Sequence record: OZ035804.1
Direction: 5' to 3' (one strand)
From: Vectrevirus PDP21P3
Length of the DNA: 45,588 nucleotides
The translations under genes were made by a program, and so were the position numbers. Shown here piece after piece: positions 1-45,588 of the stretch. The notes below the pieces were generated by a model. The model saw only the letters and a list, made by a program, of their open reading frames with translations. It had not been told where the DNA came from and made no database searches. Positions within the stretch are counted from its first letter, which is position 1. Each line of letters opens with the position of its first letter.

Positions 1-29
1 TAATAAGTTCAAGATTTGGAGGGAGAAGC

Positions 30-329
30 GTGAGCGTACACAATAAACATGCAGCTACAGAGGATGAGGTTGGCATTCTGCATGGGGCTATTACCAAAAT
101 CTTCAATAAGAAAGCACAGGCAATACTGGACACTATAGAAGAAGACCCTGATGCAGCATTACATTTAGTGTCTGGTAAGGATATTGGTGCGATGTGTAAG
201 TGGGTTCTTGATAACGGCATTACCGCCACACCTGCTGCACAGCAGGAAGAGTCCAAGTTATCTAAGCGCCTCAAGGCTATCCGAGAGGCATCCAGTGGTA
301 AGATAATTCAATTCACTAAGGAGGATTGA
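30..329 (+). CDS. putative terminase small subunit (gp18-like)
   Basis: 99-aa ORF, GTG start 7 nt after GGAGG; lies between holin and terL as in T7 (17.5-18-19); stop overlaps terL ATG. Assignment by synteny only. Confidence 0.5.
   Translation: MSVHNKHAATEDEVGILHGAITKIFNKKAQAILDTIEEDPDAALHLVSGKDIGAMCKWVLDNGITATPAAQQEESKLSKRLKAIREASSGKIIQFTKED
121..143 (+). promoter_or_regulatory. phage RNAP promoter-like site inside terS
   Basis: caaTACTGGACACTATAGAAGAa matches the repeated ATTTACTGGACACTATAGAAGAG consensus of this genome (SP6-like); predicted +1 G at 138. Confidence 0.5.
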
Positions 330-2227
330 TGGCTAAGGCAAGAGAATCACAAGCGGAGGCTCTTGCCAGATGGGAGATGCTACAGGAGTTACAGCAGACC
401 TTTCCTTACACAGCGGAAGGTTTGCTTCTCTTTGCAGATACAGTTATTCATAACTTAATTGCAGGCAACCCTCATCTGATTCGTATGCAGGCTGATATCT
501 TGAAGTTCCTATTTTACGGACACAAGTACCGCCTCATCGAAGCGCCTCGTGGTATCGCTAAGACAACACTATCAGCAATCTATACGGTATTCCGTATTAT
601 TCATGAACCGCATAAGCGTATCATGGTTGTGTCCCAAAACGCCAAGCGAGCAGAGGAAATCGCAGGTTGGGTAGTTAAAATCTTCCGTGGCTTAGACTTT
701 CTTGAGTTTATGCTGCCGGATATCTACGCTGGGGACCGTGCATCCGTTAAGGCGTTTGAGATTCATTACACCCTACGTGGTAGTGATAAGTCTCCTTCTG
801 TATCCTGTTACTCAATCGAAGCAGGTATGCAGGGTGCTCGTGCTGATATTATTCTAGCGGATGACGTAGAGTCGATGCAGAATGCTCGTACGGCAGCGGG
901 CCGTGCCTTGCTTGAGGAACTGACTAAGGAGTTTGAATCTATCAACCAGTTTGGGGATATCATTTACCTTGGTACACCTCAGAACGTAAACTCTATCTAC
1001 AACAACCTACCTGCTCGTGGTTACTCTGTTCGTATCTGGACTGCGCGTTACCCTTCAGTAGAGCAAGAGCAATGTTATGGCGACTTCCTTGCACCTATGA
1101 TTGTTCAAGATATGAAGGACAACCCAGCACTTCGCTCAGGGTACGGGTTGGATGGTAATAGTGGTGCACCTTGTGCCCCTGAAATGTATGATGATGAAGT
1201 CCTGATTGAGAAGGAAATCTCTCAGGGTACTGCTAAGTTCCAGCTTCAGTTCATGCTTAACACTCGCATGATGGATGCTGACAGATACCCATTACGCCTG
1301 AACAATCTAATCTTCACCTCGTTTGGTACAGAGGAAGTCCCTGTGATGCCTACGTGGAGTAATGATTCCATAAACATCATTGGTGATGCACCTAAGTATG
1401 GTAACAAGCCTACGGATTTCATGTACAGACCTGTAGCTCGCCCATACGAATGGGGTGCTGTCTCCCGCAAGATTATGTATATTGACCCTGCGGGTGGTGG
1501 TAAGAACGGAGATGAGACGGGTGTAGCCATCGTATTCCTGCACGGCACATTCATTTATGTGTATCAGTGCTTTGGTGTACCTGGCGGATACCGAGAGTCG
1601 TCCCTGAATCGCATTGTGCAGGCCGCAAAGCAGGCGGGTGTTAAAGAGGTATTCATTGAGAAGAACTTTGGTCATGGCGCGTTTGAGGCGGTAATTAAGC
1701 CGTACTTTGAACGAGAGTGGCCTGTAACTCTGGAAGAGGATTACGCCACCGGACAGAAAGAATTGCGTATCATTGAGACGCTGGAGCCGCTCATGGCAGC
1801 CCATAGGCTTATCTTCAATGCAGAGATGGTGAAGTCAGACTTTGAGTCGGTACAGCACTATCCGCTTGAACTACGCATGTCCTACAGCCTTTTCAATCAA
1901 ATGTCGAACATCACGATTGAGAAGAACAGCCTCCGGCACGATGACCGCTTAGACGCTCTGTATGGCGCTATACGGCAATTAACTTCTCAGATAGACTATG
2001 ATGAGGTTACACGGATTAATCGCCTCAGAGCGCAGGAGATGCGCGATTACATCCATGCTATGAACACACCTCACCTCCGTAGGGCGATGCTCTATGGAGA
2101 TTATGGCACTGAGCGAAGAGTAACCAACACTTCCGTGGCTATGCAGCAAAGAGTGTACGGTCAGAATTACAGGAGTAAATCGGCAAATCGAAATACACTT
2201 TCTGCAAGGATTTCAAGGACTTATTAA
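329..2227 (+). CDS. terminase large subunit (gp19-like)
   Basis: ~632 aa; ATG 4 nt after AAGGAGG; C-terminal nuclease-type motif IDPAGGGKNGDETG; size and position typical of T7-group terL. Confidence 0.9.
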   Translation: MAKARESQAEALARWEMLQELQQTFPYTAEGLLLFADTVIHNLIAGNPHLIRMQADILKFLFYGHKYRLIEAPRGIAKTTLSAIYTVFRIIHEPHKRIMVVSQNAKRAEEIAGWVVKIFRGLDFLEFMLPDIYAGDRASVKAFEIHYTLRGSDKSPSVSCYSIEAGMQGARADIILADDVESMQNARTAAGRALLEELTKEFESINQFGDIIYLGTPQNVNSIYNNLPARGYSVRIWTARYPSVEQEQCYGDFLAPMIVQDMKDNPALRSGYGLDGNSGAPCAPEMYDDEVLIEKEISQGTAKFQLQFMLNTRMMDADRYPLRLNNLIFTSFGTEEVPVMPTWSNDSINIIGDAPKYGNKPTDFMYRPVARPYEWGAVSRKIMYIDPAGGGKNGDETGVAIVFLHGTFIYVYQCFGVPGGYRESSLNRIVQAAKQAGVKEVFIEKNFGHGAFEAVIKPYFEREWPVTLEEDYATGQKELRIIETLEPLMAAHRLIFNAEMVKSDFESVQHYPLELRMSYSLFNQMSNITIEKNSLRHDDRLDALYGAIRQLTSQIDYDEVTRINRLRAQEMRDYIHAMNTPHLRRAMLYGDYGTERRVTNTSVAMQQRVYGQNYRSKSANRNTLSARISRTY

Positions 2228-2248
2228 TTACTGGACACTATAGAAGGA
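2226..2248 (+). promoter_or_regulatory. phage RNAP promoter
   Basis: aatTACTGGACACTATAGAAGGa immediately after terL stop; +1 G at 2243. Confidence 0.6.
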
Positions 2249-2381
2249 AGGCCCAGATAATAAGAGAAATAACAAGGATAATATAGGTTAACCTAGGTTA
2301 TATAGGTATGCCTTAGTATGGGTGTACTCCTGTACACCCTATTCCTTACTTCCTTACTATACTTACATAATAGGAGAGAGA

Positions 2382-2660
2382 ATGTCTAATAGTTATAGTA
2401 CACAACCCCTTACCGGTAAGTCTGCTCGTAAGCAGATACAACCTGTGAGTGAAGCCCTGATGCTTCCTGTAGTTTACGAGGACACTGTTGAGAAGAAAGG
2501 TGATGTTATTAATGATGCCACCAAATCAGGTAAGCAGAAAGGAGCCATGGTGTGTCTTGATACACATGATACACTGGTTATTGCTATCGCAGTTGATGGC
2601 AAAGAAGATTCCAATTGGCTGACCACGTTATTAGCGGTCACGACTATTACCCCAGCTTAA
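2382..2660 (+). CDS. hypothetical small protein, paralog A of tandem pair
   Basis: ATG after tAGGAGAGAG RBS (ORF track starts earlier at 2322 without RBS); shares SGKQKG-MV...IAIA...W..TT...TP-A pattern with the next ORF. Confidence 0.5.
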   Translation: MSNSYSTQPLTGKSARKQIQPVSEALMLPVVYEDTVEKKGDVINDATKSGKQKGAMVCLDTHDTLVIAIAVDGKEDSNWLTTLLAVTTITPA

Positions 2661-2672
2661 GAGGAGAATTAC

Positions 2673-2960
2673 ATGTCTAATTATGGAAACGCAGGTACTG
2701 TTACTGGTCAAGCTTTTCGAGTAAAAACTGTACAAACCACTGCAACGGCAATCCCTTTGCCTATTGTTGCTGAAGCAGACCTTAAGAAGAAAGATCACCC
2801 TATCAACATTAAACACCTATCTGGCAAACAGAAAGGCTCCATGGTTGCTGTAGAGAAAGCAGACAACTCCTTGTACATCGCTATTGCACGTGGTAGTGAA
2901 CCAACTGACCCTTGGGATGCAACCACTATGGAGGAGACACCTGTAACCCCTGTAGCTTAA
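2673..2960 (+). CDS. hypothetical small protein, paralog B of tandem pair
   Basis: 95 aa, RBS gAGGAGaatt ATG; clear sequence similarity to 2382..2660 product. Confidence 0.55.
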   Translation: MSNYGNAGTVTGQAFRVKTVQTTATAIPLPIVAEADLKKKDHPINIKHLSGKQKGSMVAVEKADNSLYIAIARGSEPTDPWDATTMEETPVTPVA

Positions 2961-2981
2961 TTGTAACAGATGAGGTCGGTG

Positions 2982-3326
2982 ATGCTTAATAAATACTTCA
3001 AGCGACGCGAGTTCGCTTGCCGTTGTGGGTGCGGTACATCCACTGTTGATGCTGAGTTATTACAGGTAGTCACAGATGTGCGTGAGCACTTTGGCGTCCC
3101 TGTAGTTATTACTTCTGGACACCGCTGTGCTAAGCACAATGCTAATGTGGAAGGGGCTAAGAACTCCATGCATCTTACTGGAAAGGCTGCTGATATTAAG
3201 GTACAAGGAATTACACCTTACCGTGTATGGTCTTATCTAACAGCACGCTACCCAAATAAATATGGCATTGGGTCTTACCCTAACTTCACCCATATTGATG
3301 TACGGGATGGGTGTGCACGATGGTAG
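2982..3326 (+). CDS. endolysin, zinc peptidase M15-like (VanY/D-Ala-D-Ala carboxypeptidase fold)
   Basis: SGHRCAKHN...GAKNSMHLTGKAADI...FTHIDVRDG matches the H-x-H/D zinc-ligand pattern of M15 peptidases; start chosen at second ATG, 5 nt after GAGG (track start 2970 lacks RBS). Confidence 0.8.
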   Translation: MLNKYFKRREFACRCGCGTSTVDAELLQVVTDVREHFGVPVVITSGHRCAKHNANVEGAKNSMHLTGKAADIKVQGITPYRVWSYLTARYPNKYGIGSYPNFTHIDVRDGCARW

Positions 3327-3434
3327 GTTGTGTTGCATGGTGTGAACGCATGGTTGCTAAGGCTTCAGAGGAAGGTAACTATGAAGATTGGCAGAACTAC
3401 TCGACTTTATTGGCTCAATGGAAAGGGAGGTGCA

Positions 3435-3584
3435 ATGAAAAAGCTGTTTAAGTCTAAGAAGGTTGTAGGTGCATTAGTTGCATTGGCAATTGCTCTTGTT
3501 TCTGTAGGTCTTGGCGTAGACCTAGGTGAAGGTACGGAAGGTTCCGTCACTGACGTGGTATGCCAAGTAATCACCTGTGAATAA
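3435..3584 (+). CDS. T7 gp19.5-like small membrane peptide
   Basis: MKKLFKSKKVVGALVALAIALVSVGLGVDLGEGTEGSVTDVVCQVITCE; C-terminus resembles T7 gp19.5 (…GDLSSLESVVCSILTCSD, from memory); RBS GGGAGG; alternative upstream start at 3381. Confidence 0.45.
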   Translation: MKKLFKSKKVVGALVALAIALVSVGLGVDLGEGTEGSVTDVVCQVITCE

Positions 3585-3798
3585 GGTGCTTGAGGTGGTG
3601 GCAGGTCTTATTGGCCTGCTGCTTGCCGCTAAGAAGAAGAAGGAAGAGAAGGAGGCACAAAGTGAGGCGAATCATGCTAGCGACAACCCTGCTGATTGGT
3701 TCGCTGATCACTTCAGGGTGTCAGACGGCGTTACCAGAGAATCCAAAGGTAAAGCCCCTGAAGCCGACGCTGACGGCAGTTTACGAGGTGGACGATAA
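3577..3798 (+). CDS. putative i-spanin-like membrane protein
   Basis: N-terminal TM segment VVAGLIGLLLAA then charged region; GTG start uncertain (in-frame GTGs at 3577/3586/3595/3598); encloses the start of the o-spanin ORF in another frame. Confidence 0.35.
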   Translation: MNKVLEVVAGLIGLLLAAKKKKEEKEAQSEANHASDNPADWFADHFRVSDGVTRESKGKAPEADADGSLRGGR

Positions 3799-3871
3799 GG
3801 TCTGCTTCAGTAAGCCTGACGCTACAAAATTAGGTCTGTATATTCTCTCGCTAGAACGCGGGTATAATTAA
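3674..3871 (+). CDS. o-spanin (Rz1-like outer-membrane lipoprotein)
   Basis: MLATTLLIGSLITSGC: signal peptide plus lipobox (ITSG-C) followed by proline-rich periplasmic region; RBS GAGG 6 nt upstream; overlaps 3' end of 3577..3798 in a different frame. Confidence 0.5.
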   Translation: MLATTLLIGSLITSGCQTALPENPKVKPLKPTLTAVYEVDDKVCFSKPDATKLGLYILSLERGYN

Positions 3872-3900
3872 TACATAGTTTTATGTATCAGTGTCTTACG

Positions 3901-3923
3901 ATTTACTGGACACTATAGAAGAG
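3901..3923 (+). promoter_or_regulatory. phage RNAP promoter (consensus copy)
   Basis: ATTTACTGGACACTATAGAAGAG, +1 G at 3918, directly upstream of tailspike 1. Confidence 0.7.
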
Positions 3924-4002
3924 ATAAGATAGTGCCGTTCTTTTGAGCGGCCTATTACTAGCCAATCTTCATGGTGAGGGTTGGGAAGTAATAGGAGATA
4001 AA

Positions 4003-5910
4003 ATGGCTAAATTAACCAAACCTAATACTGAAGGAATCTTGCATAAGGAAGACTCTTTGTATGAGTACCTTGATGCGAGAGAGAGTATAGTTTTAACATC
4101 AAAGCCGTTTGGTGCAGTAGGTGATGCTACTACTGATGATACGGAGGTTATAGCTGCTTCACTAAACTCTCAAAAAGCTGTCACAGTCTCAGACGGTGTA
4201 TTCTCTAGCTCTGGTATTAATAGTAATTACTGTAACTTAGACGGTAGAGGTAGCGGGGTGCTAAGTCACCGTTCCAGTACAGGTAACTACTTAGTATTTA
4301 ACAATCTACGTGCAGGTCGCTTAAGTAATATTACGGTAGAGAGTAATAAGGCGACTGATGATACTCAGGGACAGCAGGTATCTCTTGCTGGTGGCAGTGA
4401 TGTTACTGTAAGTGACGTTAACTTCTCAAACGTTAAAGGTACTGGTTTCAGTTTAATAGCATACCCTAATGGTGAGCAACCTAATGGGCTTATGATTAAA
4501 GGCATTCGAGGTAGCTACTCCGGCTATGCTACTAATAAGGCTGCTGGGTGCGTACTTGCTGACTCCTCAGTTAACTCTCTCATAGATAACGTAATTGCTA
4601 AGAGCTATCCTCAGTTCGGAGCTGTAGAGCTGAAAGGTACAGCCAGTTATAACATAGTAAGTAATGTTATAGGGGCAGATTGCCAGCATGTAACTTACAA
4701 TGGCACTGAAGGGCCAATAGCTCCTTCTAATAACCTTATCAAAGGGGTGATGGCTAATAACCCTAAGTATGCAGCGGTTGTTGCAGGAAAAGGAAGTACG
4801 AACTTAATCTCAGACGTGCTCGTAGATTACTCAACTTCTGATGCTAGGCAGGCTCATGGTGTTACCGTAGAAGGGTCTGATAACGTCATAAATAATGTGC
4901 TTATGTCAGGATGTGATGGTACTAACTCTTTAGGACAAGGGCAGACTGCTACAATTGCACGCTTTATAGGTACAGCTACTAACAACTATGCGTCTGTATT
5001 TCCTAGCTACAGTGCTACAGGTGTTATTACTTTCGAATCCGGCTCTACCCGTAACTTCGTAGAGGTAAAGCACCCTGGCAGGAGAAACGACCTTCTCAGT
5101 TCTGCTAGTACTATTGACGGTGCAGCTACTATTGACGGCACTAGTAATAGTAACGTAGTGCACGCACCCGCATTAGGACAGTACATAGGTAGTATGTCAG
5201 GTAGGTTCGAATGGAGGGTTAAGTCCATGTCACTTCCGTCAGGCGTTCTTACCTCGGCTGATAAGTACAGAATGCTTGGGGATGGTGCTGTGTCATTAGC
5301 TGTAGGTGGGGGCACTTCTTCTCAAGTTCGCCTATTTACTTCTGATGGTACCTCTCGTACAGTGTCCCTCACCAACGGTAACGTGCGTCTTTCTACCAGT
5401 AGCACAGGCTATTTGCAGTTAGGTGCTGATGCAATGACCCCAGATAGTACTGATACATACGCATTAGGTTCCGCCAGTAGAGCATGGTCTGGCGGTTTTA
5501 CTCAAGCAGCATTCACTGTTACCTCAGATGCTCGGTGTAAAACAGAACCTCTTACTATCTCAGATGCTTTACTGGATGCTTGGTCTGAAGTTGACTTTGT
5601 GCAGTTTCAGTATTTGGATCGGGTTGAGGAGAAGGGTGCAGACTCAGCGAGATGGCACTTTGGTGTCATCGCTCAGCGAGCTAAGGAGGCTTTCGAACGT
5701 CACGGCATAGATGCACACCGCTATGGCTTCTTGTGCTTCGACAGTTGGGATGATGTATACGAGGAAGATGCCAATGGCTCTCGTAAACTGATTACACCAG
5801 CAGGTTCCCGCTACGGTATTCGTTACGAGGAAGTATTGATATTAGAGGCTGCGTTGATGCGGCGGACTATTAAGCGTATGCAGGAAGCACTAGCTGCCCT
5901 TCCTAAGTAA
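4003..5910 (+). CDS. tailspike 1, pectate-lyase-like beta-helix with C-terminal intramolecular chaperone (S74-like) domain
   Basis: ATG 5 nt after AGGAGA (track start 3943 is a TTG); FGAVGDATTDDTEVI pectate-lyase-type motif; C-terminal ~130 aa with TSDARCK autoproteolysis-type motif as in endosialidase/K5-lyase-type tail proteins. Confidence 0.8.
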   Translation: MAKLTKPNTEGILHKEDSLYEYLDARESIVLTSKPFGAVGDATTDDTEVIAASLNSQKAVTVSDGVFSSSGINSNYCNLDGRGSGVLSHRSSTGNYLVFNNLRAGRLSNITVESNKATDDTQGQQVSLAGGSDVTVSDVNFSNVKGTGFSLIAYPNGEQPNGLMIKGIRGSYSGYATNKAAGCVLADSSVNSLIDNVIAKSYPQFGAVELKGTASYNIVSNVIGADCQHVTYNGTEGPIAPSNNLIKGVMANNPKYAAVVAGKGSTNLISDVLVDYSTSDARQAHGVTVEGSDNVINNVLMSGCDGTNSLGQGQTATIARFIGTATNNYASVFPSYSATGVITFESGSTRNFVEVKHPGRRNDLLSSASTIDGAATIDGTSNSNVVHAPALGQYIGSMSGRFEWRVKSMSLPSGVLTSADKYRMLGDGAVSLAVGGGTSSQVRLFTSDGTSRTVSLTNGNVRLSTSSTGYLQLGADAMTPDSTDTYALGSASRAWSGGFTQAAFTVTSDARCKTEPLTISDALLDAWSEVDFVQFQYLDRVEEKGADSARWHFGVIAQRAKEAFERHGIDAHRYGFLCFDSWDDVYEEDANGSRKLITPAGSRYGIRYEEVLILEAALMRRTIKRMQEALAALPK

Positions 5911-5915
5911 GAAAC

Positions 5916-5940
5916 AGGCAGTGCGTAAGCACTGCTTTTC
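5916..5940 (+). terminator. intrinsic terminator-like hairpin
   Basis: GCAGTGC gtaa GCACTGC perfect 7-bp stem followed by TTTT, 6 nt after tailspike 1 stop. Confidence 0.6.
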
Positions 5941-5995
5941 ACGCAACTTTTCTTAAAGGTTATCATGGTGGTAGCCTTTCAGAAAAGGAGGTTAC

Positions 5996-7792
5996 ATGCT
6001 TCAAAGATTAAGCACTGCCTTGGTGCGGTATAAAAGTAAAATGTCAGGTGCAATAGGTCGTATATTGCAAGAAAGACTAGAAGATACGTTAAATGCAAAA
6101 GACTTTGGTGCAAAATGTAATGGAGTGGATGATGATACAACCCCTCTCAACAATGCAGCAACAGCAGCACGCCTTAAAGGAGTCAAACTCGTAATAACAG
6201 GGTCTTGCCTAACAACTGACACAGTTAACTTTAGAGAGGTACTGCTAGAGGCATCAAGTGCTACGTTTATTATTAAACACGAGGGTGTTGGTGTTATCTT
6301 GGGTGGTAATGCAAGTGTGCACAATAACCCCAAGCAAGAGTTTGGTATGACAGAGAGACTTGTTGGGTCTGCATCTCTAGACGCTCCTGATGTACGTATA
6401 ATTGGTGCCAAGTGCCAACACATTAGCATAGAGAAGTCTGATTACCTTCAGCTATATGCAGATTCAGATGAATCAGTATATGAAAAGGACTACTCTATCG
6501 CGTATTCCACTTTTACCTTAAAGTATGTTAAAACAATCAACATACGCGGGATTAATCGTGGTTGGATTAATGAGAACCAGTTCTTCTTAAATAGAACACA
6601 TTTTGTGACAATACAAGATGGCAATTACTCTCATAACCACAATAAATTCTTTGGTGGCACTATGGAAGAGAAAGGTGCTATAGATATACAGAGAGGTCAT
6701 AATAATCACTTCTTTGGGCTTCGATTCGAAAGAGATGGCTCTAAGCCAGATAGGACACTAGACATCAAGTTTGGTTCTTATACATGGAATAATTCAATTG
6801 AAGCATCGTGGCTCAGCTCTGCTGCATATAGCAACGAACCCTATAACCCAAATAATCTTGTCACTGTTACAGATTTAGGTAGAGGTAATGCTGTACGCCA
6901 TATACAAGAAGATTTAACAGATGAGATCCCTTTGCTTTCACTAAGTGGAAAGGCAGACTACATCTCTAGTACCAACCTAGGTACTGTAAGCCAACCTGTT
7001 GTTATAACTAACTTCCCTAATATATATAATATTAGACACCTAGTATCAAGCAAGTTTTCTGTTGTAAGAAATTTCTACCCTATATGGGAGTCTGGTAATT
7101 TAGAGGTAAGGAATGGAGACTTATTCACATTCTGCTCTGATGTACCTATCTTCCGTATGCGTCTATTTATATTAGATGCGCAAGGTAATGTAATCACTGA
7201 GCAATTAGATGATGATGTATCATTCCCTGGTAGTTCTTGGAATGCACAATTAAGTATGTATACAAATACTACCAATATTGATGTTGCTAAAATACGTGTC
7301 ACTAATAGTTCTCGTATTAAATACATTCGTCTTGTCTTGATGTCTGGTGGTTCATCTCAAGATAGAATCTTTGAATATGCAAGAGTGACTGCAAGATACT
7401 ATAAGTATTCAAGCTCAACACCTCGTAAGAATATGGATGTTGCCTTAACCTCTTGCTCTGCTATGATGCCTTATAAGGGCGATGCAGAGATGCAATATAT
7501 GGGTTACGGTCTGCCTGTTGTTAAGATGGAAGATACGACTAAGAAGGTTAATATAACACGTAATAGGTATTCTGTTATTAATGTGTCTGGTTCTTCTATT
7601 AAGGTAAGGGTTTCAGGTAGTCTTATATCCGCAGATTCTAACGACTTACATCTTGTATATACAGAGGGTTCCGCTAATAAAATTATACCTATTCAGTCTT
7701 TATCGGATGATACTATTACTTTAACTTCTACTGCACCTACTACTATAGTAGCCAATAGCATGGTGGATGTAGTTTGTACAAAGCCGATGTGA
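5996..7792 (+). CDS. tailspike 2 (second receptor-binding/depolymerase-like protein)
   Basis: 598 aa, ATG 4 nt after AAAGGAGG; N-terminal DFGAKCNGVDDDT pectate-lyase-like motif; noticeably AT-rich; no phage promoter of its own. Confidence 0.7.
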   Translation: MLQRLSTALVRYKSKMSGAIGRILQERLEDTLNAKDFGAKCNGVDDDTTPLNNAATAARLKGVKLVITGSCLTTDTVNFREVLLEASSATFIIKHEGVGVILGGNASVHNNPKQEFGMTERLVGSASLDAPDVRIIGAKCQHISIEKSDYLQLYADSDESVYEKDYSIAYSTFTLKYVKTINIRGINRGWINENQFFLNRTHFVTIQDGNYSHNHNKFFGGTMEEKGAIDIQRGHNNHFFGLRFERDGSKPDRTLDIKFGSYTWNNSIEASWLSSAAYSNEPYNPNNLVTVTDLGRGNAVRHIQEDLTDEIPLLSLSGKADYISSTNLGTVSQPVVITNFPNIYNIRHLVSSKFSVVRNFYPIWESGNLEVRNGDLFTFCSDVPIFRMRLFILDAQGNVITEQLDDDVSFPGSSWNAQLSMYTNTTNIDVAKIRVTNSSRIKYIRLVLMSGGSSQDRIFEYARVTARYYKYSSSTPRKNMDVALTSCSAMMPYKGDAEMQYMGYGLPVVKMEDTTKKVNITRNRYSVINVSGSSIKVRVSGSLISADSNDLHLVYTEGSANKIIPIQSLSDDTITLTSTAPTTIVANSMVDVVCTKPM

Positions 7793-7798
7793 GGTAAT

Positions 7799-7948
7799 AT
7801 GCCTTTAATTAAATCAGTTAAGCAAAGTGCTGTACGCCAGAACACAGAAGAACTTATTCAATCAGGACGTGACCCTAAGCAAGCCTATGCGATTGCCAAG
7901 GATGTACAACGTCGTGCTATGAAGAAACCTTCTGCATCTTCTGCGTAA
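7799..7948 (+). CDS. hypothetical small basic protein
   Basis: 49 aa ORF (MPLIKSVKQSAVRQ…), GAGG 4 nt upstream; below the ORF-track length cutoff. Confidence 0.35.
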   Translation: MPLIKSVKQSAVRQNTEELIQSGRDPKQAYAIAKDVQRRAMKKPSASSA

Positions 7949-8018
7949 GCAGGTTAATATCTTAGTATAAACAAGGGCAGACTTAGGTTTGTCCTTAGTG
8001 TATTCCAAAGGAGGTAAC

Positions 8019-8147
8019 ATGCTGAAAGATGGTTGGGTTTCATATGACCCTACAGACCCTAAGAATTGGCTACAGGTTATCGCTATAGCTTGTGCAGGTA
8101 GCCTATTGGCTGCCCTGATGTATTCATTATGGATGTACACAAAGTAA
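8019..8147 (+). CDS. hypothetical small membrane protein
   Basis: 42 aa with C-terminal TM segment (VIAIACAGSLLAALMYSLWMY); strong RBS AAAGGAGG; last ORF before the non-coding terminal region. Confidence 0.4.
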   Translation: MLKDGWVSYDPTDPKNWLQVIAIACAGSLLAALMYSLWMYTK

Positions 8148-8379
8148 CCAAAGTCAAAATTTTGATGTAGGCGTGTGTCAGCTCTCTCGCCCTCGCCCTC
8201 GCCGGGTTGTCCCCATAGGGTGGCCTGAGGGAATCCGTCGAGGACGGGCAGGGCTGATGTACTCCTTGTACTAGCTTAGTAGTACACAAGGGCAGGCCGT
8301 ACTAGTTAGCTGGTACAGCCTAGTCTTTGCTCATGTACTAGCAAGGTGGAACGCTGGAGAACGCCTAGGACGGCCTAGG

Positions 8380-8890
8380 GATGGCTTAGTGGTGGACAAG
8401 GTGATTACCTTAGTGAAGCCTCTTAGTGCATTCCTGAGGCTATTCAGGACCATTCCTGAGCGTTTGACAGGGTGGGCGTGGGTGGGCTATCTGTTCGTTT
8501 GCTCGCTATCGCTCGCTGCACGCCTGTCGTGTACCTTAGGTTATTCCTTGATGGATAGCTTAGGTTAGCCTTAGTGGACTACCTTAGTTAAAGCCTTAGT
8601 GCTTAGCTTAGTATCAGCTTAGTAGTGTACCTTAGTAAGACTTAGTGTCTTCTCTTAGTGATTGCACATGCAAGCATGTAAGATGCCATTAGGTCGCGGT
8701 CGGTAGACCGCTAAAGAAAGAGAATAGTAATAAGATGCAGTAGGAGGAACACCAGAATCCTAGCCGACCTAGCCTATCCTGGCTCTGTATCTATTGCTTT
8801 TCCTTAGTCTCACATGTTAGACAACCTAGGTTTACCTTAGTAGTTGTGACATGTATCACATAAATAATCTATCTTAGTGAAATTTAGTGT
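8380..8890. repeat. array of short CTTAGT(G)/CCTTAGT direct repeats in non-coding region (likely genome-terminus region)
   Basis: about 20 irregularly spaced copies of cttagt read by eye, plus GC-rich mini-repeats just upstream (ctcgccctcgccctcgcc, gtgggcgtgggtgggc); T7-type genomes carry short repeat arrays next to their terminal repeats. Confidence 0.5.
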
Positions 8891-8918
8891 TGACACAGGC
8901 AAAAGCTAGTAGTACATT
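8890..8918 (+). promoter_or_regulatory. host sigma70-type early promoter candidate
   Basis: TTGACA - 17 nt - TACATT; lies at the start of the early region. Confidence 0.4.
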
Positions 8919-8968
8919 ACAGTCATCGGGAGGCAACATAGTCAAACGGTAGGCGACTTAAGTTGCCT

Positions 8969-8982
8969 TGCTCTTTAACAAT
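8969..8982 (+). promoter_or_regulatory. rrn boxA-like antitermination motif, copy 1
   Basis: TGCTCTTTAACAAT, identical over 14 nt to E. coli rrn boxA (TGCTCTTTAACAATTTA, from memory); preceded by an imperfect hairpin. Confidence 0.45.
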
Positions 8983-9023
8983 ATGGCTAGTGTCTTGATA
9001 GGCTAACTATCGAGGTAATTATC

Positions 9024-9155
9024 ATGCGTAACGTCACTATTTACATTGATGGTGTTTATTCTCACACTATGGCAGTTAATAAGGAAGTATCTAATGAGGC
9101 TGTTTTAGATTTACTGCTTAGTCAGGGACTACATGATGTAATTGTAGTGGGGTAA
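9024..9155 (+). CDS. hypothetical early peptide
   Basis: 43 aa ORF with GAGG RBS; not in ORF track (short). Confidence 0.3.
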   Translation: MRNVTIYIDGVYSHTMAVNKEVSNEAVLDLLLSQGLHDVIVVG

Positions 9156-9196
9156 GGTAAGTGCTGGCAATAGCCAGCCTATCAAGACACTGGCTG

Positions 9197-9209
9197 GCTC
9201 TTTAACAAT
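9197..9209 (+). promoter_or_regulatory. rrn boxA-like antitermination motif, copy 2
   Basis: GCTCTTTAACAAT preceded by hairpin GCTGGCaataGCCAGC. Confidence 0.45.
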
Positions 9210-9267
9210 CTGCTTAGTGTAACCTGTGTATGCCGTGGTTAATTACTTATTGAATGAGGAATTAACT

Positions 9268-9366
9268 ATGAATTACGAAAAACTGTATAAAGCCTATTAC
9301 TATAACGCATTAGTGAGAGGAGAAGAGCCTTTGTCTTATGCTGAGTTTGTGGAGGCTTTATCATGA
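9268..9366 (+). CDS. hypothetical early peptide
   Basis: 32 aa, GAGGA RBS 7 nt upstream, stop overlaps next ATG (ATGA). Confidence 0.25.
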   Translation: MNYEKLYKAYYYNALVRGEEPLSYAEFVEALS

Positions 9367-9548
9367 CACTGAATAGCCGTGAACTATCCGTTCTCTTCAC
9401 CTTGTTATGCTATATGATATATAGAAATGAGTCACTCAGTGATGATGAGTTGTCTTTGTATCACCGCTTTCTTAACGATGGTTGGGTGGATACATTAAAC
9501 CAGAAACGTGACTTGATGAAGGAGTTAATTAATGATTCAGTTAACTGA
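9363..9548 (+). CDS. hypothetical early protein
   Basis: 61 aa ORF translationally coupled to neighbours. Confidence 0.4.
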   Translation: MTLNSRELSVLFTLLCYMIYRNESLSDDELSLYHRFLNDGWVDTLNQKRDLMKELINDSVN

Positions 9549-9681
9549 AGACCAATTAAAGCAAATCTTAGTTGATGCGTGGTTTGCTGGTCATGAAACA
9601 TCTCAATACACACCTAACGCTTATGGCGATGCTAACAGATATGCACGTTCTGTATTAAAGGAGGTTAAAGAGGATGCATAA
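9532..9681 (+). CDS. hypothetical early peptide
   Basis: 49 aa, GGAG upstream, overlaps the stop of the previous ORF and the start of the next. Confidence 0.3.
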   Translation: MIQLTEDQLKQILVDAWFAGHETSQYTPNAYGDANRYARSVLKEVKEDA

Positions 9682-9898
9682 ACACGAAATCTTTCTTAAT
9701 TCAGGAAGTGAGGCACTCCGATTACTAGAAGATATGGAACAGGCTGGCGTAGCTGCTGACCTCACAACCTTTCTTCTGGACTATGACAGAGATTATTACC
9801 GCGTTACCTTAGTGACTGAGTATGATAACCCAGTCATCACTGAGTACTTAGGTAGTGAAGATTATGATTACGATGAAGTAATCACAACAAATCTCTAA
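9674..9898 (+). CDS. hypothetical acidic early protein
   Basis: 74 aa, RBS AAGGAGG; strongly acidic Tyr/Asp-rich C-terminus. Confidence 0.45.
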   Translation: MHKHEIFLNSGSEALRLLEDMEQAGVAADLTTFLLDYDRDYYRVTLVTEYDNPVITEYLGSEDYDYDEVITTNL

Positions 9899-9905
9899 AT
9901 AACTG

Positions 9906-9934
9906 TTGACAGCCACGGCATACAAGGTTACATT
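9906..9934 (+). promoter_or_regulatory. host sigma70-type early promoter candidate
   Basis: TTGACA - 17 nt - TACATT, same architecture as the 8890 site, upstream of ocr. Confidence 0.45.
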
Positions 9935-9967
9935 AAGCATCAAGACGGCGACGTCTTTAAACATCCC

Positions 9968-9982
9968 GCTCTTTAACAATTT
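9968..9982 (+). promoter_or_regulatory. rrn boxA-like antitermination motif, copy 3
   Basis: GCTCTTTAACAATTT (15/15 to rrn boxA core), ~35 nt after the 9906 promoter -10; preceded by hairpin GACGgcgaCGTC. Confidence 0.5.
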
Positions 9983-10076
9983 GGATAGGTAGCTTCTTAG
10001 TCGGGATAGGTTAAATCTAGGAGATTCTCTTGAGTCTCCTATAATGTAACCTAACTAACTAAATGAGGATTAAATC

Positions 10077-10409
10077 ATGAAACGTGATGCAAACGCTTAT
10101 TATGAACTTCTGGCTGCAACTGTTGAAGCATTCAACGAGCGCATTAAATACGATGGTATCCGTGAAGGTGATGATTATTCTGATGCACTTCATGAGGTTG
10201 TAGGCGGCAATGTGCCGCACTATTATCATGAAATCTTTACTGTGATGGCTGCAGATGGCATTGATATCGAATTCGACGATGCTGGCTTGATTCCTGACAC
10301 TAAGGACGTAACCAAGATTCTACAGGCTCGCATTTATGAGGCGCTTTATAATGATGTGCCAAATAATAGCAGTGTAGTTTGGTATGAAGACGAAGAAGAG
10401 GAAGAATAA
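10077..10409 (+). CDS. ocr: Ocr-like anti-restriction DNA mimic (T7 gp0.3 homolog)
   Basis: ERIKYDGIREGDDYSDALHEVVGGNVPHYYHEIFTVMAADGIDIEFDDAGLIPDTKDVTKILQARIYE aligns closely with T7 Ocr as remembered; acidic poly-Glu C-terminus. Confidence 0.85.
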   Translation: MKRDANAYYELLAATVEAFNERIKYDGIREGDDYSDALHEVVGGNVPHYYHEIFTVMAADGIDIEFDDAGLIPDTKDVTKILQARIYEALYNDVPNNSSVVWYEDEEEEE

Positions 10410-10411
10410 AG

Positions 10412-10522
10412 ATGGAAAGGCAATATAATTTCATCTTTTCAGATGGTGTAACCCTGAAGTGTTCCCTCCGATTCGCACAGATTCGCGAGGAAGTGCTAGG
10501 TACTACATATAAACTATTTATC
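10412..10522 (+). CDS. hypothetical early peptide
   Basis: 36 aa ORF after ocr; weak support. Confidence 0.25.
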
Positions 10523-10536
10523 TGACACTATAAGAG
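10513..10536 (+). promoter_or_regulatory. degenerate phage-promoter-like site
   Basis: tatCTGACACTATAAGAGAGG resembles the consensus but with two single-base deletions; intergenic, upstream of the 10605 gene. Confidence 0.3.
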
Positions 10537-10604
10537 AGGATTTAACAGGGCGTTACTTGTTAGCGCCCGATTAAGTTTATCTCAATAAACCAAATAGGTG
10601 ACTT

Positions 10605-11489
10605 ATGACTACTGAAAACACCCTCCTGTCTGTTCGTGAAGCTGCAACCGCTGAAATCAAGCAACATTTGGATAATATCGGCACTTCTTACATCAAAGTA
10701 GGTGCTTGTCTGAATGAGTTACGCGGTGACTTTGAAGGTCAAAAAGACTTTTTGGCTTATGTAGAATCAGAATTTGGAATCAAGAAAGCACAATGCTACA
10801 AGTTGATGAGCGTGGCGCGTGTCTTTGAAGGCGATGATCGCTTTAAAGGCGTGGCGATGCGTGTAATGCTGGCACTTGTTCCTTTCGCTGATGAAAATAT
10901 CATCATGGAGAAAGCCGCAGAACTTGCCGCAGCGGGCAAGCTGGACACTAACGCCGTGAACGCCCTGATTGAGCCTAAGAAAGAGCCAAAGTCTGAGACG
11001 GTACAACCCAAGGCTGAGCCTGTAAAACCGCAGGAGAACGCGACTGCGGCCGCAGAATCACAGGAAACGCAAGCGCCGCAGGAAGTGCCGCCAGCAAGTG
11101 AGTCGGATGACGACAAATCAGCACCGTGGGAAGAGGAAAGCAAGCCGGAAGCGCCAAAGGCCGCGCCACTGGACAACACGGCTAACACTGAAAACGCCGC
11201 TATGGCTGGCCTACTGGCACAAATTAAGGCACTGACTGAGCAATTACAGGCAGCTAACGACCGCATCGCCGCCCTAACCAGTGCACGCGAAAGCAAGAAG
11301 GCAGCCGCGCCTATGCTTCCACAGTTTAAATCCTCTTGCTTTTACGCTCGCTTAGGTTTGAGCGCTGAAGAGGCAACGAAGAAAACTGCTGTTAACAAAG
11401 CACGCCGCGAACTGGTTAAACTGGGTTACGGTGAAGGACACGAGGCATGGCCTTTAATCTCTGAGGCAGTAGAAGAATTGACCAAGTAA
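10605..11489 (+). CDS. early protein of unknown function with acidic Pro/Glu/Ala-rich linker
   Basis: 294 aa; structured N- and C-terminal regions separated by a low-complexity segment (…PKKEPKSETVQPKAEPVKPQENATAAAESQETQAPQEVPP…); occupies the position of T7 gene 0.7 but shows no kinase motifs. Confidence 0.6.
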   Translation: MTTENTLLSVREAATAEIKQHLDNIGTSYIKVGACLNELRGDFEGQKDFLAYVESEFGIKKAQCYKLMSVARVFEGDDRFKGVAMRVMLALVPFADENIIMEKAAELAAAGKLDTNAVNALIEPKKEPKSETVQPKAEPVKPQENATAAAESQETQAPQEVPPASESDDDKSAPWEEESKPEAPKAAPLDNTANTENAAMAGLLAQIKALTEQLQAANDRIAALTSARESKKAAAPMLPQFKSSCFYARLGLSAEEATKKTAVNKARRELVKLGYGEGHEAWPLISEAVEELTK

Positions 11490-11552
11490 CCTTATCGGTG
11501 GCATCTTCTTAGGTGTCACCTATTAAGGTTTCTTTAACTGGGAGTACACAAA

Positions 11553-14180
11553 ATGCAGGACTTATACGCTATCCAGCTTCAGCTTGAAGAAGAGATGTTT
11601 AATGGTGGTATCCGTCGCTTTGAAGCAGACCAACAACGCCAGATTGCATCCGGTAATGAATCCGACACGGCATGGAATCGCCGCTTATTGTCTGAGTTAA
11701 TCGCACCGATGGCGGAAGGTATTCAGGCTTATAAGGAAGAGTATGAAGGCAAGCGCGGTCGTGCACCGCGTGCATTGGCTTTCATTAACTGCGTAGAAAA
11801 TGAAGTGGCAGCGTATATCACGATGAAAATCGTAATGGATATGCTTAATAATGATGTGACTTTGCAGGCTATAGCCATGAATGTAGCTGACCGCATAGAA
11901 GACCAAGTGCGCTTCAGCAAGCTGGAAGGACACGCCGCCAAATACTTTGAGAAAGTTAAGAAGTCACTTAAGGCAAGTAAGACTAAATCATATCGCCACG
12001 CGCACAACGTAGCGGTAGTGGCTGAGAAGTCAGTGGCCGACCGTGACGCAGACTTCTCCCGCTGGGAAGCGTGGCCTAAGGATACCTTGCTACAAATCGG
12101 GATGACCTTGCTCGAAATACTGGAGAATAGCGTATTCTTCAACGGGCAGCCTGTTTTCCTCCGCACCTTGCGCACTAACGGCGGCAAGCATGGCGTTTAC
12201 TACTTACAGACTAGCGAACACGTGGGTGAATGGATAACTGCATTTAAAGAGCACGTAGCGCAATTAAGTCCTGCCTATGCGCCTTGCGTTATTCCTCCTC
12301 GTCCGTGGGTTTCTCCGTTTAATGGTGGCTTCCATACCGAGAAGGTGGCGAGTCGTATTCGTCTGGTTAAAGGAAACCGCGAGCACGTCCGCAAGCTGAC
12401 CAAAAAGCAAATGCCAGCGGTTTACAAGGCTGTTAACGCTTTGCAGGCGACTAAGTGGCAGGTTAATAAAGAGGTTTTGCAGGTAGTAGAGGACGTTATC
12501 CGTCTCGACCTTGGTTATGGTGTGCCTTCCTTTAAACCACTCATCGACCGTGAGAACAAGCCAGCTAATCCAGTGCCGTTAGAGTTCCAGCACCTGCGAG
12601 GCCGTGAACTTAAAGAGATGCTAACGCCGGAACAATGGCAAGCCTTCATCAACTGGAAAGGCGAATGTACCAAGCTGTATACCGCTGAAACTAAGCGCGG
12701 CAGCAAGTCGGCGGCAACCGTTCGCATGGTCGGGCAGGCCCGTAAATACAGTCAGTTTGACGCAATATACTTCGTGTATGCACTGGATAGCCGTTCACGC
12801 GTTTATGCGCAATCTAGCACGCTCTCGCCGCAATCAAACGACCTAGGCAAGGCGTTACTGCGTTTCACCGAAGGGCAGCCTCTAAATAGCTCTGAGGCGC
12901 TTAAGTGGTTTTTGGTGAACGGTGCTAATAACTGGGGTTGGGATAAGAAAACTTTCGACGTCCGCACCGCTAACGTGTTAGATGGTGAATTCCAAGACAT
13001 GTGCCGCGATATTGCAGCCGACCCGCTGACTTTTACTCAATGGGTGAATGCTGACTCCCCTTATGGCTTCCTTGCATGGTGCTTTGAATATGCGCGTTAT
13101 CTGGATGCACTGGATGAAGGCACGCAAGACCAATTCATGACGCACCTACCCGTCCATCAAGACGGTAGTTGCTCTGGTATCCAGCACTATAGCGCGATGT
13201 TACGCGATGAAGTAGGTGCGAAAGCAGTAAACCTTAAGCCTTCTGACTCCCCTCAAGATATTTATGGCGCGGTTGCGCAGGTTGTTATCCAGAAGAATTA
13301 CGCTTACATGAATGCAGATGATGCAGAGACGTTCACATCTGGAAGCGTCACACTTACAGGTGCAGAACTGCGTAGCATGGCTAGCGCATGGGATATGATA
13401 GGTATCACTCGCGGATTAACCAAAAAGCCGGTAATGACCTTGCCGTATGGCTCTACCCGCTTAACATGCCGTGAGTCAGTGATTGATTATATTGTTGATT
13501 TGGAAGAAAAAGAGGCACAAAGGGCTATTGCAGAAGGGCGGACGGCTAATCCGGTGCACCCTTTTGATAATGACCGTAAAGATTATTTAACACCGGGCGC
13601 AGCTTATAACTACATGACCGCGTTAATTTGGCCTTCTATCTCTGAGGTTGTTAAAGCACCTATAGTGGCGATGAAAATGATTCGCCAACTCGCACGATTC
13701 GCAGCTAAAAGAAACGAAGGGTTAGAATATCCCTTGCCTACTGGCTTTATCTTGCAACAAAAGATAATGGCTACCGACATGCTACGCGTATCCACTTGCT
13801 TGATGGGTGAAATCAAGATGAGTCTACAGATTGAGACTGATGTAGTGGATGAAACGGCAATGATGGGCGCTGCCGCTCCCAACTTTGTTCACGGGCATGA
13901 TGCTAGTCATCTCATCCTGACTGTATGTGACCTCGTTGATAAGGGCATTACATCCATCGCAGTCATCCATGATTCCTTTGGTACTCATGCAGGCCGTACA
14001 GCAGACCTGCGGGATAGCTTAAGGGCAGAAATGGTGAAGATGTATCAAGGTCGTAATGCCCTGCAAAGCCTGTTAGATGAGCATGAAGAACGCTGGTTAG
14101 TAGACACCGGAATCCAAGTGCCAGAGCAAGGAGAATTTGACCTTAACGAAATCTTAGTATCTGACTATTGCTTCGCATAA
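11553..14180 (+). CDS. single-subunit DNA-directed RNA polymerase (T7/SP6 type)
   Basis: 875 aa (SP6 RNAP is ~874); motifs [18 protein letters not shown]-terminal …CFA; RBS GGGAG. Confidence 0.95.
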
Positions 14181-14250
14181 TATTAATAGGCCATTCCTTA
14201 GGGAGTGGCCTTTTCTTTTACCTACTACCGGTAACATTTCATTAACATAA

Positions 14251-14270
14251 AGTGTCTCACATGTGAGACT
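14251..14270 (+). repeat. conserved palindrome copy a (agtGTCTCACATGTGAGACtta)
   Basis: perfect palindrome between RNAP stop and next promoter. Confidence 0.8.
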
Positions 14271-14271
14271 T

Positions 14272-14294
14272 ATTTACCGGACACTATAGGATAG
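14272..14294 (+). promoter_or_regulatory. phage RNAP promoter
   Basis: ATTTACCGGACACTATAGGATAG; +1 G at 14289 followed by 5' hairpin CCGTCggaGACGG. Confidence 0.7.
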
Positions 14295-14435
14295 CCGTCG
14301 GAGACGGGAAAGAAAGGGAAGATAAAGGATATAAAAGGAAGTAATAGGTATTAAAGGTTATATAGGTTATCTAGGAATACCTATTACCTTCTTCCTTCCT
14401 CTTATTACTACTTAGAGGAAGGGCAGATCTAGGTT

Positions 14436-14451
14436 GTCTCACATGTGAGAC
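14436..14451 (+). repeat. conserved palindrome copy b
   Basis: GTCTCACATGTGAGAC. Confidence 0.8.
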
Positions 14452-14456
14452 TTCGT

Positions 14457-14479
14457 ATTTACCGGACAGTATAGATAAG
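14457..14479 (+). promoter_or_regulatory. phage RNAP promoter variant
   Basis: ATTTACCGGACAGTATAGATAAG (one mismatch in the core, C to G); upstream of gp1.1-like gene. Confidence 0.5.
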
Positions 14480-14504
14480 ACTAACTTACTTTGGAGATTT
14501 AACC

Positions 14505-14633
14505 ATGCGTAACTTTGAGAAGATGACCCGTAAAGCTAACCGTTTTGACATGGAAGAAGGGCAGACGAGAGGCAAGAAGCTGAATAAACCTGTCCGTGAC
14601 CGTGCATCTAAACGCGCTGCGTGGGAGTTCTAA
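14505..14633 (+). CDS. T7 gp1.1-like small basic protein
   Basis: MRNFEKMTRKANRFDMEEGQTRGKKLNKPVRDRASKRAAWEF resembles T7 gene 1.1 product (MRNFEKM… as remembered). Confidence 0.6.
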   Translation: MRNFEKMTRKANRFDMEEGQTRGKKLNKPVRDRASKRAAWEF

Positions 14634-14636
14634 GTT

Positions 14637-14855
14637 ATGGCTAAATATAGAATTAAGACGTGTTTAAATAGTCACGGACAAGAGCAATACATAGTACAAC
14701 GTAAAGTATTAGGTTTAATATGGGTCACGTGTATGGTGCCTATTGGTTATACTGATACAGAGGCTATATTCTGCACCGAAAGGGATGCAAAGAAGTTTAT
14801 CTCGAAGCGCAGAAAAGCTGACTCTTATCAACACAGAATTATTAAGGTGAATTAA
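14637..14855 (+). CDS. hypothetical protein
   Basis: 72 aa; stop overlaps primase/helicase ATG (TAATG). Confidence 0.45.
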   Translation: MAKYRIKTCLNSHGQEQYIVQRKVLGLIWVTCMVPIGYTDTEAIFCTERDAKKFISKRRKADSYQHRIIKVN

Positions 14856-16843
14856 TGGCGATAATCAATAACATCCAATGCCCCGCTTGCGCTAAGAACG
14901 GGCATGATAAGTCCTCTAATCATCTTATGATATTTGATGATGGTGCTGGCTACTGTAACCGTGGTCATTTCCATGATAACGGCAAACCTTACTACCATAA
15001 GCCGGAAGGTGGCATCGAGATAACCGAGTTGCCAATTACTGGCAATATCAAATATACACCTTCTCAATTCAAAGAAATGGAGAAGGAAGGGAAGTTAAGC
15101 GACCCTAAGCTACGCGCCATCGCACTTGGTGGTATGCGTATGAAAGACCGTTGGGAGGTCATGAATGAGCAAGAAAGGGCAGACCAAGAAGCAGAGTGGA
15201 AACTTGATGTTGAATGGTTCCTCACGCTTAAGCGTAAGAACCTTGTTTCCCGACACATTCGCGGCGACATTTGCGCATTGTATGATGTACGTGTCGGACA
15301 CGATGAAGAGGGTAGAGTCTCACGGCATTACTATCCACGCTTCGAAGGTGGAGAGTTAGTAGGTGCTAAGTGTCGTACCTTACCTAAAGATTTTAAGTTT
15401 GGTCACTTAGGTAAGCTCTTTGGTATCCAAGATCTTTTCGGTATGAATACTTTGTCTCACGTGTTAGACAAGGGAAGACGAAAGGATTGCTTACTTATTG
15501 TAGGCGGTGAACTTGATGCACTAGCAGCCCAGCAAATGCTCCTTGATTCTGCCAAAGGTACTAAGTGGGAGGGGCAACCTTATCATGTATGGTCTGTTAA
15601 CAAAGGTGAGTCTTGCCTTGAAGAGATAGTACAGAACCGAGAGCATATCGCCCAATTCAAGAAGATTATTTGGGGCTTTGATGGGGATGAGGTAGGACAG
15701 AAGCAGAACCAACAAGCGGCTCGCCTGTTTCCCGGCAAATCCTACATCCTTGAATACCCTTCTGGTTGCAAAGATGCCAACAAGGCATTGATGGCTGGTA
15801 AAGCCAAAGAATTTGTGGATGCTTGGTTTAATGCAAAGTCATCTGATGAAGTCTTTGGTAGCCAGATTAAATCTATCGCATCTCAAAGAGATAAGCTCAA
15901 GGCTGCACGTCCAGAACAAGGGCTGTCATGGCCTTGGCCTAAGCTAAACAAGGTAACGCTGGGTATCCGTAAGAATCAGCTTATCATTGTAGGTGCAGGC
16001 TCTGGTGTGGGTAAGACTGAGTTTCTCCGTGAAGTAGTTAAGCATCTCATTGAAGAACACGGTGAATCTGTAGGCATCATTTCTACAGAAGACCCGATGG
16101 TCAAAGTGTCCCGTGCTTTTATCGGCAAATGGATTGATAAGCGTATTGAGTTACCACCAACCAACGACCCGAAAGAAGATGGATACCGTGAGGTGTTCGA
16201 CTATACCGAGGAAGAAGCTAACGCCGCCATTGATTATGTAGCCGATACAGGGAAGCTGTTTGTAGCTGACCTAGAAGGTGACTACTCGATGGAGAAGGTA
16301 GAGCAGACCTGCCTTGAGTTTGAGGCTATGGGTATTTCCAATATCATCATTGATAACTTAACGGGGATTAAATTAGATGAGCGTGCTTTTGGTGGGAAGG
16401 TTGGTGCACTTGATGAATGCGTCAAGCGGATTGGTACTATCAAAGACCGACACCCAGTTACTATATTCCTTGTATCACACCTTACACGTCCTCCGGCAAA
16501 CCGTACCCAACACGAAGAAGGTGGCGAGGTTATCCTTTCTGACTTCCGAGGCTCAGGAGCTATCGGATTCTGGGCATCTTACGCCTTGGGGATTGAGCGT
16601 AACACAAGAGCTGAAACGCTTGATGAAAGAACTACCACGTACATTTCATGTGTCAAAGACCGCGACCAAGGAATATTTTCCGGTACTCGTATAATGCTTA
16701 AAGGCGATATTGCTACGGGTCGCTTACGTGAACCAGAGCAAAGATCTCGACCGTTTGATACTGGTGCTCCAAAAGAACAAACTGTACCAGAAGAAGTGGT
16801 TGATAAAGGAGGTTTTATTGCTGACGAAGTTGAAGAGTTTTGA
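14855..16843 (+). CDS. DNA primase/helicase (T7 gp4-like)
   Basis: N-terminal Cys4 zinc ribbon CPACAKNGH…YCNRGH; Walker A GAGSGVGKTEF; Walker B-like IIIDNL; acidic C-terminus ending EEF. Confidence 0.9.
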   Translation: MAIINNIQCPACAKNGHDKSSNHLMIFDDGAGYCNRGHFHDNGKPYYHKPEGGIEITELPITGNIKYTPSQFKEMEKEGKLSDPKLRAIALGGMRMKDRWEVMNEQERADQEAEWKLDVEWFLTLKRKNLVSRHIRGDICALYDVRVGHDEEGRVSRHYYPRFEGGELVGAKCRTLPKDFKFGHLGKLFGIQDLFGMNTLSHVLDKGRRKDCLLIVGGELDALAAQQMLLDSAKGTKWEGQPYHVWSVNKGESCLEEIVQNREHIAQFKKIIWGFDGDEVGQKQNQQAARLFPGKSYILEYPSGCKDANKALMAGKAKEFVDAWFNAKSSDEVFGSQIKSIASQRDKLKAARPEQGLSWPWPKLNKVTLGIRKNQLIIVGAGSGVGKTEFLREVVKHLIEEHGESVGIISTEDPMVKVSRAFIGKWIDKRIELPPTNDPKEDGYREVFDYTEEEANAAIDYVADTGKLFVADLEGDYSMEKVEQTCLEFEAMGISNIIIDNLTGIKLDERAFGGKVGALDECVKRIGTIKDRHPVTIFLVSHLTRPPANRTQHEEGGEVILSDFRGSGAIGFWASYALGIERNTRAETLDERTTTYISCVKDRDQGIFSGTRIMLKGDIATGRLREPEQRSRPFDTGAPKEQTVPEEVVDKGGFIADEVEEF

Positions 16844-17306
16844 GGCCGCAGGTTATACCATCAAGGAAGATGGTACTATCCTTAACCCTAAAGGTGTAAT
16901 ACGCAAGCCCACGTCTTTAGGAAAGAAAGTAAAGTATTTATATGTAACTTGGAAACATCAAGGTCGAACAGTAACAGAACTTGTACACCGACTGGTTGCT
17001 TGTAAGTACATACCCAACCCACATGGTTTACCAGAAGTTCATCATAAAGACTTTAATCCTCTTAATTGTCATAAAGATAATCTTGAATGGACAGATGGGA
17101 AAACCAATTGTGAGTACAGCTATTCACGAGTAGAGACTGCACTTGCACGAAAGGCTACTTTGCTGTCACCTGATGGAATTAAACATGATGTGTTTAATGT
17201 TCGTAAGTTCTGCCGTGAACATAGCCTCAATCCACCTAGCATATTTGAAGTGCTTAGTGGTAAGCGTAAATCACACAAAGGATGGACTATTTACCGGACA
17301 CTATAG
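16818..17306 (+). CDS. HNH homing endonuclease
   Basis: HRLVACKYIPNPHGLPEVHHKDFNPLNCHKDNLEW = HNH motif; probable TTG start 5 nt after AAGGAGG (track ORF 16710 extends upstream into helicase in another frame); stop lies inside the 17289 promoter. Confidence 0.65.
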   Translation: MLTKLKSFEAAGYTIKEDGTILNPKGVIRKPTSLGKKVKYLYVTWKHQGRTVTELVHRLVACKYIPNPHGLPEVHHKDFNPLNCHKDNLEWTDGKTNCEYSYSRVETALARKATLLSPDGIKHDVFNVRKFCREHSLNPPSIFEVLSGKRKSHKGWTIYRTL

Positions 17307-17311
17307 AAGAG
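17289..17311 (+). promoter_or_regulatory. phage RNAP promoter
   Basis: ATTTACCGGACACTATAGAAGAG; +1 G at 17306. Confidence 0.7.
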
Positions 17312-17340
17312 ACAACCTTTGACGATGAACAGGAGTTTTA

Positions 17341-17502
17341 ATGGAAATTATTAAACCAGTATTGAATATCGGTATTGAAATCCTATTCATGCTTGTGATC
17401 GCAGATTATGCTGCACGATATGGATTCAAGAAAGCTGTGAAACTTATCGTTGCATCTGGTTTTATGATGTCAATGTTCTTTATTGTAACACGCCTTATCT
17501 AG
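17341..17502 (+). CDS. hypothetical small membrane protein
   Basis: 53 aa, AGGAG 5 nt upstream; hydrophobic segments. Confidence 0.35.
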   Translation: MEIIKPVLNIGIEILFMLVIADYAARYGFKKAVKLIVASGFMMSMFFIVTRLI

Positions 17503-17515
17503 TGTATTTATCAGG

Positions 17516-17539
17516 GCTTGTCTCACATGTGAGACAGGC
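17516..17539 (+). repeat. conserved palindrome copy c (gcTTGTCTCACATGTGAGACAggc)
   Basis: 18-bp perfect core plus pairing flanks. Confidence 0.8.
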
Positions 17540-17574
17540 TCTTATTAAGTACATTAAATAACTGGAGATTGATT

Positions 17575-18297
17575 ATGTATAAATTAGTATTGAATGTAGG
17601 TGATTATGTTCGTAACATCAATGAAGCCTCACGTCGTTATCGTTGCCGTGGTGTAGTGGATCATGTAAGTGAGAACATGTACCATGTAGAATATGATGAT
17701 GGTATTAAGGCTTCTTATCACAAGAAAACCGCACATAAATATCTTGAAAAGATTGTAGAGGTAAACAATCAATGTAAGTGCATACATGATGAGGTTTGCG
17801 ATAAGTGTGCACGTCAGGTAGTTAAAGCCTTTACCTTTGCTCAACGTTATGGTTCTATGTATGGTGCTGGTCACAAGACCATTGCAGAAGCAGCTTGGAA
17901 GACATTGCAGTTTGAGCGTTCAAATGGACGACGCACCACACTTAAGAAAGAGCGCCGCAATGTAATCACTGGTAAGACTCAAAGTGAGATGGTTAAGTTA
18001 TGTGGTACTGCATTAGGCGTGTCACAGTTTAATACCCGTGCTCTAGGTAAATCTACAGGTCAAGCTATGGTGAAGATTGGCGAAGCTATGATGCACCCGA
18101 ATGTACCTGTGCGAATCGTGGATGTTGACCATGCAATCACAGAGCATGGTACACCACGCCGTGTAGCTAACAATCATTTTGCCGACACTATAGAAGACAT
18201 TATCCGTAAGCAAGAGTTGAAAGGTCTTCACATCTTGAATGGTGAAGAATTATTGTACCTCCCTATCGTTACTGAAGAAACCTACGTGAATATCTAA
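17575..18297 (+). CDS. hypothetical protein
   Basis: 240 aa ORF, ATG after CTGGAG; contains an internal promoter-like sequence at 18176..18198. Confidence 0.55.
   Translation: MYKLVLNVGDYVRNINEASRRYRCRGVVDHVSENMYHVEYDDGIKASYHKKTAHKYLEKIVEVNNQCKCIHDEVCDKCARQVVKAFTFAQRYGSMYGAGHKTIAEAAWKTLQFERSNGRRTTLKKERRNVITGKTQSEMVKLCGTALGVSQFNTRALGKSTGQAMVKIGEAMMHPNVPVRIVDVDHAITEHGTPRRVANNHFADTIEDIIRKQELKGLHILNGEELLYLPIVTEETYVNI
18176..18198 (+). promoter_or_regulatory. weak phage-promoter-like site inside CDS
   Basis: ATTTTGCCGACACTATAGAAGAC: downstream half matches consensus, three mismatches in the -13 to -10 region. Confidence 0.3.
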
Positions 18298-18307
18298 GGA
18301 GTTAATC

Positions 18308-18535
18308 ATGACTAAAGTATTAATCTATAAAGCATACAATGAAAAGTGTAAACGCTATGCAGTTGTAGCGCCTAATGGGGTTAAACCTCTTGGTACAACA
18401 AAATGTACAGCACTTCAGCTTGCTAAAATGAAAGCTGAAAACCAAATGCAGTATGCTGGCTCATGGACAGAGGCAGAGTTTCGTAAGGTAGTTGATGGTG
18501 TTGTTGGTAGTTTTATGGTGAAACATGCAGAATAA
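18308..18535 (+). CDS. hypothetical protein
   Basis: 75 aa, RBS AAGGAG. Confidence 0.4.
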   Translation: MTKVLIYKAYNEKCKRYAVVAPNGVKPLGTTKCTALQLAKMKAENQMQYAGSWTEAEFRKVVDGVVGSFMVKHAE

Positions 18536-18734
18536 ACATAGCCTTAAAATGTTCAATGGTCATGAAGACCTGCAAGCACAAATCACCAACCAAGCCTTCC
18601 TGTTTGCACAATTAACTATGGCTGAAGCAAAGAAGAATAGCCTGACGCGTGAACAGGTTATTAAGGAGGCAACTTGGGAGCCACACCAAGGTAAATACAT
18701 GGGCAATAAATTAACTGTAACACGCAGTCGATAA
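18525..18734 (+). CDS. hypothetical protein
   Basis: 69 aa ORF overlapping previous stop. Confidence 0.35.
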   Translation: MQNKHSLKMFNGHEDLQAQITNQAFLFAQLTMAEAKKNSLTREQVIKEATWEPHQGKYMGNKLTVTRSR

Positions 18735-18740
18735 GTCAAG

Positions 18741-18764
18741 GGTTGTCTCACGTGTGAGACAGCC
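18741..18764 (+). repeat. conserved palindrome copy d (ggTTGTCTCACGTGTGAGACAgcc)
   Basis: central CG instead of AT; otherwise identical. Confidence 0.8.
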
Positions 18765-18885
18765 TTTCATCATATTGATTGGAGGTGCATTATGCCACGT
18801 GATTATGATTCTGATTGGGACTACTTTGACTCAATGAATCCAAAACCCGAACGTTCAGATGATTACTACGAAACAGAGGCAATGT

Positions 18886-21396
18886 ATGAAAACTATTGAT
18901 TGGAAGAAGGAAGCAGAAGGGCGAATCCTAGTGATGGATGCGGAAGCTAAAGGTCTGCTTGATGCTATCCGCTATGGTCATCGTGAAGATGTACACATCA
19001 TTTGCTGCATGGATTTGCTTACTACAGAGGAGTTCTTATTCTTTGACCCATATGAGATGCGTGACCCTGAAGCAAGAGAACACCTGAAGGAATGGGAAGG
19101 ACATCAAGATGGAACCTTGGTTGACGGTGTTAACTTCCTGAAGCATTGTGAAGCTATTGTGTCACAGAACTTCCTAGGGTATGACGGCCTTCTCTTTGAG
19201 AAAGCATTCCCTGATATTTGGAAAGGCTTTAACTATACCGAGAAGCGCGGCAAGGGCAGACTCCGTGCTGACCTGTGTCCTATCCGTGTTGTCGACACAC
19301 TGGTAATGAGTCGCCTGTTAAACCCCGACAGACGTCTTCCTCCGCAAGCTTATGCCAAGGGCATGGGTAACGTTGCCCCTCATTCAATTGAGGCGCACGG
19401 CATCCGTATAGGCCGCTATAAGCCGGAGAATGAGGACTGGTCTAAGCTAACTGACCACATGGTTCATCGTGTACGTGAGGACGTGGCGATTGGTCGTGAC
19501 CTGTTCCTGTGGTTGTACAATGGGGAATGGATGGAGCACAAACGCCGTGGCGTGAACAAACGCACTGGCCTAGGTATTGAGACAGCCTTCCACATGGAAT
19601 CCATTGTGGCGCTGGAGATGAGCCGTCAGGCCGAACGCGGATTCCGTCTGGATATCGACAAGGCCTTAGCTCGATGCGAAGAACTGGACGCCAAGATTGA
19701 TGAGACAGTCGCAGCGTTCCGTCCGCATATGCCTATGCGTATCAAGTCTAAACCTTTTAAACCGGAAGAGAAGAATGAAACCTGCCAAAAAGCAAATGAG
19801 TATGGACGAAGCAACAACATCAACGTGGTTCTCGACCCCTCACACTTTCTACATGCAGAACGCCGTGGAGATAGGAAAACTGTTTGGGCTGTCACCACTA
19901 AGTCTGGTGACTGGAGTGCTTCTGTCAAGAAAGATTTCCCTCACCTTAGAGGAAACCGTAATGATACGCCAAGCATCAAGTGGATTGGCGCTTATAGTCC
20001 AGTCACGTTTGAAGAGATTCCCTTGGGAAACCGTGACACCGTTAAGCAAGTGCTCTACGACTATGGCTGGAAAGGTGTGGAGTTCAACGACACCGAGCAA
20101 GCCTATCTTGATGAAAATGGTGTCCTACCTAAGCCTTGGAGTGGTAAGATAAATGAAAAGTCCCTTACTTTATGGCAGGAAAGAGCCGCACGTGAAGGTA
20201 AAACAGTCCCTGATTGGTGCTTGGGTATCGCTGCATGGTACATACTCGTATCCCGTCGTGGTCAGATCCTCAACCGTGGTGACGTTGAAGCCTTCAACGA
20301 GAAAGGAACGTGGCCCTCGCAGGCTGGTGTACGAAAGTGTCGTGGCCTTGTACCTGTAGCCTTTAACAAGGAGCTAGGAATCAATGCGCAGCAATACTAC
20401 GAAAGGTATGGATGTTGGCCTACGTCTGACAAAGATGATGGAGAGTGGCGTGTGCCAGGCAATGCTGTTACTATTGGTACTAATACGTTTCGTATGCGTC
20501 ATCGTAACATTGTTAATATTCCTTCCCGTGGGTTGTATCCTCTACGTGATTTATTCATAGCTAGCAAAGGTAAAATGATACTCGGATGTGATGGCGCGGG
20601 TCTTGAGCTTCGCATCTTAGCCCATTTCATGGGTGATCCTGAGTATATTGATATTGTCTTGAATGGCGATATTCACTCACACAACCAAGCGAAGGCTGGA
20701 TTGCCCTTACGTGACACTGCGAAAACATTTATCTACGCTTTTCTCTACGGGTCTGGCATACCAAACCTTGCCGCTGTATGTGGCATGACTGAAGCACAGA
20801 TGAAAGAGTGTGTCGCTCGCTTTGAAGTAGAGCTACCTCACTTAGCTAAGCTTAAGGAGGGAGTGGAATCTGCTGCTTCACAATTTGGGTACATGCACGC
20901 TGTAGATGGGCGCTGGGGTCGTGTACGTGTTAGTAATGGTGAGATTAAGATTCACACCTGTCTTAATGTACTCCTCCAGATGACCGGTTCTCTCACTATG
21001 AAGTACTCAAAAGTGAAAGCACTAGCTACCATGCGTAAAGAGGGCGTGGCTCTTGATGCTAATGGTAATCCTGCTATGCTTGTCGACTATCACGATGAGT
21101 GGCAGATGGAGGTGCCTGAAGACGAAGTGTTAGAAATTCGCTACTCTATTCCTTCCTCTGAATGGAAAGAAGAAGAGAAAAGGCAGTATCGAGACTCAGA
21201 AGGACGTATGTGGTCTGCACCTAAGATTGTGGAAGGCAACCCTAAAGAGGATGAGGAGATCACTGTACGTCGTCGTTATCATCGTGCTGGTGAGATCCTA
21301 GCTGAATCTATTACATGGGCTGGAGAATATCTCAAGTTACGCATTCGAATGGATGGGGAATATATGCTTGGGTATTCATGGGCTGAAACACACTGA
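18886..21396 (+). CDS. DNA polymerase (family A, T7 gp5-like)
   Basis: ATG after GAGG (track start 18859 is upstream of first ATG); motifs DGAGLELR and RDTAKTFIYAFLYGSG match T7 DNAP motifs A/B as remembered. Confidence 0.9.
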   Translation: MKTIDWKKEAEGRILVMDAEAKGLLDAIRYGHREDVHIICCMDLLTTEEFLFFDPYEMRDPEAREHLKEWEGHQDGTLVDGVNFLKHCEAIVSQNFLGYDGLLFEKAFPDIWKGFNYTEKRGKGRLRADLCPIRVVDTLVMSRLLNPDRRLPPQAYAKGMGNVAPHSIEAHGIRIGRYKPENEDWSKLTDHMVHRVREDVAIGRDLFLWLYNGEWMEHKRRGVNKRTGLGIETAFHMESIVALEMSRQAERGFRLDIDKALARCEELDAKIDETVAAFRPHMPMRIKSKPFKPEEKNETCQKANEYGRSNNINVVLDPSHFLHAERRGDRKTVWAVTTKSGDWSASVKKDFPHLRGNRNDTPSIKWIGAYSPVTFEEIPLGNRDTVKQVLYDYGWKGVEFNDTEQAYLDENGVLPKPWSGKINEKSLTLWQERAAREGKTVPDWCLGIAAWYILVSRRGQILNRGDVEAFNEKGTWPSQAGVRKCRGLVPVAFNKELGINAQQYYERYGCWPTSDKDDGEWRVPGNAVTIGTNTFRMRHRNIVNIPSRGLYPLRDLFIASKGKMILGCDGAGLELRILAHFMGDPEYIDIVLNGDIHSHNQAKAGLPLRDTAKTFIYAFLYGSGIPNLAAVCGMTEAQMKECVARFEVELPHLAKLKEGVESAASQFGYMHAVDGRWGRVRVSNGEIKIHTCLNVLLQMTGSLTMKYSKVKALATMRKEGVALDANGNPAMLVDYHDEWQMEVPEDEVLEIRYSIPSSEWKEEEKRQYRDSEGRMWSAPKIVEGNPKEDEEITVRRRYHRAGEILAESITWAGEYLKLRIRMDGEYMLGYSWAETH

Positions 21397-21455
21397 GTTA
21401 TACTCAAGGTCACTTATGAGTGGCCTTTATGAATAACTTAACTGGAGGAAATATA

Positions 21456-22013
21456 ATGAATGAACTGAACACTAAGATGCTCAAGAAAGTTTATAATCTT
21501 GTATATAGTATCACGGGTCTACAATTCTACCCTGTAGGCGGTGCGGTTCGTGACACCCTGTACGGAGTAACACCTAAAGACTATGATATGGTGTTGCCTG
21601 TAGGGTCTATGGCAGATTTTCAGGCGCACGAAATCATGGAAAATATCTCTGAAGAGATGGCAATTATGGGATTTAGTACCAAACTCTACCAATCATACGG
21701 TATCAATTTAGGTTATGAAATCAACCCTACCTCTTTTCAGGCTATGTTCCTTAGCTGCATGAAAGTGCAGATGCGTAATTGCCAACTTGATTTGCTTCTT
21801 TCTAAGTCTGAAACCATCCAAGATCATGTACGTAAGCACGATTGCAATATGAATATGGTGTGGTTCGATGGTAAAGATATCAAGTGGGAGCACGGCGGTG
21901 TTACTCCTTTCGTTCCTGTGTTAGAGTTCAACCCTGACGTATGTGATCGTCGCATTGCTTACATGGACAAGAAGCGCCATGAACTTATCCGTCACAAATT
22001 AATGCATCTTTGA
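21456..22013 (+). CDS. minimal nucleotidyltransferase, CCA-adding enzyme/poly(A) polymerase head-domain-like
   Basis: FYPVGGAVRDTLYGVTPKDYDMV matches the GGxVRD…D-x-D signature of the tRNA nucleotidyltransferase/poly(A) polymerase family; only ~185 aa; ATG 7 nt after GGAGG. Confidence 0.6.
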   Translation: MNELNTKMLKKVYNLVYSITGLQFYPVGGAVRDTLYGVTPKDYDMVLPVGSMADFQAHEIMENISEEMAIMGFSTKLYQSYGINLGYEINPTSFQAMFLSCMKVQMRNCQLDLLLSKSETIQDHVRKHDCNMNMVWFDGKDIKWEHGGVTPFVPVLEFNPDVCDRRIAYMDKKRHELIRHKLMHL

Positions 22014-22035
22014 TTTACCGGACACTATAGAAGGA
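22013..22035 (+). promoter_or_regulatory. phage RNAP promoter
   Basis: ATTTACCGGACACTATAGAAGGA; +1 G at 22030. Confidence 0.7.
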
Positions 22036-22099
22036 AGTCCTAGGTAATCTAGGTTTATAAGGTAGTGTAGGTAATTAAGTAAATATAGGAGATATAAAT

Positions 22100-22477
22100 A
22101 TGTCTATGGTAACTACTCTGGTATTCGTGGCTCAATACTTTCGTGGTCTGGCTAATAAGTTCAAGTCCAAGGCTATCAAAGCTATTGAGTCTCGCATCGA
22201 GGCAGTACAGGCAGAGCAAGTTAAAGTTGAAGAACATCGTAGTTCTCAAATGATTGACTGCCATAACCGCTACTATGCATCTCGTGATGACCTTAATGCA
22301 CGCCAAGTCAAAGAGGTTGAAGAGATGCTGGCACGTCACCAGCAAGAGCGCGACAGTCTGAAAGCTGAATTTGAAGAGAACAAGGCATCCATCGCCCTTG
22401 TACATCAAGCCGCATCTGACAGCCTGAAGAAAGAGATTGTTATGCTGGAAATTGAGTTAGACAACCTGACCAAATAA
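22100..22477 (+). CDS. hypothetical coiled-coil protein
   Basis: 125 aa, charged heptad-like sequence. Confidence 0.5.
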   Translation: MSMVTTLVFVAQYFRGLANKFKSKAIKAIESRIEAVQAEQVKVEEHRSSQMIDCHNRYYASRDDLNARQVKEVEEMLARHQQERDSLKAEFEENKASIALVHQAASDSLKKEIVMLEIELDNLTK

Positions 22478-22498
22478 TTACTGGACACTATAGAACAA
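22476..22498 (+). promoter_or_regulatory. phage RNAP promoter
   Basis: aaTTACTGGACACTATAGAACAA; +1 G at 22493, followed by hairpin and the shared TGATTGTGTAGTG leader motif. Confidence 0.65.
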
Positions 22499-22554
22499 TA
22501 GGTCGGCTTAGTTCGGCCTATGATTGTGTAGTGTAACAATAGGAGACTAAATAA

Positions 22555-23361
22555 ATGGCACGTGGTGATTTTGATTTTGGTGCTCAGGTTACTAAAGCTG
22601 AAGGTAAGGTTTTTAAGAACCCTGAAGTTGGTGATCATGAAGCAGTAATCTCTGGCATCATTCATGTGGGTTCCTTCCAAGATATCTTTAAGAAAGGTAA
22701 TACCACTGAAGTTAAGAAGCCAGCAAACTTTGTTCTTGTTAAGATTGTACTGATGGGTGACGATGACAAGAACGAAGATGATTCTCGCATGGAACAATGG
22801 ATGGCTGTGCCTCTGAAGTCTGGTGATAAGGCAACACTAACTAAGTTCCTGAATGCAGTTGACCCTAAAGAATTGCTGGGTGGCTTCGATGATTTTATCG
22901 GTGAATGTCTGACTGCAACTATGGTTGGCTCTGGCGACAAGAATGATGATGGTACTTTCAAGTATGTTAACTGGAAAGGCTTTGGTGGTATGCCGGATAA
23001 GCTGAAGAAACTTGTCATTGCTCAGGTTGAAGAAGAGGGTCTGTCTATGACAGGTCATATTACCTTCGACAAGCTGACCAAAGAAATCCTTGATGATATT
23101 CCTGCTAACTTGGTGCGTCAATACTTCCTGAACGAGACGCCTCGTGGCAAGAACCTGTCTGTTGCTGGCTCTCACGTAGAAGCAATCATCAAAGCTGCTC
23201 GTGAAGAAGACCCAGAGTGGAAGAAAGCTAAGAAGAAAGATGAAGAGGATGCCACTCCAGCTAATCGTAGATCTCTGGATACCGGCGAGTCTGTTCCACA
23301 GGAAGTACCTGAAGCGGAGGACAACCCTGCACCTGAAATGGATGAAGACGCGGAATACTAA
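22555..23361 (+). CDS. putative ssDNA-binding protein (gp2.5-like) with acidic C-terminal tail
   Basis: 268 aa; C-terminus …EAEDNPAPEMDEDAEY (acidic tail with terminal aromatic residue, as in T7 gp2.5); functional assignment is inference. Confidence 0.5.
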   Translation: MARGDFDFGAQVTKAEGKVFKNPEVGDHEAVISGIIHVGSFQDIFKKGNTTEVKKPANFVLVKIVLMGDDDKNEDDSRMEQWMAVPLKSGDKATLTKFLNAVDPKELLGGFDDFIGECLTATMVGSGDKNDDGTFKYVNWKGFGGMPDKLKKLVIAQVEEEGLSMTGHITFDKLTKEILDDIPANLVRQYFLNETPRGKNLSVAGSHVEAIIKAAREEDPEWKKAKKKDEEDATPANRRSLDTGESVPQEVPEAEDNPAPEMDEDAEY

Positions 23362-23370
23362 GGAGGGCGG

Positions 23371-23589
23371 ATGAAAGTACAAATTGTAACTCTGCATTGC
23401 AAGAAAGGCATCACCACGCTTGGCGGTGGCACTTTCCACTCCTTCTCCGAAGGAGATACATACTCTGACCTGCACTACATCTGGCGCGATGGGCAGCACG
23501 TGGTGAACTACAGCGACCCAGCTACGGGGAAACGCCACGGCGTATCGCTTCCGGCGCATGACATTGCTCAGGTGAACACAGTTTTATAA
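23371..23589 (+). CDS. hypothetical protein
   Basis: 72 aa, RBS AAGGAGGG. Confidence 0.45.
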   Translation: MKVQIVTLHCKKGITTLGGGTFHSFSEGDTYSDLHYIWRDGQHVVNYSDPATGKRHGVSLPAHDIAQVNTVL

Positions 23590-23590
23590 A

Positions 23591-23606
23591 GTCTCACGTG
23601 TGAGAC
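23591..23606 (+). repeat. conserved palindrome copy e
   Basis: GTCTCACGTGTGAGAC. Confidence 0.8.
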
Positions 23607-23621
23607 AAATCGGTGTCCGGT

Positions 23622-23644
23622 ATTTACTGGACACTATAGAAGAG
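23622..23644 (+). promoter_or_regulatory. phage RNAP promoter (consensus copy)
   Basis: ATTTACTGGACACTATAGAAGAG; +1 G at 23639. Confidence 0.7.
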
Positions 23645-23694
23645 AAGAATTTTAATCGGCGATAATGCCATAACCAACAAAAGGAGAATTTAAT

Positions 23695-24066
23695 ATGTTC
23701 AAGATTGAAACTATCGTAAACCGTGTTGTTAAAGGTGCTGCTCTGGTATCCGTTGAGTCTTTCATTATCGTCGATGAAGCTGATCAACTGGTAGCTGGTA
23801 CTAAAGCTTACGATACCCGTGAAGAAGCTCAGGCTAAGATTGACAGCATGGGTAACTTCGCTGCTGGTCTGGAGTTCGCTCGTGCTTGCTTCCCTGAGCA
23901 GGCTGACAAAGCACAGATTGGTAAGGCTAATATCGTAGCTGAATATCTGGATTGGGTTGCTGCTGGTAAACCAGTGAAAGAAGTTAAGGCTGCTGAAGAA
24001 GCTGAAGCTCCAGCAGAAGAAGTAGCTGCACCGGAAACTCCGGTAAGCGAAGAGGAAGAATTTTGA
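23695..24066 (+). CDS. probably highly expressed small protein with acidic C-terminal tail ending in Phe
   Basis: 123 aa; strong RBS AAAAGGAGA; codon choice (GGT, CGT, GCT, CTG, AAA) resembles the capsid gene; own promoter upstream and Tphi-like terminator downstream; C-terminus …APETPVSEEEEF. Confidence 0.7.
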   Translation: MFKIETIVNRVVKGAALVSVESFIIVDEADQLVAGTKAYDTREEAQAKIDSMGNFAAGLEFARACFPEQADKAQIGKANIVAEYLDWVAAGKPVKEVKAAEEAEAPAEEVAAPETPVSEEEEF

Positions 24067-24123
24067 TAATAGCAGGTGTTGCCTCTGTTAGTCCTGGTTG
24101 ACTATCACGCTCACCTCATCTAA

Positions 24124-24158
24124 TGCCCTGTCTGCCTTAGTGTAGGCAGGGTCTTTTG
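24124..24158 (+). terminator. phage Tphi-like terminator hairpin
   Basis: GC-rich hairpin (CTGCC…GGCAG/CCCTG…CAGGG) followed by TCTTTTG; sequence-similar to the element after the capsid gene. Confidence 0.5.
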
Positions 24159-24183
24159 CGTAATAGTTATTGGAGAATGAATT

Positions 24184-24471
24184 ATGCCGACTATTGAATC
24201 TCGTTTGTACTTGGAGACATTACACTATTATAGCCAGCTACACATGTCTGGTATAATGCGTGTTAAGGTTCTTCTAGATGGTGAAGTGTTTCACATAGAA
24301 GAAATCAATGTGGCGATGCAGCCTTACAGAAGACCTGTTGATGTACTCCTTGATATCCTGAAGGAGTGGACATGCAACTCGAAGAATACTTGCGAACAAC
24401 CCTTGCTGTTGACGAAGAAAGTCCTAGTGGCCTCGTGTGGAAAGTTAGGGCAGCGAGAAGAGTTCGTGTAG
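24184..24471 (+). CDS. hypothetical protein
   Basis: 95 aa ORF; its last ~100 nt overlap the HNH-AP2 gene in another frame. Confidence 0.35.
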   Translation: MPTIESRLYLETLHYYSQLHMSGIMRVKVLLDGEVFHIEEINVAMQPYRRPVDVLLDILKEWTCNSKNTCEQPLLLTKKVLVASCGKLGQREEFV

Positions 24472-24842
24472 GTCAGCCAGCACTTGCTTGCTTAAAACCA
24501 GATGGCTACTACCAAAGTACCGTCATGGGTAAGAAGCTGTACGCTCACCGCGTAGTGTTCTTCTTGACGCATGGGTACTGGCCTGTCAATGTGGATCACC
24601 TCGATGGTAATCGTCAGAACAACAAGCCGTATAACCTAGCAGATGTGGATGCAGCAGAGAATGCAGAGAATCGTATGCACTTCGGTTGCTATCTGACTAA
24701 GCAAGGTTGGCGTGTTCGTATCCAAGTTAAAGGTATTAGGAGAGATATTGGCACTTACCCTACCAAGGAAGAGGCCATATCTGCCTATACCAAGGCAAAG
24801 CTAGAACTTCACCACTCTCCACGTTATAAGGAGGTGGTATGA
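24372..24842 (+). CDS. HNH endonuclease with AP2-like DNA-binding domain
   Basis: HRVVFFLTHGYWPVNVDHLDGNRQNN (HNH motif) plus GWRVRIQVKGIRRDIGTYPTKEEAISAY (AP2-type); ATG 5 nt after AAGGAG. Confidence 0.7.
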   Translation: MQLEEYLRTTLAVDEESPSGLVWKVRAARRVRVGQPALACLKPDGYYQSTVMGKKLYAHRVVFFLTHGYWPVNVDHLDGNRQNNKPYNLADVDAAENAENRMHFGCYLTKQGWRVRIQVKGIRRDIGTYPTKEEAISAYTKAKLELHHSPRYKEVV

Positions 24843-25867
24843 GTAGGCCTTTATTTAACTTTGGTGCAGAAGTTTCTGAAGATAACAACCTGATAGTGTG
24901 GCCAACTGAAGGTAATAGAATCGCTTTAATAGATGCTGATATGCTACCTTATATTGTAGGGTACACAATCAGTGACATGACTTATGTACGAGCCACAACT
25001 CGTGTTAAGTCAGGACAAGTCCCATCAATCAAAGATACACCTGAGTGTAAGCAAGCATGTGACCGTGTGAACTCCTTGCTTAACTCTTGGGTGTATGCAG
25101 CAGAGTGCGATGCAGCTAAGTTATTCATGACGAAATCAGAAGCTAACTTCCGTGTTCGCCTAGCATTCACCAAGCCTTACAAAGGTCAACGTAAGACTGA
25201 GAAGCCTCCATTCTTCTATGAATTGCGAGAGCATCTCTTAGAGGTTCATGGTGCAATCTTGGCAGATGGAGAAGAAGCGGATGACCTCATGAGCATCACA
25301 CAATGGGATAGCCACCGCCGCTTCCAGCAAGATACAGGTAACGAGTTCCCTATCGGTAGTCCAGAGCATAAAGCATTCTCTGACACTTGCATCGTTTCCT
25401 TGGATAAGGATTTGATGATTGTTCCCGGTTGGCATCTACAGCCGGGAGGTGAGAAGAAATGGGTAGAGCCTATGGGTTGGCTTGAGCTACGCCGCAAGGC
25501 TAATGGTCAAGTGAAAGACCTTAAAGGTGCTGGCCTCATGTTCCATTATGCACAGATGATTATCGGTGATGATATTGATAATTACGCTGGCATACCCGGA
25601 CGTGGTGCTAAATACGCCTATGATCTTCTCAAAGATTGTAAGACAGAGAAAGAGTTGTACATGGCAGTGCTTGGTGCATATAAGGCTAAGTTCGGACATG
25701 GACAAGTTAAGATTAAGAATTACCGAGGTGGTTATCGTATCGGCAAGGCTTTTGACCTGATGCTTGAATGTGGTCGCCTAGCACACATGGCAAGATTCAA
25801 GGGTGATATATGGCGAGCCGATAAGAACCCAATCTTGTGGGGAGATGACGATGGATGGATGCATTGA
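24839..25867 (+). CDS. 5'-3' exonuclease (T7 gp6-like)
   Basis: EEADDLMSITQW, VSLDKDLMIVPG and IGDDIDNYAGIPGRG correspond to T7 gp6 motifs as remembered. Confidence 0.85.
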   Translation: MSRPLFNFGAEVSEDNNLIVWPTEGNRIALIDADMLPYIVGYTISDMTYVRATTRVKSGQVPSIKDTPECKQACDRVNSLLNSWVYAAECDAAKLFMTKSEANFRVRLAFTKPYKGQRKTEKPPFFYELREHLLEVHGAILADGEEADDLMSITQWDSHRRFQQDTGNEFPIGSPEHKAFSDTCIVSLDKDLMIVPGWHLQPGGEKKWVEPMGWLELRRKANGQVKDLKGAGLMFHYAQMIIGDDIDNYAGIPGRGAKYAYDLLKDCKTEKELYMAVLGAYKAKFGHGQVKIKNYRGGYRIGKAFDLMLECGRLAHMARFKGDIWRADKNPILWGDDDGWMH

Positions 25868-26288
25868 CCATGGGTGTAAGGGTTATGGTATAGGTTATGC
25901 TACTTCCTATTATAAAGGCCGTGACGGTAAGAAGAAGTTTACCACTAAACACAGAGTAGTATACTGTAAACACCATAACATTCACCCTGAAGATTTGCCT
26001 AAAGATATTGTTATTAGGCACAAATGTGATAATGCACGTTGTATTAATCCTTTACACTTAGAGTCTGGTACACATCGAGATAACATGAAAGATATGGCTG
26101 TCCGTGGTAGAGCCTACAAAGGTGGAATGCCGGGAGAAAAGAATGGCAGATGTGTGCTTTCTGATTTACAAGTAGCAGAGTTACGAGCCTTACGTGCTAA
26201 AGGGTTTACTTGTAAAGCTCTAGCTGAACGGTATGGCATAGGTATTACTCAAGTATCTAGACTAGCAAGAGGAGAGCAACGTGCGTAA
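25851..26288 (+). CDS. HNH endonuclease with C-terminal HTH
   Basis: HRVVYCKHH…RHKCDNARCINPLHLESGTHRDN (HNH) and C-terminal helix-turn-helix-like ALAERYGIGITQVSRLARG; start overlaps exonuclease 3' end. Confidence 0.7.
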   Translation: MDGCIDHGCKGYGIGYATSYYKGRDGKKKFTTKHRVVYCKHHNIHPEDLPKDIVIRHKCDNARCINPLHLESGTHRDNMKDMAVRGRAYKGGMPGEKNGRCVLSDLQVAELRALRAKGFTCKALAERYGIGITQVSRLARGEQRA

Positions 26289-26691
26289 GATGAAGCAATC
26301 TGAACTTGGTGAAGTTCGGGATATACTTTGTGAAAGACAAGGTTGGCGTTGCCCTATTTGTGGAGGTCATTTAAAACTTATCTCTAAAGCGAATAGAGTC
26401 GTTGACCATTCACACGATAATGTAGGTGCAGTCCGTGGTGTATTATGCCGTGGGTGCAATGGAGGTATCGGCAAGATAGAAGCGTATGCACAGTCGTATT
26501 GTAAGGCTGGCAATAATACGCTTGAGGTTATCAAAGTTCTACGTAATCTTGCGGACTACTTAGAACTCCATCGCACACCACAGACAGAGTGGATTTATTA
26601 CAAACATCAAACGGAGGCAGAGAAGCGCGAGGCTAAGAACCGTAAGGCACGCCTTGCTTATGCAAGAAAGAAGGAGGTTAAAGTTGGGTAA
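26281..26691 (+). CDS. endonuclease VII-like Holliday junction resolvase
   Basis: CPICGGHL…VVDHSHDN…RGVLCRGCNGGIG matches the T4 endo VII family pattern; GTG start 7 nt after AGGAG (alternative ATG at 26290). Confidence 0.7.
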   Translation: MRKMKQSELGEVRDILCERQGWRCPICGGHLKLISKANRVVDHSHDNVGAVRGVLCRGCNGGIGKIEAYAQSYCKAGNNTLEVIKVLRNLADYLELHRTPQTEWIYYKHQTEAEKREAKNRKARLAYARKKEVKVG

Positions 26692-27691
26692 GCTTCGCAG
26701 CTTGTACAAAGACTCCGAGGTGCTTGATGCAATCGAGCAAGCTACCGACGAGAAAGGTAATGTTAACTATAATGAGATGGCGAAGATTCTATCTAGCCAC
26801 CCTGTGGGTAAGAAGATCACCCGTCAACTTGCTCGCTATTGGCATGGTCAATTCAAGAAGACCAAGAAGAATGGTGATTACTACCAGACTCTTCTGCAAG
26901 AGGATAAGCGTATCAAAGAAGAGCGTAAGCTCAGGACTCCTGACCGCTACGAGGATTTGGCTATTGTACCATTGCCTGACTCGCCTCATCGAAGTGTACT
27001 GGTAATCCCTGATACTCATGCACCTTATGAGCACCCCGATACCTTAGAGTTCCTTGCAGCAGTGGCAGCACGTTATCGACCAGACACAGTGGTACATCTT
27101 GGAGATGAGGCAGATAAACATGCCCTGTCATTCCATGATTCGGATCCAAATTTGGACAGTGCTGGCATGGAGTTAGAGAAAGCTCGTGTCTTCATGCACA
27201 AGTTGCACAAGATGTTTCCTGTGATGCGCCTGTGTCACTCTAATCACGGCTCTATGCACTTCCGTAAGGCAAGCGCCAAGGGTATTCCAGTGCAATATCT
27301 TCGTACCTACCGAGAAGTCTTCTTCCCGCAGGGAGGTGGCGACCAGTGGGATTGGCAGCATACGCATGTACTTGAGTTGCCGAATGGCGAACAGGTGGCA
27401 TTCAAGCATCAACCTGCTGGCTCTGTCCTAGCAGATGCAGCGCATGAGCGTATGAATCTTGTGTGTGGTCACTTGCATGGTAAGATGTCTGTGGAGTACG
27501 CACGTAATACACATGAACAGTATTGGGCTATGCAGGGTGGCTGCTTAATTGATGAGTCATCCCGTGCATTTGCCTATGGGCGTGAGTCTAAATACAAGCC
27601 AGCATTAGGTTGTGTGGTGATTCTAGATGGTGTGCCGCACATTGTCCCGATGCAGACCAATAGTGACAATCGCTGGATTGGTAAGATTTAG
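26684..27691 (+). CDS. calcineurin-like metallophosphoesterase
   Basis: VIPDTHAP…HLGDEADKHA…SNHGS…GHLHG = metallophosphoesterase motifs I-V; probable TTG start 6 nt after AAGGAGG (track start 26654 lacks RBS). Confidence 0.65.
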   Translation: MGKLRSLYKDSEVLDAIEQATDEKGNVNYNEMAKILSSHPVGKKITRQLARYWHGQFKKTKKNGDYYQTLLQEDKRIKEERKLRTPDRYEDLAIVPLPDSPHRSVLVIPDTHAPYEHPDTLEFLAAVAARYRPDTVVHLGDEADKHALSFHDSDPNLDSAGMELEKARVFMHKLHKMFPVMRLCHSNHGSMHFRKASAKGIPVQYLRTYREVFFPQGGGDQWDWQHTHVLELPNGEQVAFKHQPAGSVLADAAHERMNLVCGHLHGKMSVEYARNTHEQYWAMQGGCLIDESSRAFAYGRESKYKPALGCVVILDGVPHIVPMQTNSDNRWIGKI

Positions 27692-27708
27692 TTGACACTA
27701 TAGAACAA
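27686..27708 (+). promoter_or_regulatory. phage RNAP promoter (SP6-like variant)
   Basis: ATTTAGTTGACACTATAGAACAA, one mismatch from canonical SP6 promoter core as remembered; followed by hairpin and TGATTGTGTAGTG motif. Confidence 0.55.
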
Positions 27709-27759
27709 AGGGCAGGTACTAGCTTGCCCTTGATTGTGTAGTGAATGGAGGAATTAATT

Positions 27760-28230
27760 ATGTCAAAGATTGATATTGGCGAATACGTCGTACGCCGTGC
27801 AGCTTACCGAGATGCCAACTGGAATAAACTGTGTGAAAGCTTAAACAAGAAACCAGATGAGGTATTCAAAGTATCCCGTGCAGAACCTAATTATAACTCT
27901 ATCATGTTAGAAGGTGTGGAGAAGCGCGAATGGTATGCACCTTACTTCAAGGTTGTTGACTCATTGCAAGGTGAAGATCCTGACACGTTGGACAACAATA
28001 TGGTTACTAAACCCAAACACTACGAGTTCTTCGATGGCGTAGAAGCAATCACTATCATTGCCCGCAGCATGACTGAGAAGCAATTCGCTGGGTACTGCAT
28101 GGGTAATGCTTTGAAGTATCGTCTGCGTGCAGGTAAGAAGTTCAATACTGAAGAAGACCTGAAGAAAGCAGACTACTACAAAGAATTATTCCATAAGCAT
28201 CGTCACGAATGTATTGATGAGGATATTTAA
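27760..28230 (+). CDS. conserved phage protein of unknown function
   Basis: 156 aa; ATG after GGAGGA; pattern KPKHYEFF…GNALKYRLRAGKK…ADYY resembles a widespread phage DUF (unverified, from memory). Confidence 0.55.
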   Translation: MSKIDIGEYVVRRAAYRDANWNKLCESLNKKPDEVFKVSRAEPNYNSIMLEGVEKREWYAPYFKVVDSLQGEDPDTLDNNMVTKPKHYEFFDGVEAITIIARSMTEKQFAGYCMGNALKYRLRAGKKFNTEEDLKKADYYKELFHKHRHECIDEDI

Positions 28231-28231
28231 T

Positions 28232-28405
28232 ATGGAAGGTAAGTTGTATAAAGGGTACTTTGGTAACTTATATAAGATAAGTGCTCGCGGTTTTGTATTA
28301 GTATCTTATGATGAAGGTGCAATGTGGCACTTAAGTTCCTATGGTTCTGACTTAGCATTCTTTAAAGATGCAATATACTCTGGTGCTGTGAGGGTAGTGG
28401 AATGA
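28232..28405 (+). CDS. hypothetical protein
   Basis: 57 aa from ATG after GAGGA; stop overlaps ligase start. Confidence 0.35.
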   Translation: MEGKLYKGYFGNLYKISARGFVLVSYDEGAMWHLSSYGSDLAFFKDAIYSGAVRVVE

Positions 28406-29349
28406 ACATCTTCCAATTTCTAGGTCTTCCAGAAGACCACCGCAATCACCCATTCATGCTAGTGAAGCATCGCGGTGAAGTTCCTGAGAAGAAACTTACT
28501 TTTCCATGTTATGCACAGGTAAAACGAGATGGTATCTTTTCTGCTGTTGTTGTTCGCACTGATGGTTTCGTTGGCATTTTTGGTCGCACTGGTAAGAAAT
28601 TGGCAAACACTGAAGGACTCGAACAAGCCTTTGCTACCTTTCCGGTTGGCATTTATCTTGGTGAGCTTCAGTCTATGGCCATTGATATCTACCTTGAGGC
28701 AATCTCTGGGGTTGTGAACCCCAATCGCACTGAGCCACTTGATTTCATAGGCCAGCAGATTAAAGACAACCTGTATATCGACTTCTTCGATATGTTAACT
28801 ATTAAGGCATTCCATGATGGATTCACTGATGTTTCTTATCTCAAACGTTACGATGCTTTACATCGCCGCATCGGCGCTCATCTTAGCGGGTACAACGCTA
28901 TCCTTCCTATTACTCCTTGCCATAATGAGCGAGAAGTTGAAGCGTTTGCGCAAGAGCAAATAGATGCAGGCCGAGAGGGTGCTGTGTTTAAACTTGACGT
29001 GGAGTATGAAAGTGGGCACAAGGGCTATCGTCAAACGAAGATCGTTCGTATGGTATCTTACGACCTCACCTGTATTGGGTGGGAGGAAGGAAAAGGTAAG
29101 TATAAAGGTAAAGTAGCTAACCTCATTTTCAAATGGAAAGGAGGCAAGTCTGTTAAGGCTATGCTGGGTCGTGGCTGGTCACATGAGGATGCAGCCCAAA
29201 TGTATCACGATATTAAGCACGGTGGCGAACTGAACGTCATTGGGAAGATCTTCGCTGTCAAGGCGTTGCAGGAATCTAGCAAGGGAGTCCTGAGACTTCC
29301 CAAGGTTTCTGAATTACGCCACGATAAGGAGGTTCCTGATGTTTATTGA
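28402..29349 (+). CDS. ATP-dependent DNA ligase (T7 gp1.3-like)
   Basis: adenylation motif I AQVKRDG (KxDG), EGAVFK motif; size 315 aa. Confidence 0.8.
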   Translation: MNIFQFLGLPEDHRNHPFMLVKHRGEVPEKKLTFPCYAQVKRDGIFSAVVVRTDGFVGIFGRTGKKLANTEGLEQAFATFPVGIYLGELQSMAIDIYLEAISGVVNPNRTEPLDFIGQQIKDNLYIDFFDMLTIKAFHDGFTDVSYLKRYDALHRRIGAHLSGYNAILPITPCHNEREVEAFAQEQIDAGREGAVFKLDVEYESGHKGYRQTKIVRMVSYDLTCIGWEEGKGKYKGKVANLIFKWKGGKSVKAMLGRGWSHEDAAQMYHDIKHGGELNVIGKIFAVKALQESSKGVLRLPKVSELRHDKEVPDVY

Positions 29350-29464
29350 TTTGAACGAAAAACAGCTTGAATTGTTAATAGAAGCCATTGAGCAATACTA
29401 TTACATGTGTGGCTATCAGTCAGAAGAATTAGACTCCTTATATTCACAACTAAAAGGAGGTTAA
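29339..29464 (+). CDS. hypothetical peptide
   Basis: 41 aa ORF overlapping ligase stop; weak. Confidence 0.25.
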   Translation: MFIDLNEKQLELLIEAIEQYYYMCGYQSEELDSLYSQLKGG

Positions 29465-29466
29465 TT

Positions 29467-29664
29467 ATGTCTTTTGATTCTATGAAGGCAACTCGTGCTG
29501 TTGAGGTAGCAGAGGCCATCTTCGAAACTCTATCCTGTGGCATGGAAGTGCCATATACTTTACTGGCTGATGCAGAAGAACTTGGTCTTTCTGTAGAAGC
29601 TATCCAAGAGAAGGTTGAGGAATTATATGGCACAGACGAAGAAGAAACCGACGATTTCATTTGA
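29467..29664 (+). CDS. hypothetical acidic protein
   Basis: 65 aa, ATG after AAAGGAGG (track start 29407 is upstream). Confidence 0.4.
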   Translation: MSFDSMKATRAVEVAEAIFETLSCGMEVPYTLLADAEELGLSVEAIQEKVEELYGTDEEETDDFI

Positions 29665-29797
29665 AGGGATGGAGATGCTTGAGATGATTCTCAAGCCTTC
29701 TTCTCCTAAGGTGACTAAGACTCATGAAGAGTTAATCGTTGATGAAGTTAAGCGTTACATCATGGATTGTGTCAGAGCACAACTGGTGGTCCAATGA
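29627..29797 (+). CDS. hypothetical protein
   Basis: 56 aa from ATG after GAGG; overlaps neighbours. Confidence 0.3.
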   Translation: MAQTKKKPTISFEGMEMLEMILKPSSPKVTKTHEELIVDEVKRYIMDCVRAQLVVQ

Positions 29798-30255
29798 TAC
29801 GTCCAGCTTCCTTCCTAGATATTCCTGAGATTATAAACCTTGGGAATAAATATGTGGAAGAGGAAGTCAAGGTAGTAGCCCATCACTCAGCCTCATGGAA
29901 TGCAGAACAAAGCGCACATAATCTTTGCGCATCTCTTAGTAGAGAAGATTTATTCCTATGGGTAGCTGTGGATGAAGGGCAGATTGTAGGATTCCTGTGG
30001 GCTGGCTATCACGAGTTAGCCCCTTGGACGCCTGTAAGAGTTGCCTCTGACATTCTCTTTTACATTATACCAGAGAAACGAGGGACACTACTCGGTATGC
30101 GTCTCATTAAGGCTCTTAAACAATGGGCCAATGAAAGTGAATGCTCTGAGGTTCGTCTATCTATCGCCTCTGGTATTAACGAAGAACGTGTCGGACGTAT
30201 GTATAAGCTACTTGGCTTTGAACCGTTTGGCACTGTGTATAACCTGAAGTTCTAA
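29794..30255 (+). CDS. GNAT-family N-acetyltransferase
   Basis: 153 aa; QIVGFLWAGY…RGTLLGMRLIKALKQWA region fits the acetyl-CoA binding motif (R/Q-x-x-G-x-G/A) of GNAT enzymes. Confidence 0.65.
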   Translation: MIRPASFLDIPEIINLGNKYVEEEVKVVAHHSASWNAEQSAHNLCASLSREDLFLWVAVDEGQIVGFLWAGYHELAPWTPVRVASDILFYIIPEKRGTLLGMRLIKALKQWANESECSEVRLSIASGINEERVGRMYKLLGFEPFGTVYNLKF

Positions 30256-30264
30256 GGAGATAAC

Positions 30265-30474
30265 ATGGGTGTTGTAAAGAAAGCATTTAAGGCTATCGGT
30301 CTTGCTCAAGATGCACCACGTATCGAAGCTAAAGTACCAGCGCAGCAGCTTGAGCGTAAGCCTGAGACTGAAGCTGAAGATATTCAGATTGGTGCAGGCG
30401 GTGATGATGCGACTGCATCTGCAAAAGGTAAGCGTGGCCTTGTCCGTCCGGTAGCTTCTAGCTTGAAGGTGTAA
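30265..30474 (+). CDS. hypothetical small protein (possibly gp6.7-like virion protein)
   Basis: 69 aa, RBS AAGGAGA, immediately upstream of portal. Confidence 0.4.
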   Translation: MGVVKKAFKAIGLAQDAPRIEAKVPAQQLERKPETEAEDIQIGAGGDDATASAKGKRGLVRPVASSLKV

Positions 30475-30475
30475 T

Positions 30476-32026
30476 ATGAAACAGAGCGCAGATTTGGAGT
30501 ATGGAGGTAAGCGGTCTAAGATACCTAAGCTATGGGAGAAATTCTCCACTAAACGTAGCTCTTTCCTTGATAGGGCGAAGCATTACTCCAAATTAACCTT
30601 GCCCTATCTGATGAATGACAAAGGTGATAACGAGACTTCGCAGAATGGATGGCAAGGTGTAGGTGCTCAGGCAACTAACCACCTAGCCAACAAGCTAGCG
30701 CAAGTGCTATTCCCTGCACAGCGCTCCTTCTTCCGTGTAGACTTAACTGCACAAGGTGAGAAGGTTCTTAATCAGCGTGGCCTGAAGAAGACAGAGCTAG
30801 CTACTATCTTCGCTCAAGTGGAAACACGGGCAATGAAAGAGTTAGAGCAACGTCAATTCCGGCCTGCTGTAGTGGAAGCATTCAAGCATCTTATTGTTGC
30901 TGGTAGCTGTATGCTATACAAGCCGAGCAAAGGTGCAATCAGTGCTATCCCAATGCATCACTATGTAGTTAACCGTGATACCAATGGCGACCTGTTAGAC
31001 ATTATCTTACTGCAAGAGAAAGCCTTACGCACCTTTGACCCAGCCACACGTGCTGTAGTTGAGGTAGGCTTGAAAGGTAAGAAATGCAAGGAAGATGACA
31101 GCATTAAGCTGTACACACATGCTAAGTATCTTGGTGATGGTTTTTGGGAACTCAAGCAATCTGCTGATGATATCCCTGTTGGTGAGGTAAGTAAAATCAA
31201 ATCAGAAAAGTTACCATTTATCCCACTGACTTGGAAGCGAAGCTATGGTGAAGATTGGGGTCGTCCTTTAGCAGAGGATTACTCTGGTGATTTATTCGTT
31301 ATCCAATTCTTATCTGAAGCGGTTGCCCGTGGTGCTGCATTGATGGCAGATATCAAGTACCTGATTCGTCCAGGTGCTCAAACTGATGTTGACCATTTTG
31401 TTAACTCTGGCACTGGTGAGGTTGTCACTGGTGTAGAAGAAGATATCCATATTGTACAGTTAGGTAAGTATGCAGACCTCACACCTATTAGCGCAGTTCT
31501 AGAGGTGTACACTCGCCGTATCGGTGTCGTATTCATGATGGAGACGATGACACGCCGTGATGCAGAACGTGTTACTGCTGTAGAAATCCAGCGAGATGCG
31601 TTAGAGATTGAGCAGAACATGGGCGGTGTATATTCCCTCTTTGCTACTACTATGCAATCGCCAGTAGCGATGTGGGGTTTGCTGGAGGCAGGTGATTCAT
31701 TCACAAGTGACCTAGTTGACCCTGTGATTATCACAGGCATTGAAGCATTAGGGCGCATGGCTGAACTTGATAAGCTGGCAAACTTTGCTCAGTATATGTC
31801 ATTGCCACTCCAGTGGCCTGAACCTGTCCTAGCTGCTGTGAAATGGCCTGACTATATGGATTGGGTACGTGGTCAAATCTCTGCTGAACTGCCATTCCTT
31901 AAATCGGCTGAAGAGATGGAACAAGAACAGGAAGCACAAATGCAAGCACAGCAAGCACAGATGCTTGAAGAAGGTGTGGCTAAGGCCGTGCCGGGTGTAA
32001 TTCAACAAGAACTTAAGGAGGCGTAA
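30476..32026 (+). CDS. portal (head-to-tail connector) protein
   Basis: 516 aa, located directly upstream of scaffold and capsid genes as in T7 gene 8. Confidence 0.85.
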   Translation: MKQSADLEYGGKRSKIPKLWEKFSTKRSSFLDRAKHYSKLTLPYLMNDKGDNETSQNGWQGVGAQATNHLANKLAQVLFPAQRSFFRVDLTAQGEKVLNQRGLKKTELATIFAQVETRAMKELEQRQFRPAVVEAFKHLIVAGSCMLYKPSKGAISAIPMHHYVVNRDTNGDLLDIILLQEKALRTFDPATRAVVEVGLKGKKCKEDDSIKLYTHAKYLGDGFWELKQSADDIPVGEVSKIKSEKLPFIPLTWKRSYGEDWGRPLAEDYSGDLFVIQFLSEAVARGAALMADIKYLIRPGAQTDVDHFVNSGTGEVVTGVEEDIHIVQLGKYADLTPISAVLEVYTRRIGVVFMMETMTRRDAERVTAVEIQRDALEIEQNMGGVYSLFATTMQSPVAMWGLLEAGDSFTSDLVDPVIITGIEALGRMAELDKLANFAQYMSLPLQWPEPVLAAVKWPDYMDWVRGQISAELPFLKSAEEMEQEQEAQMQAQQAQMLEEGVAKAVPGVIQQELKEA

Positions 32027-32946
32027 TGTCTTTCTCATTTAATGAACCGTCAACCACTCACCCTACTGCTGAAGAGAATCCGGCAGAAACCAAGGAGGTA
32101 ACAACTAATGCTGCTACTACTGATGTTCCTGCTGACGCTGGCACTGATGTACAAGATGACAATTCTGGTGCACAACCTATTGAAGACGCCGGAGGAGAAG
32201 CTTCTGGACAGCCTTCAGAAGAAGGAGACAATGGCGGAGAGAATGGTGAATCTAAGCCAGATGATACCGCGACCGACACCGAGGAAGTGCAATACTTCTT
32301 CGGAGAGCATGAAGTAACAGTAGACATCCCACAGGATGTAACTGATAGTCTTAAAGAGAAAGGCATTGATGCTAAGCAGGTTGCCAAGGAACTCTATGCC
32401 AAAGATGGCAAGTTTGAACTGTCCGATGCAACCAAGCAGAAGCTATATGATGCCTTTGGCAAGTTTGCAGTAGATGCCTACCTGTCTGGCCTTAAGGCAC
32501 AGAATGAAGCTTTCTTCCTGAAGGAAGCTAACGCAGCTAAGGAACTGGAAGCAGCTAACACTCAGCGCTTCTCTGATGTTTCTAAGGAAGTTGGTGGCGA
32601 AGAAGGCTGGTCCCGTCTTGAGGCATGGGCGCTTGAAGCGCTGTCCGATGATGAACTAACGGCATTCAATGCGGTGATGGAATCTGGCAACCAGTACCTC
32701 CAGCAGTACGCTGTGCGTGAACTGGAGAGCCGCCGTAAGGCTGCACAAGGTGATGACAAGCCAAACCTGATTGAACCCTCTGCACCTGCTGCTGCATCTG
32801 AAGATAACGGCCCTCTCTCGCGTGAGCAATACCTGCGTGAGATGATGACCCTTAGCTCTCGCTTCGGCACAGACAAGAAAGCTGCTGCTGAGTATCAGGC
32901 TAAACTAGATGCTCGCCGCCGCGCTGGTATGGCTCGCGGATTATAA
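32026..32946 (+). CDS. capsid assembly scaffolding protein
   Basis: 306 aa, acidic, helical low-complexity sequence between portal and capsid. Confidence 0.7.
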   Translation: MSFSFNEPSTTHPTAEENPAETKEVTTNAATTDVPADAGTDVQDDNSGAQPIEDAGGEASGQPSEEGDNGGENGESKPDDTATDTEEVQYFFGEHEVTVDIPQDVTDSLKEKGIDAKQVAKELYAKDGKFELSDATKQKLYDAFGKFAVDAYLSGLKAQNEAFFLKEANAAKELEAANTQRFSDVSKEVGGEEGWSRLEAWALEALSDDELTAFNAVMESGNQYLQQYAVRELESRRKAAQGDDKPNLIEPSAPAAASEDNGPLSREQYLREMMTLSSRFGTDKKAAAEYQAKLDARRRAGMARGL

Positions 32947-32951
32947 TCAGT

Positions 32952-32974
32952 ATTTACTGGACACTATAGAAGGG
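32952..32974 (+). promoter_or_regulatory. phage RNAP promoter (capsid promoter)
   Basis: ATTTACTGGACACTATAGAAGGG; +1 G at 32969 followed by 5' hairpin GGGAGAaatgTCTCCC. Confidence 0.75.
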
Positions 32975-33022
32975 AGAAATGTCTCCCTAAATTATCAATT
33001 TGATTTATAAGGAGGTTTATTA

Positions 33023-34228
33023 ATGTCTACGCCGAATAACCTGACCAACGTTGCAGTCTCCGCTTCCGGTGAGGTAGACAGCCTGCTCATTGAGAAATTC
33101 AATGGTAAGGTAAATGAGCAGTACCTGAAAGGTGAGAACATCATGTCCTACTTTGATGTTCAGACTGTTACTGGTACTAACACTGTAAGCAACAAATACT
33201 TGGGTGAAACCGAGTTGCAGGTTCTGGCGCCGGGTCAGTCTCCGGCTGCAACCTCCACTCAGGCAGATAAAAACCAGTTGGTAATTGATGCCACCGTTAT
33301 CGCTCGTAACACTGTTGCTCACCTACATGACGTACAGGGTGACATTGATAGCCTGAAGCCTAAGCTGGCAACCAACCAAGCTAAGCAACTGAAGCGTATG
33401 GAAGATGAAATGCTGATTCAGCAGATGCTGCTGGGCGGTATTGCTAACACTCAGGCTAAGCGTACCAATCCGCGTGTGAAAGGTCATGGCTTCTCTGTTA
33501 ACGTCGAAGTAAACGAAGGTGAAGCACTGGTTAACCCACAGTATGTAATGGCGGCGGTAGAGTTCGCTCTGGAACAGCAGCTTGAGCAGGAAGTTGACAT
33601 CTCCGATGTAGCCATCCTGATGCCGTGGCGCTATTTCAACGTACTGCGTGATGCGGATCGTATCGTTGACAAGAGCTACACCATTAGCCAGTCTGGTGCA
33701 ACCATTCATGGCTTCGTACTGTCTTCCTACAACTGTCCAGTTATCCCATCTAACCGATTCCCGAAATTTGCTCAAGGTCAGAAGCATCACCTGTTGTCTA
33801 ACGAAGACAACGGCTACCGCTATGACCCTGTTGCAGAAATGAACGGCGCGATTGCTGTACTGTTCACTGCCGATGCACTGTTGGTGGGACGCTCCATTGA
33901 TGTTACTGGCGATATCTTCTATGAGAAGAAAGAGAAGACCTACTACATCGACACCTTTATGTCTGAGGGTGCAATCCCTGATCGTTGGGAAGCAGTTTCT
34001 GTTGTGACCACTAAGCGTAATGTCACCACTGGTGCTGCTGACAGTACCGCTGCTGCACAGCATACTCAGGTTCTGAACCGTGCACAGCGCAAAGCTGTAT
34101 ACGTCAAGAATGCTGCTCCGGCAGGTGATGCCGCTGCTGCTACTCTTTCTGCTGAAGACTTGGTTGCTGCTGTCCGTGCTGTAATGGCAAATGACATTAA
34201 GCCGACTGCAATGAAACCTACTGAGTAA
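33023..34228 (+). CDS. major capsid protein
   Basis: 401 aa; own promoter, strong RBS AAGGAGG, highly biased codon usage, followed by terminator. Confidence 0.85.
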   Translation: MSTPNNLTNVAVSASGEVDSLLIEKFNGKVNEQYLKGENIMSYFDVQTVTGTNTVSNKYLGETELQVLAPGQSPAATSTQADKNQLVIDATVIARNTVAHLHDVQGDIDSLKPKLATNQAKQLKRMEDEMLIQQMLLGGIANTQAKRTNPRVKGHGFSVNVEVNEGEALVNPQYVMAAVEFALEQQLEQEVDISDVAILMPWRYFNVLRDADRIVDKSYTISQSGATIHGFVLSSYNCPVIPSNRFPKFAQGQKHHLLSNEDNGYRYDPVAEMNGAIAVLFTADALLVGRSIDVTGDIFYEKKEKTYYIDTFMSEGAIPDRWEAVSVVTTKRNVTTGAADSTAAAQHTQVLNRAQRKAVYVKNAAPAGDAAAATLSAEDLVAAVRAVMANDIKPTAMKPTE

Positions 34229-34234
34229 TACCTA

Positions 34235-34269
34235 TGCCCTATCTACCCTGCGTAGGTAGGGTTCTTTTT
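34235..34269 (+). terminator. phage Tphi-like terminator after capsid gene
   Basis: GC-rich hairpin (CTACC…GGTAG) followed by TTCTTTTTG. Confidence 0.55.
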
Positions 34270-34282
34270 GTTAGGAGGGTTC

Positions 34283-35020
34283 ATGCCTGTAATTAGACAA
34301 ACCAGTAAAGTAGGACATATGATGGAAGATGTGGCCTTCCAGATTATTGATAGTAAGCTGGAAGCGGTAAACTTGTGTATGCGAGCTATTGGTCGTGAGG
34401 GTGTGGATTCTCTCGACTCAGGTGACTTGGACGCAGAAGACGCAAGCAAGATGATTGACATCGTATCCCAGAGGTTCCAGTACAACAAAGGAGGTGGCTG
34501 GTGGTTCAATCGTGAACCAAACTGGCAGATTGCACCTGATACCAATGGTGAAGTCAACTTACCTAACAACTGCCTAGCAGTATTGCAGTGTTACGCTTTG
34601 GGCGAGAAGAAAGTACCAATGACTATGCGAGCAGGTAAGCTCTACTCTACATGGAGTCATACCTTTGATATGCGTAAGCATGTGAATGCTAATGGTATGA
34701 TTCGTCTTACCTTACTCACCTTACTTCCATATGAGCATCTACCTACAAGTGTAATGCAGGCTATTGCCTATCAAGCTGCTGTAGAGTTTATTGTGTCTAA
34801 GGATGCAGATCAGACTAAGTTAGCCACTGCACAGCAGATTGCCACTCAGCTTCTTATGGATGTGCAATCAGAACAAATGTCACAAAAACGATTGAATATG
34901 CTTGTGCATAATCCTACGCAGCGTCAGTTCGGTATTATGGCGGGTGGTTCTCAGAATGTACCTGCTTACTCTCATTCACCATATGATAGTTGGACCCTTC
35001 GTCCGTGGGAGGATCGGTAA
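34283..35020 (+). CDS. tail tubular protein A (gp11-like)
   Basis: ATG after AGGAGGG; N-terminal region resembles T7 gp11; synteny. Confidence 0.8.
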   Translation: MPVIRQTSKVGHMMEDVAFQIIDSKLEAVNLCMRAIGREGVDSLDSGDLDAEDASKMIDIVSQRFQYNKGGGWWFNREPNWQIAPDTNGEVNLPNNCLAVLQCYALGEKKVPMTMRAGKLYSTWSHTFDMRKHVNANGMIRLTLLTLLPYEHLPTSVMQAIAYQAAVEFIVSKDADQTKLATAQQIATQLLMDVQSEQMSQKRLNMLVHNPTQRQFGIMAGGSQNVPAYSHSPYDSWTLRPWEDR

Positions 35021-37425
35021 TGGAAGTACAAGGTTCATTAGGGCGGCAAATACAAGGGATTAGCCAGCAACCTCCAGCAGTACGCCTTGATGGTCAATGC
35101 ACGACTATGGTGAACATGGTTCCCGATGTAGTGAATGGGACTCAATCCCGCATGGGTACAACTCACATTGCTAAGCTCTTGGATGAAGGTACAGATAATA
35201 TGGCAACGCACCATTATCGCAGGGGCGAGGGGGATGAAGAGTATTTCTTCACCTTAAAGAAAGGGCAAGTGCCAGAGATATTTGATAAGCATGGACGTAA
35301 GTGCAATGTCGTCTCTCAAGATGCACCTATGACCTACCTTTCTGAAGTTGTCAGCCCTAGGGAAGATGTGCAATTCATGACTATAGCTGATGTTACTTTT
35401 ATGCTTAACCGTAGGAAAGTGGTTAAAGCTAGTAATAGGAAGTCACCTAAAGTTGGAGATAAAGCCATTGTGTTTTGTGCATACGGTCAATATGGTACAT
35501 CTTATTCTATCGTAATTAATGGAACTACAGCTGCTAGTTTTAAAACACCAGATGGTGGAAGTGCAGAACATGTTGAACAAATCCGAACGGAGCGTATCGC
35601 TTCTGAATTGTACTCCAAGTTACAGCAATGGAGTGGTGTAGGCGACTATGAGATACAAAGAGATGGTACGAGTATATTTATAGAGAGACGCGATGGTACA
35701 AGTTTCACAGTAACAACTACCGATGGTGCAAAAGGTAAGGATTTAGTGGCTATCAAGAATAAAGTTAGCTCTACTGACCTACTCCCTTCTCGTGCGCCTG
35801 CTGGTTATAAAGTACAAGTATGGCCCACTGGCAGCAAACCGGAGTCTCGTTACTGGCTGCAAGCTGAGCCTAAAGAGGGAAACCTTGTGTCTTGGAAAGA
35901 AACAATAGCTGCTGATGTATTACTTGGGTTTGATAAAGACACCATGCCTTACATTATTGAACGTACAGGTATTATTGACGGCATAGCTCAATTCACGATA
36001 AGACAAGGTGATTGGGAAGATCGTAAAGTAGGAGATGACTTGACTAACCCTATGCCCTCTTTTATTGATGAGGAAGTGCCCCAGACAATAGGTGGGATGT
36101 TCATGGTGCAGAACCGCCTGTGCTTTACAGCAGGTGAAGCGGTTATTGCTTCTCGTACATCATACTTCTTCGATTTCTTTCGTTATACGGTTATCTCTGC
36201 ATTGGCAACTGACCCATTTGATATTTTCTCAGATGCGAGTGAAGTCTACCAGCTAAAACATGCAGTGACCTTAGATGGCGCTACCGTGTTGTTCTCTGAT
36301 AAGTCACAATTCATTTTGCCGGGAGATAAACCGCTAGAGAAATCCAACGCCCTACTCAAGCCTGTCACAACATTTGAAGTCAACAATAAAGTTAAACCAG
36401 TGGCTACTGGTGAGTCTGTAATGTTTGCTACGAATGACGGTGCTTACTCTGGTGTCCGAGAGTTCTATACAGACTCTTATAGTGACACTAAGAAGGCACA
36501 AGCAATCACAAGTCATGTGAATAAACTTATCGAAGGTAACATTACCAACATGGCAGCAAGTACCAATGTCAACCGATTGCTTGTCACCACAGATAAATAT
36601 CGTAACATAATTTACTGCTACGATTGGTTATGGCAAGGCACAGATCGTGTACAATCAGCATGGCATGTATGGGAGTGGCCTATGGGTACAAAGGTGCGCG
36701 GTATGTTTTACTCTGGTGAATTACTTTATCTACTCCTTGAGCGAGGTGGTGGTGGCGTCTATCTGGAGAAGATGGACATGGGGGATGCACTAACCTATGG
36801 TTTGAAGGACCGCATCCGAATGGATAGGCAAGCAGAGTTGATCTTCAAGCATTTTAAAGCAGAAGATGAGTGGATATCTGAACCGCTTCCTTGGACTCCT
36901 ACTAACCCAGAACTTTTGGATTGCATCTTAATAGAAGGGTGGGATGCATATATTGGAGGTTCTTTCCTATTCAAATATAACCCCAGTGATAATACCTTGT
37001 CTACAACCTTTGATATGTATGATGCTAACCACGTAAAAGCGAAGGTTATTGTTGGGCAGATTTACCCTCAAGAGTTTGAACCTACACCTGTAGTTATCAG
37101 AGACAGGCAAGACCGTGTATCTTATATTGATGTACCTGTTGTGGGATTAGTTCACCTGAATCTTGATATGTACCCTGATTTCTCCGTGGAGGTTAAGAAT
37201 GTGAAGAGTGGTAAAGTACGCAAGGTGCTAGCGTCAAACCGTATAGGTGGTGCTCTCAACAATACAGTAGGTTATGTTGAACCAAGAGAGGGTGTCTTCA
37301 GATTCCCACTGAGGGCTAAGAGTACGGATGCTGTTTATCGTATTATTGTAGAATCACCTCACACATTCCAGCTCCGCGATATTGAGTGGGAAGGGAGCTA
37401 CAATCCAACCAAAAGGAGGGTCTAA
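35020..37425 (+). CDS. tail tubular protein B (gp12-like)
   Basis: starts MEVQGSLGRQIQGISQQP (T7 gp12 has GISQQP near N-terminus); ~801 aa. Confidence 0.85.
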   Translation: MEVQGSLGRQIQGISQQPPAVRLDGQCTTMVNMVPDVVNGTQSRMGTTHIAKLLDEGTDNMATHHYRRGEGDEEYFFTLKKGQVPEIFDKHGRKCNVVSQDAPMTYLSEVVSPREDVQFMTIADVTFMLNRRKVVKASNRKSPKVGDKAIVFCAYGQYGTSYSIVINGTTAASFKTPDGGSAEHVEQIRTERIASELYSKLQQWSGVGDYEIQRDGTSIFIERRDGTSFTVTTTDGAKGKDLVAIKNKVSSTDLLPSRAPAGYKVQVWPTGSKPESRYWLQAEPKEGNLVSWKETIAADVLLGFDKDTMPYIIERTGIIDGIAQFTIRQGDWEDRKVGDDLTNPMPSFIDEEVPQTIGGMFMVQNRLCFTAGEAVIASRTSYFFDFFRYTVISALATDPFDIFSDASEVYQLKHAVTLDGATVLFSDKSQFILPGDKPLEKSNALLKPVTTFEVNNKVKPVATGESVMFATNDGAYSGVREFYTDSYSDTKKAQAITSHVNKLIEGNITNMAASTNVNRLLVTTDKYRNIIYCYDWLWQGTDRVQSAWHVWEWPMGTKVRGMFYSGELLYLLLERGGGGVYLEKMDMGDALTYGLKDRIRMDRQAELIFKHFKAEDEWISEPLPWTPTNPELLDCILIEGWDAYIGGSFLFKYNPSDNTLSTTFDMYDANHVKAKVIVGQIYPQEFEPTPVVIRDRQDRVSYIDVPVVGLVHLNLDMYPDFSVEVKNVKSGKVRKVLASNRIGGALNNTVGYVEPREGVFRFPLRAKSTDAVYRIIVESPHTFQLRDIEWEGSYNPTKRRV

Positions 37426-38147
37426 TGGCTATAGGTTCTGCCGTTATGGCTGGTATGTCTTCTATTGGTAGTATGTTTGCAGGCAGCGGTGCAGCAGCCG
37501 CTGCTGGAGGTGCTGCCGCAGGTGGCGGAGGCTTGCTAGGTTCTCTAGGTGGCTTCCTAGGCGGCTCTACTGCTGGCTTCTCTAATGCTGGGCTTCTTGG
37601 TGCTGGCCTTCAAGGTTTAGGCTTGATTGGTGATCTCTTTGGTGGAAGTGATGAAGCCAAGGCAATGAAGAAAGCACAAGAAGAACAGTGGCGGCAGCAA
37701 CTTATTGCTACACAAGAAGCATACAAAACAGTAGCAGATGCAGAGCGTTCTGCTGCTAAACAATATCATGCAGATGCAATAAGCAATCAGGCTTCACTAC
37801 TACAGCAGCGAGCACAGGTTGCATTACTAGCAGGTGCTACTGGTACTGGTGGTAACTCTGTATCTTCTATGCTGAATGACTTAGCAGCAGAGGGCGGGAG
37901 GAACCAGAGTACAATTATTGATAACTATGAGAATCAGAAGATTAACTTCACCAATCAGCTTAAGTCTATCCAGCGAGGTGGACAGATGCAGATGCGTGAG
38001 TTTAAGAAGCCTTCTGCCGTAAGTACCTTGGTGCAAGGTATTCCAAGTCTGGCTTCTGCTTATGTAACTGGTAGCAAGTCGGGCATGGCTTTAGGTAAAG
38101 CTCTAACGGATTCTCGTACATATTCATCTGGAACAAGAGGTATTTAA
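37425..38147 (+). CDS. internal virion protein A
   Basis: ATG after AAGGAGGG; Gly/Ala-rich N-terminal half; first of three genes after the tail tube genes. Confidence 0.6.
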   Translation: MAIGSAVMAGMSSIGSMFAGSGAAAAAGGAAAGGGGLLGSLGGFLGGSTAGFSNAGLLGAGLQGLGLIGDLFGGSDEAKAMKKAQEEQWRQQLIATQEAYKTVADAERSAAKQYHADAISNQASLLQQRAQVALLAGATGTGGNSVSSMLNDLAAEGGRNQSTIIDNYENQKINFTNQLKSIQRGGQMQMREFKKPSAVSTLVQGIPSLASAYVTGSKSGMALGKALTDSRTYSSGTRGI

Positions 38148-41095
38148 TGGCAATTGAGCGACAAGCAGTACAAGGCCTGCCACAAGTGCAGGCCACTTCT
38201 CCTAATGTCATGACCTTTGCACCTCAGCAAGTTGGAGGTGTGGAGGCTGGCGTAGCTTCTACCTCCGGTAGTCGATTTATCGAAGACCTTATTCGAGCAG
38301 CCAGTAGTGTAGCTGATGTTACCACGGGTATCCTTAATCAGAAGATTGAGGAGGATAAGGTTGTTCAAATGGAACGGGCATATAATGGATTAATGCCTTC
38401 TGAGGATGCAACTCGTGGTGGCGCTCGTGCTAACATGCTTGTCAAAGCTCAACTGCTAGCTAATGATGAAGCAGCACGAATGAAAGACATGGCTACTCGT
38501 TTCCAAGGAACAGATGACGAGTGGACACAACTCATGGTTGACTCTCGTAATGAGATGCAGAATAAACTGTTCCAGCAATACCCTGAGTTGCAAGGTGACA
38601 AAGATACTATGCGTATGGTCACTAATGTCTTCCAAGAACAGCAGCCTCAGATTTGGGCTACACGAACCCAGCATAAACTTGACCGCGAACAAGCAGACCG
38701 TGAGGATACCTTTGACGGGCGAGTGGCTTCTACTTGGGATTCTAGTATTGACCCCGAAGCTTCTGGTTATGCCCTACAGGAGCGAATCCGCGAGGGATTT
38801 ACTCAAGGACTATTACCTGAGCAGATGCATAAGAAGCTGGTAGAGCGAGCTATTTCACTTGCTCAGGGTGGTGATATTAGCATGGCTGAAGCCTTGAAGT
38901 ACGTGAAGGACGATAAGGGTGTTTCTGTCTATGCTAAGAATCCGCAGCTTATCACAGCTATCACTAATGGTAATGCAGTTTGGGCTAGGAATAATGTTGC
39001 TGATGTGACTCGCATGTCTTTTGAAGTCAAAGAGTCCTATCTTGCAGGTGACTTGACGGATGAAGAATTACTGGAGCGAGCACAGCACATTAATAGCCTG
39101 ACAGGAAACTCTGTCTTCTCTAATCCAGAACTAGAAGCACTGATGCGCCAACGAGCTAAGCAGAATGCAGAGCTAGGTGCAATGCAGGATATGCGACGTG
39201 AACTTTACTCTGATCGCATGACTGGCTTCCAAGGTAAGACAGATAAAGAGAAGAAAGCCTACATTGATGTTATCAAACAGGATAGCCAACTATATGCAGA
39301 CCAGCAAATCAAACAACGTGGCTTGGACCCTTACAGTCAAGAGGCTGAAGCTATTCGTGGTGCAGTGGAAGTGCAGCGCCTGCAATTCATGAACTCCAAA
39401 GGCTTAGTGGATGACACCTTTGAGTCTCGTATCAAAGCCATGGAGTCTATGCTATCACCTGAGCACTTCGCTAAAGGAGAACCACAGGAGTTAATGACTA
39501 TTCGTCAGTTGTGGGAACAGTTACCAGAAGAAAGCCGAGGTGTCTTTGGTGATACGGTGAATGGCTATATGGATAACTACAACACTGCATTACAAATGGG
39601 AGAGACGCCCTTGCAGGCTGCAAGGTTTGCCCGTGAAGCACAGCAGAAATTCTCTCGTACTGAGAAGGAAACCAAGAAGTTCAACTCAGCTATTGGAGAT
39701 GCACTGGATGAGGTATCGGGTGCTGGCTGGTTTGATGGTAAAACCGAAGTGTCTGACTTAGGTAAAGCTATTGCAGAAGAAGAGTTACGAGCTAAGGCCA
39801 ATATGCTGTGGTCTAGCGGTATGCGTAACATGGATTCCATCAAGAAGGCTTTAATTACTTGGGGCAATAAACGCTACACTCAGTCAGAGGATGCAAAGAC
39901 TTCCGGTGGTTATTTCATTAAAGGTGATTACACTTCTGCATCTGACATGCTTATGTCTGTTGGGAAAGGTGTAAACCCTACCGATGTACCTCTGGCGCTT
40001 GGTAGGTATGTAGAAACACAAATGCCAGAATTGAAGAAGGAACTTCAAGAGTGGGAAACTAAGGATGATGTATACATTGATTACAATGAACAGAAAGGTA
40101 CTTTCGTGATTCGTGCTGGTGCAGCAGGTCGCCCTCTTTCTGGAGTAATCCCTGTCACTTCTTTAGATACCACTTCACTGCTAGACTCTGCCTATCAGAA
40201 GAAAGTAGAAGAACGAGATAAAGGTGAATATGTTCACCCATATCGTACAGATATCGGTGCACAAGAACCCATGCCAGCTAAGCCAACTGCCAAGGATATT
40301 GGTAAATTTGGACTAGCTAATTTCCTCATGTCTTCTGCCTTTGCTTCTGGTGAGAATCTACCTTCTAACTTCGAGATTAACTATAGAGGCAATATGCAAC
40401 AATTCTATGACAAGCTAGCTATGGATGAGAATGGCGATAAGCTGGGCTTCAACAAAGCCACAGGAACCTTCACACCGTACAAAGATGCACATGGCGAGTC
40501 GGTAGGCTACGGTCACTTCCTTACGGAAGAAGAAAAGAGAAATGGGTACATTAAGATTGGCGACGAACTGGTTCCGTATCGCGGCTCTATGTCTCAGCTC
40601 ACTGAGAGTAAGGCCCGTGCTCTTATGGAACAAGATGCCAAGAAGCATGTACCTCCAACTCGTGATTGGAAAATCCCATTCGACCAGATGCATCCGGCAC
40701 AGCAGCGCGGTTTAATGGATTTAACCTATAACTTAGGTAAAGGTGGAATCCAGAATGCACCGCGTGCTCTTGCTGCATTCAAGGCAGGTAAGCTTACAGA
40801 AGGCTTTATCGAAATGCTGGGTACTGCATCCAGTGAAGGTAAGCGTATTCCTGGTTTACTGAAGCGACGCGCTGAGGCTTACAATATGGCATCTGCCGGT
40901 GGTGTACCTAAGATTACCGAAGTAGAGACTCGTGAAGATGGGTCTATGTGGGTTAAGTTCGGCGGACCTATGCCAGCAGGTTCTGTATCTGCATGGACTC
41001 ATAAACGTATTGGCGCTGATGGCTGGTATCAGGTTTATGAGGCTGCACCTACCAAGTTAGCTAAAGGCTCTAAGGTAGGTAAAGTTAAGTTGTAG
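38147..41095 (+). CDS. internal virion protein B with C-terminal lysozyme-like domain
   Basis: 982 aa; C-terminal region contains GYGHFLTEEE…MDLTYNLG reminiscent of T4/lambda-type lysozyme core. Confidence 0.75.
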   Translation: MAIERQAVQGLPQVQATSPNVMTFAPQQVGGVEAGVASTSGSRFIEDLIRAASSVADVTTGILNQKIEEDKVVQMERAYNGLMPSEDATRGGARANMLVKAQLLANDEAARMKDMATRFQGTDDEWTQLMVDSRNEMQNKLFQQYPELQGDKDTMRMVTNVFQEQQPQIWATRTQHKLDREQADREDTFDGRVASTWDSSIDPEASGYALQERIREGFTQGLLPEQMHKKLVERAISLAQGGDISMAEALKYVKDDKGVSVYAKNPQLITAITNGNAVWARNNVADVTRMSFEVKESYLAGDLTDEELLERAQHINSLTGNSVFSNPELEALMRQRAKQNAELGAMQDMRRELYSDRMTGFQGKTDKEKKAYIDVIKQDSQLYADQQIKQRGLDPYSQEAEAIRGAVEVQRLQFMNSKGLVDDTFESRIKAMESMLSPEHFAKGEPQELMTIRQLWEQLPEESRGVFGDTVNGYMDNYNTALQMGETPLQAARFAREAQQKFSRTEKETKKFNSAIGDALDEVSGAGWFDGKTEVSDLGKAIAEEELRAKANMLWSSGMRNMDSIKKALITWGNKRYTQSEDAKTSGGYFIKGDYTSASDMLMSVGKGVNPTDVPLALGRYVETQMPELKKELQEWETKDDVYIDYNEQKGTFVIRAGAAGRPLSGVIPVTSLDTTSLLDSAYQKKVEERDKGEYVHPYRTDIGAQEPMPAKPTAKDIGKFGLANFLMSSAFASGENLPSNFEINYRGNMQQFYDKLAMDENGDKLGFNKATGTFTPYKDAHGESVGYGHFLTEEEKRNGYIKIGDELVPYRGSMSQLTESKARALMEQDAKKHVPPTRDWKIPFDQMHPAQQRGLMDLTYNLGKGGIQNAPRALAAFKAGKLTEGFIEMLGTASSEGKRIPGLLKRRAEAYNMASAGGVPKITEVETREDGSMWVKFGGPMPAGSVSAWTHKRIGADGWYQVYEAAPTKLAKGSKVGKVKL

Positions 41096-41108
41096 TACCT
41101 AACTCAAG

Positions 41109-41132
41109 GCTTGTCTCACATGTGAGACAGGT
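41109..41132 (+). repeat. conserved palindrome copy f (gcTTGTCTCACATGTGAGACAggt)
   Basis: between internal virion protein genes B and C. Confidence 0.8.
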
Positions 41133-41159
41133 CTTTATGATAGGCACTATGGAGGAACT

Positions 41160-44100
41160 ATGGAACAAGATATTAATACTAATTGGGCTGGTTATGTCCA
41201 GTCTACTCCTGAGCCGTTTTCTATTGAGGCGGCTCCGGTATCGGCTCCTACAATACGCCAGCGTAATGAGCTACAAGAGCAAGTCCTTGAAGCTAAAGCA
41301 GACGCGGATATCGTAGGTGCTGTAGGTGCTGCCTTCCAGAATGAGTGGTTGGCATTCGGAGGTAAGAGATGGTATGACCGTGCCACTGCTGACTTCACAC
41401 CTCAACCTGACTTTGAAATCCAACCAGAGCAACGTGAAGCTCTTCGCTTCAAATACGGAACGGATATGATGCAGACAATCACTGAGGGTGTTAGGTCCGA
41501 GGATGAATTAAACTTCCGTATTCAGAACGCTGATGAAGACCTTGAGCGTAATAAACGTATTGCGCAGGCTGGCTGGGCTGGCTCTGTGGCAACGATTGGC
41601 GCTGCTGTGCTTGACCCAGTGGGTTGGGTTGCCTCTATCCCAACTGGCGGTGCAGCCAAAGTCGGCCTCGTAGGTCGTGCCGTGCGTGGCGCTATCGCCG
41701 CTGGCGTGAGCAATGCCGCTATTGAATCCGTGTTAGTACAAGGCGACATGACTCGTGATTTAGATGACATTATGGTAGCACTAGGCTCCGGTATGGCTAT
41801 GGGTGGCGTTATTGGCGCTGTAGCGCGTGGTAGGGCCACTAAGCTCAGTGAGCAAGGGGATGACAGGGCTGCGAGCGTTGTGCGAAGTGCAGACGCAGGT
41901 GATCAGTATGTCCGTGCTGTTGCTGATGACAGTATAGGTGCGATGCGTGTTAAGGGTGAAGAGGTACTCACTGAGGGCGCATTTGATATATCTAGTAAAG
42001 GTGAAGACTTGCTGAAAACATTGCAGAGGGAAGGGAACACTATTGACATGACCCCTCGCCGCTGGGCCGGAACTCTGTCTGCCCTTGGTACTGTCGTACA
42101 TTCCTCTCAGGATGCAAGTGTACGCGGTCTTGGTGCTCGCCTGTTTGAGTCCCCGCAAGGCTTAGGTGCACAGAAGGCATCGGCTAGTCTCATGCAGAAT
42201 ACTAACTTGAACCGTCTGAAATCTGCTGATATGAATCGTTTCAACGATGGGTTCGATTTATGGCTCAAAGAGAATAATATCAACCCGGTTGCAGGTCATA
42301 CCAACTCTCACTATGTGCAGCAATATAATGAGAAGGTATGGGAAGCTGTACGCATCGGTATGGATGAGTCTACGCCTAAGTCTATCCGTATGGCAGCAGA
42401 GGGGCAGCAAGCTATGTATCGTGAAGCATTAGCATTACGTCAACGCTCTGGTGAAGCTGGGTTTGAAAAGGTTAAAGCAGATGATAAGTACATGCCTGAT
42501 ATTTTTGACAGTATGAAGGCTCGTCGTCAATTCGGTATGCACGATAAAGAGGACATCATTGAGCTATTCTCTCGTGCCTACCAGAATGGTTCTCGTAAGG
42601 TTCCAAAGGAAGTGGCTGATGATATTGCACGTGCACAAGTAAACCGTGTTGTGGATGCCACTCTGACAGGACGTATGAGTTTCGAAAAGGCTATGTCTGG
42701 TCAGACTAAGGCAGAATATGAAGCAATAATGCGCAAGGCAGGCTTCAGTGATGAAGAAATTGAAAAGATGGTAGAAGCTCTGGATAATAAAGAAACCAGA
42801 GATAATATCTCTAACCGAGCTAAGATGAGTTTAGGCTTAGATGTTACTCAAGAGTACAATGGCATTCGTATGCGTGACTTTATGAATACTAACGTGGAAG
42901 AGTTAACAGATAACTACATGAAGGAAGCGGCAGGTGGTGCTGCCTTGGCTCGTCAAGGTTTCTCTACCTATCAGGCTGCACTTAGTGCAATTGACCTTGT
43001 AGAGCGAAATGCACGAAATGCAGCTAAAGATACAAAAGCACACGCACAATTTGAAGCGGAGTCGGCTAAGATCCGTCAATCAGAGCCTGATTACAAGAAG
43101 GCACAAGAGAAGATTGAAGAGTTAAAGAAGCGACTTAAATTGAAAGAGAAAGATGAAGCAGCAGGTCTGGCTATTGATGAAGAAATCCGTCAGATGCGAG
43201 AGGGGCTTCGCTTGATTATGGGTAAATCTATCGATTCAAACCCACAAGATTTGTCTACTAAAATGCTGCGTCGTGGGCGTGACATTACAGGTGTACTTCG
43301 CTTAGGTCAGATGGGCTTCGCACAGCTAGGTGAACTTGCTAACTTCATGGGTGAGTTTGGTATTGCTGCCACCACTATGGCTTTAGGTAAGCAATTCCGC
43401 TTCACCTCTAAGGCGTTGCGTAATGGCGATGGCTTCTTTCGAGATAAGAATTTAGCTGAGGTTGAGCGAATGGTAGGTTACATTGGTGAAGACAACTGGC
43501 TGACAACTAAGGGTGCGCGTCCCGATGAGTTTGGTGATGTAACCACAGTGCGAGGTATGATGGCCCATTTTGACCAGTCCATGAACTCTATACGACGTGC
43601 TCAGACAAACCTATCCCTCTTCCGCATGGCACAGGGTTCTCTGGAGCGAATGACCAATAGGCAAATAGCTTTGTCTTTCATTGACCACCTTGAAGGCAAG
43701 AAGATTATTCCTCAGAAGAAACTGGAGGAACTTGGTCTTACTCAGGAGTTCATGACTAACCTACAGAAGCACTATGATGCTAACTCTAAAGGTTCTGGCT
43801 TGCTTGGCTTTGATACAATGCCTTATGCCATGGGTGAAACTTTAGCTAATGCTATTCGTCGTAAGTCAGGTCTAATTATCCAACGTAACTTCATTGGTGA
43901 TGAAGGTATCTGGATGAACAAAGCACTAGGTAAGACATTTGCACAGCTTAAGTCATTCTCTCTTGTATCTGGTGAGAAGCAATTTGGTCGAGGGATTCGC
44001 CACGATAAAATTGGTCTTGCTAAGAAGACAGCTTATGGTTTTGCTTTGGGTTCAATAGTGTATGCGGCAAAAGCCTATGTGAACTCTATTGGTCGAGAAG

Positions 44101-44468
44101 ATCAAGATGAATATTTGGAAGAGAAGTTATCGCCTAAAGGGTTGGCCTTTGGTGCAATGGGTATGATGAGTACAACTGCTGTATTTAGTCTAGGTGGAGA
44201 TTTCTTAGGTGGCCTAGGTGTTCTACCTTCTGAGTTAGTACAATCCCGTTATGAGGCTGGCTTTCAGACTAAGGGTTTGATAGACCAAATACCACTAGTA
44301 GGTGTTGGTCAAGATGCATATCGTTTAGCAGATTCTATAACTAAATACGCAGAGGGTGATACAGAAGGTGTAGATGTGGCACGTAGGGCTTTACGCTTAG
44401 TGCCTCTAGCTAATGTAATAGGAATCCAGAACGCATTGCGTTATGGCTTAGATGAACTGGAGGATTAA
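41160..44468 (+). CDS. internal virion protein C (ejectosome large protein, gp16-like)
   Basis: 1102 aa, position after IVP-B, RBS GGAGG. Confidence 0.7.
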   Translation: MEQDINTNWAGYVQSTPEPFSIEAAPVSAPTIRQRNELQEQVLEAKADADIVGAVGAAFQNEWLAFGGKRWYDRATADFTPQPDFEIQPEQREALRFKYGTDMMQTITEGVRSEDELNFRIQNADEDLERNKRIAQAGWAGSVATIGAAVLDPVGWVASIPTGGAAKVGLVGRAVRGAIAAGVSNAAIESVLVQGDMTRDLDDIMVALGSGMAMGGVIGAVARGRATKLSEQGDDRAASVVRSADAGDQYVRAVADDSIGAMRVKGEEVLTEGAFDISSKGEDLLKTLQREGNTIDMTPRRWAGTLSALGTVVHSSQDASVRGLGARLFESPQGLGAQKASASLMQNTNLNRLKSADMNRFNDGFDLWLKENNINPVAGHTNSHYVQQYNEKVWEAVRIGMDESTPKSIRMAAEGQQAMYREALALRQRSGEAGFEKVKADDKYMPDIFDSMKARRQFGMHDKEDIIELFSRAYQNGSRKVPKEVADDIARAQVNRVVDATLTGRMSFEKAMSGQTKAEYEAIMRKAGFSDEEIEKMVEALDNKETRDNISNRAKMSLGLDVTQEYNGIRMRDFMNTNVEELTDNYMKEAAGGAALARQGFSTYQAALSAIDLVERNARNAAKDTKAHAQFEAESAKIRQSEPDYKKAQEKIEELKKRLKLKEKDEAAGLAIDEEIRQMREGLRLIMGKSIDSNPQDLSTKMLRRGRDITGVLRLGQMGFAQLGELANFMGEFGIAATTMALGKQFRFTSKALRNGDGFFRDKNLAEVERMVGYIGEDNWLTTKGARPDEFGDVTTVRGMMAHFDQSMNSIRRAQTNLSLFRMAQGSLERMTNRQIALSFIDHLEGKKIIPQKKLEELGLTQEFMTNLQKHYDANSKGSGLLGFDTMPYAMGETLANAIRRKSGLIIQRNFIGDEGIWMNKALGKTFAQLKSFSLVSGEKQFGRGIRHDKIGLAKKTAYGFALGSIVYAAKAYVNSIGREDQDEYLEEKLSPKGLAFGAMGMMSTTAVFSLGGDFLGGLGVLPSELVQSRYEAGFQTKGLIDQIPLVGVGQDAYRLADSITKYAEGDTEGVDVARRALRLVPLANVIGIQNALRYGLDELED

Positions 44469-45430
44469 TGAGTTATACTTTCACAGAACATATAGCCAAC
44501 GGTACGCAAGTAACCTATCCCTTTAGCTTTGCTGGTAGGGATAAAGGTTATCTTCGTGCCTCAGATGTGATAGTGGAGTCTCTTCAAGGTAACACTTGGA
44601 TTGAGGTTACATCTGGCTGGCAACTAACTGGCACGCACCAGATTACTTTTGATGTAGCACCAGTTGCAGGTTTGAAGTTCCGTATTAGAAGGGAAGTACA
44701 AAAGGAGTATCCATACGCTGAGTTTGACCGTGGTGTTACCTTGGATATGAAGTCTTTAAATGGTTCTTTCATTCATATACTGGAGATTACACAGGAGTTA
44801 CTTGACGGGTTTTATCCAGAAGGATACTTCATTAAACAGAATGTAAGCTGGGGCGGCAATAAGATTACTGATTTGGCTGATGGCACAAATCCGGGAGATG
44901 CAGTAAATAAAGGGCAGCTTGATGCCATCGACAAGAAGCATACAGATTGGAACGCCAAACAGGACATTGAGATTGCTGGCCTTAAGGCTGGTATGACTTC
45001 TGGTATTGCGCACAGAACTGTTCCTTGGTACACGATAGCCCAAGGTGGTGAGATTTCCGTAAAACCACCTTATGAATTTCAAGATGCACTAGTTTTCCTT
45101 AATGGGGTGTTGCAGCACCAAATTGTAGGCGCATACTCTATAAGCAACAACACTATCACTTTCGCAGAGCCGCTTGTGGCTGGTACAGAGGTGTATGTGC
45201 TGATTGGTAGTCGTGTGGCTACATCTGAACCTAATATTCAGTTAGAGTTGAACTTTGACTTAGTAGAAGGCCAACAAGTAGTACAGATTGGCTCTGCATT
45301 TAAGTACATTGAGGTCTACCTTGATGGATTATTACAACCTAAACTTGCTTATCAGGTAGACGGTGACATTGTTACTTTCTCAGAGGGAGTGCCAGAATGC
45401 CGGATGACTGCTAAGATTATCACAGCATAA
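44468..45430 (+). CDS. tail fibre-like adaptor protein (gp17 N-terminal-domain-like)
   Basis: TQVTYPFSFAGRDKGYLRASDVIV and ITDLADGTNPGDAVNKGQLDA resemble the T7 gp17 N-terminal tail-attachment region; only 320 aa with no long fibre shaft. Confidence 0.7.
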   Translation: MSYTFTEHIANGTQVTYPFSFAGRDKGYLRASDVIVESLQGNTWIEVTSGWQLTGTHQITFDVAPVAGLKFRIRREVQKEYPYAEFDRGVTLDMKSLNGSFIHILEITQELLDGFYPEGYFIKQNVSWGGNKITDLADGTNPGDAVNKGQLDAIDKKHTDWNAKQDIEIAGLKAGMTSGIAHRTVPWYTIAQGGEISVKPPYEFQDALVFLNGVLQHQIVGAYSISNNTITFAEPLVAGTEVYVLIGSRVATSEPNIQLELNFDLVEGQQVVQIGSAFKYIEVYLDGLLQPKLAYQVDGDIVTFSEGVPECRMTAKIITA

Positions 45431-45439
45431 GGAGGTAGG

Positions 45440-45588
45440 ATGATTAACTCCGAACTGGTAGATAGTGGTGTGAAGCTTGCGCCACCTGCACTCGTATCAG
45501 GTGGGTACTTCCTCGGTATCAGTTGGGATAATTGGGTGTTAATAGCAACATTCATTTATACCGTGTTGCAAATTGGGGACTGGTTTTA
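45440..45588 (+). CDS. class II holin (T7 gp17.5-like), 5' partial at window end
   Basis: RBS AAGGAGG; LGISWDNWVLIATFIYTVLQIGDWF resembles T7 holin (…GLSLNEWFYVAAIAYTVVQIGAKV…, from memory); reading frame continues at positions 1..46 if the record is circular. Confidence 0.6.
   Translation, partial: MINSELVDSGVKLAPPALVSGGYFLGISWDNWVLIATFIYTVLQIGDWF

Follow-up and report, generated by a model that had tools for sequence, protein, structure and literature searches.

The decoration proteins pb10 of phage T5 and Hoc of phage T4 combine a capsid-anchor domain with an Ig-like display domain, and each is encoded by a single gene. In the Autographiviridae PhiM1 and Ar-KM, a short decoration protein is accompanied by a longer relative that shares its capsid-binding motif and carries an added fibre or spike (PMC11440229; 10.64898/2026.05.18.726046). 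P2_50 of Vibrio phage Peru-2, a 12-kDa protein, was recognised by mass spectrometry and then by cryo-EM as an abundant minor capsid protein at the vertices (PMC13320782). In Klebsiella phage Kp7 (ON148527, Molineuxvirinae), gp45, gp46 and gp47 were identified by mass spectrometry of silver-stained gel bands from purified virions and were named minor capsid proteins by the preprint authors, the mass spectrometry documenting presence in the virion and not position (10.1101/2024.05.19.594906). The GenBank labels in ON148527 are 'minor capsid protein' and 'minor capsid protein with Ig-domain'.

The locus analysed here consists of two adjacent small genes of Vectrevirus PDP21P3 (OZ035804.1), a K1E-like phage of the SP6/K1E group (Autographiviridae, Molineuxvirinae). 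The window is the whole stretch of 45,588 nucleotides that was analysed, and all positions in Table 1 refer to it. The first-pass annotation, made from the letters of the sequence, had placed the pair between terminase and endolysin, which was confirmed by profile matches of the flanking genes to the T7-type large terminase (NCBIfam termin_lrg_T7, 1e-167) and to an M15 endolysin (Pfam Peptidase_M15_3, 1e-30), the latter following the second paralog gene after 9 nt. An 801-base query spanning the pair is 100% identical to a second PDP21P3 record, OZ035769.1 (45,588 bp), and 92.5% identical to K1E, whose counterparts are genes 41 and 42. In the window the large terminase gene is unbroken; in K1E, phD2B and the metagenomic contig L004 its parts are separated by a homing-endonuclease (HNH) gene.

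In Kp7, two proteins of 88 aa (Kp7_45 and Kp7_46) and one of 178 aa that has an Ig domain (Kp7_47) are likewise encoded between a large terminase and an M15 endolysin. The 92-aa window protein is 40% identical to Kp7_45 (E 5e-18) and the 95-aa protein 48% identical to Kp7_46 (E 1e-18), Kp7_47 matches a window protein at E 3e-9, and the two phages share their subfamily and have near-identical major capsid proteins. Kp7 differs in having the third paralog with its C-terminal Ig domain, and the mass spectrometry evidence is Kp7's. No virion proteomics or capsid cryo-EM was found in the literature for K1E, K1-5, SP6 or Vectrevirus phages; going by orthology, gp41 and gp42 are presumably present in PDP21P3 virions. 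The major capsid protein of the window, their presumed binding partner, is near-identical to PDB 7y3t ('phage major capsid protein', 363 aa, 7 chains), which is probably the Kp7 capsid. The link to 7y3t runs through the major capsid protein only; PDB searches returned no minor-protein chain of the family, and no paper citing the entry was found. The match covers residues 1-362 of the window ORF, which has about 39 extra C-terminal residues.

Further orthologs of the window pair are K1E gp41/gp42 and SP6 gene 42, 42.3 and neighbours (PHROG 2725), all uncharacterised and misnamed in RefSeq; SP6 gene 42 shares 50% identity with a window protein (tblastn), and SP6 differs from the window phage in its third, truncated copy of 81 aa.

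Kp7_47 and a further family protein, P0268, follow the logic of pb10 and Hoc, in that a capsid-anchor domain is combined with a pb10-like Ig domain and the anchor is N-terminal as in pb10. However, the anchor of the present family is unrelated to theirs in sequence and has no fold match, the window proteins are anchor-only, and the family occurs as paralog sets where pb10 and Hoc are single genes. The alpha-claw proteins of PhiM1 and Ar-KM form helix-turn-helix dimers at two-fold axes, whereas a beta-rich fold is predicted for the present family, which has its fusions in threes; they were rejected as members of the same family on the fold description and the lack of a match. Peru-2 P2_50 resembles the window proteins as a small, separately encoded minor capsid protein of a T7-like phage, but its fold is Ig-like with an added helix, and it assembles into pentamers on pentons; it was rejected as a member on the fold description and the lack of a match in PDB searches. 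Peru-2, like PhiM1 and Ar-KM, thus offers an analogous short-plus-long decoration set of a different fold.

Table 1. Positions in the window of the paralog pair, its upstream region and other features named in the text
Feature	Position	Strand	Details
Small terminase ORF	30-329
Exact copy of promoter 13-mer	129-141	+	inside small terminase ORF
Large terminase	326-2227		633 aa; T7-type
SP6-type phage RNA polymerase promoter AATTACTGGACACTATAGAAGG	about 2226-2247	+	extended consensus shared with the other promoters of the window
Promoter 13-mer GACACTATAGAAG	2234-2246	+
AT-rich 5' leader	2248-2381	+	two palindromes, pyrimidine-rich tract, GGAG
Imperfect palindrome	2278-2301		12-nt arms, 83% complementary
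GC-rich leader hairpin GGGTGTAC-TCCT-GTACACCC	2320-2339	+	perfect 8-bp stem, 4-nt loop
Alternative GTG start of first ORF	2322		112 aa; inside leader hairpin
Shine-Dalgarno of 92-aa ORF	2373-2376		GGAG
Position-1 paralog gene	2382-2660	+	92 aa, ATG, 9.9 kDa, pI 5.2; ortholog of K1E gp41, Kp7 gp45
Shine-Dalgarno of 95-aa ORF	2661-2666		own GAGGAG
Position-2 paralog gene	2673-2960	+	95 aa, ATG, 10.1 kDa, pI 6.7; ortholog of K1E gp42, Kp7 gp46
M15 endolysin	2970-3326
Phage promoter near tailspike-like genes	3909-3921
First tailspike-like gene	3943-5910
Second tailspike-like gene	5996-7792
Major capsid protein gene	33023-34228	+	401 aa; E 1.9e-177 to PDB 7y3t

Paralogy, copy number and age of the pair

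The adjacent ORFs had been described in the first-pass annotation as clear paralogs, and BLASTP supports this with 36 identities in 93 positions (39%, E 7e-16) in an end-to-end alignment. The Smith-Waterman score of the pair was 135, compared to 26.3 ± 5.1 (maximum 62) in 2000 shuffles; with z = 21 the alignment is far better than the shuffled controls, and the paralogy stands. Among the shared motifs that had been listed, MSN, TG, SGKQKG(A/S)MV, IAIA and the C-terminal TP are in register, whereas KK.D.IN and W..TT are each one residue off in one copy, a trivial inaccuracy. The length of 92 aa was taken as correct for the first ORF, in preference to the longer GTG form, because all homologs start with M(S/A)N at an ATG.

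At the nucleotide level the two genes are 52.5% identical, with 47% identity at third codon positions, and synonymous sites between them are saturated; the duplication is therefore old, with no sign of recent gene conversion. Both proteins match the PHROG 2725 profile over their full length (3e-40 for the 92-aa and 2.1e-46 for the 95-aa protein). Homologs numbered 87 for the 92-aa protein, most of them on contigs of ~44 kb, and 94 for the 95-aa protein, with E values down to 1e-50. In an alignment of 81 sequences including both window proteins, the columns T11, G12, K18, P30, S50, G51, K52, Q53, M57, A72, W81 and P93 were invariant, and the family hallmarks, namely the T-G of the N-arm, the S-G-K-Q...M loop, the conserved W and the C-terminal P, are present in both window proteins.

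By tblastn the family was found in 198 phage records, with hosts in Escherichia, Klebsiella, Vibrio, Salmonella, Proteus, Pseudomonas, Erwinia, Pectobacterium and Aeromonas. An HMM census of copy number found one, two or three copies of the domain in all 37 loci, always directly 3' of the large terminase gene and followed by the lysis genes (37/37), the annotated examples coming from Molineuxvirinae and Colwellvirinae. This terminase-family-lysis layout is seen in K1E, Kp7, FBKp16, PSK8, phD2B, Era103, Vp670, MGD2, BUCT553, HJG and metagenomic contigs. Two short copies are present in K1E, K1-5-like phages, UAB_Phi78, Proteus phage Pm5460 and phD2B; a long third copy of about 180-240 aa is added to two short ones in Kp7, FBKp16, CrRp3, PSK8 and KpnHY, and the shortened one in SP6. 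Era103, HJG, BUCT553 and MGD2 have one short and one or two long copies, and Vp670 a single copy. Often the last copy in the slot carries an additional module, which may be Ig-like, an esterase or of another kind.

In a neighbour-joining tree the position-1, position-2 and position-3 genes formed separate clades, the split between the first two spanning K1E, K1-5-like, SP6, Proteus, Citrobacter and Klebsiella phages. The 92-aa gene of the window falls in the position-1 clade and the 95-aa gene in the position-2 clade, so the window pair descends from an ancient set whose third, extended member is absent from this lineage. Both paralogs are conserved as separate clades, so that each is under selection. 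The clades and the conserved slot make the pair a standard, conserved feature of SP6/K1E-type phages. The first-pass annotation had considered such a tandem pair unusual in compact T7-type genomes, which is misleading given one to three copies in all relatives examined and their separate clades. As judged from the sequences, the pair is an old duplication, neither recent nor lineage-specific, and ordinary for this phage group.

A hybrid gene of 95 aa (P0093), in which a position-1 N-terminal half is joined to a position-2 C-terminal half within the stretch coding for SGKQKGAMV, was observed in two metagenome assemblies (L037 1632-1919 and L038 1023-1310). Its breakpoint corresponds to 2525-2551 / 2819-2845 of the window, and its neighbours are the terminase gene on one side and the beginning of the endolysin gene on the other, just inside which the contigs stop. 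Either the paralogs recombined, which would be a natural deletion of 294 nt, or the assembly collapsed here.

Promoter and leader of the two-gene message

A phage promoter had been noted ahead of the first copy, and both its core and its flanks agree with this. The 13-mer GACACTATAGAAG occurs in 8 exact copies in the window, all on the + strand, and with up to 2 mismatches 13 matches were found where 1.4 were expected, a number reached in 0/100 shuffles. The flanks conform to the consensus, and the extended consensus is the same as that of the promoter preceding the capsid gene. The promoter upstream of the first copy is also kept in relatives. By analogy with the SP6 promoter, transcription would start at G2243. 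The exact copy inside the small terminase ORF has an upstream flank that fits the consensus less well.

The description of an AT-rich leader with palindromes was likewise accurate, with a GC content of 34-38% against about 45% in the surroundings and two palindromes (Table 1). The fold of the whole leader was no more stable than that of shuffled sequences (z = -0.53), and conservation was restricted to the short hairpin. This was compared in the window and in the matching places of loci L001, L006 and L009-L030, where the shape is kept and the sequence changed, the arms being GGGAGGTA/TACCTCCC in SP6-like phages and GGGTACTC/GAGTACCC in Kp7 and FBKp16. A pyrimidine-rich tract always follows 3' of the hairpin, about 40-55 nt ahead of the start codon. 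The compensatory changes suggest that the hairpin is a functional RNA element, for which a processing or stability element or a partial terminator are candidate roles; the FBKp16 record has a terminator annotated where the hairpin sits.

Domain architecture and predicted structure

A profile search of 1.84 billion representatives returned 214 matches, and architectures were counted in the best 150 of these. Single-domain proteins made up 105 of the 150, 10 of them with a C-terminal extension of at least 50 aa, while 38 had three tandem domains in one chain and 7 had two detected domains. Four of these seven, at about 280 aa, are probably triples, and fusions of the family domain among the best 150 of 214 are almost always triple. 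Genes for triple fusions were located on contigs L002 (8001-8876) and L004 (7857-8708), both directly after the large terminase of T7-type phages. The triple-fusion proteins include P0181, P0182, P0329 and P0331, and a search with a triple-fusion profile found only 7 proteins.

The modules attached C-terminally to the domain are diverse. P0268 ends in an Ig-like domain (Pfam Ig_3, 2.5e-8; Hoc-like PHROG 2973, 2e-23), that of Kp7_47 resembles the T5 decoration protein pb10 (E about 1e-16), and the 558-aa family protein of Pseudomonas phage BUCT553 carries an SGNH esterase; other modules measure 140-350 aa, and several are uncharacterised and beta-rich.

The fold of the family domain is predicted to be a small beta-barrel. 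For the 95-aa protein, AF2 with 81 homologs gave an only moderate model (pLDDT 70, pTM 0.49), in which a beta-rich core of residues 30-85 has a pLDDT of about 80 and the N-terminal arm is disordered, residues 1-13 being below 50 and confidence staying low to about residue 30. A triple-fusion protein was modelled with pLDDT 78.6 and pTM 0.77, its domain cores reaching 85-90; this suggests that the three domains pack in a defined way. PDB sequence searches with the single proteins and with the family profile returned no matching chain, so that the fold family is structurally uncharacterised; no fold match was obtained to the solved decoration proteins lambda gpD/beta-tulip, Soc, Dec (OB-fold), Hoc/pb10 (Ig-type) and alpha-claw.

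Minor capsid reading of the pair and its rivals

The window pair most likely belongs to a conserved, ancient and uncharacterised family of virion proteins. The reading we consider probable is that the two are small accessory proteins of the virion, made late and most likely attached to the outside of the T=7 head as minor capsid (decoration) proteins. In its favour we count the orthology to the virion-detected Kp7 proteins, the fusion partners, which are typical of virion-surface proteins, the late-region synteny, the capsid-type promoter with the strong Shine-Dalgarno sequences, the triple fusions and the conservation of both paralogs.

The genes would be expressed late from their own promoter, giving a message composed of the leader and the two genes, each with a strong ribosome-binding site. 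Each product would be a domain of about 85 aa without any added module, with a flexible N-terminal arm in which T11-G12, R16 and K18 are conserved, a small beta-barrel core with the invariant SGKQ-G-M loop and the C-terminal TP. In the longer paralogs of relatives the same domain would act as N-terminal anchor for modules directed outward, such as the T5-pb10-like Ig, the SGNH esterase or other beta-rich modules. From its role as anchor of module-bearing paralogs and from the repeated three-copy fusions we infer that paralogs assemble together; they would do so side by side, probably in threes and possibly as a (pseudo)trimer. The number of domains per phage, however, is one, two or three, so that a unit of strictly three subunits cannot simply be deduced. 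PDP21P3 would have lost the third, module-bearing paralog, in which case the remaining pair would serve as cement or decoration, presumably stabilising the head, and not as adhesin.

More tentatively, and as a possibility we would not yet rely on, the family may constitute an undescribed modular capsid-anchor system of SP6-type Autographiviridae, in which a beta-barrel of new fold, arranged in threes, forms a socket on the head for an exchangeable Ig, esterase or lectin-like module. Such a system would be supplied by up to three separate paralogs or by a single-chain triple fusion, with K1E-type phages keeping two bare subunits. Should the domain indeed be a socket on the capsid to which Ig, esterase and other modules are naturally joined C-terminally, it would be a handle, already in place, for displaying cargo on phages that are in use against encapsulated E. 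coli and Klebsiella. Only the modular fusion in threes is of moderate interest. For hetero-oligomeric decoration proteins, the contrast between triple fusions and separate paralogs is a clean natural experiment. The general understanding of T7-type and SP6-type phage biology is unchanged.

The main rival of the capsid location is one on the tail or neck, where the proteins would be whisker, collar or adaptor-site fillers and the domain a docking module for receptor-binding or enzymatic proteins. Esterase and lipase enzymes are usually tail-borne rather than head-borne, and the domain stands N-terminal to the SGNH esterase in BUCT553, while a gene of Pseudomonas phage uligo that bears the label 'lipase' is among the family's matches. 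Annotations point the same way, with a member in Marinomonas phage CPP1m called 'tail fiber protein' and FBKp16_051 called 'possible neck whiskers protein', and a 'putative neck whiskers protein' (9occ, E 2e-11) is likewise among the matches of the Kp7_47 Ig domain. Nevertheless, that Ig domain is closest to phage Ig-domain proteins including the capsid decoration protein T5 pb10, and gp45-gp47 were named minor capsid proteins by the Kp7 authors, who to judge from their affiliations are structural biologists; a near-identical capsid protein is deposited as 7y3t. Relatives have separate tailspike or depolymerase genes, of which the window has two, and the window tailspikes lack the domain, the HMM finding only its two matches in the window. 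We regard a tail or neck position as unlikely on this evidence.

Still less probable is that the pair encodes non-structural late proteins, such as GroES-like assembly chaperones, anti-defence or host-takeover factors, with the mass spectrometry signal in Kp7 due to carry-over. This would be compatible with a localisation that is itself inferred, and the 92-aa protein has a very weak similarity to GroES (E 1.3). That match is not significant and covers half of the protein, and no significant sequence or fold match to GroES/cpn10 was found over the whole domain. Moreover, the Kp7 proteins come from gel bands of purified virions, structural proteins are typically the ones fused to display modules, Ig-like or other, and the genes lie in the late structural/lysis region behind a capsid-type promoter, all of which argues for the virion reading and makes a non-structural function very improbable.

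The identification as acetyl-CoA acetyltransferases (thiolases), for which only the propagated RefSeq and PHROG 2725 name speaks, is refuted for practical purposes: thiolases are about 390 aa long, have N- and C-terminal domains and need a catalytic Cys, while the window proteins have only 92-95 aa with no cysteine at all in the 95-aa protein, a predicted small beta-barrel fold, no Pfam match at E <= 1 and no NCBIfam match at E <= 0.01. The name is carried in RefSeq NC_007637, NC_008152, NC_019403 and others and in PHROG 2725, and its earliest use found was as 'putative', without evidence, in the UAB_Phi78 genome paper (PMC4837284). It misleads for dozens of therapeutic-candidate phages (K1E, K1-5, SP6-like, Proteus and Klebsiella phages), and 'minor capsid/virion protein family' is proposed in its place.

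Downstream of the lysis genes, the two large tailspike-like genes of the window are arranged in tandem as in K1-5, with a phage promoter nearby (Table 1). The second has no Pfam match, and the first encodes a C-terminal endosialidase-chaperone domain (Peptidase_S74, 5.6e-15).

Follow-up and report, generated by a model that had tools for sequence, protein, structure and literature searches.

The two consecutive tailspike genes of the Vectrevirus PDP21_P3 genome raise the question of which host glycans the virion would recognise, and of how this pair of tailspikes came to stand side by side. The stretch of DNA analysed (the window, 45,588 nucleotides) was 100% identical to OZ035769.1, the complete genome of PDP21_P3, an SP6/K1-5-like podophage whose isolation host is a K5-capsulated E. 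coli. An earlier sequence-only reading had proposed two consecutive depolymerase-like tailspike genes here, and both adjacent open reading frames on the + strand proved to be real. We conclude that in this region a K1-5-type podophage very probably has its receptor-recognition module, consisting of a K5 lyase and a second beta-helix depolymerase that was recombined in. The novelty is confined to tailspike 2, while the remainder of the module is already textbook for K1-5, K5A and SP6. The first gene and its upstream and C-terminal features are:

3901-3923, + strand: promoter of the SP6/K1-5 phage RNA polymerase type, upstream of tailspike 1; exact genome consensus
4003-5910, + strand: tailspike 1, orthologue of the K5 heparosan lyase KflA/gp46; 635 aa, 67.2 kDa precursor
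4003-4023, + strand: heptapeptide MAKLTKP at the tailspike 1 N-terminus, predicted to dock to the middle adaptor site; read directly
5524-5907, + strand: C-terminal intramolecular chaperone (Peptidase_S74, PF13884), residues 508-635

The start codon of tailspike 1 is the ATG at 4003, behind a Shine-Dalgarno sequence AGGAG at 3993-3997, and not the TTG at 3943 given in the mechanical ORF list. The protein is 96.7% identical to K5A KflA and 97.0% identical to K1-5 gp46. Its residues 1-508 match the PDB entry 2x3h ("K5 lyase") with an E value of 0, the entry 9vvr also matches with an E value of 0, and the match to phrog_14895 spans the full length. Judged by its sequence, tailspike 1 is the K5 heparosan lyase KflA, and "depolymerase-like" was too weak a term for a known enzyme at approximately 97% identity. 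Its beta-helix is predicted to cleave the heparosan (K5) capsule by beta-elimination. In the published host range PDP21_P3 lyses 12 of 403 strains, namely 11 of the 19 that are typed K5 and one of the 384 that are not (Fisher p = 9e-16 for the association with K5). Lyase activity on heparosan would fit these data, since the isolation host, PDP21, is typed K5, as are 11 of the 12 lysed strains.

The sequence-only reading was also right that tailspike 1 carries a C-terminal intramolecular chaperone with an SDARCK-type motif. PF13884 scored 55.9 bits over residues 508-568 (cut-off 22 bits), and SDARCK occupies residues 508-513 (nucleotides 5524-5541), with S508 and K513 forming a Ser-Lys (S-x4-K) motif at the start of the domain. 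Residue 1 of the released GA-1 chaperone domain 3gud falls on S508 in the alignment, as does the Ser position mutated in 3gw6, and the 2x3h construct stops at the same position. We infer that tailspike 1 cleaves itself before S508. For this predicted cut the calculated masses are 67.2 kDa before cleavage and 52.5 kDa for the mature spike, with a fragment of 14.7 kDa; the first two agree with the 67/52 kDa reported for K1-5 ORF46 (PMC5380687). The S74 chaperone would aid folding of the tailspike 1 trimer and then excise itself before Ser508.

The second spike occupies the following positions together with its predicted domains, the adaptor that would carry both spikes, and the small gene that follows:

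5996-7792, + strand: tailspike 2, beta-helix spike of phrog_18162; 598 aa, 66.5 kDa, no chaperone domain
5996-6028, + strand: undecapeptide MLQRLSTALVR at the tailspike 2 N-terminus, of the gp47 type, predicted to dock to the C-terminal adaptor site
6113-6895, + strand: predicted right-handed parallel beta-helix, approximately residues 40-300; AF2 secondary structure
6917-7789, + strand: two predicted C-terminal all-beta domains, approximately residues 308-470 and 490-598; AF2 model
7799-7948, + strand: gp48-like small ORF, 49 aa, phrog_2423; its start codon is the right cassette boundary
44468-45430, + strand: gp37-like adaptor protein, 320 aa; PF03906, phrog_2710

A dual-tailspike module of the K1-5/SP6 type had been suggested, and the adaptor, both docking peptides and the gene order agree with it. 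The adaptor, which lacks a receptor-binding body, matches the T7 tail-fibre N-terminal domain PF03906 at 27.2 bits (cut-off 25.2) as well as phrog_2710. It is 100% identical to that of EC120, another Vectrevirus with a K5 lyase, and at least 99% identical in 27 records despite differing slot-2 spikes. The MAKLTKP heptapeptide is identical to that described for K1-5 gp46 (PMC6872550, citing Leiman 2007), and these first seven residues would attach a trimer of tailspike 1 to the middle adaptor site. In tailspike 2, MLQRLSTALVR shares six of 11 residues with the K1-5 gp47 peptide MIQRLGSSLVK, with three further conservative changes, and this gp47-type peptide would dock tailspike 2 onto the second adaptor site. 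The docking geometry of both spikes is thus a prediction. The first 62 residues of tailspike 2 are 44-51% identical to those of slot-2 spikes with unrelated bodies, and they are disordered in the monomer AF2 model.

Both proteins had been assigned to the pectate-lyase fold from a DFGA...DDT signature. The signature is indeed present in both, with FGA...DDT at residues 36-47 of tailspike 1 and 37-48 of tailspike 2, but it is not specific to that fold. The K1-5 endosialidase, whose catalytic domain is described as a beta-propeller (Guelin-collection preprint), also opens with the motif (DFGAKGDG, without DDT), and a slot-2 spike with a weak Pfam match to a propeller domain bears the same DFGA...DDT. 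Since propeller-type spikes open with it too, the motif marks where the spike body starts and not its fold; as read from these sequences, it is a generic N-terminal cap. Within the family profile of tailspike 2, solved beta-helix enzymes are matched by this cap alone.

The evidence for the tailspike 2 fold comes from structure prediction, which had been proposed as a check and did return a beta-helix: in the AF2 model the central domain is, with confidence, a right-handed beta-helix. The C-terminal domains have pLDDT values mostly above 88 and are conserved in full-length homologues. Tailspike 2 matches the phrog_18162 profile with an E value of 3.7e-170 (residues 24-596 against positions 212-795 of 800). 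Sequence searches of its body against solved structures gave no match, nor did searches of curated enzyme families with the protein, and PF12708 (Pectate_lyase_3) reached 13.2 bits, below its cut-off of 27, over residues 32-56 only, which is the cap motif. Tailspike 2 gave no propeller or S74 Pfam match and lacks an SD.R.K-type S-x4-K motif. We also considered an endosialidase and rejected it, since the similarity to K1 endosialidases ends at residue 63 and the model is a beta-helix. Foldseek matches of tailspike 2 include the O-antigen spikes of Det7, HK620, Sf6 and CBA120. Across 32 homologues, the family-invariant residues in the beta-helix are W190, N192, E193, Y211, H213, N214, N216, E224, R243 and E245, and the motifs GW[IV]NEN, HNHN and RFER are common to tailspike 2 and PHB02 gp17. 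Tailspike 2 is a predicted polysaccharide depolymerase, both its enzymatic activity and its candidate substrates being putative, and it would equip the virion for a second glycan, different from K5 and from K1.

Horizontal exchange and a base composition richer in AT than the core genes had been claimed for both tailspike genes. Both claims suit tailspike 2 but not tailspike 1. The GC content of tailspike 2 (0.380) and its GC3 (0.299) are the lowest of 31 ORFs, and only 0.4% of windows of that length reach so low a GC (genome 0.451, sd 0.025). Tailspike 1, in contrast, lies at the genome mean (GC 0.452), its GC3 of 0.362 being approximately 1 sd under the ORF mean of 0.413, and it is kept in more than 100 phage records. 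The body of tailspike 2 is present in two of 50,697 phage records, and both a 92%-identical metagenomic copy and the copy in PDP21P6 are intact. Its family, which is AT-rich wherever found, also occurs in P22-like and epsilon15-like E. coli prophages and in Pasteurella and Vibrio phages, and the homologues bear P22 head-binding, CBA120 TSP-N or tail-collar N-termini. Comparison with K1-5, LL11, LI10P5 and L008 placed the cassette borders at approximately 6016 and at 7799. In place of the endosialidase, the tailspike 2 body fills exactly the interval from the conserved 85-nt intergenic region to the start codon of gp48; at the gp48-like ATG (7799) DNA identity to K1-5, LL11 and LI10P5 resumes. 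In LL11 and LI10P5, slot 2 holds an unrelated 570-aa body that has only the first 62 aa in common with tailspike 2. Only tailspike 2, then, looks recently imported. It was probably acquired by homologous recombination, one arm being the 85-nt intergenic region with the first tailspike 2 codons and the other the gp48 start, and the incoming body would have displaced the former occupant of slot 2.

The way in which the two genes would be transcribed involves the promoter listed above and two further elements in the intergenic region:

5917-5940, + strand: GC-rich hairpin followed by a U-run, terminator-like or attenuator; RNA fold
5947-5987, + strand: second, longer hairpin; MFE fold, conserved in K1-5 and K5A

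Tailspike 1 has its own promoter, as the sequence-only reading had stated: ATTTACTGGACACTATAGAAGAG at 3901-3923 is the exact phage-promoter consensus of the genome. Allowing up to three mismatches, this consensus occurs at eight sites genome-wide and at none in 100 shuffles, and the K5A record Y10025 annotates a promoter at the same position. The hairpin and U-run reported downstream of tailspike 1 are also present, as GGCAGTGC-GTAA-GCACTGCU (5917-5936) followed by UUUU, a run of just 4 nt, and their role as a terminator is putative, with RNA stability and translational control as further candidate functions of the hairpin. K1-5, K5A and the metagenomic phage L007 have this hairpin unchanged, and its equivalent is called a terminator in the annotation of phage LL11. 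The second hairpin extends with its 3' arm as far as the 5' edge of the Shine-Dalgarno sequence of tailspike 2 (AAGGAGG, 5985-5991), and the MFE fold of 5905-5999, which includes both hairpins, has an energy of -36.2 kcal/mol (z = -6.3). That tailspike 2 has no promoter was borne out: between 3923 and the genome end there is no promoter-like site with up to three mismatches, and the sole + strand core match within tailspike 2 (at 6655) has three mismatches in 14, which is chance level. K5A and K1-5 show the same layout of promoter, hairpin with U-run and no second promoter, which PDP21_P3 has inherited unchanged. Since the essential endosialidase of K1-5 sits behind the same 85-nt region, readthrough must suffice for virion assembly, and readthrough past the hairpin into tailspike 2 is probable. 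The lower expression that the sequence-only reading had derived from such readthrough is hypothetical. One late transcript from the promoter at 3901 would cover tailspike 1, pass the hairpin in part, and extend over tailspike 2 and the two small ORFs behind it as far as the genome end.

What tailspike 2 recognises has to be judged mostly from a host range in which activity beyond K5 strains is nearly absent and a second specificity is detectable on one strain only, NILS01, which is typed K4. The homology search proposed for predicting the host capsule returned K5 for tailspike 1; for tailspike 2, this host range leaves K4 as no more than a weak lead. Spikes of P22-like and epsilon15-like phages classically cut O-antigen, and the closest full-length relatives of tailspike 2 (48-52% identity) are spikes of such prophages in E. 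coli. These relatives, together with the O-antigen spikes among the Foldseek matches, point to an O-antigen-specific tailspike 2, like SP6 gp46 or the spikes of P22, HK620 and Sf6. It is possible, with the balance leaning against it, that this is so, and the phage could in that case use unencapsulated or O-antigen-exposed strains instead of a second capsule type. However, identity of approximately 50% does not allow specificity to be transferred, and P22-like prophages may have capsule-specific spikes too. Furthermore, neither the non-K5 strains with the O17-group antigen of PDP21 (ECOR-44, ECOR-47, IAI17, IAI24 and H442) nor the non-K5 strains of type O25, the O type of NILS01 (ECOR-15, ECOR-52 and ECOR-54), are lysed.

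NILS01 itself suggests a different substrate, the fructosylated chondroitin capsule of E. coli K4, which would make PDP21_P3 a phage of dual K5 and K4 specificity. It is the only non-K5 strain lysed by the tailspike 2-bearing phages PDP21_P3, P5 and P6 (score 2 each), against a chance expectation of 11/384 = 0.029. Four phages that are active on K5 strains, PDP21_P1 (Kayfunavirus), PDP21_P8 (Kagunavirus), T205_P4 and T205_P5, fail to lyse it; of these, the T205 genomes encode the same K5 lyase but lack the body of tailspike 2. The characterised relative Dep-ORF8 of phage PHB02 degrades the type A capsule of P. multocida. This capsule consists of hyaluronan, and hyaluronan and the chondroitin backbone are alike except at the hexosamine C4. 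We consider a K4 depolymerase rather unlikely nonetheless: 10 of 11 K4-typed strains are not lysed, the argument is post hoc and comes from one strain, K typing was in silico only, identity to Dep-ORF8 is just 27%, and NILS01 shares with the isolation host its ST69 background and outer-membrane-protein variants, which could alone explain its permissiveness. With the same reserve, tailspike 2 might be the first phage enzyme identified that depolymerises the E. coli K4 capsule, and distant kin of the PHB02 hyaluronan-capsule depolymerase, and phrog_18162 might comprise enzymes for glycosaminoglycan-like capsules. Were this true, the two spikes of PDP21_P3 would each act on a glycosaminoglycan-like capsule (heparosan and chondroitin), and tailspike 2 could serve as a reagent for typing as well as a new enzyme tool for polysaccharides of the chondroitin type; an O-antigen substrate would be a further example of a known theme. 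It is very unlikely that tailspike 2 instead only fills the second adaptor site as a non-catalytic structural or binding place-holder, in the manner of K1E with its truncated second spike. K5 does explain nearly all of the host range and no curated enzyme family matches, yet the protein is not truncated, its beta-helix is predicted with confidence, its block of Glu, His, Asn and Arg is invariant in 32 homologues and in an active depolymerase, and the gene stays intact in the metagenomic and PDP21P6 copies.

Taken as a receptor-recognition module with a K5 lyase and an exchanged beta-helix depolymerase, the region is a clean illustration of how K1-5-like phages are re-targeted. Constant parts are the K5 lyase, the adaptor, the hairpins between the genes and a docking peptide of approximately 11-60 residues; the body of the second spike is exchanged as a unit, flanked by two short stretches of homology. 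The junctions at approximately 6016 and 7799 could be used to engineer new specificities into Vectrevirus therapy phages.

Among known systems, tailspike 1 resembles K5A KflA (2x3h) in its 96.7% identity, SDARCK motif, C-terminal domain, upstream promoter and downstream hairpins, and differs in 18 substitutions and a three-residue insertion, ESI (residues 27-29), soon after the docking peptide. With K1-5, PDP21_P3 shares its genus, gene order, promoter, 85-nt intergenic region with two hairpins, gp48/gp49 genome end, adaptor type and docking-peptide logic. In K1-5, however, slot 2 holds an 811-aa endosialidase with an S74 chaperone, whereas in PDP21_P3 it holds a 598-aa beta-helix protein without one, and the relatedness of the two is restricted to the first 40-60 residues. 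LL11, LI10_P5 and EC120 have the same K5 lyase, intergenic region, adaptor and type of slot-2 N-terminal peptide, but their slot-2 body is the unrelated 570-aa protein, and the recombination junctions coincide. The prophage spikes of P22-like and epsilon15-like E. coli phages (e.g. in the strains 20AR0300 and O166:H15 JNE070796) are alike along almost all of the body, and both C-terminal domains are part of this similarity; their phages are temperate, and the spikes carry a P22 head-binding or epsilon15-type N-terminus instead of the K1-5 undecapeptide. PHB02 gp17 (Dep-ORF8) is the only tailspike 2 relative shown to be an active depolymerase; the homology covers residues 129-596 (27% identity, E = 1e-54), but gp17 is a 968-aa protein of a Pasteurella phage with a T7 gp17-type N-terminal anchor and a different substrate.

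The 3,892-bp region comprising the two tailspike genes (3901-7792) is 100% identical to Vectrevirus PDP21P3 record OZ035769.1 (45,588 bp) and 98.5% identical to PDP21P6. The first ~55% of the region, consisting of tailspike 1, the intergenic sequence and the first tailspike 2 codons, is the sole part matched by a further 113 phage records, and the body of tailspike 2 (5996-7792, 598 aa, AAGGAGG upstream) was found among 50,697 phage records in PDP21P3 and PDP21P6 only. The sequence-only reading had described both spike genes as AT-rich, and this held for tailspike 2 but not for tailspike 1. No stretch of the genome is more AT-rich than tailspike 2, whose GC is 0.380 against 0.451 ± 0.025; its GC3 of 0.299 is the lowest among 31 ORFs. 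Tailspike 1, in contrast, has an exactly average GC (0.452) and a GC3 (0.362) no more than about 1 sd from that of the other ORFs. The tailspike 2 family was AT-rich in each setting looked at (in one prophage, for example, its GC is 0.395 and that of the other genes 0.484), so the low GC belongs to the cassette and not to PDP21P3.

The borders of this cassette were placed by DNA alignments with K1-5, K5A, LL11, LI10_P5 and two metagenomic contigs. Near-identity extends across the 85-nt intergenic region and ~20 nt into the gene in slot 2, the second tailspike position, past which identity falls off over ~130 nt and the bodies are unrelated; identity resumes abruptly at the ATG of a gp48-like ORF at 7799. 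In slot 2, LL11 and LI10_P5 have an unrelated 570-aa spike of which only the first 62 residues are common to tailspike 2 (47% identity), and K1-5 has an endosialidase where PDP21P3 has the predicted beta-helix spike. Unrelated slot-2 bodies between shared flanks bear out the earlier proposal of an exchanged cassette, as far as tailspike 2 is concerned.

The tailspike 2 protein gave nothing above threshold in Pfam (PF12708 reached 13.2 bits, below its cut-off of 27, on the cap motif only), and an NCBIfam search returned 0 matches for tailspike 1 and 0 for tailspike 2. PHROG family 18162 ('tail fiber protein') matched tailspike 2 with an E value of 3.7e-170. An AlphaFold2 model using 32 homologues was confident (pLDDT 88.3, pTM 0.75), with residues 1-22 predicted to be disordered, a beta-helix at residues ~40-300, as had been anticipated, and then two all-beta domains. 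The model thus has a different beta-helix spike occupying the endosialidase slot. No S74 domain or motif was found in tailspike 2 by Pfam and a motif search, and PDB searches with the single sequence and with a 32-sequence profile recovered the N-terminal peptide and cap only. Two other origins were considered: an endosialidase variant was ruled out by sequence comparison and the AlphaFold2 model, and the two tailspikes are not paralogues by pairwise similarity, which is not significant outside the cap motif.

That motif, FGA...DDT, lies at residues 36-47 of tailspike 1 and 37-48 of tailspike 2. Nothing else in the tailspike 2 family profile matched solved structures, and the structures matched by the motif included GH55 glucanases, polygalacturonases, epimerases and other tailspikes. 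It is present in both spikes as claimed, but it does not serve as a signature of the pectate-lyase fold. The body of the K1-5 endosialidase opens with DFGAKGDG, without DDT, and the catalytic domain of the K1-5-type endosialidase is a beta-propeller (Guelin-collection preprint); the same motif recurs in a further slot-2 spike, for which Pfam gave a weak match to a propeller domain. DFGA...DDT therefore marks the start of a spike body and not its fold.

Among 1.84 billion representatives, the tailspike 2 family comprised 589 clusters at E <= 1e-3 and 79 clusters at E <= 1e-30, and the body family is borne on N-termini of the P22 head-binding, CBA120 TSP N-domain and tail-collar types. Full-length relatives (48-52% identity) serve as tailspikes in a P22-like prophage (strain 20AR0300) and in epsilon15-like prophages (in an O166:H15 strain and others). 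Where E. coli prophages have tailspike 2-like spikes, a conserved small ORF (94-105 aa) is located directly 3' of the tailspike gene, as on three prophage contigs:

L012, 7424-7741: small prophage ORF after the tailspike gene
L013, 6218-6502: small prophage ORF after the tailspike gene
L004, 12342-12626: small prophage ORF after the tailspike gene

This ORF, which has no equivalent after tailspike 2 in the window, could encode a tailspike-associated accessory factor.

Tailspike 1 begins at ATG 4003, after an AGGAG Shine-Dalgarno sequence, and is a 635-aa protein with the N-terminus MAKLTKP; the longer ORF from TTG 3943 was discarded as an artefact of mechanical ORF calling. Its identity is 96.7% to KflA of coliphage K5A and 97.0% to gp46 of K1-5, the differences being a 3-residue insertion (ESI, 27-29) and about 18 substitutions. 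Residues 1-508 align with crystal structure 2x3h ('K5 lyase'), and residues 34-634 with structure 9vvr, which is the same K5 lyase body with a longer N-terminus. The ESI insertion (window 4081-4089) is absent from KflA, K1-5 gp46, LL11 and one metagenomic copy and sits shortly past the adaptor-docking heptapeptide; residues 16-17 and 157-161 are further differing blocks. In the 843-aa spike of 9vvr, the K5 lyase body and chaperone are joined to an extended N-terminal region, about 240 aa long, and PDP21_P1, a Kayfunavirus from the same isolation host, lyses largely the same K5 strains as PDP21_P3. Together, 9vvr and the PDP21_P1 host range suggest that the K5 lyase body may pass from adaptor-mounted spikes to directly anchored ones and back.

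The C-terminus of tailspike 1 had been read as an intramolecular chaperone with an SDARCK autocleavage motif. Pfam Peptidase_S74 ('chaperone of endosialidase') matches residues 508-568 with 55.9 bits and SDARCK occupies residues 508-513, with S508 aligned to the residue that begins the released chaperone domain of GA-1 (3gud, SDERHK) and the 2x3h construct ending at S508. The predicted cut before S508 would yield, from a 67.2-kDa precursor, a 52.5-kDa spike and a 14.7-kDa fragment (calculated masses). A review table lists K1-5 ORF46 at 67 kDa with a mature form of 52 kDa (PMC5380687). On the S74 match, the S508 alignment and the agreement of the calculated masses with that table, this reading is correct, and it is already established for tailspike 1's own protein family.

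Three transcription-related elements were found around tailspike 1:

3901-3923, plus strand: late promoter ahead of tailspike 1, an exact match to the genome's own late-promoter consensus
5917-5936, plus strand: first hairpin, 3' of the tailspike 1 stop codon, with a UUUU tail
5947-5987, plus strand: second hairpin, from the RNA fold with the first hairpin

Promoter sites with at most 3 mismatches numbered eight in the genome and none in shuffles, and the promoter scan gave no promoter-like site ahead of tailspike 2. The intergenic RNA folded into both hairpins together at -36.2 kcal/mol (z = -6.3). These results agree with the earlier view that tailspike 1 has its own promoter and a terminator-like element after it and that tailspike 2 lacks a promoter. 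A scan for sigma-70 promoters and simple terminators gave no more than chance level and is uninformative for a phage-RNAP transcription unit; the 5918-5935 hairpin was detected by the simple terminator scan on the minus strand only, because its U-run is 4 nt. PDP21P3 has its promoter (annotated in K5A), its Shine-Dalgarno sequence and its two hairpins in common with K5A and K1-5, and the first hairpin is annotated as a terminator in LL11. Since the same hairpin element precedes the K1-5 endosialidase, readthrough must suffice for virion supply. Additional exact copies of the promoter core GGACACTATAGAAG occur at window 128-141, inside a small-terminase-like ORF (30-329), and at 2226-2248, where the copy comes directly behind the stop codon of the large terminase and a hairpin lies farther on at 2320-2339. 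These copies divide the late region into several short transcription units.

The genome is of the SP6/K1-5-like type (Autographiviridae, Molineuxvirinae), and the window presents its linear genome in circularly permuted form, with the terminase (326-2227), lysis genes and tailspikes before the early region and RNA polymerase (11553-14180). The right end of K1-5 aligns to the window as far as about 8200-8390. G+C-rich short repeats (CTCGCCCTCGCCCTCGCC) and then repeated CTTAG/CCTTAGT motifs at 8150-8640 probably mark the terminal-repeat and early-promoter region. Between terminase and endolysin are tandem paralogous small ORFs (2322-2660 and 2673-2960), both matching phrog_2725, whose equivalents in LL11 are annotated 'acetyl-CoA acetyltransferase, most likely a duplication region'.

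In K1-5, gp46 docks to the middle of adaptor gp37 via the heptapeptide MAKLTKP and gp47 to the C-terminal part of the adaptor via the undecapeptide MIQRLGSSLVK (PMC6872550, Latka et al. 2019, citing Leiman et al. 2007). The PDP21P3 counterpart of this carrier is:

44468-45430: adaptor gene, with a T7 tail-fibre N-terminal domain

The adaptor is 100% identical to that of EC120 and at least 99% identical across 27 records, though their slot-2 spikes differ. Tailspike 1 has the exact MAKLTKP of gp46, and the start of tailspike 2, MLQRLSTALVR, is identical to the gp47 peptide at 6 of 11 positions with 3 conservative changes. From these peptides, both spikes would dock on the PDP21P3 adaptor. On the metagenomic contig of another SP6-like phage (L007, SRR25644130_960), a tailspike 2-family protein (P0002, 8001-9803, 57% identical) is in slot 1. 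Its N-terminus looks chimeric, with MAKLT, the start of the slot-1 heptapeptide, fused to RVTDWLVKVKSK of slot-2 type, and the slot-2 gene behind it (9890-10984) begins MLQRLGASLVKFKSK, so both spikes of that phage would have slot-2-type peptides. This raises the question of how two adaptor sites are shared.

The accession series is that of the Guelin phage collection, in whose preprint PDP21_P3 is a Vectrevirus of 45,588 bp with E. coli PDP21 as its isolation host (phylogroup D, ST69, O77/O17/O44/O106:H18, capsule typed K5); no mention of the phage name or accession was found in main texts of the literature. The plaque-assay matrix of that preprint covers 403 Escherichia strains, and 49 of its 96 phage columns were compared, with LI10_P3 and LI10_P5 outside. 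PDP21_P3 lyses 12 of the 403 (ECOR-11, -49, -50, -55, -64, IAI68, IAI79, IAI81, NILS25, NILS27, PDP21 and NILS01). Eleven of the 12 are K5-typed, from 19 K5 strains in the collection (Fisher p = 9e-16), which fits the K5 lyase. Six K5-typed strains (ECOR-51, IAI78, IAI80, NILS12, NILS18 and NILS19) are resistant to PDP21_P3, though other K5-lyase phages lyse some of the six (T205_P4 and P5 score 4 on ECOR-51); NILS18 (ST69 O17:H18 K5, as the host) is lysed by PDP21_P6 and not by P3 or P5. Determinants beyond the K5 lyase shape the host range.

The single non-K5 host, NILS01 (ST69, O25:H18), is typed K4 and is lysed by all three tailspike 2 phages (PDP21_P3, P5 and P6, score 2 each) and not by PDP21_P1 (Kayfunavirus), PDP21_P8 (Kagunavirus), T205_P4 or T205_P5, all four of which lyse K5 strains (Guelin-collection preprint). 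The T205 genomes contain the K5 lyase gene and lack the tailspike 2 body. The one characterised relative of tailspike 2 is Dep-ORF8 (gp17) of Pasteurella phage PHB02, with 27% identity over residues 129-596 and the motifs GW[IV]NEN, HNHN and RFER in common. P. multocida of type A has a capsule of hyaluronan, which is chemically close to the chondroitin backbone of K4. Dep-ORF8 strips the type A capsule (PMC6090149), which makes the NILS01 result intriguing.

Lysis of NILS01, the only experimental hint to the role of tailspike 2, is nevertheless a weak one, because 10 of 11 K4-typed strains are not lysed, NILS01 has the ST and outer-membrane-protein variants of the isolation host, and it is one strain found post hoc (p = 0.029). 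Hence we consider it unlikely that tailspike 2 is a K4-capsule depolymerase, even though NILS01 is lysed by the three phages with tailspike 2 and not by the four other phages named above, and Dep-ORF8 acts on the type A capsule. It is equally plausible that tailspike 2 is directed at an O-antigen, as its prophage relatives would suggest, although non-K5 strains with the host's O17-group or NILS01's O25 antigen are not lysed. The O17-group O-antigen of the isolation host was considered as a specific target and finds no support in the host range.

The reading of this region as a K1-5-type dual-tailspike locus is real and mostly correct, with tailspike 1, promoter, hairpins and adaptor as in K1-5 and K5A, a well-known system that already has the chaperone and the two-site docking logic. 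What is new is the identity of the slot-2 cassette, which by its model is an uncharacterised beta-helix depolymerase-like spike.

Follow-up and report, generated by a model that had tools for sequence, protein, structure and literature searches.

The stretch of DNA analyzed here, the 45,588-nt window deposited as sequence record OZ035804.1 from Vectrevirus PDP21P3, very probably carries the concatemer junction of a T7-supergroup phage between its late and early genes, where the circular assembly shows the direct terminal repeat only once and the ends can be inferred by homology. Judged from the sequence of relatives, the virion DNA should start near position 8186 (TCTC/CTCGCC x3) and end at 8489 (...GGGCTA), for a packaged length of ~45,892 bp. 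The architecture is that of the known T7-type terminal-repeat/concatemer junction, with ends documented for K1-5 and SP6, encountered here in an unannotated and permuted record. The K1-5 and SP6 ends were reportedly deposited by Scholl et al. in 2004. According to the record taxonomy lines, Vectrevirus represents the K1-5 group of SP6-like podoviruses (Autographiviridae, Molineuxvirinae), and positions 7950-9050 of the window match OZ035769.1 (Vectrevirus PDP21P3, 45,588 bp, unannotated) at 100% identity and with unchanged coordinates.

Genomic context of the junction

The window opens with the genes for the small terminase TerS (30-323, matching phrog_891) and the large terminase TerL (326-2227, matching phrog_17672), continues through two tail-spike or tail-fiber genes (3943-5910 and 5996-7792), and reaches two tiny ORFs that end at 8147. 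The last ORF before the right genome end (8019-8147, plus strand, 42 aa) returned no PHROG match and aligns base for base with K1-5 gene 49. A non-coding stretch follows, and then the small early genes, with an ocr-like gene at 10077-10409. The resulting order, terS, terL, tail spikes, junction, and early genes with ocr, is the SP6/K1-5 order, and the junction sits between the last late gene (8147) and the first early host-type promoter (8890) of a genome transcribed in one direction.

The absence of any plausible ORF from this stretch, as noted in the first-pass annotation, is borne out by a longest ATG-started frame of 40 aa on either strand of 8148-8889. A 59-aa GTG ORF at 8389-8568 crosses a segment in which the indels among relatives are not multiples of 3. 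A search of 7500-10500 against Rfam, run with a permissive threshold, yielded nothing beyond a snoRNA-like match attributable to chance (E = 0.43). The phage-type promoter ATTTACYGGACACTATAGAAGA occurs in 13 copies in the window, the nearest to the junction at 3901 and 10516, and none of the 13 falls in 8150-8900 as an equivalent of phiOL or phiOR. As no sense-strand intrinsic terminator was found from the phage promoter at 3901, the last one upstream, to the junction, late transcripts plausibly reach it.

The start of the record is not a physical end: a 64-aa ORF spans the point at which the record was opened, taking in its last 148 bases and its first ones, and a comparison of the two record ends found no sequence in common. 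Physical ends close to the window start, the observation that the first-pass annotation named as fatal to its reading, are thus not what the record displays. A permuted record devoid of terminal repeats is also what would be seen if the true ends lay elsewhere or packaging proceeded by headful, leaving the region as an intergenic regulatory zone. Such an interpretation is scarcely credible given that the record ends interrupt an ORF, that every relative with resolved ends places them here, and that the small terminase falls in a PHROG small-terminase family within an SP6/K1-5 gene order.

Boundaries and length of the predicted terminal repeat

Several related records start exactly inside the flagged region and match it at two places. 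In seven relatives with the repeat at both record ends, direct comparison of those ends yielded exact terminal repeats of 234 bp in K1-5, 174 bp in SP6, 304 bp in VEc3, 283 bp in Ro_P3a, 285 bp in R4596, 286 bp in mutPK1A2, and 267 bp in Mt1B1_P10; for R4596 the accompanying paper gives 428 bp, and the exact value of 285 bp from the deposited record was used. Repeat regions are annotated in the records of Ro_P3a, mutPK1A2, Mt1B1_P10, T3, Era103, and gh-1. All seven repeats start with (TC)(TC)TCGCC... and end with ...GGGCTA, and the left copy then continues into TCTGTTC.

Mapped onto the window, the inner (right) edge of the repeat falls at 8489|8490 in seven of seven relatives, and their left ends fall at 8183-8187, four of the seven at 8186; the left boundary varies by up to 4 nt among relatives, and several of the records owe their ends to assembly, not to end sequencing. 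We therefore place the predicted direct terminal repeat, a single collapsed copy of 304 bp on the plus strand, at 8186-8489, with a left boundary uncertain within 8183-8187. The physical ends of all seven relatives thus lie within the interval that had been flagged from sequence features as the probable genome termini. The repeat sequence is present once in the record, and its GC content is 56.6%, compared to 45.1% for the genome. A passage in PMC10438801 describes a single copy as the typical outcome of short-read assembly for such repeats.

Conserved edges and a variable center

Two GC-rich triplicated motifs that had been listed in the region are indeed present, CTCGCC x3 in tandem at 8186-8203 and GTGGG x3 at 8472-8486, and on comparison with the relatives they are the two predicted boundaries of the terminal repeat and not decoration. 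The CTCGCC triplet (plus strand) supplies the predicted first bases of the virion DNA, and the left-end signature is found there in the form of TCTCTCGCC at 8183-8191 together with CCCCATAGGG at 8211-8220 (plus strand), ~26 nt from the left end. The T7 left end likewise starts with TCTC and carries a CCCC(C)ATAGGG(GG) element ~26 nt in, CCCCCATAGGGGG at position 26; Era103 has CCCATAGGG at 29, and T3, K1F, and gh-1 carry variants of the CCCCATAGGG-type element. With K1-5 and SP6 the likeness extends to both edges, TC(TC)TCGCC... on the left and ...GGGCTA|TCTGTTC on the right, and to the 8-copy CTTAGT array, the conserved block, and the flanking genes. On the right, a TTGACA hexamer (8464-8469), found in every phage examined, precedes the G-rich GTGGG triplet that closes the repeat (8464-8486, plus strand). 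In size the repeats differ, at 304 bp in PDP21P3 and 160 bp in T7.

The repeat is adjoined on its left by a conserved right-end unique segment at 8136-8185 (plus strand), a candidate recognition element for right-end processing, which contains the perfect 12-bp palindrome TCAAAATTTTGA at 8154-8165, kept as far as the Klebsiella Ulipvirus phages. Against a genome-wide baseline of 77% identity to SP6 across the alignable 68% of the window, this segment is 92% identical to SP6 and 100% to K1-5, the first 45 bp of the repeat 89% and 100%, and the 45 bp past the junction (8490-8534) 84% and 80%, whereas the repeat center (8231-8440) reaches 57% against K1-5 and does not align with SP6 at all (0%). 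Large indels account for ~70 extra bases in the center relative to K1-5 and ~130 relative to SP6; the ~70-bp segment missing from K1-5 holds three GTACTAG copies (8268, 8299, and 8335). With edges and flanks conserved and the center variable, the signals would appear to reside at the edges, with the repeat's middle acting as a spacer.

Folding adds little to this picture. The imperfect hairpin reported in the first-pass annotation does exist at 8264-8291 (-5 kcal/mol as DNA), within the part of the center that the alignment marks as variable (8264-8341, plus strand), but it is not above chance (z = -0.9, equaled by 38 of 200 shuffles). A larger inverted repeat at 8258-8360 likewise folds no better than shuffles (z -1.5), and neither the right-end unique segment nor a degenerate 18-bp palindrome farther downstream folds better than its shuffles.

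A predicted pause signal at the inner edge

The inner edge of the repeat coincides with ATCTGTT (8489-8495, plus strand), the initial A of which closes the repeat. Preceded by T, it forms TATCTGTT at 8488-8495, which fits (A/C/T)ATCTGTT and is a predicted class II pause/termination signal. In published work, the class II signal of T7 RNA polymerase is ATCTGTT, strictly conserved and following A, C, or T, and its one natural copy is the T7 concatemer junction (10.1101/2021.01.11.426313, 10.64898/2026.02.12.705533). A passage in PMC3276506, citing Zhang and Studier 2004, states that the T7 polymerase-lysozyme complex pauses at the junction and contacts gp18/gp19, whereupon maturation starts.

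The distribution of the motif speaks for function. The window holds a single sense-strand ATCTGTT and five copies on the other strand, and the complete genomes of K1-5, SP6, and T7 hold one sense-strand copy each, at 234, 174, and 161, which is in every case the inner edge of the left repeat. Under a first-order Markov model, 2.7-3.6 sense-strand copies are expected per genome and 12.95 in total over the window, K1-5, SP6, and T7; antisense copies in the same four genomes number 12 versus 15.7 expected and exhibit no depletion. The occurrence of zero sense copies away from the junction versus ~13 expected indicates avoidance elsewhere and hence function, with the nominal Poisson value of ~2e-6 overstating the evidence, as the four genomes are not independent. 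The inner edge ...CT(A)|(A)TCTGTT and the uniqueness of the sense-strand ATCTGTT are thus shared with T7. T3 has the same repeat|ATCTGTT arrangement, and gh-1 and Era103 carry the variants ATCTGTC/ATCTGTA and ATCTATC.

The CTTAGT array

Beyond the junction lies an array of short repeats, of which about 20 copies of CTTAGT(G) had been reported. The count is accurate: 8150-8900 contains 15 exact copies, all on the plus strand, and seven one-base variants (CTTAGG, CCTAGG, CCTAGT, and TTTAGT), or 22 altogether, with no CTTAGT on the minus strand of the interval. An unbiased k-mer test that took the rest of the genome as background ranks CTTAGT first among 6-mers for enrichment (15 versus 0.31 expected, Poisson p ~1e-20); the word is often extended as (A)CCTTAGT(G). 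The array proper (8535-8659, plus strand) comprises two CTTAGG (8535 and 8559) and eight CTTAGT (8570-8659) in one orientation, the latter with start-to-start spacings of 13, 12, 12, 11, 13, 10, and 13. Further copies lie inside the repeat at 8364-8427 (plus strand; CCTAGG at 8364 and 8374, CTTAGT at 8385, 8409, and 8422), where the alignment finds them kept in K1-5, VEc3, Ro_P3a, and R4596, and one more CTTAGT (8275) lies in the repeat center. A trio upstream (7961-7999, plus strand; CTTAGT 7961, CTTAGG 7982, CTTAGT 7994) is contained within a 10-12-bp hairpin (dG -4.9 kcal/mol, z = -2.8) and is also found in K1-5, SP6, Ro_P3a, and R4596; the VEc3 segment is diverged and aligns poorly.

In an alignment of ten phages that span four genera, invariant columns make up 37 of 60 in the hexamers and 8 of 65 in the spacers (Fisher p = 8e-9; Mann-Whitney p = 9e-12), a difference in conservation that marks each hexamer as a selected unit. 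The K1-5 array has identical copy number and spacings, and SP6 and two Klebsiella phages (Ulipvirus) retain seven exact copies plus one decayed. These observations bear directly on the notion that the repeats are functionless, neutral products of replication slippage. The repeat center does tolerate insertions and local duplications, such as the three GTACTAG copies and the ~70-bp indel, yet hexamers maintained in four genera while their spacers diverge, the unchanged K1-5 array, and a complete orientation bias had already rendered slippage disfavored, and we regard it as most improbable.

The plan of the T7 ends is closely analogous. There CCTAAAG, in one orientation, is found three times in the repeat and at least eight times just beyond it at 12-13-bp spacing (eight exact copies over 175-332, for the most part 13 bp apart), and a pair of copies lies upstream of the right-hand repeat. 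The PDP21P3 array at 8535-8659 is the counterpart of the T7 SRL, and the trio at 7961-7999 that of the SRR-like pair. The word itself differs, CTTAGT in PDP21P3 and CCTAAAG in T7, with CTTAAAG/CCTAAAG in T3 and CTTATGG in Era103; the arrays are thus analogous with a lineage-specific word, and sequence homology of the word (CCT..AG) is only suggestive. Dunn and Studier are said to have named the T7 arrays SRL and SRR in 1983 and to have left their function open. That such arrays take part in concatemer processing and packaging, as the first-pass annotation had it, is an expectation from their position and not an established fact. Among the papers searched, none was found to test the role of SRL/SRR or CCTAAAG in T7.

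The strict orientation of the copies favors a directional protein-binding role, and we tentatively propose, at somewhat less than even likelihood, that the oriented array serves maturation or packaging in this capacity, for instance by binding terminase near the left end. A functional parallel is afforded by phage lambda, in which cosB and cosQ are the terminase-binding and packaging-termination sites: repeated or oriented cis-sites flank the cut, and terminase reads them in one direction. The likeness is confined to function, as there is no sequence or structural kinship, lambda has cohesive ends rather than terminal repeats, and terminase binding to CTTAGT is hypothetical. Two more specific ideas were abandoned. 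Wrapping of the eight hexamers around a small-terminase ring was set aside, as a period of 12 bp does not keep step with the helical repeat, and the use of CTTAGT as primase recognition sites was dropped, as the GCA that the SP6 primase recognizes is absent from the repeat word.

Tandem, oriented short repeats of regular period also bring to mind a left-end replication origin of the iteron type, and T7 has secondary origins near its ends. An origin of this kind is nonetheless very unlikely here. The conserved unit is 6 bp compared with ~17-22 bp for iterons; T7-type origins are promoter-driven, and 8150-8900 is devoid of phage promoters; the GC content of 8490-8900 is 42% versus 45% for the genome, without an AT-rich unwinding element; and no initiator ORF is adjacent.

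The early promoter region

The first early sigma-70-type promoter consists of TTGACA at 8890-8895, a 17-nt spacer, and TACATT at 8913-8918 (plus strand). Upstream of it, TGTGA-N6-TCACA (8845-8860), centered ~71-72 bp before the predicted transcription start, occurs in its only copy in the window (0.10 expected) and matches the half-sites of the CRP-site consensus; it is common to VEc3 and SP6 and absent from K1-5, R4596, and Ro_P3a. The promoter cassette is 91% identical to SP6 and 8% to K1-5. Compared to T7, which has A1-A3, only one clear host-type promoter passed our scan in PDP21P3, and the phage-polymerase promoter that would be equivalent to phiOL is missing between the array and the early promoter.

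CTTAGT (8873) and TTTAGTG (8883) adjoin the -35 hexamer of the early promoter, and other copies trail boxA-like sequences, so that CTTAGT(G) may serve transcription rather than packaging. Formulated as an alternative, the motif would provide binding sites for a host or phage factor that tunes the first host-type promoter, or leader-RNA motifs. A leader-RNA variant would draw on a host promoter overlapping the pause site (TTGACA at 8464, 18 nt, TATCTG). This role in early transcription is the main rival to a packaging role of the array, and we hold it to be improbable. In its favor, (C/T)TTAGTG abuts the -35 TTGACA in six of six aligned phages, even where the promoter cassette has been exchanged; copies occur after each boxA-like sequence, within a run of 22 consecutive sense-strand copies from 7961 to 9996; the TTGACA at 8464-8469 is universal among the phages compared; and a 2026 preprint calls the T7 junction signal a context-dependent sigma-70 promoter (10.64898/2026.02.12.705533). 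Conversely, 230-320 bp separate the dense array from the promoter downstream, TATCTG makes a poor -10 candidate and failed the promoter scan, stable transcripts from the equivalent T7 region are not abundant (10.64898/2026.02.12.705533), and the T7 array occupies the matching position with respect to the repeat and not to a promoter.

A conserved non-coding block

The array is followed, ahead of the early promoter, by a non-coding block (8660-8830, plus strand) that is strongly conserved, with 88% identity to SP6, at the 96th percentile of all 170-nt windows. About 100 records match it, and none of 40 among the matches listed annotates it; neither an ORF nor an Rfam match was found within it, nor any consensus for a promoter or terminator. 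The block features an invariant hairpin, GCGGTC-GGTA-GACCGC (8696-8711, z = -2.9), flanked by the direct repeat TAAGATGC at 8679 and 8731, 52 bp apart. In 7 of 11 phages, another palindrome takes the place of the small one at 8666-8679; consensus folding of the block places three compensatory pairs in one 6-bp stem, and with only two haplotypes represented, these pairs constitute weak evidence for structure. The degenerate copy of an 18-bp palindrome that had been reported lies at 8806-8823 and matches 16 of 18 positions of TGTCTCACATGTGAGACA, which belongs to a family of eight copies, perfect at 17519 and 41112. No counterpart of the block was noticed in the T7 left end.

It is conceivable, if rather unlikely, that the CTTAGT array and the block at 8660-8830 together form one uncharacterized cis-module of SP6-like phages, either a directional stop or hand-over signal for the packaging motor near the left end or an early non-coding RNA. 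The host-type promoter overlapping the junction pause site could be the source of such an RNA. Were this cis-module real, a function would be assigned to the short-repeat arrays, and we know of none among the T7-type arrays that has been assigned one since the T7 sequence of 1983.

A model for end formation

By analogy to T7, replication of PDP21P3 would generate head-to-tail chains with one repeat per junction, and late transcripts of the phage polymerase would run rightward over the repeat and pause at ATCTGTT on its inner edge. The pause would occur ~6-8 nt past the signal, and so near 8501-8503, where the paused polymerase may help terminase (TerS 30-323, TerL 326-2227) to engage the DNA. 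Cuts at 8489|8490 and near 8186, combined with synthesis of a second repeat, would then leave both daughter genomes complete. The putative cis-signals comprise the segment 8136-8185, which contains TCAAAATTTTGA, the opening ~45 bp of the repeat, where CCCCATAGGG lies, and its closing ~25 bp, which hold TTGACA and the G-run; the center of the repeat would be a free spacer. T7 DNA is packaged right end first, and with the same polarity here the motor would meet the array, from 8659 towards 8535, shortly before the repeat and at the end of each run. One repeat per concatemer junction, with the second copy synthesized, is also the scheme outlined in the portion of PMC10438801 that deals with this step.

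Implications

As deposited, the public record opens at an arbitrary position, is unannotated, and falls short by one ~304-bp copy of the repeat. Ends at ~8186/8489 permit its re-orientation and a corrected genome length of ~45.9 kb, and knowledge of the ends allows the spurious "hypothetical proteins" called in this region of related records to be removed. The practical value of the analysis is therefore record correction, and its biological value is modest. Constraint falls on the two repeat edges, on the junction pause signal that the sense strand avoids elsewhere, and on each hexamer of the array; edges, pause signal, array, and conserved block are thereby defined targets for the study of how T7-type phages form exact terminal repeats.

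Pause signal at the genome junction

The predicted terminal repeat (8186-8489) carries at its inner edge the class II pause signal ATCTGTT (8489-8495). In the four whole genomes searched (the window, K1-5, SP6 and T7), the sense strand holds no ATCTGTT other than the one at the junction, with approximately three occurrences expected in each; the antisense strands of these genomes show no such depletion. This strand-specific absence indicates that the class II signal is avoided genome-wide. The segment at 8464-8495 further contains a perfect TTGACA, kept in all phages examined, followed 18 nt downstream by a TATCTG that overlaps the pause signal. As the corresponding T7 junction signal has been reported in a 2026 preprint to act as a promoter for the host polymerase (10.64898/2026.02.12.705533), a weak rightward promoter at 8464-8495 is conceivable by analogy.

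Record boundaries and annotation of the terminal region

Among the matches listed, the junction lies at about 7.8-9.4 kb in related OZ0357xx/OZ0358xx records, which therefore appear to have been rotated to one common arbitrary start. A 64-aa ORF (45441-45588 joined to 1-47) bridges the two ends of the record and lies directly upstream of the gene for the small terminase; the middle part of its product is hydrophobic, and the protein, as judged by eye, may be holin-like. In several related records, short "hypothetical proteins" are annotated on either strand within the terminal repeat and repeat array, for example in SE29 (40-1077) and Mt1B1_P10 (64-474). Considering the indels and the non-coding pattern of conservation there, these are probably gene-caller artefacts. 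For phage R4596, the exact repeat in the deposited record (MK373771) measures 285 bp, as opposed to the 428-bp terminal repeat given in its publication.

Conserved non-coding and repeated elements

The non-coding block at 8660-8830 is more strongly conserved against SP6 than 96% of the genome, and is annotated in none of the 40 related records listed. Within it lies an invariant GC hairpin (8696-8711) with TAAGATGC direct repeats on both sides. The 18-bp palindrome family (TGTCTCACATGTGAGACA) has eight members in the genome, including sites at 14253-14271, 14435-14453, 15453, 17519, 18744, 23590 and 41112. Three members are situated directly upstream of phage-polymerase promoters (at 14272, 14457 and 23622), and three others reside inside longer hairpin-like contexts.

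Candidate control elements of early transcription

The early region contains three exact sense-strand copies of GCTCTTTAACAA (8969-8981, 9197-9208 and 9968-9979), versus a chance expectation of 0.3 that already tolerates one mismatch. A word resembling the enriched repeat CTTAGT lies no more than about 30 nt downstream of each, and the two copies examined for upstream structure, 8969-8981 and 9197-9208, are both preceded by a stem-loop. Because GCTCTTTAACAA matches boxA (TGCTCTTTAACAA), the antitermination sequence of the rrn operons of E. coli, the motif suggests rrn-type antitermination of early transcripts.

A candidate CRP site, TGTGACATGTATCACA (8845-8860), agrees with the half-sites of the CRP consensus, TGTGA-N6-TCACA, and is the sole such match in the genome (0.10 expected). 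Its center falls ~71-72 bp upstream of where transcription from the first early sigma-70-type promoter, at 8890, is predicted to begin, a spacing that corresponds to a class I activation position. The site is common to the window, VEc3 and SP6, and missing in K1-5, R4596 and Ro_P3a. The early-promoter cassette as a whole (8831-8925) shares 91% identity with that of SP6, a Zindervirus, and is only 8% alignable with that of K1-5, a Vectrevirus; K1-5, R4596 and Ro_P3a have another cassette in common, unlike that of the window. From these sequence comparisons, the promoter module looks like the product of mosaic exchange across genera.

Follow-up and report, generated by a model that had tools for sequence, protein, structure and literature searches.

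Repeated rrn-type boxA motifs adjoin long RNA helices in the host-transcribed early region of a K1E/SP6-type phage

Results

The early region of Vectrevirus PDP21P3

The window analysed here is the complete 45,588-nt sequence record of Vectrevirus PDP21P3 (OZ035804.1), a K1E/SP6-type phage. Its early region carries two sigma70-like promoters, P1 and P2 (Table 1), which are the two best sigma70 matches, ranked jointly, within 7600-16000; P1 is some 700 nt away from the left end of the genome, which we infer to be near 8176-8204. Several small ORFs, an ocr-like anti-restriction gene and, as the final gene of the operon, the gene for a single-subunit phage RNA polymerase (RNAP) make up the coding content. 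The K1E gene aligned with the latter (gene 7) is annotated ‘putative RNA polymerase’, and identity among relatives ranges from 84 to 99%. An intrinsic terminator closes the operon.

All 11 SP6-type phage promoter cores fall outside 8200-14211, the first of them at 14281, just past the terminator. The stretch leading from the sigma70-like promoters through the RNAP gene to the terminator is the sole region devoid of phage promoters, and it contains all three copies of the boxA motif described below. This agrees with an earlier sequence-only reading of the same DNA, which had placed the motif exclusively in a host-transcribed early region. Judging by these predicted elements, the boxA sites would lie on the sense strand of transcripts made by host RNAP, downstream of host promoters; T7-type RNAPs have been reported to be unable to work with Nus factors (PMC5725501). 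Scanning the early operon for a strong internal terminator, such as would demand antitermination, returned none, the single internal candidate (10548-10568) having a poor T-tract. An N-like protein was absent from the early ORFs with PHROG family matches.

Table 1 Features of the early region, in window coordinates.
Feature	Position	Strand	Remarks
P1, sigma70-like early promoter TTGACA-N17-TACATT	8890..8918	+	10/12 consensus match
Leader hairpin adjoining boxA1, boxB-like position	8930..8969	+	-17.1 kcal/mol, z -2.97
boxA1	8970..8982	+	exact GCTCTTTAACAAT; 13/13 with rrnB leader boxA
Helix I, 5' (leader) strand	8984..9010	+	begins 1 nt past boxA1; partner 9170-9196
43-aa ORF inside helix I	9024..9155	+	from ORF list; no PHROG match
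Helix I, 3' (trailer) strand	9170..9196	+	ends 0 nt ahead of boxA2
boxA2	9197..9209	+	exact GCTCTTTAACAAT
Helix II, 5' (leader) strand	9210..9241	+	begins 0 nt past boxA2; partner 9910-9940
Four small ORFs (32, 61, 49, 74 aa) inside helix II	9268..9898	+	PHROG families, function unassigned
P2, promoter TTGACA-N17-TACATT	9906..9934	+	10/12 promoter match
Helix II, 3' (trailer) strand	9910..9940	+	overlaps P2 spacer, -10 hexamer and start region
Small hairpin, P2-boxA3 interval	9943..9956	+	weak, z -1.2
boxA3	9968..9980	+	exact GCTCTTTAACAAT(TT); GCTCTTTAACAATTT through 9982
Helix III, local compound hairpin	9993..10068	+	ends at ocr ribosome-binding site; -29.9 kcal/mol, z -3.3
ocr-like anti-restriction gene (T7 gene 0.3 homologue)	10077..10409	+	phrog_2568, E 1.8e-50
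Phage single-subunit RNA polymerase gene	11553..14180	+	875-aa ORF; final gene of host-transcribed operon
Intrinsic terminator closing early operon	14188..14211	+	10-bp stem (6 G-C) + TTTCTTTT; top terminator-like site in scan

Three exact copies of the rrn boxA

The 13-mer GCTCTTTAACAAT occurs exactly three times, always on the plus strand, and is absent from the remainder of the 45.6-kb genome. The sequence-only reading had counted the same three copies, the first of which starts at 8970 rather than at 8969, as it had stated. In dinucleotide-preserving shuffles of the whole window, exact matches averaged 0.01, and 0 of 100 shuffles contained three. Matches to the published gamma-proteobacterial boxA consensus GYTCTTTAANA (PMC5725501) coincide with these sites only, as against 0.23 expected, and the next-nearest 13-mer, with one mismatch at 30112, is at the level of the shuffles. 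The leader boxA of Escherichia coli MG1655 rrnB, ctGCTCTTTAACAATTTAtc, is identical to all three phage sites at 13/13 positions, bearing out the rrn sequence that the earlier reading had used; the boxA elements of lambda nutR and nutL match the phage 13-mer at merely 10/13, which likewise accords with the closer kinship claimed for rrn. All three sites thereby contain the sequence that defines an rrn-type BoxA (GYTCTTTAANA, or rrn boxA GCUCUUUAACAA), and the third copy is longer, as had been noticed.

The promoters that the earlier reading had located upstream of two copies are likewise in place: boxA1 lies 52 nt downstream of the -10 hexamer of P1, and boxA3 34 nt downstream of that of P2. 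Folding of the 1161-nt P1 transcript predicts a centroid structure that leaves all three boxA copies unpaired; in the minimum free energy (MFE) structure, boxA2 is unpaired as well. From the ends of boxA1 and boxA2 it is 42 and 59 nt, respectively, to an ATG, and 97 nt separate boxA3 from the start of ocr. We rejected duplication of a larger module as the origin of the copies, the direct-repeat family spanning ~30 nt at 67-83% identity between differing flanks. A search of 8200-10300 against Rfam gave 0 matches at E ≤ 1. Judged by sequence, the three boxA copies are most plausibly read as recruiting Nus factors.

Helix strands directly downstream of boxA

According to the sequence-only reading, each copy sits just 3' of a hairpin, paralleling the boxB-boxA order of rrn leaders. 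For boxA1 both statements hold (z -3.0), and SP6 has a counterpart of this leader hairpin. By the same terminator scan, 8951-8968 plus TGCTCTTTAA also appears terminator-like. Ahead of boxA3, the hairpin is weak and missing in several relatives, three of which (L010, L011 and L015) have an unrelated leader instead; ahead of boxA2, fold stability does not exceed that of shuffles (z -0.3), and this region is the 3' strand of a helix that begins downstream of boxA1. The parallel with boxB is not supported for either of these copies. The conserved partner of boxA is downstream, not upstream.

Directly past boxA1 and boxA2 begin the 5' strands of two long-range helices, which enclose small ORFs. 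Helix I comprises ~20 contiguous bp plus extensions (25-nt arms, 88% complementary; duplex energy -43.3 kcal/mol), and helix II ~29 bp with one bulge (-48.1 kcal/mol), the controls averaging -28.0 kcal/mol (sd 4.3). Both are present in the MFE as well as the centroid folds. The trailer strand of helix II ends 27 nt before boxA3; in its 5' arm, the scan for a leftward promoter found none.

Both helices covary among the relatives. For the helix I type, 95.3% of alignment cells are paired, compared with 23-43% when the partner is slid, and six pairs show double-sided changes; for the helix II type, 97.4% are paired, with eight such pairs. None of 500 shuffles equalled the helix I type in pairing, in double-change cells or in covariation score, and for the helix II type the count was 0 of 500 on each of the five measures; these counts are not to be read as probabilities because the alignments include related sequences. 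Helix cells contain 48 G·U against 9 A·C combinations, an asymmetry that indicates plus-strand RNA. The TTGACA hexamer of P2 is invariant in 14 relatives although it lies mostly outside helix II, and compensatory changes in helix II occur at promoter-spacer positions. Together, covariation, the G·U asymmetry and the complete turnover of arm sequences in distant phages (see below) support a real plus-strand RNA structure.

boxA3 is followed by a different type of structure. A search for a long-range partner of the strand after boxA3 yielded a best candidate at background level (-26.2 kcal/mol), and its partner is local: the compound hairpin that we term helix III. Single-sequence folds show the topology of helix III to be kept in relatives with differing apical sequences, and to resemble the T7 RNase III site R0.3. 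The RNAalifold consensus is poor (-1.4 kcal/mol) because MAFFT misaligned the divergent members. An RNase III-type helix calls for ~20 bp of duplex or more, placed between cistrons or around them; helices I, II and III all have this, and the first two display the compensatory evolution expected of such a helix (95-97% paired; 6 and 8 double-sided pairs). Based on their length and on analogy, helices I and II are probably cut by RNase III.

Conservation in relatives and distant phages

K1E, K1-5, SP6 and those IMG/VR relatives whose locus includes the early region each possess 2-3 early boxA copies, on the plus strand except for one weak match. The conservation that the sequence-only reading had proposed to look for among SP6/K1-5-like phages is thus found for the motif and not for the sequence upstream, whose flanks are variable: over 47 unique contexts, the majority base has a frequency of 99% within boxA versus 43% in the upstream 25 nt, and the boxA positions that our search pattern left free are 94-100% conserved.

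The layout around the motif is equally regular. In nearly all scored cases, the 5' arm of a helix begins at offset 0-1 from boxA. Among relatives in which the following boxA was scored, nearly all have a gap of 0-5 nt (as seen for helix I) or 15-28 nt between the end of the 3' arm and that boxA, with one exception at 105 nt. The long-range helices span 170-780 nt in the relatives examined. Distances from boxA to start codons vary, whereas that from boxA to the arm is fixed. boxA also marks a mosaic junction, at which different upstream and downstream modules are joined in different phages.

Beyond this group, the same boxA-helix layout recurs with arms unrelated in sequence in Pseudomonas phage Alpheus (-60.8 kcal/mol), in the T5-like phage IME260 and in T5 (-48.6 kcal/mol); across lineages, helix arms conserve no sequence. 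T7 has an identical GCTCTTTAACAAT at 813-825, between promoter A3 and gene 0.3, and the T3 and phiYeO3-12 records annotate R0.3 ~30 nt past their boxA. The orientation of boxA equals the direction of early transcription in the SP6-type relatives, T7, T3 and T5. Across all 120 other boxA contexts in IMG/VR, structure downstream of boxA exceeds that of controls only slightly (-26.8 vs -24.0 kcal/mol); boxA-helix coupling is accordingly not universal.

None of the GenBank/RefSeq records of K1E, K1-5, SP6, mutPK1A2, T7, T3 and phiYeO3-12 annotates a boxA, and RNase III sites are annotated only in the T3 and phiYeO3-12 records of these seven. Some small ‘hypothetical’ ORF calls overlap RNA elements, as exemplified by T5.009. 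PMC3709561, citing Savalia 2010, describes the T7 boxA as an anti-termination element whose mutation renders Gp2 dispensable. The earlier suggestion that such elements are undescribed in T7/SP6-type phages therefore does not hold for T7; for SP6, K1-5, K1E or SP6-like phages, the literature searched yielded no description (the 2004 SP6/K1-5 genome papers lay outside the search), nor did it bring up boxA and T5 together. Because boxA in T7-type early regions is already established, the motif alone adds little. As for the repeated boxA-plus-helix layout, we found no earlier description in the literature searched, and it is new to us.

Discussion

A proposed boxA-helix unit

We consider it probable that the three motifs are functional rrn-type BoxA elements and, with their helices, form units of antitermination, RNase III cutting, strand delivery and reloading. 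Upon its emergence in the nascent RNA, each boxA would be bound by NusB-NusE(S10). Together with NusA, NusG and SuhB, this would turn host RNAP into an antitermination complex of the rrn type, one that transcribes faster, with less pausing, and withstands Rho, thereby securing read-through of ~5 kb of short, loosely translated cassettes up to the RNAP gene. boxA would be the first half of a two-part unit, the second being the leader strand of a helix measuring 20 bp or more. As boxA would remain attached to RNAP, this leader strand would travel with it and be delivered to its complement 170-700 nt later, as has been proposed for the 16S leader-trailer helix. RNase III would most likely cut at helices I and II and at the R0.3-like helix III, dividing the polycistronic early transcript into cassettes. 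Such cuts would also sever the boxA tether, and the new boxA 0-28 nt past each trailer strand would reload the complex. Nus binding, cleavage of helices I-III and the coupling of boxA to the helices through delivery and reloading are what we infer.

Were boxA to do no more than protect RNAP from Rho and pausing, as in classical antitermination, the helices would be independent RNase III or mRNA-stability elements and their adjacency to boxA a product of compact, modular intergenic regions. Such an account would fit PMC3709561, which speaks of the T7 boxA simply as an anti-termination element, and the action of BoxA on the non-rRNA targets suhB (PMC5725501) and CRISPR arrays (as excerpted from PMC7665894). 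It would fit, too, the weak enrichment for downstream structure in other boxA contexts; with boxA as a junction for module shuffling, a neighbouring helix could moreover come from modular recombination. What renders it unlikely, while leaving it worth reckoning with, is the regularity of the arrangement: in nearly all scored cases the 5' arm begins 0-1 nt past a boxA and the 3' arm stops 0-28 nt ahead of the next; the geometry persists across Alpheus, IME260 and T5, whose arms share no sequence; and it is found again in the rrnB leader, where coupling is experimentally supported (PMC8632103 among the sources).

A Nus complex could instead lower translation or transcription of the downstream cassette and so tune early dosage, as in the suhB 5' UTR, where Baniulyte et al. 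reported BoxA-mediated repression with boxA upstream of the start codon (PMC5725501). boxA1 and boxA2 do end shortly before ATGs (42 and 59 nt), and helix III reaches the ocr ribosome-binding region. We nonetheless judge repression improbable: boxA3 and the start of ocr are 97 nt apart, it is the distance to the arm and not to the start codon that is fixed, the T7 genetics in PMC3709561 indicates antitermination, and repressing the operon of its own RNAP would seem counter-productive for a virulent phage. Least credible to us is a purely DNA-level role, in which the 13-mer and inverted repeats would be recombination or module boundaries, promoter repeats, cruciforms or protein sites and the likeness to rrn boxA incidental. 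The joining of differing modules at boxA in different phages speaks for it, as does the coincidence of one arm with a promoter; yet the 13/13 match to the host rrn boxA extends to positions beyond what the consensus requires, orientation tracks early transcription in the SP6-type relatives, T7, T3 and T5, the helix cells favour G·U over A·C (48 vs 9) with compensatory changes at promoter-spacer positions, and the T7 site has a genetic phenotype (PMC3709561).

Returning to the boxA-helix unit, a broader and more tentative proposal, for which we would claim somewhat less than even chances, is that virulent phages dependent on host RNAP (SP6/K1E-type and other Autographiviridae; T5-type Demerecviridae) build their early or pre-early operons as mimics of rRNA operons: boxA-led leader-trailer helices around ORF cassettes, with Nus/SuhB hijacked twice and reloaded at boxA. 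The double hijack would provide a fast, termination-proof RNAP together with chaperoned formation of long-range helices for RNase III. Since the trailer is a sigma70 promoter in several lineages, processed read-through RNAs and newly initiated ones would start nearly alike. If true, this would be the first RNA-looping chaperone function of the rrnTAC on mRNAs.

Confirmation would reveal wholesale co-option, for phage mRNAs, of the host machinery that transcribes and processes rRNA, in units running from boxA through leader strand, cargo and trailer strand (sometimes a promoter) to the next boxA. Such units would offer a compact, mutable model that is not essential to the host, with loops of 170-700 nt as compared to rRNAs of 1.5-2.9 kb, in which rrnTAC delivery and RNA-looping, and the reason for the second, spacer boxA in rrn, could be tested. 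The unit could also account for the mosaic boundaries of early regions, and its cis elements would be relevant to the engineering of therapeutic K1/K5 phages.

Comparison with known systems

Cellular BoxA elements outside rRNA recruit Nus factors in the suhB 5' UTR, through a consensus BoxA (PMC5725501), and in CRISPR array leaders (PMC7665894, in excerpt). As far as the excerpted sources describe them, these occur singly, lack a neighbouring leader-trailer helix and do not recur within an operon. In lambda, nutL and nutR resemble our proposal in that, on early transcripts, host RNAP acquires NusB/NusE of the host through a phage BoxA RNA. The lambda boxA, however, requires a 3' boxB hairpin and N protein, while the phage described here has a consensus rrn-type boxA followed by the strand of a long helix where lambda has boxB; the three sites are not of the lambda nut type.

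In T7 and T3, as in this phage, boxA follows strong sigma70 promoters and immediately precedes a compound hairpin, which in turn stands ahead of the ocr/0.3 gene. The P2-boxA3-helix III-ocr unit is the direct counterpart of their early leader (A1-A3, boxA, R0.3, gene 0.3). The T7 group has one boxA, whereas the SP6/K1E relatives and the present phage have 2-4 boxA sites; the characterised RNase III sites of the T7 group are local hairpins, whereas the upstream boxA sites here precede long-range helices around ORF cassettes. Unlike in T7/T3, one trailer strand here serves as a promoter, too.

Likeness in layout extends to rrn. In rrnB, the strand at offset 0 after the leader boxA pairs just past the 16S 3' end (-56.6 kcal/mol), and that after the spacer boxA just past the 23S 3' end. 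The rrn Nus/SuhB complex both antiterminates and chaperones the leader-trailer helix for RNase III (PMC8632103 among the sources), a nut-like element keeping a fixed place at the RNA exit channel and boxC being ‘delivered’ to the complementary strand (PMC8632103). Convincing boxC was not detected in the phage helix 5' strands, which offer only a CTGTGT resemblance in helix II (CTATGT in most relatives). boxA1 is rrn-like in having a boxB-like hairpin directly upstream; upstream hairpins are otherwise not conserved in the phages, and rrn boxB is reported to be dispensable (PMC8632103). The cargo is translated mRNA of small ORFs in the phage and rRNA in rrn, and the step from trailer strand to next boxA measures 0-28 nt versus ~275 nt with an intervening tRNA in rrnB. 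Common to both are the boxA sequence itself, the ensuing 5' strand of a cargo-enclosing helix (25-40 bp in rrn) and a second boxA ahead of the next helix. The early operon of Vectrevirus PDP21P3 resembles a bacterial rRNA operon because each boxA directly precedes one strand of a long helix.

boxA elements of rrn type in the early operon

The 13-mer GCTCTTTAACAAT occurs three times in the window, as against 0.01 copies expected from shuffles, and the published boxA consensus GYTCTTTAANA (PMC5725501) matches the same three sites only, in line with the sequence-only reading, which had reported three copies and none elsewhere. The rrn boxA sequence that it gave was likewise accurate: the MG1655 rrnB leader carries GCTCTTTAACAATTTA, a 13/13 match, whereas the boxA elements of lambda nutR and nutL match at only 10/13 positions. 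The 2-kb region around the sites matches Vectrevirus PDP21P3 (OZ035769.1; 45,588 bp, unannotated) at 100% identity, and Escherichia phage K1E along with other Molineuxvirinae of the SP6/K1-5/K1E group at ~87%. The motif also proved conserved, a check that the reading had proposed: K1E, K1-5 and SP6, like all IMG/VR relatives with loci that take in the early region, carry two to three consensus boxA sites there, on the plus strand bar one weak reverse-strand match. Among 47 unique contexts, the 13-mer positions left free in the search pattern were 94-100% conserved; mean conservation of the 25 nt 5' of boxA was 43%.

The bases following boxA are constrained too (8983-8986, 9210-9213 and 9981-9984 in the window). 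Within 47 SP6-group contexts, +14 is T (94%) and +15 is G (98%), yielding the pattern GCTCTTTAACAAT-N-TG-G/C, and CTGG directly follows boxA in T7 (826-829) and in the E. coli rrnB spacer (locus positions 2536-2539). These bases may extend the recognition element or may simply be the helix base. At the boxA3 position, SP6 harbors a third, degenerate boxA, GATCTTTAACAAT (C2A; 1536-1548), and K1E a fourth, GCTCTTTTAACAAT (~2237-2250), whose one extra T could reflect a sequencing error or a weakened site.

Alignment with K1E and mutPK1A2 places the physical left end of this circularly permuted record near 8176-8204. Within 7600-16000, P1 and P2 rank as the top two sigma70-like sites. None of the 11 SP6-type promoter cores (ACACTATAG) falls within the early block, the first lying at 14281, past the early terminator; the boxA copies are thus limited to the only operon for which host RNA polymerase (RNAP) is required. 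This promoter distribution argues for the host-transcribed setting that had been assigned to them. No strong terminator was found inside the early operon. Between a 37-aa and a 294-aa ORF of the operon lies a G+C-rich hairpin with a poor T-tract (GGGCGTTACTTGTTAGCGCCC, 10548-10568); this may be a weak terminator or a processing site, one that antitermination complexes would pass over.

Two further repeats were seen. Of 33 plus-strand copies of CTTAGT in the genome (often CCTTAGT or CTTAGTG), 14 form an array at 8385-8873, within ~490 nt of non-coding DNA that lie between the left end and P1; CTTAGTG/CTAGTG-like strings also occur where the helix leader strands begin. A perfect 16-bp palindrome, GTCTCACATGTGAGAC, occurs at 14254-14269 and 14436-14451, each copy directly 5' of a phage-promoter-like sequence (ATTTACCGGACACTATAGGATAG, ATTTACCGGACAGTATAGATAAG), the first two after the early terminator; either an operator or an RNA hairpin is possible.

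Features of the early region of Vectrevirus PDP21P3
Feature	Coordinates	Details
P1	8890-8918	TTGACA-N17-TACATT; promoter scan
boxA1	8970-8982	+ strand; exact copy of GCTCTTTAACAAT
Helix I	8984-9010 / 9170-9196	5' strand 1 nt past boxA1; 3' strand abutting boxA2
Five small ORFs	9024-9898	
boxA2	9197-9209	+ strand; exact copy of GCTCTTTAACAAT
Helix II	9210-9241 / 9910-9940	5' strand 0 nt past boxA2
P2	9906-9934	TTGACA-N17-TACATT; promoter scan
boxA3	9968-9980	+ strand; exact copy of GCTCTTTAACAAT
Helix III	9993-10068	local compound hairpin; -29.9 kcal/mol, z -3.3
ocr homologue	10077-10409	
Two further ORFs	10412-11489	
Phage RNAP	11553-14180	875 aa
Intrinsic terminator	14188-14211	strong

Conserved RNA helices downstream of boxA

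A hairpin 5' of each boxA had been likened to the boxB-boxA order of rrn leaders. Such a hairpin does precede boxA1, but the parallel is otherwise mostly wrong: the conserved partner of boxA lies on its 3' side, a point the reading overlooked. Helix I (-43.3 kcal/mol) surrounds a 43-aa ORF and helix II (-48.1 kcal/mol) four ORFs; random 40-mers subjected to the same search gave -28.0 ± 4.3 kcal/mol. The 3' strand of helix II, ending 27 nt short of boxA3, coincides with P2 from the spacer through the -10 hexamer to the start region, and helix III extends to the ocr ribosome-binding site. Both the MFE and the centroid fold of the 1161-nt P1 transcript contain all three helices and leave boxA2 unpaired. 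At 8951-8982, hairpin AGGCGACTTAAGTTGCCT runs into TGCTCTTTAA, the start of boxA1, and is terminator-like by consensus scan; junctions of a hairpin or helix with the U-rich boxA might be pause sites giving Nus factors time to load.

Pairing is maintained among relatives. For the helix I family (13 sequences), pairing extends to 95.3% of cells, compared to 23-43% with the partner slid, and 6 pairs show double-sided changes; the helix II family (14 sequences) has 97.4% of cells paired and double-sided changes at 8 pairs, several within the promoter spacer. None of 500 shuffles matched the observed pairing, double-change cells or covariation score of helix I, nor the observed value of any measure for helix II, although these counts are not probabilities, since the aligned sequences are related. 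Non-Watson-Crick cells comprise 48 G·U versus 9 A·C, an excess expected of plus-strand RNA, not of DNA cruciforms or antisense RNA.

Nearly all relatives share one geometry: the leader strand begins 0-1 nt past boxA, and the trailer strand stops short of the following boxA by 0-5 nt in helices of type I and by 15-28 nt in those of type II; in one exception the gap is 105 nt. Across the wider, heterogeneous range of viral boxA contexts, downstream structure was only weakly enriched. Comparing window positions 8970-9982 with K1E, SP6 and their IMG/VR relatives (L002-L020) further revealed boxA to be a mosaic junction of exchangeable modules: P2 with its AAGACGgcgaCGTCTT hairpin joins the helix III module in the window and in relatives L008 and L020, and a helix I-type leader strand in K1E, K1-5 and relative L005. 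Cassette number varies between 2 and 4 boxA sites. Such patterns point to recombination at the invariant 13-mer, and the boxA-helix adjacency could therefore partly reflect recombination history.

The layout recurs in distant phages

Four phages show the boxA-helix layout with arms of unrelated sequence, namely a 44,366-bp IMG/VR contig (L025), Alpheus, IME260 and T5. In Pseudomonas phage Alpheus (Colwellvirinae; MH113815), boxA GCTCTTTAACAAC belongs to a unit at 883-1390, in which a long-range helix (offset 0 from boxA, -60.8 kcal/mol), its arms bearing no relation to SP6-group arms, encloses two ORFs; its trailer strand includes TTGACA and ends 27 nt short of the next boxA. The trailer strand of T5-like Klebsiella phage IME260 lies within TTGACA-N17-TATTAT, the next boxA coming 10 nt later, upstream of A2/A1. 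T5 itself (NC_005859) has its unit at ~4680-5020 on the minus strand of the record: boxA GCTCTTTAAAAAT, which matches the rrnB spacer boxA exactly and has a hairpin on its 5' side, directly precedes (offset 0) a helix (-48.6 kcal/mol) around T5.008, whose trailer strand carries a TTGACA-N17-TAAGAT site. T5-type pre-early regions contain rrn-type boxA units with leader-trailer helices and the trailer strand inside a sigma70 promoter. The literature searched yielded no link between boxA and T5. Since the T5 boxA falls within T5.009, a CDS annotated at 35 aa, T5.009 may be no gene but an RNA element. Proteus phage PM135 has four plus-strand boxA sites within 1 kb near A2.

Proposed mechanism

The rrn-type boxA elements are confined to the host-transcribed operon, conserved plus-strand helices start right after each of them, and another boxA stands right after each long-range helix. 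Host RNAP would be modified at each boxA by NusB/NusE together with NusA, NusG and SuhB, as the identical T7 site supports. The sequence-only reading is borne out in part: its biology appears right, with Nus-factor recruitment the most plausible explanation. The helices are probably RNase III substrates, as suggested by their length and their location between cistrons, by the R0.3-like topology of helix III (R0.3 being the RNase III site before T7 and T3 gene 0.3) and by the rrn precedent. Tethering through boxA would bring the leader strand to its trailer partner; cleavage would sever the tether, hence a boxA after each helix to reload the complex. Wherever a trailer strand doubles as a promoter, the 5' ends of processed read-through RNA and of newly initiated RNA would be similar.

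Comparison with T7-type phages and rRNA operons

In T7 the identical 13-mer occupies 813-825, past promoter A3 and ahead of gene 0.3, and T3 and phiYeO3-12 carry it ~30 nt before the annotated R0.3. Dozens of 39-41-kb T7-like contigs in an IMG/VR scan have it at ~650-900 nt. A role of boxA in antitermination has already been described for T7-type phages (Savalia 2010, as cited in PMC3709561), so the element itself is of a known kind and the claim of novelty for T7/SP6-type phages fails for T7. For SP6-type phages, no description was found in the literature searched, which did not take in the 2004 genome papers. What appears new is the repeated boxA with leader-trailer helices in SP6-type phages, Alpheus and T5-type phages.

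In rrnB, strand TTATCAGACAATCTGTGTGGGCACTCG follows the leader boxA (locus position 517) at offset 0 and pairs with 2206-2248, directly past the 16S 3' end (-56.6 kcal/mol); the strand after the spacer boxA (2523) pairs just past the 23S 3' end. The 16S leader-trailer helix is an RNase III cleavage substrate. Nut-like sites are present in rrn leaders and spacers, with boxA the key element and boxB dispensable, and the Nus/SuhB ring holds the nut-like RNA at the exit channel, allowing boxC to be 'delivered' to its complement (PMC8632103, PMC10250234). The phage layout reproduces this rrn boxA-helix geometry on mRNA.

Follow-up and report, generated by a model that had tools for sequence, protein, structure and literature searches.

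A dispersed palindromic module with lineage-specific arms in Vectrevirus PDP21P3 and related SP6/K1E-like phages

Introduction

Among the closest described counterparts of the repeated palindrome analysed here are the RNase III processing sites of phage T7, R0.3 to R18.5, reportedly catalogued by Dunn and Studier in 1983. The boxB hairpins of lambdoid nut sites, which are recognised by N proteins, are small RNA hairpins whose sequence differs between phages in step with the reader. In the operators of phages 434 and P22, which are repeated dyads, the outer bases are invariant, the centre is looser and the half-sites vary independently. REP/BIME elements with RAYT transposases and T4-type PeSL cassettes are short, dispersed, lineage-specific palindromes that affect mRNA ends. 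More recently, dispersed palindromes that resemble one another, a part of them also resembling RNase III sites, were identified in an Autographiviridae genome as the trigger of the Lamassu DdmABC system (PMC11707656).

Vectrevirus PDP21P3 is a K1E/SP6-like podophage, and the window analysed here is its whole genome (OZ035804.1; 45,588 nucleotides). Its palindromic module, present in at least eight copies as against two for boxB, resembles each of these systems in part. Like T7 RNase III sites, the copies nested in larger hairpins are intercistronic, specific to the plus strand and two-tiered with an internal loop, and they share the flank consensus ACUCAAGG...CCUUUAUGA; number and distribution are also similar, often near phage promoters. 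Unlike those sites, the tip is a near-invariant, genome-wide dyad where T7 has a stem that covaries freely, an RNase III-type lower structure is missing from five of the eight copies and one copy lies in a gene. As with boxB, the sequence shifts between related phages, as it would with a phage-encoded reader; however, it is the loop that is read in boxB, whereas in this module the constraint falls on the arms and leaves the centre loose, no reader has been recognised and the polymerase is single-subunit. The module has the fixed outer bases, the less constrained centre and the independently varying half-sites of the 434 and P22 operators, but it is spread over about 32 kb rather than one control region, its spacing to promoters varies, some copies lie within RNA processing hairpins and no repressor-like gene was found. 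Similar to REP/BIME and PeSL elements, it is intergenic, dispersed, lineage-specific and at times paired with promoters, yet it has no cognate transposase and its positions are orthologous and stable rather than mobile. The Lamassu study deals with how the host senses hairpin DNA of a T7/T3-like vibriophage rather than with any use of the palindromes by the phage itself, and the present dyad was not described in it (PMC11707656).

Copy number and core sequence

An earlier note on this DNA had listed six copies of an invariant 18-bp palindrome. The exact 18-mer TGTCTCACRTGTGAGACA occurs at three sites only (17519, 18744 and 41112; 0 expected, 100 shuffles), and as the copy at 18744 has the non-palindromic centre GT, only two copies are perfect. 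With up to three mismatches, eight sites are obtained (8806, 14253, 14435, 15453, 17519, 18744, 23590 and 41112), corresponding to 16 strand-matches against 0.06 expected. The constant unit is a 16-bp core, GTCTCAC-RY-GTGAGAC, which is exact at 14254, 14436, 17520, 18745, 23591 and 41113 and carries one mismatch at 8807 and 15454, with none expected by chance. The repeated palindrome is genuine and non-random. The earlier observation is partly confirmed, the positions first given lying 0-3 nt from the recomputed ones. The view that only the central base varies was nearly right, although both central bases (R, then Y) vary among relatives. The copies had also been called intergenic, which is true of the seven then listed but not of an eighth, missed copy at 15454.

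All copies are transcribed, and a small hairpin forms in plus-strand RNA. Three copies (17520, 18745 and 41113) are nested in two-tier hairpins; the other five are bare hairpins of 6-7 bp, three of them before phage promoters, one upstream of early promoters and one within coding sequence.

Copies nested in RNase III-like hairpins

The first nested copy (core 17520-17535) is the tip of a plus-strand hairpin at 17500-17556 whose two stems have 13 bp above and 11 bp below an internal loop; this hairpin folds at -28.6 kcal/mol (z -7.7), compared with -14.9 on the minus strand. The second (core 18745-18760; plus strand, 18725-18781) likewise tips a two-tier hairpin, which precedes the DNA polymerase gene block, and folds at -25.4 (z -5.5; minus strand -14.2). 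The third (core 41113-41128; plus strand, 41093-41149) is located between two large internal virion protein genes and folds at -24.1 (z -4.4); its flanks, ACUCAAGG...CUUUAUGAU, agree with the T7 RNase III site consensus. All three are far stabler than shuffles, the plus strand being much the stabler in two of the three, and in all of them an asymmetric internal loop separates the lower stem from an upper one of about 10-13 bp. This two-tier structure is absent at 8807, 14254, 14436 and 23591 (6-7 bp each), and the copy at 15454 is intermediate.

A covariance model (R1) built from seven T7 RNase III sites matched only the plus strand at 41087-41163, with 29.6 bits (E 1e-3 to 1e-2), and the orthologs in SP6, BigMira, PP1 and phD2B scored 31-43 bits. 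Weak plus-strand matches were obtained at 18719 (18.5 bits) and 17494 (17.3 bits; E 0.2-0.4), and none at the bare copies of the window. Since three copies cap T7-type hairpins, a point that escaped the earlier note when it weighed RNase III as an alternative, the model match makes RNase III a putative participant at these sites rather than an excluded one.

These matches bring in the explanation that the copies are purely structural, host-read signals, such as RNase III sites, terminators or 3'-end stabiliser hairpins, alike through descent or duplication; the upper stems of T7's own sites are also mutually similar. This is improbable. RNase III-like hairpins with quite different tips occur in the window at 21387, 10001, 27690 and 11478, the first being part of a T7-type site without the module (21387-21454). 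The Ea100 ortholog of the 41113 hairpin is missing the module, which is thus not required for RNase III-type sites, and in AS51 an RNase III-like hairpin is followed on its 3' side by the module. Module and RNase III-type hairpins are separable. Among 22 nested copies from nine genomes, the flanking stem covaries freely and the junction, U-A plus U.G, is conserved, while the module appears in two or three alleles only.

Bare copies and phage promoters

The left-end copy (8807-8822, plus strand) is a degenerate module, GTCTCAC-AT-GTTAGAC, with a C.U mismatch. It precedes the first sigma70-like early promoters by 40-80 nt, a position that counts against reading as RNA, and it has orthologs in K1E, SP6, BigMira, phD2B, PP1, Ea100, uligo and VEN. 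The copy at 14254-14269 (plus strand) follows the early terminator (14188-14211) by 43 nt, and the +1 of the promoter at 14273-14291 is 20 nt further on. The next copy (14436-14451, plus strand) sits between two promoters after the RNA polymerase gene and ends 23 nt short of the +1 of the second (14458-14476); T7 R1.1 occupies the same position, itself between phi1.1A and phi1.1B. The copy at 23591-23606 (plus strand) begins 2 nt past the gene 17 stop codon, ends 33 nt short of the +1 of the gene 18 promoter (23623-23641) and has orthologs in all genera examined. It abuts a second, plus-strand hairpin in which an upstream segment pairs with the promoter core and which covaries with promoter specificity.

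The earlier note had correctly placed three copies just upstream of phage promoters. Modules are found at only three of the 13 promoters of the window, with distances to +1 (20, 23 and 33 nt) that reveal no fixed spacing, and the other five copies have none of the 13 within 200 nt. Over nine genomes, 22 modules stop 16-36 nt short of a promoter +1, and none lies 48 nt or less downstream of one. In relatives, the RNA polymerase gene is often trailed by two or three copies.

Hairpins of 6-7 bp are too short for cleavage under the substrate rules of RNase III, which again speaks against purely structural signals. The local folds of the bare copies are no better than shuffles (z near 0 at 8807, 14254, 14436 and 23591); this and their length of only 6-7 bp count against reading as RNA. 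As terminators, only 14254 and 14436 passed a loose scan, with six pairs and the T-rich promoter edge as tail, and one copy in phage R4596 is annotated as an ARNOLD terminator; both points favour structural signals. Nevertheless, none of the window copies shows the G+C-rich hairpin with a direct U run of a class I terminator, those outside these two having no U run. The module also bears no constant relation to RNA ends, being nested, 5' of a promoter or, in AS51, 3' of a hairpin, which is a further observation counting against reading as RNA.

Another conceivable role is that of a single-stranded DNA hairpin acting on either strand in replication or maturation, for example in priming, helicase loading or at origins. 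Palindromes fold alike on both strands, copies occur at positional analogues of the T7 origin-associated promoters phiOL and phi1.1A/B, inversions of the centre indicate hairpin-mediated events at the DNA level, and the adjacent gene 18 product ends, as do T7 gp2.5 and gp4, in an acidic tail (...SEEEEF). Lamassu DdmABC, moreover, senses T7-like phage palindromes as single-stranded DNA hairpins (PMC11707656). Mismatched halves, however, weaken DNA and RNA hairpins equally, and neither the nested nor the in-gene copies have a link to an origin, so that only a slim chance is given to this role.

The in-gene copy

The copy at 15454-15469 (plus strand; GTCTCAC-GT-GTTAGAC) lies within the primase/helicase ORF (14855-16843), where it encodes L-S-H-V-L-D. 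Its sole deviation, G to T, sidesteps an in-frame TGA. In relatives, this copy tracks the genome's allele: SP6 and PP1 read M-S-N-V-L-D, and the shift thus includes a nonsynonymous His/Asn replacement, which a purely structural signal leaves unaccounted for. In K1E-like genomes, four additional flanking pairs are present, and the consensus left half is kept without pairing being restored, the latter counting against reading as RNA.

Lineage-specific alleles

Both Molineuxvirinae and Colwellvirinae carry the 7+7 dyad throughout, at orthologous positions, and each lineage has its own version of it. The allele GTCTCAC is found in K1E, Ea100, AS51, VEN and uligo, and GTCCAAC in BigMira, phD2B and PP1; SP6 carries GTCTAAC/GTTGGAC, with a U.G pair, and mixes GTCTAAC and GTCCAAC arms; L158 has GTCTACA and RCIP0053 has GTCTAG. 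Nearly all copies in one genome share the lineage version, the few exceptions being neighbouring half-site variants, and between genera the arms switch in step across a genome's copies. Orthologous copies switch allele together while the sequences directly outside the 16 nt are unrelated, which rules out simple descent or gene-conversion tracts and stands against purely structural signals. The diversity of K1E-like genomes is too low to measure selection on core versus flank, and a scan of IMG/VR for the core returned mostly single chance matches, with a few usable K1E- and uligo-like contigs.

Recombination linkers or selfish repeats, i.e., sequences at gene-block borders serving modular exchange, as T4-type promoter-stem-loop (PeSL) cassettes do, or their own spread, would fit the conserved islands around 17520 and 18745, which are flanked by highly variable genes, and the single foreign-allele copies that L133 and L139 carry alongside mosaic neighbouring genes. 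Positions that are orthologous and stable over two subfamilies, the lack of a transposase-like partner, the shortness of 16 nt for homologous exchange and the allele-tracking in-gene copies make this highly improbable.

The interpretation in the earlier note is partly supported. Its core, a constraint on the arm sequence besides structure, holds: arms are near-uniform in each genome and switch in step, and the flanks of nested copies covary while the module does not. The same note had held that structurally equivalent hairpins of divergent sequence in relatives would argue for a purely structural role. The outcome is mixed, with divergence between genomes and uniformity within each, and this uniformity supports recognition over a purely structural role. 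Sequence-specific recognition is thus the best inference; both options named at the outset, a dimeric DNA binder and a sequence-specific RNA signal, are compatible with the data.

Half-sites and pairing

A survey of 235 copies at 37 loci gave the half-site pattern GTC-Y-M-AC, with the outer GTC/GAC constant in all alleles. As in operator-type dyads, half-sites are shared and most copies of a genome have the same centre length, exceptions being rare; 16- and 17-bp versions stand side by side in BigMira, L158 and RCIP0053. The nested copies comprise 47 perfect ones, five with a G.U pair functional on the plus strand and a lone A.C case at the loop-closing pair. Imperfect bare copies, by comparison, include 17 with plus-strand G.U, 17 with A.C (minus-strand G.U) and 25 with other mismatches. 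This lack of strand bias, which counts against reading as RNA, indicates that the half-sites vary independently of pairing. C7 and G10 are invariant despite being unpaired in the hairpin, and the centre flips between GT and AC in close relatives, the element inverting freely; these features likewise count against reading as RNA.

Because the bare copies follow the logic of half-sites rather than pairing, the main rival to an RNA signal is an operator-like site in duplex DNA for a phage-encoded symmetric (dimeric) protein or nuclease. A protein bound there would act at the genome end, around the origin and at some of the promoters, whether as a regulator, as an insulator or roadblock, or to mark an origin, and hairpin tips would host copies only because a palindromic insert is all that they tolerate. 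Besides the half-site statistics, constant outer bases and free inversion, this is favoured by the 22 modules that directly precede particular promoters (those first in line after the RNA polymerase gene, that of gene 18 and one at the left end), by the two or three copies often found past the RNA polymerase gene, by the left-end position and by the consensus half-site retained in in-gene copies. It is nonetheless somewhat less likely than an RNA signal. No DNA-binding protein was recognised by Pfam or PDB among the conserved unknown proteins, few window promoters carry a module and then at variable spacing, two dyad lengths coexist, and the additional flank pairing of the in-gene copy is left unexplained. 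It is also unlikely that tolerance alone would place copies exactly at the centre of three RNase III-type hairpins and keep a U.G junction over two subfamilies.

Search for a reader and for earlier descriptions

Ten conserved unknown proteins had no match in Pfam, PHROGs or PDB, and no DNA-binding reader was recognised among them. The predicted structure of gp18 was uninformative (pLDDT 53), and homolog searches with gp6 returned near-identical sequences only. A scan of 20 core families for residues tracking the allele yielded a few scattered positions and singled out no reader. These results, together with the foreign-allele copy tolerated in the K1E-like phage L133, count against reading as RNA. 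Endonuclease VII, considered because K1E is an outlier, was rejected as the reader: it does not track the allele, it is normal in CB5A, whose palindrome differs, and it is truncated in Ea100. Sites for the host factors CRP, LexA, IHF and Fis and lac-type sites were dismissed as mismatched in half-site arrangement or consensus, and T7 primase GTC sites were rejected for inconsistent flanks.

No Rfam family matched anywhere in the window at gathering score. Exact-sequence and keyword searches of the searchable literature found no description of the dyad, which the 2004 SP6 and SP6/K1-5 genome papers may mention, and the GenBank records of SP6 (AY370673) and K1E carry no regulatory annotation at module sites.

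Proposed role

Based on the observed anatomy, conservation, concerted alleles and RNase III-like context of three copies, the module is tentatively explained, at somewhat below even chances, as an RNA hairpin signal at processing sites and unit borders that is read sequence-specifically by a putative co-evolving phage factor. The dyad, GTC-NNNN/NNNN-GAC with a 2-3-nt centre, would act mainly as RNA, lending sequence specificity to the signals for processing between units and for 3'/5' ends. At nested copies, cleavage in the internal loop by RNase III would leave the module as the terminal hairpin of the upstream message; bare copies may close a transcription unit just ahead of the next phage promoter. 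Uniform arms and in-step lineage switches, even in a coding region, point to a phage-encoded reader that co-evolves with the arms, host RNase III alone probably being insufficient.

The broader claim, that 7+7 dyads throughout the genome form a code for a putative phage-encoded reader, whether this recognises them in duplex DNA or as RNA hairpins, falls just short of an even chance. Such a code would constitute an unrecognised regulatory layer in SP6/K1E-like phages, its specificity having switched several times together with all sites. The places so marked would be the gene 18 promoter, the left end and the origin-like pair of promoters that follows the RNA polymerase gene, along with several hairpins for RNase III processing and positions within early genes.

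Significance

Laboratory work relies heavily on the polymerases and promoters of SP6 and K1E, and phages specific for K1 are therapeutic candidates. Gene-expression control in SP6/K1E-like phages has been almost wholly inferred from T7. A sequence-specific signal present over two subfamilies, with lineage-wide switches of specificity, suggests a trans-acting reader that T7 does not have, which may be an RNA-processing or stability factor, a DNA-binding regulator or an origin protein. Once identified, the reader and its hairpin could provide an orthogonal hairpin/protein pair for synthetic biology, and the reader would bear on how palindromes are retained despite Lamassu-type sensing of hairpin-forming phage DNA. 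Its identification would show how SP6/K1E-like phages delimit their transcription units.

Copies of the palindrome

The genome, whose genes are all plus-strand, belongs to a K1E/K1-5/SP6-like podophage of the Molineuxvirinae; the record is a circular permutation, with K1E position 1 falling at about window 8175. A second record of Vectrevirus PDP21P3 (OZ035769.1, 45,588 bp) has the same length as the window and is identical to it across the 5 kb tested. The dispersed palindrome is real and more widespread than it first seemed. An earlier note described six copies of an 18-bp sequence; six exact copies do exist (14254, 14436, 17520, 18745, 23591, and 41113), but of a 16-bp core, GTCTCAC-RY-GTGAGAC, which is the true unit, and the exact 18-mer is present at only three sites (eight at up to three mismatches, with ~0 expected by chance). 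Its seven listed sites stand, with coordinates 0–3 nt off, whereas a further copy at 15454 was missed. Both 8807 and 15454 are one-mismatch cores. The latter lies inside the primase/helicase gene, where its single deviation, TGA to TTA, avoids the in-frame TGA that the consensus would create.

Distribution and lineage-specific versions

Across the Molineuxvirinae and Colwellvirinae, the module is present at orthologous positions, in lineage-specific versions that have the outer GTC/GAC in common wherever they are of the GTC type. GTCTCAC-RY-GTGAGAC is found in K1E-like phages and Erwinia phage phiEa100, and the same arms enclose a 3-nt centre in Vibrio phages AS51 and VEN and Pseudomonas phage uligo (RNA polymerase only ~42% identical to that of the window). 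SP6-like phages mix GTCTAAC/GTTGGAC with GTCCAAC/GTTGGAC, the latter being the version of Proteus, Lelliottia, and Pectobacterium phages. A metagenomic relative (L158) holds 12 copies of GTCTACA/TGTAGAC in 22 kb, and Klebsiella phage RCIP0053 a GTCTAG-type version. In Marinomonas phage CB5A, analogous positions hold another palindrome, GGTTCGAGATCTCGAAC(C/T), and in this comparison of versions the module was absent from T7. A related RNA polymerase is encoded by 214 genomes, and the GTCTACA, GTCTAG, and CB5A-type versions represent independent switches.

Two K1E-like contigs (L133 at 3222 and L139 at 17412) each contain one foreign GTCCAAC copy among GTCTCAC copies, beside mosaic genes, an arrangement suggestive of exchange with phages of the SP6 or PP1 type, at or close to regions that bear modules. 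Other repeats were also encountered, namely a tandem array of GCTATAGTAA, ~18 copies long, that follows the RNA polymerase gene in RCIP0053 (15193–15370), tandem 27-bp repeats in phiEa100 (40706–40830), and TGTTATGTTATAACA, repeated near the genome ends of CB5A (234–390) and AS51 (41665–41715).

Nested copies and RNase III-type hairpins

The copies at 17520, 18745, and 41113 form the tips of two-tier plus-strand RNA hairpins, in each of which an internal loop separates a 13-bp upper stem from a lower stem of 9–11 bp. Their plus-strand folds reach −28.6 kcal/mol (z −7.7), −25.4 kcal/mol (z −5.5), and −24.1 kcal/mol (z −4.4), respectively; the minus-strand folds of 17520 and 18745 are much worse because the flanks use G.U pairs. 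The same architecture appears when T7 is folded at its RNase III sites (Dunn and Studier 1983), where cleavage falls within the internal loop, on its 3′ side. The T7 sites and 41113 (ACUCAAGGCUU-module-AGGUCUUUAUGAU) have ACUCAAGG...CCUUUAUGAU in common. Searching with a covariance model derived from seven T7 sites gave matches, each on the plus strand, at window positions 41087–41163 (29.6 bits), at the SP6, BigMira, PP1, and phD2B orthologs of that site (43, 42, 35, and 31 bits), and at window positions 18719 and 17494 (18.5 and 17.3 bits). Three window copies probably belong to RNase III-type processing hairpins, and that part of the finding is ordinary.

The top match in the window, 21387–21454 (+) at 49 bits, lacks the palindrome. 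Located directly after the DNA polymerase gene, it has a sequence, GAGUUAUACUCAAGGUCACUUAUGAGUGGCCUUUAUGAAUAACUU, close to that of a canonical T7-type RNase III site, and SP6 12219–12283 is the same site; this type of site is strikingly kept in sequence though the RNA polymerases of the phages are ~32% identical. Four more two-tier hairpins (10001–10067, 11478–11548, 27690–27757, and 5940–6006, all plus strand) are RNase III-like but have tips of unrelated sequence; they sit ahead of gene blocks, including the ocr-like and RNA polymerase genes, and the one at 27690 overlaps a promoter at 27687. At the phiEa100 counterpart of 41113, an RNase III-like hairpin is present but the module is not, and in AS51 a bare module follows such a hairpin by 9 nt, adjoining a ribosome-binding site. 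Since either element occurs without the other, the palindrome is a separable module.

Several extra ORFs (16710–17306, 21420–22013, 24366–24842, and 25803–26288) are absent from several relatives, and annotations in close ones call them HNH homing endonucleases; one immediately precedes the 17520 region and another immediately follows the RNase III-like site at 21387.

Bare copies and promoters

Bare copies in the window form hairpins of 6–7 bp, with local folds no better than those of shuffled sequences. As the earlier note had observed, three lie next upstream of phage promoters: 14254, after the strong early terminator at 14188–14211, ends 20 nt before the +1 of the promoter at 14273, 14436 ends 23 nt before that at 14458, and 23591 ends 33 nt before that at 23623. 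The first sigma70-like promoters lie 40–80 nt downstream of the copy at 8807. Across nine genomes, 22 modules end 16–36 nt before a promoter +1, with no module in the 48 nt that follow one, a placement that would suit an element closing the upstream transcription unit. The position of 14436, between two promoters following the polymerase gene, is exactly that of T7 R1.1.

A second hairpin (23607–23641) adjoins 23591, in which an upstream segment pairs with the core of the gene 18 promoter, being complementary to its specificity region (GGTGTCCGG / CTGGACAC). Comparison of its orthologs in relatives of other genera (L003, L004, L128, and L130) revealed that, in SP6, BigMira, PP1, and AS51, the segment changes in step with promoter specificity via plus-strand G.U pairs. 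This promoter-containing hairpin resembles T7 R3.8, R6.5, and R13.

The palindromes at 14254 and 14436 are identical and can pair mutually in read-through RNA; in the minimum-energy fold of 14181–14500, their duplex of ~22 bp closes a loop of ~150 nt (z −5.1). The intervening sequence is purine- and AT-rich with an inverted repeat of its own, and the region is possibly an analogue of the T7 primary origin.

Possible recognition as RNA or duplex DNA

Pairing was surveyed in 235 copies from 37 loci. Among nested copies, 47 pair perfectly, five have a plus-strand G.U, one has an A.C at the loop-closing pair, and none has another mismatch; the corresponding counts for bare copies are 123, 17, 17 (A.C, equivalent to G.U on the minus strand), and 25. 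Plus-strand RNA pairing is obeyed by nested copies, and bare copies lack strand bias. A symmetric half-site reader, such as a dimer bound to duplex DNA in operator-like fashion, is in our estimation somewhat less likely than an RNA reading, although it is favored by K1E-like in-gene copies, which keep the consensus left half where the right half is forced to differ, by left-end copies of close relatives, which display every combination of half-site variants, and by centres that switch between GT and AC, reverse complements of each other, among close relatives with no intermediates. At window 18752–18753, compared with K1E (10757) and the K1E-like genomes L133–L141, the centre is GT in some genomes and AC in others, and this module appears to have been flipped whole; reverse complementarity also relates the U.G and C.A states seen in other copies.

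Conversely, several features favor an RNA form. Three copies and their other-genus orthologs, in which a wobble junction is conserved, are centred exactly on the tips of plus-strand hairpins of the processing type. The in-gene copy of K1E gains four extra flanking pairs, and some genomes hold 16- and 17-nt versions together. The hairpin adjoining 23591, with its plus-strand covariation, the R1.1 position of 14436, and the placement of modules before but not after +1 point the same way. We lean, with somewhat less than even confidence, toward the module being read as RNA.

Whichever the form, gene conversion was ruled out as the cause of the uniform copies because the flanks just outside the 16–17 nt are unrelated between bare copies. 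The in-gene primase copy matches its genome's allele by way of one His/Asn replacement and two synonymous substitutions (L-S-H-V-L-D in K1E-like phages versus M-S-N-V-L-D in SP6 and PP1); in-gene copies also occur in RNA polymerase genes. Among 22 nested copies, drawn from nine genomes, the module-flanking stem undergoes free compensatory change (AU/UA/GC; GC/CG/UG/UA), and module pairs are invariant or restricted to alleles, with the U-A plus U.G junction kept. The comparison of relatives for presence and covariation that had been proposed thus found modules at orthologous places, with flanks that covary and modules limited to alleles. Judged from sequence, this combination argues for sequence-specific recognition, as had been suggested, by a factor that differs between lineages and that may read the module as RNA or as DNA. 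Alleles differ between E. coli and Salmonella phages, and one is common to E. coli, Erwinia, Vibrio, and Pseudomonas phages; the recognizing factor would therefore differ by phage lineage, not by host.

Candidate readers and biological context

No reader protein was found among the conserved unknown proteins (no Pfam, PHROG-function, or PDB match), residue scans for one gave nothing convincing, and endonuclease VII was examined and rejected. Gp18 (123 aa, 23695–24066) shares 92% identity between SP6 and K1E-like phages, and a module plus promoter precede it in every case; its predicted structure was of too poor quality for use. Its acidic C-terminus ending in an aromatic residue (...SEEEEF), like those of gp16 (22555–23361, ...DEDAEY), probably the SSB, and primase/helicase (14855–16843, ...DEVEEF), resembles the polymerase-binding tails of T7 gp2.5 and gp4.

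Searches by exact sequence and keywords found no description of the module in the searchable literature, although the 2004 SP6 and SP6/K1-5 genome papers may mention the repeat. Lamassu DdmABC defence is set off by RNase III-site palindromes and by similar dispersed ones in T7-like phages (PMC11707656), which represents a cost of such palindromes and not their function. An invariant, concertedly evolving module with bare and in-gene copies goes beyond known T7 biology.

Follow-up and report, generated by a model that had tools for sequence, protein, structure and literature searches.

The three HNH genes in the replication module of Vectrevirus PDP21P3 are probably free-standing homing endonuclease genes of the HNH_3/I-HmuI branch of the His-Me finger superfamily that were acquired from other SP6/K1E-like phages by break-induced gene conversion. 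The window we analysed is the entire genome of this K1E/SP6-like podophage (45.6 kb; family Autographiviridae, subfamily Molineuxvirinae), whose sequence record carries no annotation. The three open reading frames, henceforth HNH1, HNH2 and HNH3, all lie on the plus strand, and no further HNH genes were detected across the complete genome. The features relevant to the analysis are the following:

14855 to 16843, plus strand: DNA primase/helicase gene, 662 aa, equal in length to K1E gp9
16664 to 16843, plus strand: replaced (foreign) 3' end of the primase gene, its last ~180 nt
16818 to 17306, plus strand: HNH1, an I-HmuI-like free-standing HNH endonuclease gene with a TTG start
17289 to 17311, plus strand: ATTTACCGGACACTATAGAAGAG, a promoter-like consensus for phage RNA polymerase, where the HNH1 cassette has its 3' junction
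17289 to 17341, plus strand: LPDTIEETTFDDEQEF and stop, the original 3' end of the Vectrevirus primase gene, now a non-coding fossil
24184 to 24471, plus strand: gp19-like small ORF (PHROG 10319)
24372 to 24842, plus strand: HNH2, a free-standing HNH_3 endonuclease gene with an AP2 fold
24825 to 24890, plus strand: 3' end of the HNH2 cassette (from junction alignment)
24839 to 25867, plus strand: 5'-3' exonuclease gene, 342 aa, between HNH2 and HNH3
25851 to 26288, plus strand: HNH3, free-standing, encoding an HNH_3 endonuclease that has a zinc-type Cys/His motif
26281 to 26691, plus strand: endonuclease VII gene (Pfam Endonuclease_7, E 2.7e-13)

A first-pass annotation had recognised HNH motifs in all three products, and profile searches bore this out, as each product matched HNH-endonuclease families in PHROG: HNH1 matched PHROG 59 (E 2.9e-29), HNH2 PHROG 99 (E 6.3e-41) and HNH3 PHROG 59/6254 (E 3.3e-24). 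The HNH_3/AP2 profile search proposed at the same time succeeded in part. Against the Pfam HNH_3 cut-off of 24.8 bits, HNH2 (45.9 bits, E 4e-12) and HNH3 (E 5e-6; 26.6 bits for 25851-26288 and 26.4 bits for a longer ORF starting at 25803) scored above threshold, whereas HNH1 remained below it (18.6 bits) and no AP2 match was obtained. Each protein combines a beta-beta-alpha-metal core with a different module (a NUMOD-type HTH in HNH1, AP2 in HNH2 and an HTH in HNH3), such that a separate DNA-binding module is fused to the nuclease core in every case, HNH3 being the weakest of the three.

HNH1 resembles I-HmuI, the HNH nicking homing endonuclease of Bacillus phage SPO1, over its full length: its AF2 model (pLDDT 87) matches the 1u3e structure with E 1.8e-11 over 162 columns at 28% identity, and the two have a common module order (N-terminal strands, NUMOD4-like in HNH1, then the HNH core and a C-terminal NUMOD-type HTH, here NUMOD1-like). 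The I-HmuI NUMOD-like domain was also matched directly (E 0.02), HNH1 homologues carry PF07463, PF13392 and PF22083, and residues H57, R58, H76, D78, N88 and N97 are invariant in the homologue alignment. The two enzymes differ in that HNH1 has HH where I-HmuI has DH, and also in gene context, I-HmuI being encoded by a group I intron within a DNA polymerase gene and HNH1 by a free-standing gene at the 3' end of the primase gene.

HNH2 (invariant residues H59, R60, H76, N84, N88 and N97) resembles phage HNH-AP2 endonucleases, with an HNH_3 core followed by a predicted three-strand-plus-helix AP2 fold; outside these enzymes, AP2 domains are known from the ERF/AP2 transcription factors of plants (1gcc). 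The AP2-like domain previously suggested for this protein is supported by the modelled fold and by PF00847 in aligned distant homologues, but not by a direct Pfam AP2 match, which was absent even at E<=10. Specifically, the 8 best PDB matches of the HNH2 model were plant AP2 domains (probability 0.91-1.0, E 0.13-0.8), with an rmsd of 1.6 A to 1gcc over 49 columns (probability 1.0). Compared with other phage HNH-AP2 endonucleases, HNH2 has an AP2 part with a shortened first strand and without a Pfam AP2 score. Its homologues occur in 284 phage records, often 2-3 per genome, and three of them (P0006-P0008) carry PF00847 plus PF13392.

In HNH3, residues C4, H57, C59, C64, H69 and N78 are invariant. 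The HTH attributed to it earlier found matches in several families, all of them sub-threshold (best HTH_31, E 1e-3), and is thus weakly indicated at the C-terminus. Its core, R-H-K-C-D-N-A-R-C-I-N-P-L-H-L...D-N, resembles the active-site/zinc motif of the His-Cys box enzyme I-PpoI, although the phmmer alignment (residues 44-78 vs 84-119, E 0.22) is statistically weak; Pfam zf-His_Me_endon was hit at E 0.033 and also on homologues P0064, P0082 and P0096. Unlike I-PpoI, HNH3 has half the functional size, carries an HTH, scores above threshold as HNH_3 and is probably monomeric.

We surveyed 133 phage records having a replication module in common with PDP21P3. Full-length HNH1 DNA was found in 5 other records, HNH2 at its site in 1 (another 4, all Salmonella phages, encode a protein of 51% identity there) and HNH3 at its site in 3-5, and none of the relatives examined had all three genes together. 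Homologues at these loci in all relatives, the observation that would have spoken against insertion, were therefore not seen among the 133 records. Junction alignments revealed precise empty sites in K1E, 6948 and PDP21P6, and these HNH-less relatives define the insertion boundaries, such that each gene shows same-locus presence/absence polymorphism among close relatives. The same-site homologues occupy the same junctions at 72-93% DNA or 51% protein identity: UCR91822 of ULINTec6 (“putative HNH homing endonuclease”) and gp11 of BP12B for HNH1; cp4 (93%) and Kenya-K30 (51% aa; K30_026, “HNH endonuclease / AP2”) for HNH2; and NTNC80A, VR702 and pKP-M186-2.1 (~72%) for HNH3, with UVD33079 of NTNC80A and KpnP_VR702_23 annotated as “HNH endonuclease”. 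The idea of insertion hotspots also gained support, given that HNH genes fill at least 8 different junctions of the replication module in ten relatives and that two of the three PDP21P3 junctions are also occupied in a second genus. Sporadic distribution and precise empty sites speak for the homing-endonuclease reading.

At all three loci the divergence of the flanks is sharply asymmetric and abuts the HNH gene, and binned identities, nearest-allele searches and the primase fossil indicate that the flank was co-inherited with the HNH gene and differs from the empty allele. For HNH1 the host gene is the primase, whose 3' end was exchanged along with it: identity to K1E/6948 is 94-100% until ~16663, then 64-67%, and ~50% in the final 108 nt. 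The replaced end gives the primase another acidic C-terminus (...VVDKGGFIADEVEEF and stop) in place of its own and contains the HNH1 ribosome-binding site AAGGAGG (16806-16812). It is closest not to other Vectreviruses but to the HNH1-bearing Salmonella Zinderviruses GRNsp03/BP12B (78-79%), whose HNH1 copies are 77% identical. The HNH1 start overlaps the primase stop by 26 nt, and BP12B has GTG at the position of the TTG start. As had been noted, the gene ends inside a phage promoter: its stop codon TAG (17304-17306) is supplied by ATTTACCGGACACTATAGAAGAG, an exact copy of the motif consensus (7 copies in the genome vs 0 expected), and BP12B carries the SP6-type ATTTAGGTGACACTATAG at the matching position. 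Translation and alignment with K1E, 6948, ULINTec6 and NIC06P3 revealed the fossil tail after HNH1, identical to the final 17 codons of K1E gp9 and overlapping the ATG (17341) of the gp9.5-like gene as it did before the insertion. Because this K1E-type tail persists downstream, HNH1 must have been inserted in PDP21P3 rather than deleted from its relatives.

HNH2 begins (ATG 24372) within the 3' tail of the gp19-like ORF, whose middle part is hypervariable; the measured overlap of 100 nt agrees with the ~100 nt first estimated. In phages without HNH2 this tail instead overlaps the exonuclease gene by 95 nt, and the ribosome-binding site AAGGAG (24361-24366) and ATG context now used by HNH2 drive the exonuclease gene. 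The cassette end brings a new ribosome-binding site for that gene (TAAGGAGGTGGTATG), whose ATG overlaps the HNH2 stop (ATGA) and whose first codons are re-coded (MSRPLFNFGAEVSEDNNLIVW vs MRPNFDFGATVSEDNNLILW). The diverged piece accompanying HNH2 covers ~50 nt at the 5' end of the exonuclease gene, of which the initial 36 nt are 53% identical to K1E/6948 and 92% to HNH2-bearing cp4, and identity to K1E/6948 beyond ~24911 is 94-100%. The empty site is a conserved island: K1E and Klebsiella phage VR702 share 98% identity across 48 nt there, compared with 58-85% across almost all of the remaining exonuclease gene.

HNH3 lies exactly between the exonuclease end (...TGGGGAGATGA) and the endonuclease VII start at 26281; in line with the overlaps first described, it shares 17 nt with the end of the exonuclease gene and 8 nt with the beginning of the endonuclease VII gene. 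The exonuclease gene directly upstream is 92-100% Vectrevirus-like. Downstream, the first ~300 nt of endonuclease VII (26281-26583) form a diverged allele linked to HNH3, and the final 108 nt are 97-100% identical to K1E/6948. Across the 5' 295 nt, identity reaches ~70% only with HNH3-bearing phages (70% for NTNC80A and pKP-M186-2.1) and cp4 (68%), a level similar to the ~72% of HNH3 itself; cp4 has the HNH3-type endonuclease VII allele yet lacks HNH3.

The three genes lack promoters of their own. All of them overlap the gene upstream, which contains their ribosome-binding site, and are translationally coupled to it; the TTG start of HNH1 is weak. The downstream genes receive intact signals, namely the promoter after HNH1, AAGGAGG and ATGA after HNH2, and GAGGAG and GTG after HNH3, so insertion would cost the phage little.

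We infer cleavage, target position and mobility from sequence. In a co-infecting relative without the HNH gene, the enzyme would nick or cut close to the junction in the conserved “empty” allele. The putative targets are the end of the primase gene and the promoter embedded there (HNH1), ~50 nt at the start of the exonuclease gene (HNH2) and the exonuclease/endonuclease VII overlap (HNH3). Repair off the gene-bearing genome would then copy the HNH gene together with the adjoining stretch of an essential gene, and the copied flank, with ~50% nucleotide identity to the empty allele, would be different enough to escape cleavage. Among sequenced phages, the closest donors of HNH1 and HNH3 are just 72-79% identical, so no recent transfer is documented. 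Moreover, endonuclease VII and gp19 are polymorphic among Vectreviruses also where no HNH gene adjoins them, as between K1E and 6948, and part of the flank divergence may thus be unrelated to homing.

Purifying selection acts on all three genes (dN/dS 0.05-0.21 vs same-site homologues, all of which have intact ORFs and invariant catalytic residues), and this can be read in more than one way. One explanation, which we consider unlikely, is that the genes are kept for the benefit of the phage, either as weapons against co-infecting relatives (interference competition or marker exclusion) or as accessory repair or host-DNA nucleases. This would leave the nuclease chemistry unchanged and place selection at the level of the phage. 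The low dN/dS, the presence of three intact copies in one 45.6-kb genome, all adjoining essential replication genes, and published cases of marker exclusion by free-standing endonucleases (PMC2988022) and of exchange regions bounded by homing endonuclease genes (PMC10448857) would all suit it. However, most relatives thrive on the same hosts without HNH1-3, an actively homing selfish gene is also expected to show purifying selection, and the sequence holds nothing that separates benefit from selfish drive.

Alternatively, the genes may be passengers of homologous or illegitimate recombination at promoters and junctions, with cutting of empty sites lost or never present. The HNH1 3' junction coincides with a promoter in two genera, each with its own promoter type, and its position exactly at the promoter suits ordinary recombination at conserved promoters equally well as homing; mosaic blocks near but unrelated to the HNH genes are also found (the gp19 middle part, a nucleotidyltransferase at 21420-22013 and the endonuclease VII alleles). 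Yet the invariant catalytic residues, intact ORFs and low dN/dS, the asymmetric divergence abutting each gene and the independent occupation of the same junction in different genera make this improbable. Finally, it is hardly credible that endonucleases encoded in introns, or HNH packaging factors of the terminase-associated HK97 gp74 type, were here misread as free-standing: although the ULINTec6 primase gene is split by an HNH gene annotated as a phage intron, no Rfam group I/II intron family reaches its gathering score anywhere in the PDP21P3 genome, the neighbouring ORFs for primase, exonuclease and endonuclease VII are uninterrupted and of normal length (which upholds the original description of the genes as free-standing), and the genes are sporadically distributed in the replication module, >16 kb from the DNA-packaging gene at 30-329.

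HNH1-3 thus belong to a well-known class as clean, ordinary phage homing endonuclease genes and do not represent a new kind of system. For free-standing phage homing endonucleases, flank co-conversion, marker exclusion and essential-gene neighbours are established (PMC2988022, PMC10448857), and T4-like mob (HNH) and seg (GIY-YIG) genes such as mobE and SegG exemplify “intronless homing” with flank co-conversion (PMC2988022). Like these, HNH1-3 adjoin essential nucleotide or replication genes and are sporadic among relatives; they occur in another phage family, with no detectable sequence relationship, and unlike mob/seg genes their junctions lie at overlapping gene ends and each cassette has a surrogate gene end.

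More tentatively, HNH1-3 may have chosen doubly constrained sequences, each cassette carrying a re-coded surrogate of the displaced gene end, with the HNH1 cassette having crossed between SP6-like and K1E-like genera. The constraints in question are a promoter within primase codons, the gp19 tail over exonuclease codons and the stop-start overlap of exonuclease and endonuclease VII. Under this reading, the HNH1 cassette stops exactly at the genus-specific promoter and exchanges the polymerase-contacting acidic tail of the primase. If the pattern is general, free-standing homing endonucleases in small phages would preferentially land in dual-function sequences and would be a driving force of allele replacement among essential replication proteins.

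For the annotation of Vectrevirus genomes, which are used in phage-therapy collections, the homing interpretation explains why the primase tail, the exonuclease start and the endonuclease VII alleles are mosaic, and PDP21P3 vs K1E or 6948 provides three well-delimited occupied/empty allele pairs in easily grown coliphages. The locus also illustrates how selfish nuclease genes enter overlapping gene ends while sparing essential genes, by supplying a substitute end and fresh translation signals.

PDP21P3 is a podophage of the K1E/K1-5/SP6-like group (Autographiviridae, Molineuxvirinae), and GenBank record OZ035769.1 (Vectrevirus PDP21P3, without annotation) is identical to the window (100% identity, 45,588 bp). 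Every gene of the window lies on the + strand. The record starts in DNA-packaging genes (1-400) and ends in tail-fibre genes (44468-45588). Compared with the K1E record it shows a circular permutation (primase at 14.9 kb vs. 7.4 kb), which is an assembly convention and not biology. The ORF map and domain searches recovered the three HNH ORFs named in the first-pass annotation (here HNH1, HNH2 and HNH3), positioned in the replication module as follows:

Replication module genes discussed here, in order
14855-16843, + strand: primase/helicase
16818-17306, + strand: HNH1
18859-21396, + strand: DNA polymerase
24184-24471, + strand: gp19-like ORF
24372-24842, + strand: HNH2
24839-25867, + strand: 5'-3' exonuclease
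25851-26288, + strand: HNH3
26281-26691, + strand: endonuclease VII, followed by the phosphoesterase gene

No fourth HNH gene was found in the window when the three families were compared with all ORFs (phmmer and HMM) and ten further ORFs were searched with Pfam. A 197-aa nucleotidyltransferase (21420-22013, + strand; PHROG 1614, E 4e-40; weak match to the Pfam PolyA_pol head domain; weaker matches to tRNA nucleotidyltransferase PHROGs) is encoded between DNA polymerase and the promoter that follows; 6948 and cp4 have it and K1E does not, which makes it an accessory gene.

All three products matched PHROG HNH-endonuclease families strongly (E 2.9e-29, 6.3e-41 and 3.3e-24 for HNH1, HNH2 and HNH3, respectively). 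Against Pfam HNH_3 (cut-off 24.8 bits), HNH2 was a clear hit (E 4e-12), HNH3 barely exceeded the cut-off (26.6 bits for 25851-26288 and 26.4 bits for the ORF starting at 25803) and HNH1 fell below it (18.6 bits). The AlphaFold model of HNH1 (pLDDT 87) aligned full-length with the HNH homing endonuclease I-HmuI (E 1.8e-11), and HNH1 homologues carry NUMOD4, HNH_3 and I-HmuI NUMOD-like domains. The AP2-like domain earlier proposed for HNH2 is predicted from a fold search and from homologues: the model (pLDDT 82) has three strands and a helix at its C-terminus, plant AP2 domains take all eight top places among its PDB matches (1gcc, rmsd 1.6 Å over 49 columns) and distant homologues carry PF00847, while Pfam AP2 did not match HNH2 even at E<=10. 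For HNH3 the HNH assignment stood, and the proposed HTH is weak, all Pfam HTH matches being sub-threshold. Residues C4, H57, C59, C64, H69 and N78 of HNH3 are invariant, and the protein is weakly similar to I-PpoI (phmmer E 0.22; Pfam zf-His_Me_endon E 0.033); residues 56-78, with the core RHKCDNARCINPLHL...DN, are close to the His-Cys box active-site/zinc motif of I-PpoI. Longer starts at 16710 (HNH1), 24366 (HNH2) and 25803 (HNH3) were ruled out by ribosome-binding-site spacing and the annotated starts of homologues. Given that catalytic columns are invariant among homologues of all three proteins, and that HNH1 and HNH2 have dN/dS values of 0.05-0.21 when compared with their same-site homologues (HNH3 yields no ratio because dS is saturated), the proteins look functional rather than like relics.

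Comparison with K1E and 6948, whose replication modules lack all three genes, defined the insertion boundaries at each site. At the first, window positions 16736-17288 stand in place of 55 nt. The primase has 662 aa in PDP21P3 and K1E alike; towards its 3' end the identity to K1E/6948 drops from 94-100% to 64-67% and then to ~50% in the last 108 nt, and an acidic tail ending in ...VVDKGGFIADEVEEF replaces ...LPDTIEETTFDDEQEF. This new tail carries AAGGAGG, and HNH1 starts 5 nt further on with TTG. Directly 3' of HNH1, the old K1E-type tail persists unchanged and no longer translated (17289-17341), complete with its TAATG overlap with the next gene and with a promoter that in K1E is located within primase codons; this fossil shows insertion here, not deletion elsewhere. 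The HNH1 stop falls within that promoter, as had been claimed, specifically within ATTTACCGGACACTATAGAAGAG (17289-17311), a perfect match to the consensus of a motif that occurs 7 times (0 expected by chance). In BP12B, a phage of another genus, the HNH1 counterpart ends in an SP6-type promoter, ATTTAGGTGACACTATAG. The replaced primase tail is nearest to that of HNH1-bearing Zinderviruses (78-79%), to which HNH1 itself is 77% identical. Further on, directly 3' of the gp9.5-like gene, a near-perfect hairpin, GCTTGTCTCACATGTGAGACAGGC (~17510-17545, + strand), is followed by a T-rich run and kept in relatives. Termination or RNase III-type processing are possible roles for it.

At the second site, GAAGGAGTGGCCTACATG starts the exonuclease gene in HNH2-less phages; in PDP21P3 the same ribosome-binding site and ATG begin HNH2, and the cassette ends in TAAGGAGGTGGTATGA, a new ribosome-binding site and exonuclease start. 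Over its first 36 nt the exonuclease gene has 92% identity to cp4 and 53% to K1E, and from ~24911 it is 94-100% K1E-like. K1E (L001:9829-9876) and Klebsiella phage VR702 (L009:1984-2031) share 98% identity in the opening 48 nt of this gene, vs. 58-85% nearly throughout the remainder. This conserved island is exactly the empty HNH2 site, and the gp19 tail overlaps the same stretch. The gp19-like ORF and its homologues (relatives' loci L001-L010) have conserved ends (MPTIE.R ... LKEW) and a hypervariable middle, and their tails always overlap the gene that follows, be it the exonuclease gene or HNH2, by 95-113 nt in a different frame; in PDP21P3 the overlap is 100 nt, in agreement with the first-pass estimate. 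Tails over HNH2 and tails over the exonuclease gene share TC...SCGxL (0 of 5000 shuffles reached the score). We rejected, as the main reading of this likeness, a derivation of the HNH2 N-terminus from that of the exonuclease: 'TC' follows from a common ACATGC start context and 'SCG' from an L-[IV]-W that both main-frame proteins contain, HNH2 homologues in other settings all keep W23, and the DNA similarity of the two gene 5' ends is marginal (p about 0.01). The shared residues probably reflect the common start context and L-[IV]-W.

The third insert has precise boundaries, exonuclease ...TGGGGAGATGA on the left and the endonuclease VII start on the right, and HNH3 shares 17 nt with the end of the exonuclease gene and 8 nt with the beginning of endonuclease VII, the arrangement already noted in the first pass. 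The exonuclease gene remains K1E/6948-like (92-100%) as far as the junction. The first ~300 nt of endonuclease VII are 36-72% identical to K1E/6948 and the last 108 nt 97-100%; the only comparable 5' alleles (~70%) are those of HNH3-bearing NTNC80A and pKP-M186-2.1 and of HNH3-less cp4. Read directly from the sequence, these junctions indicate that the HNH genes would be expressed through translational coupling, with the signals passed on to the downstream gene.

Each gene is carried by only a few of the 133 phage records with this replication module. Five other records contain HNH1 DNA in full length (ULINTec6, NIC06P3, Salmonella phage BP12B (x2) and GRNsp03), always after the primase gene. 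HNH2 has a 93% identical copy in Klebsiella phage cp4, and four Salmonella 'Kenya' phages encode a protein of 51% identity at this same site; the whole HNH2 family spans 284 phage records and occupies many places in their genomes. HNH3 has relatives of ~72% identity in NTNC80A, KpnP_VR702 and pKP-M186-2.1, and partial ones in two Salmonella phages. The proposed insertion hotspots are supported, with at least eight module junctions occupied:

HNH-occupied junctions of the replication module among ten relatives
Primase region: upstream of primase; inside primase; primase 3' end
Middle: after polymerase; after gp16/17; gp19/exonuclease
3' part: exonuclease/endonuclease VII; endonuclease VII/phosphoesterase

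The window has no insert at the endonuclease VII/phosphoesterase junction, which holds an HNH3-family gene in the closest relative, PDP21P6 (L006:10821-11294), and an HNH2-family gene in cp4 (L004:4775-5353), so the same families seem to hop between neighbouring junctions. In ULINTec6 (L002:501-3267), the primase is split by another HNH gene, which bears a phage intron annotation, and the HNH1 homologue is present as well at the primase 3' end. In Kenya-K30 (L010:3007-3477), the 'HNH/AP2' gene K30_026 is annotated as just 101 aa; an intact 156-aa HNH2-homologous ORF starts there with the ribosome-binding site and ATG of the exonuclease type, and the annotated start is therefore probably wrong.

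Free-standing phage homing endonucleases are known to lie beside essential genes, to be sporadic and to be linked to flank co-conversion and marker exclusion (PMC2988022; PMC10448857). Since the sporadic, flank-linked and intronless HNH1, HNH2 and HNH3 fit this pattern, we consider it probable that they are such genes, as initially proposed. Under this model, the enzyme would nick or cut the conserved empty allele of a co-infecting relative, recombinational repair would copy the gene together with the adjoining re-coded gene end, and that re-coded end would shield the carrier from its own enzyme. An overlapping but rather unlikely reading is that the genes are a competition weapon benefiting the phage. 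It is somewhat less likely still that they are carried along passively when modules recombine at promoters and gene junctions: the HNH1 junction lies exactly at a promoter and gp19 and endonuclease VII provide a mosaic background, but the catalytic sites are intact, dN/dS is low and flank divergence is sharp and one-sided. Intron-encoded or packaging HNH genes are excluded for practical purposes by the ORF map, the position of the packaging genes and an Rfam search of the whole window, which returned no intron.

A literature search turned up homing endonucleases of K1E/SP6 phages in passing mentions only. The kind is already well known, and same-site homologues in GenBank carry HNH or homing endonuclease annotation; what is new is the anatomy, i.e., surrogate gene ends, a fossil primase tail and dual-constraint sequences as landing sites.
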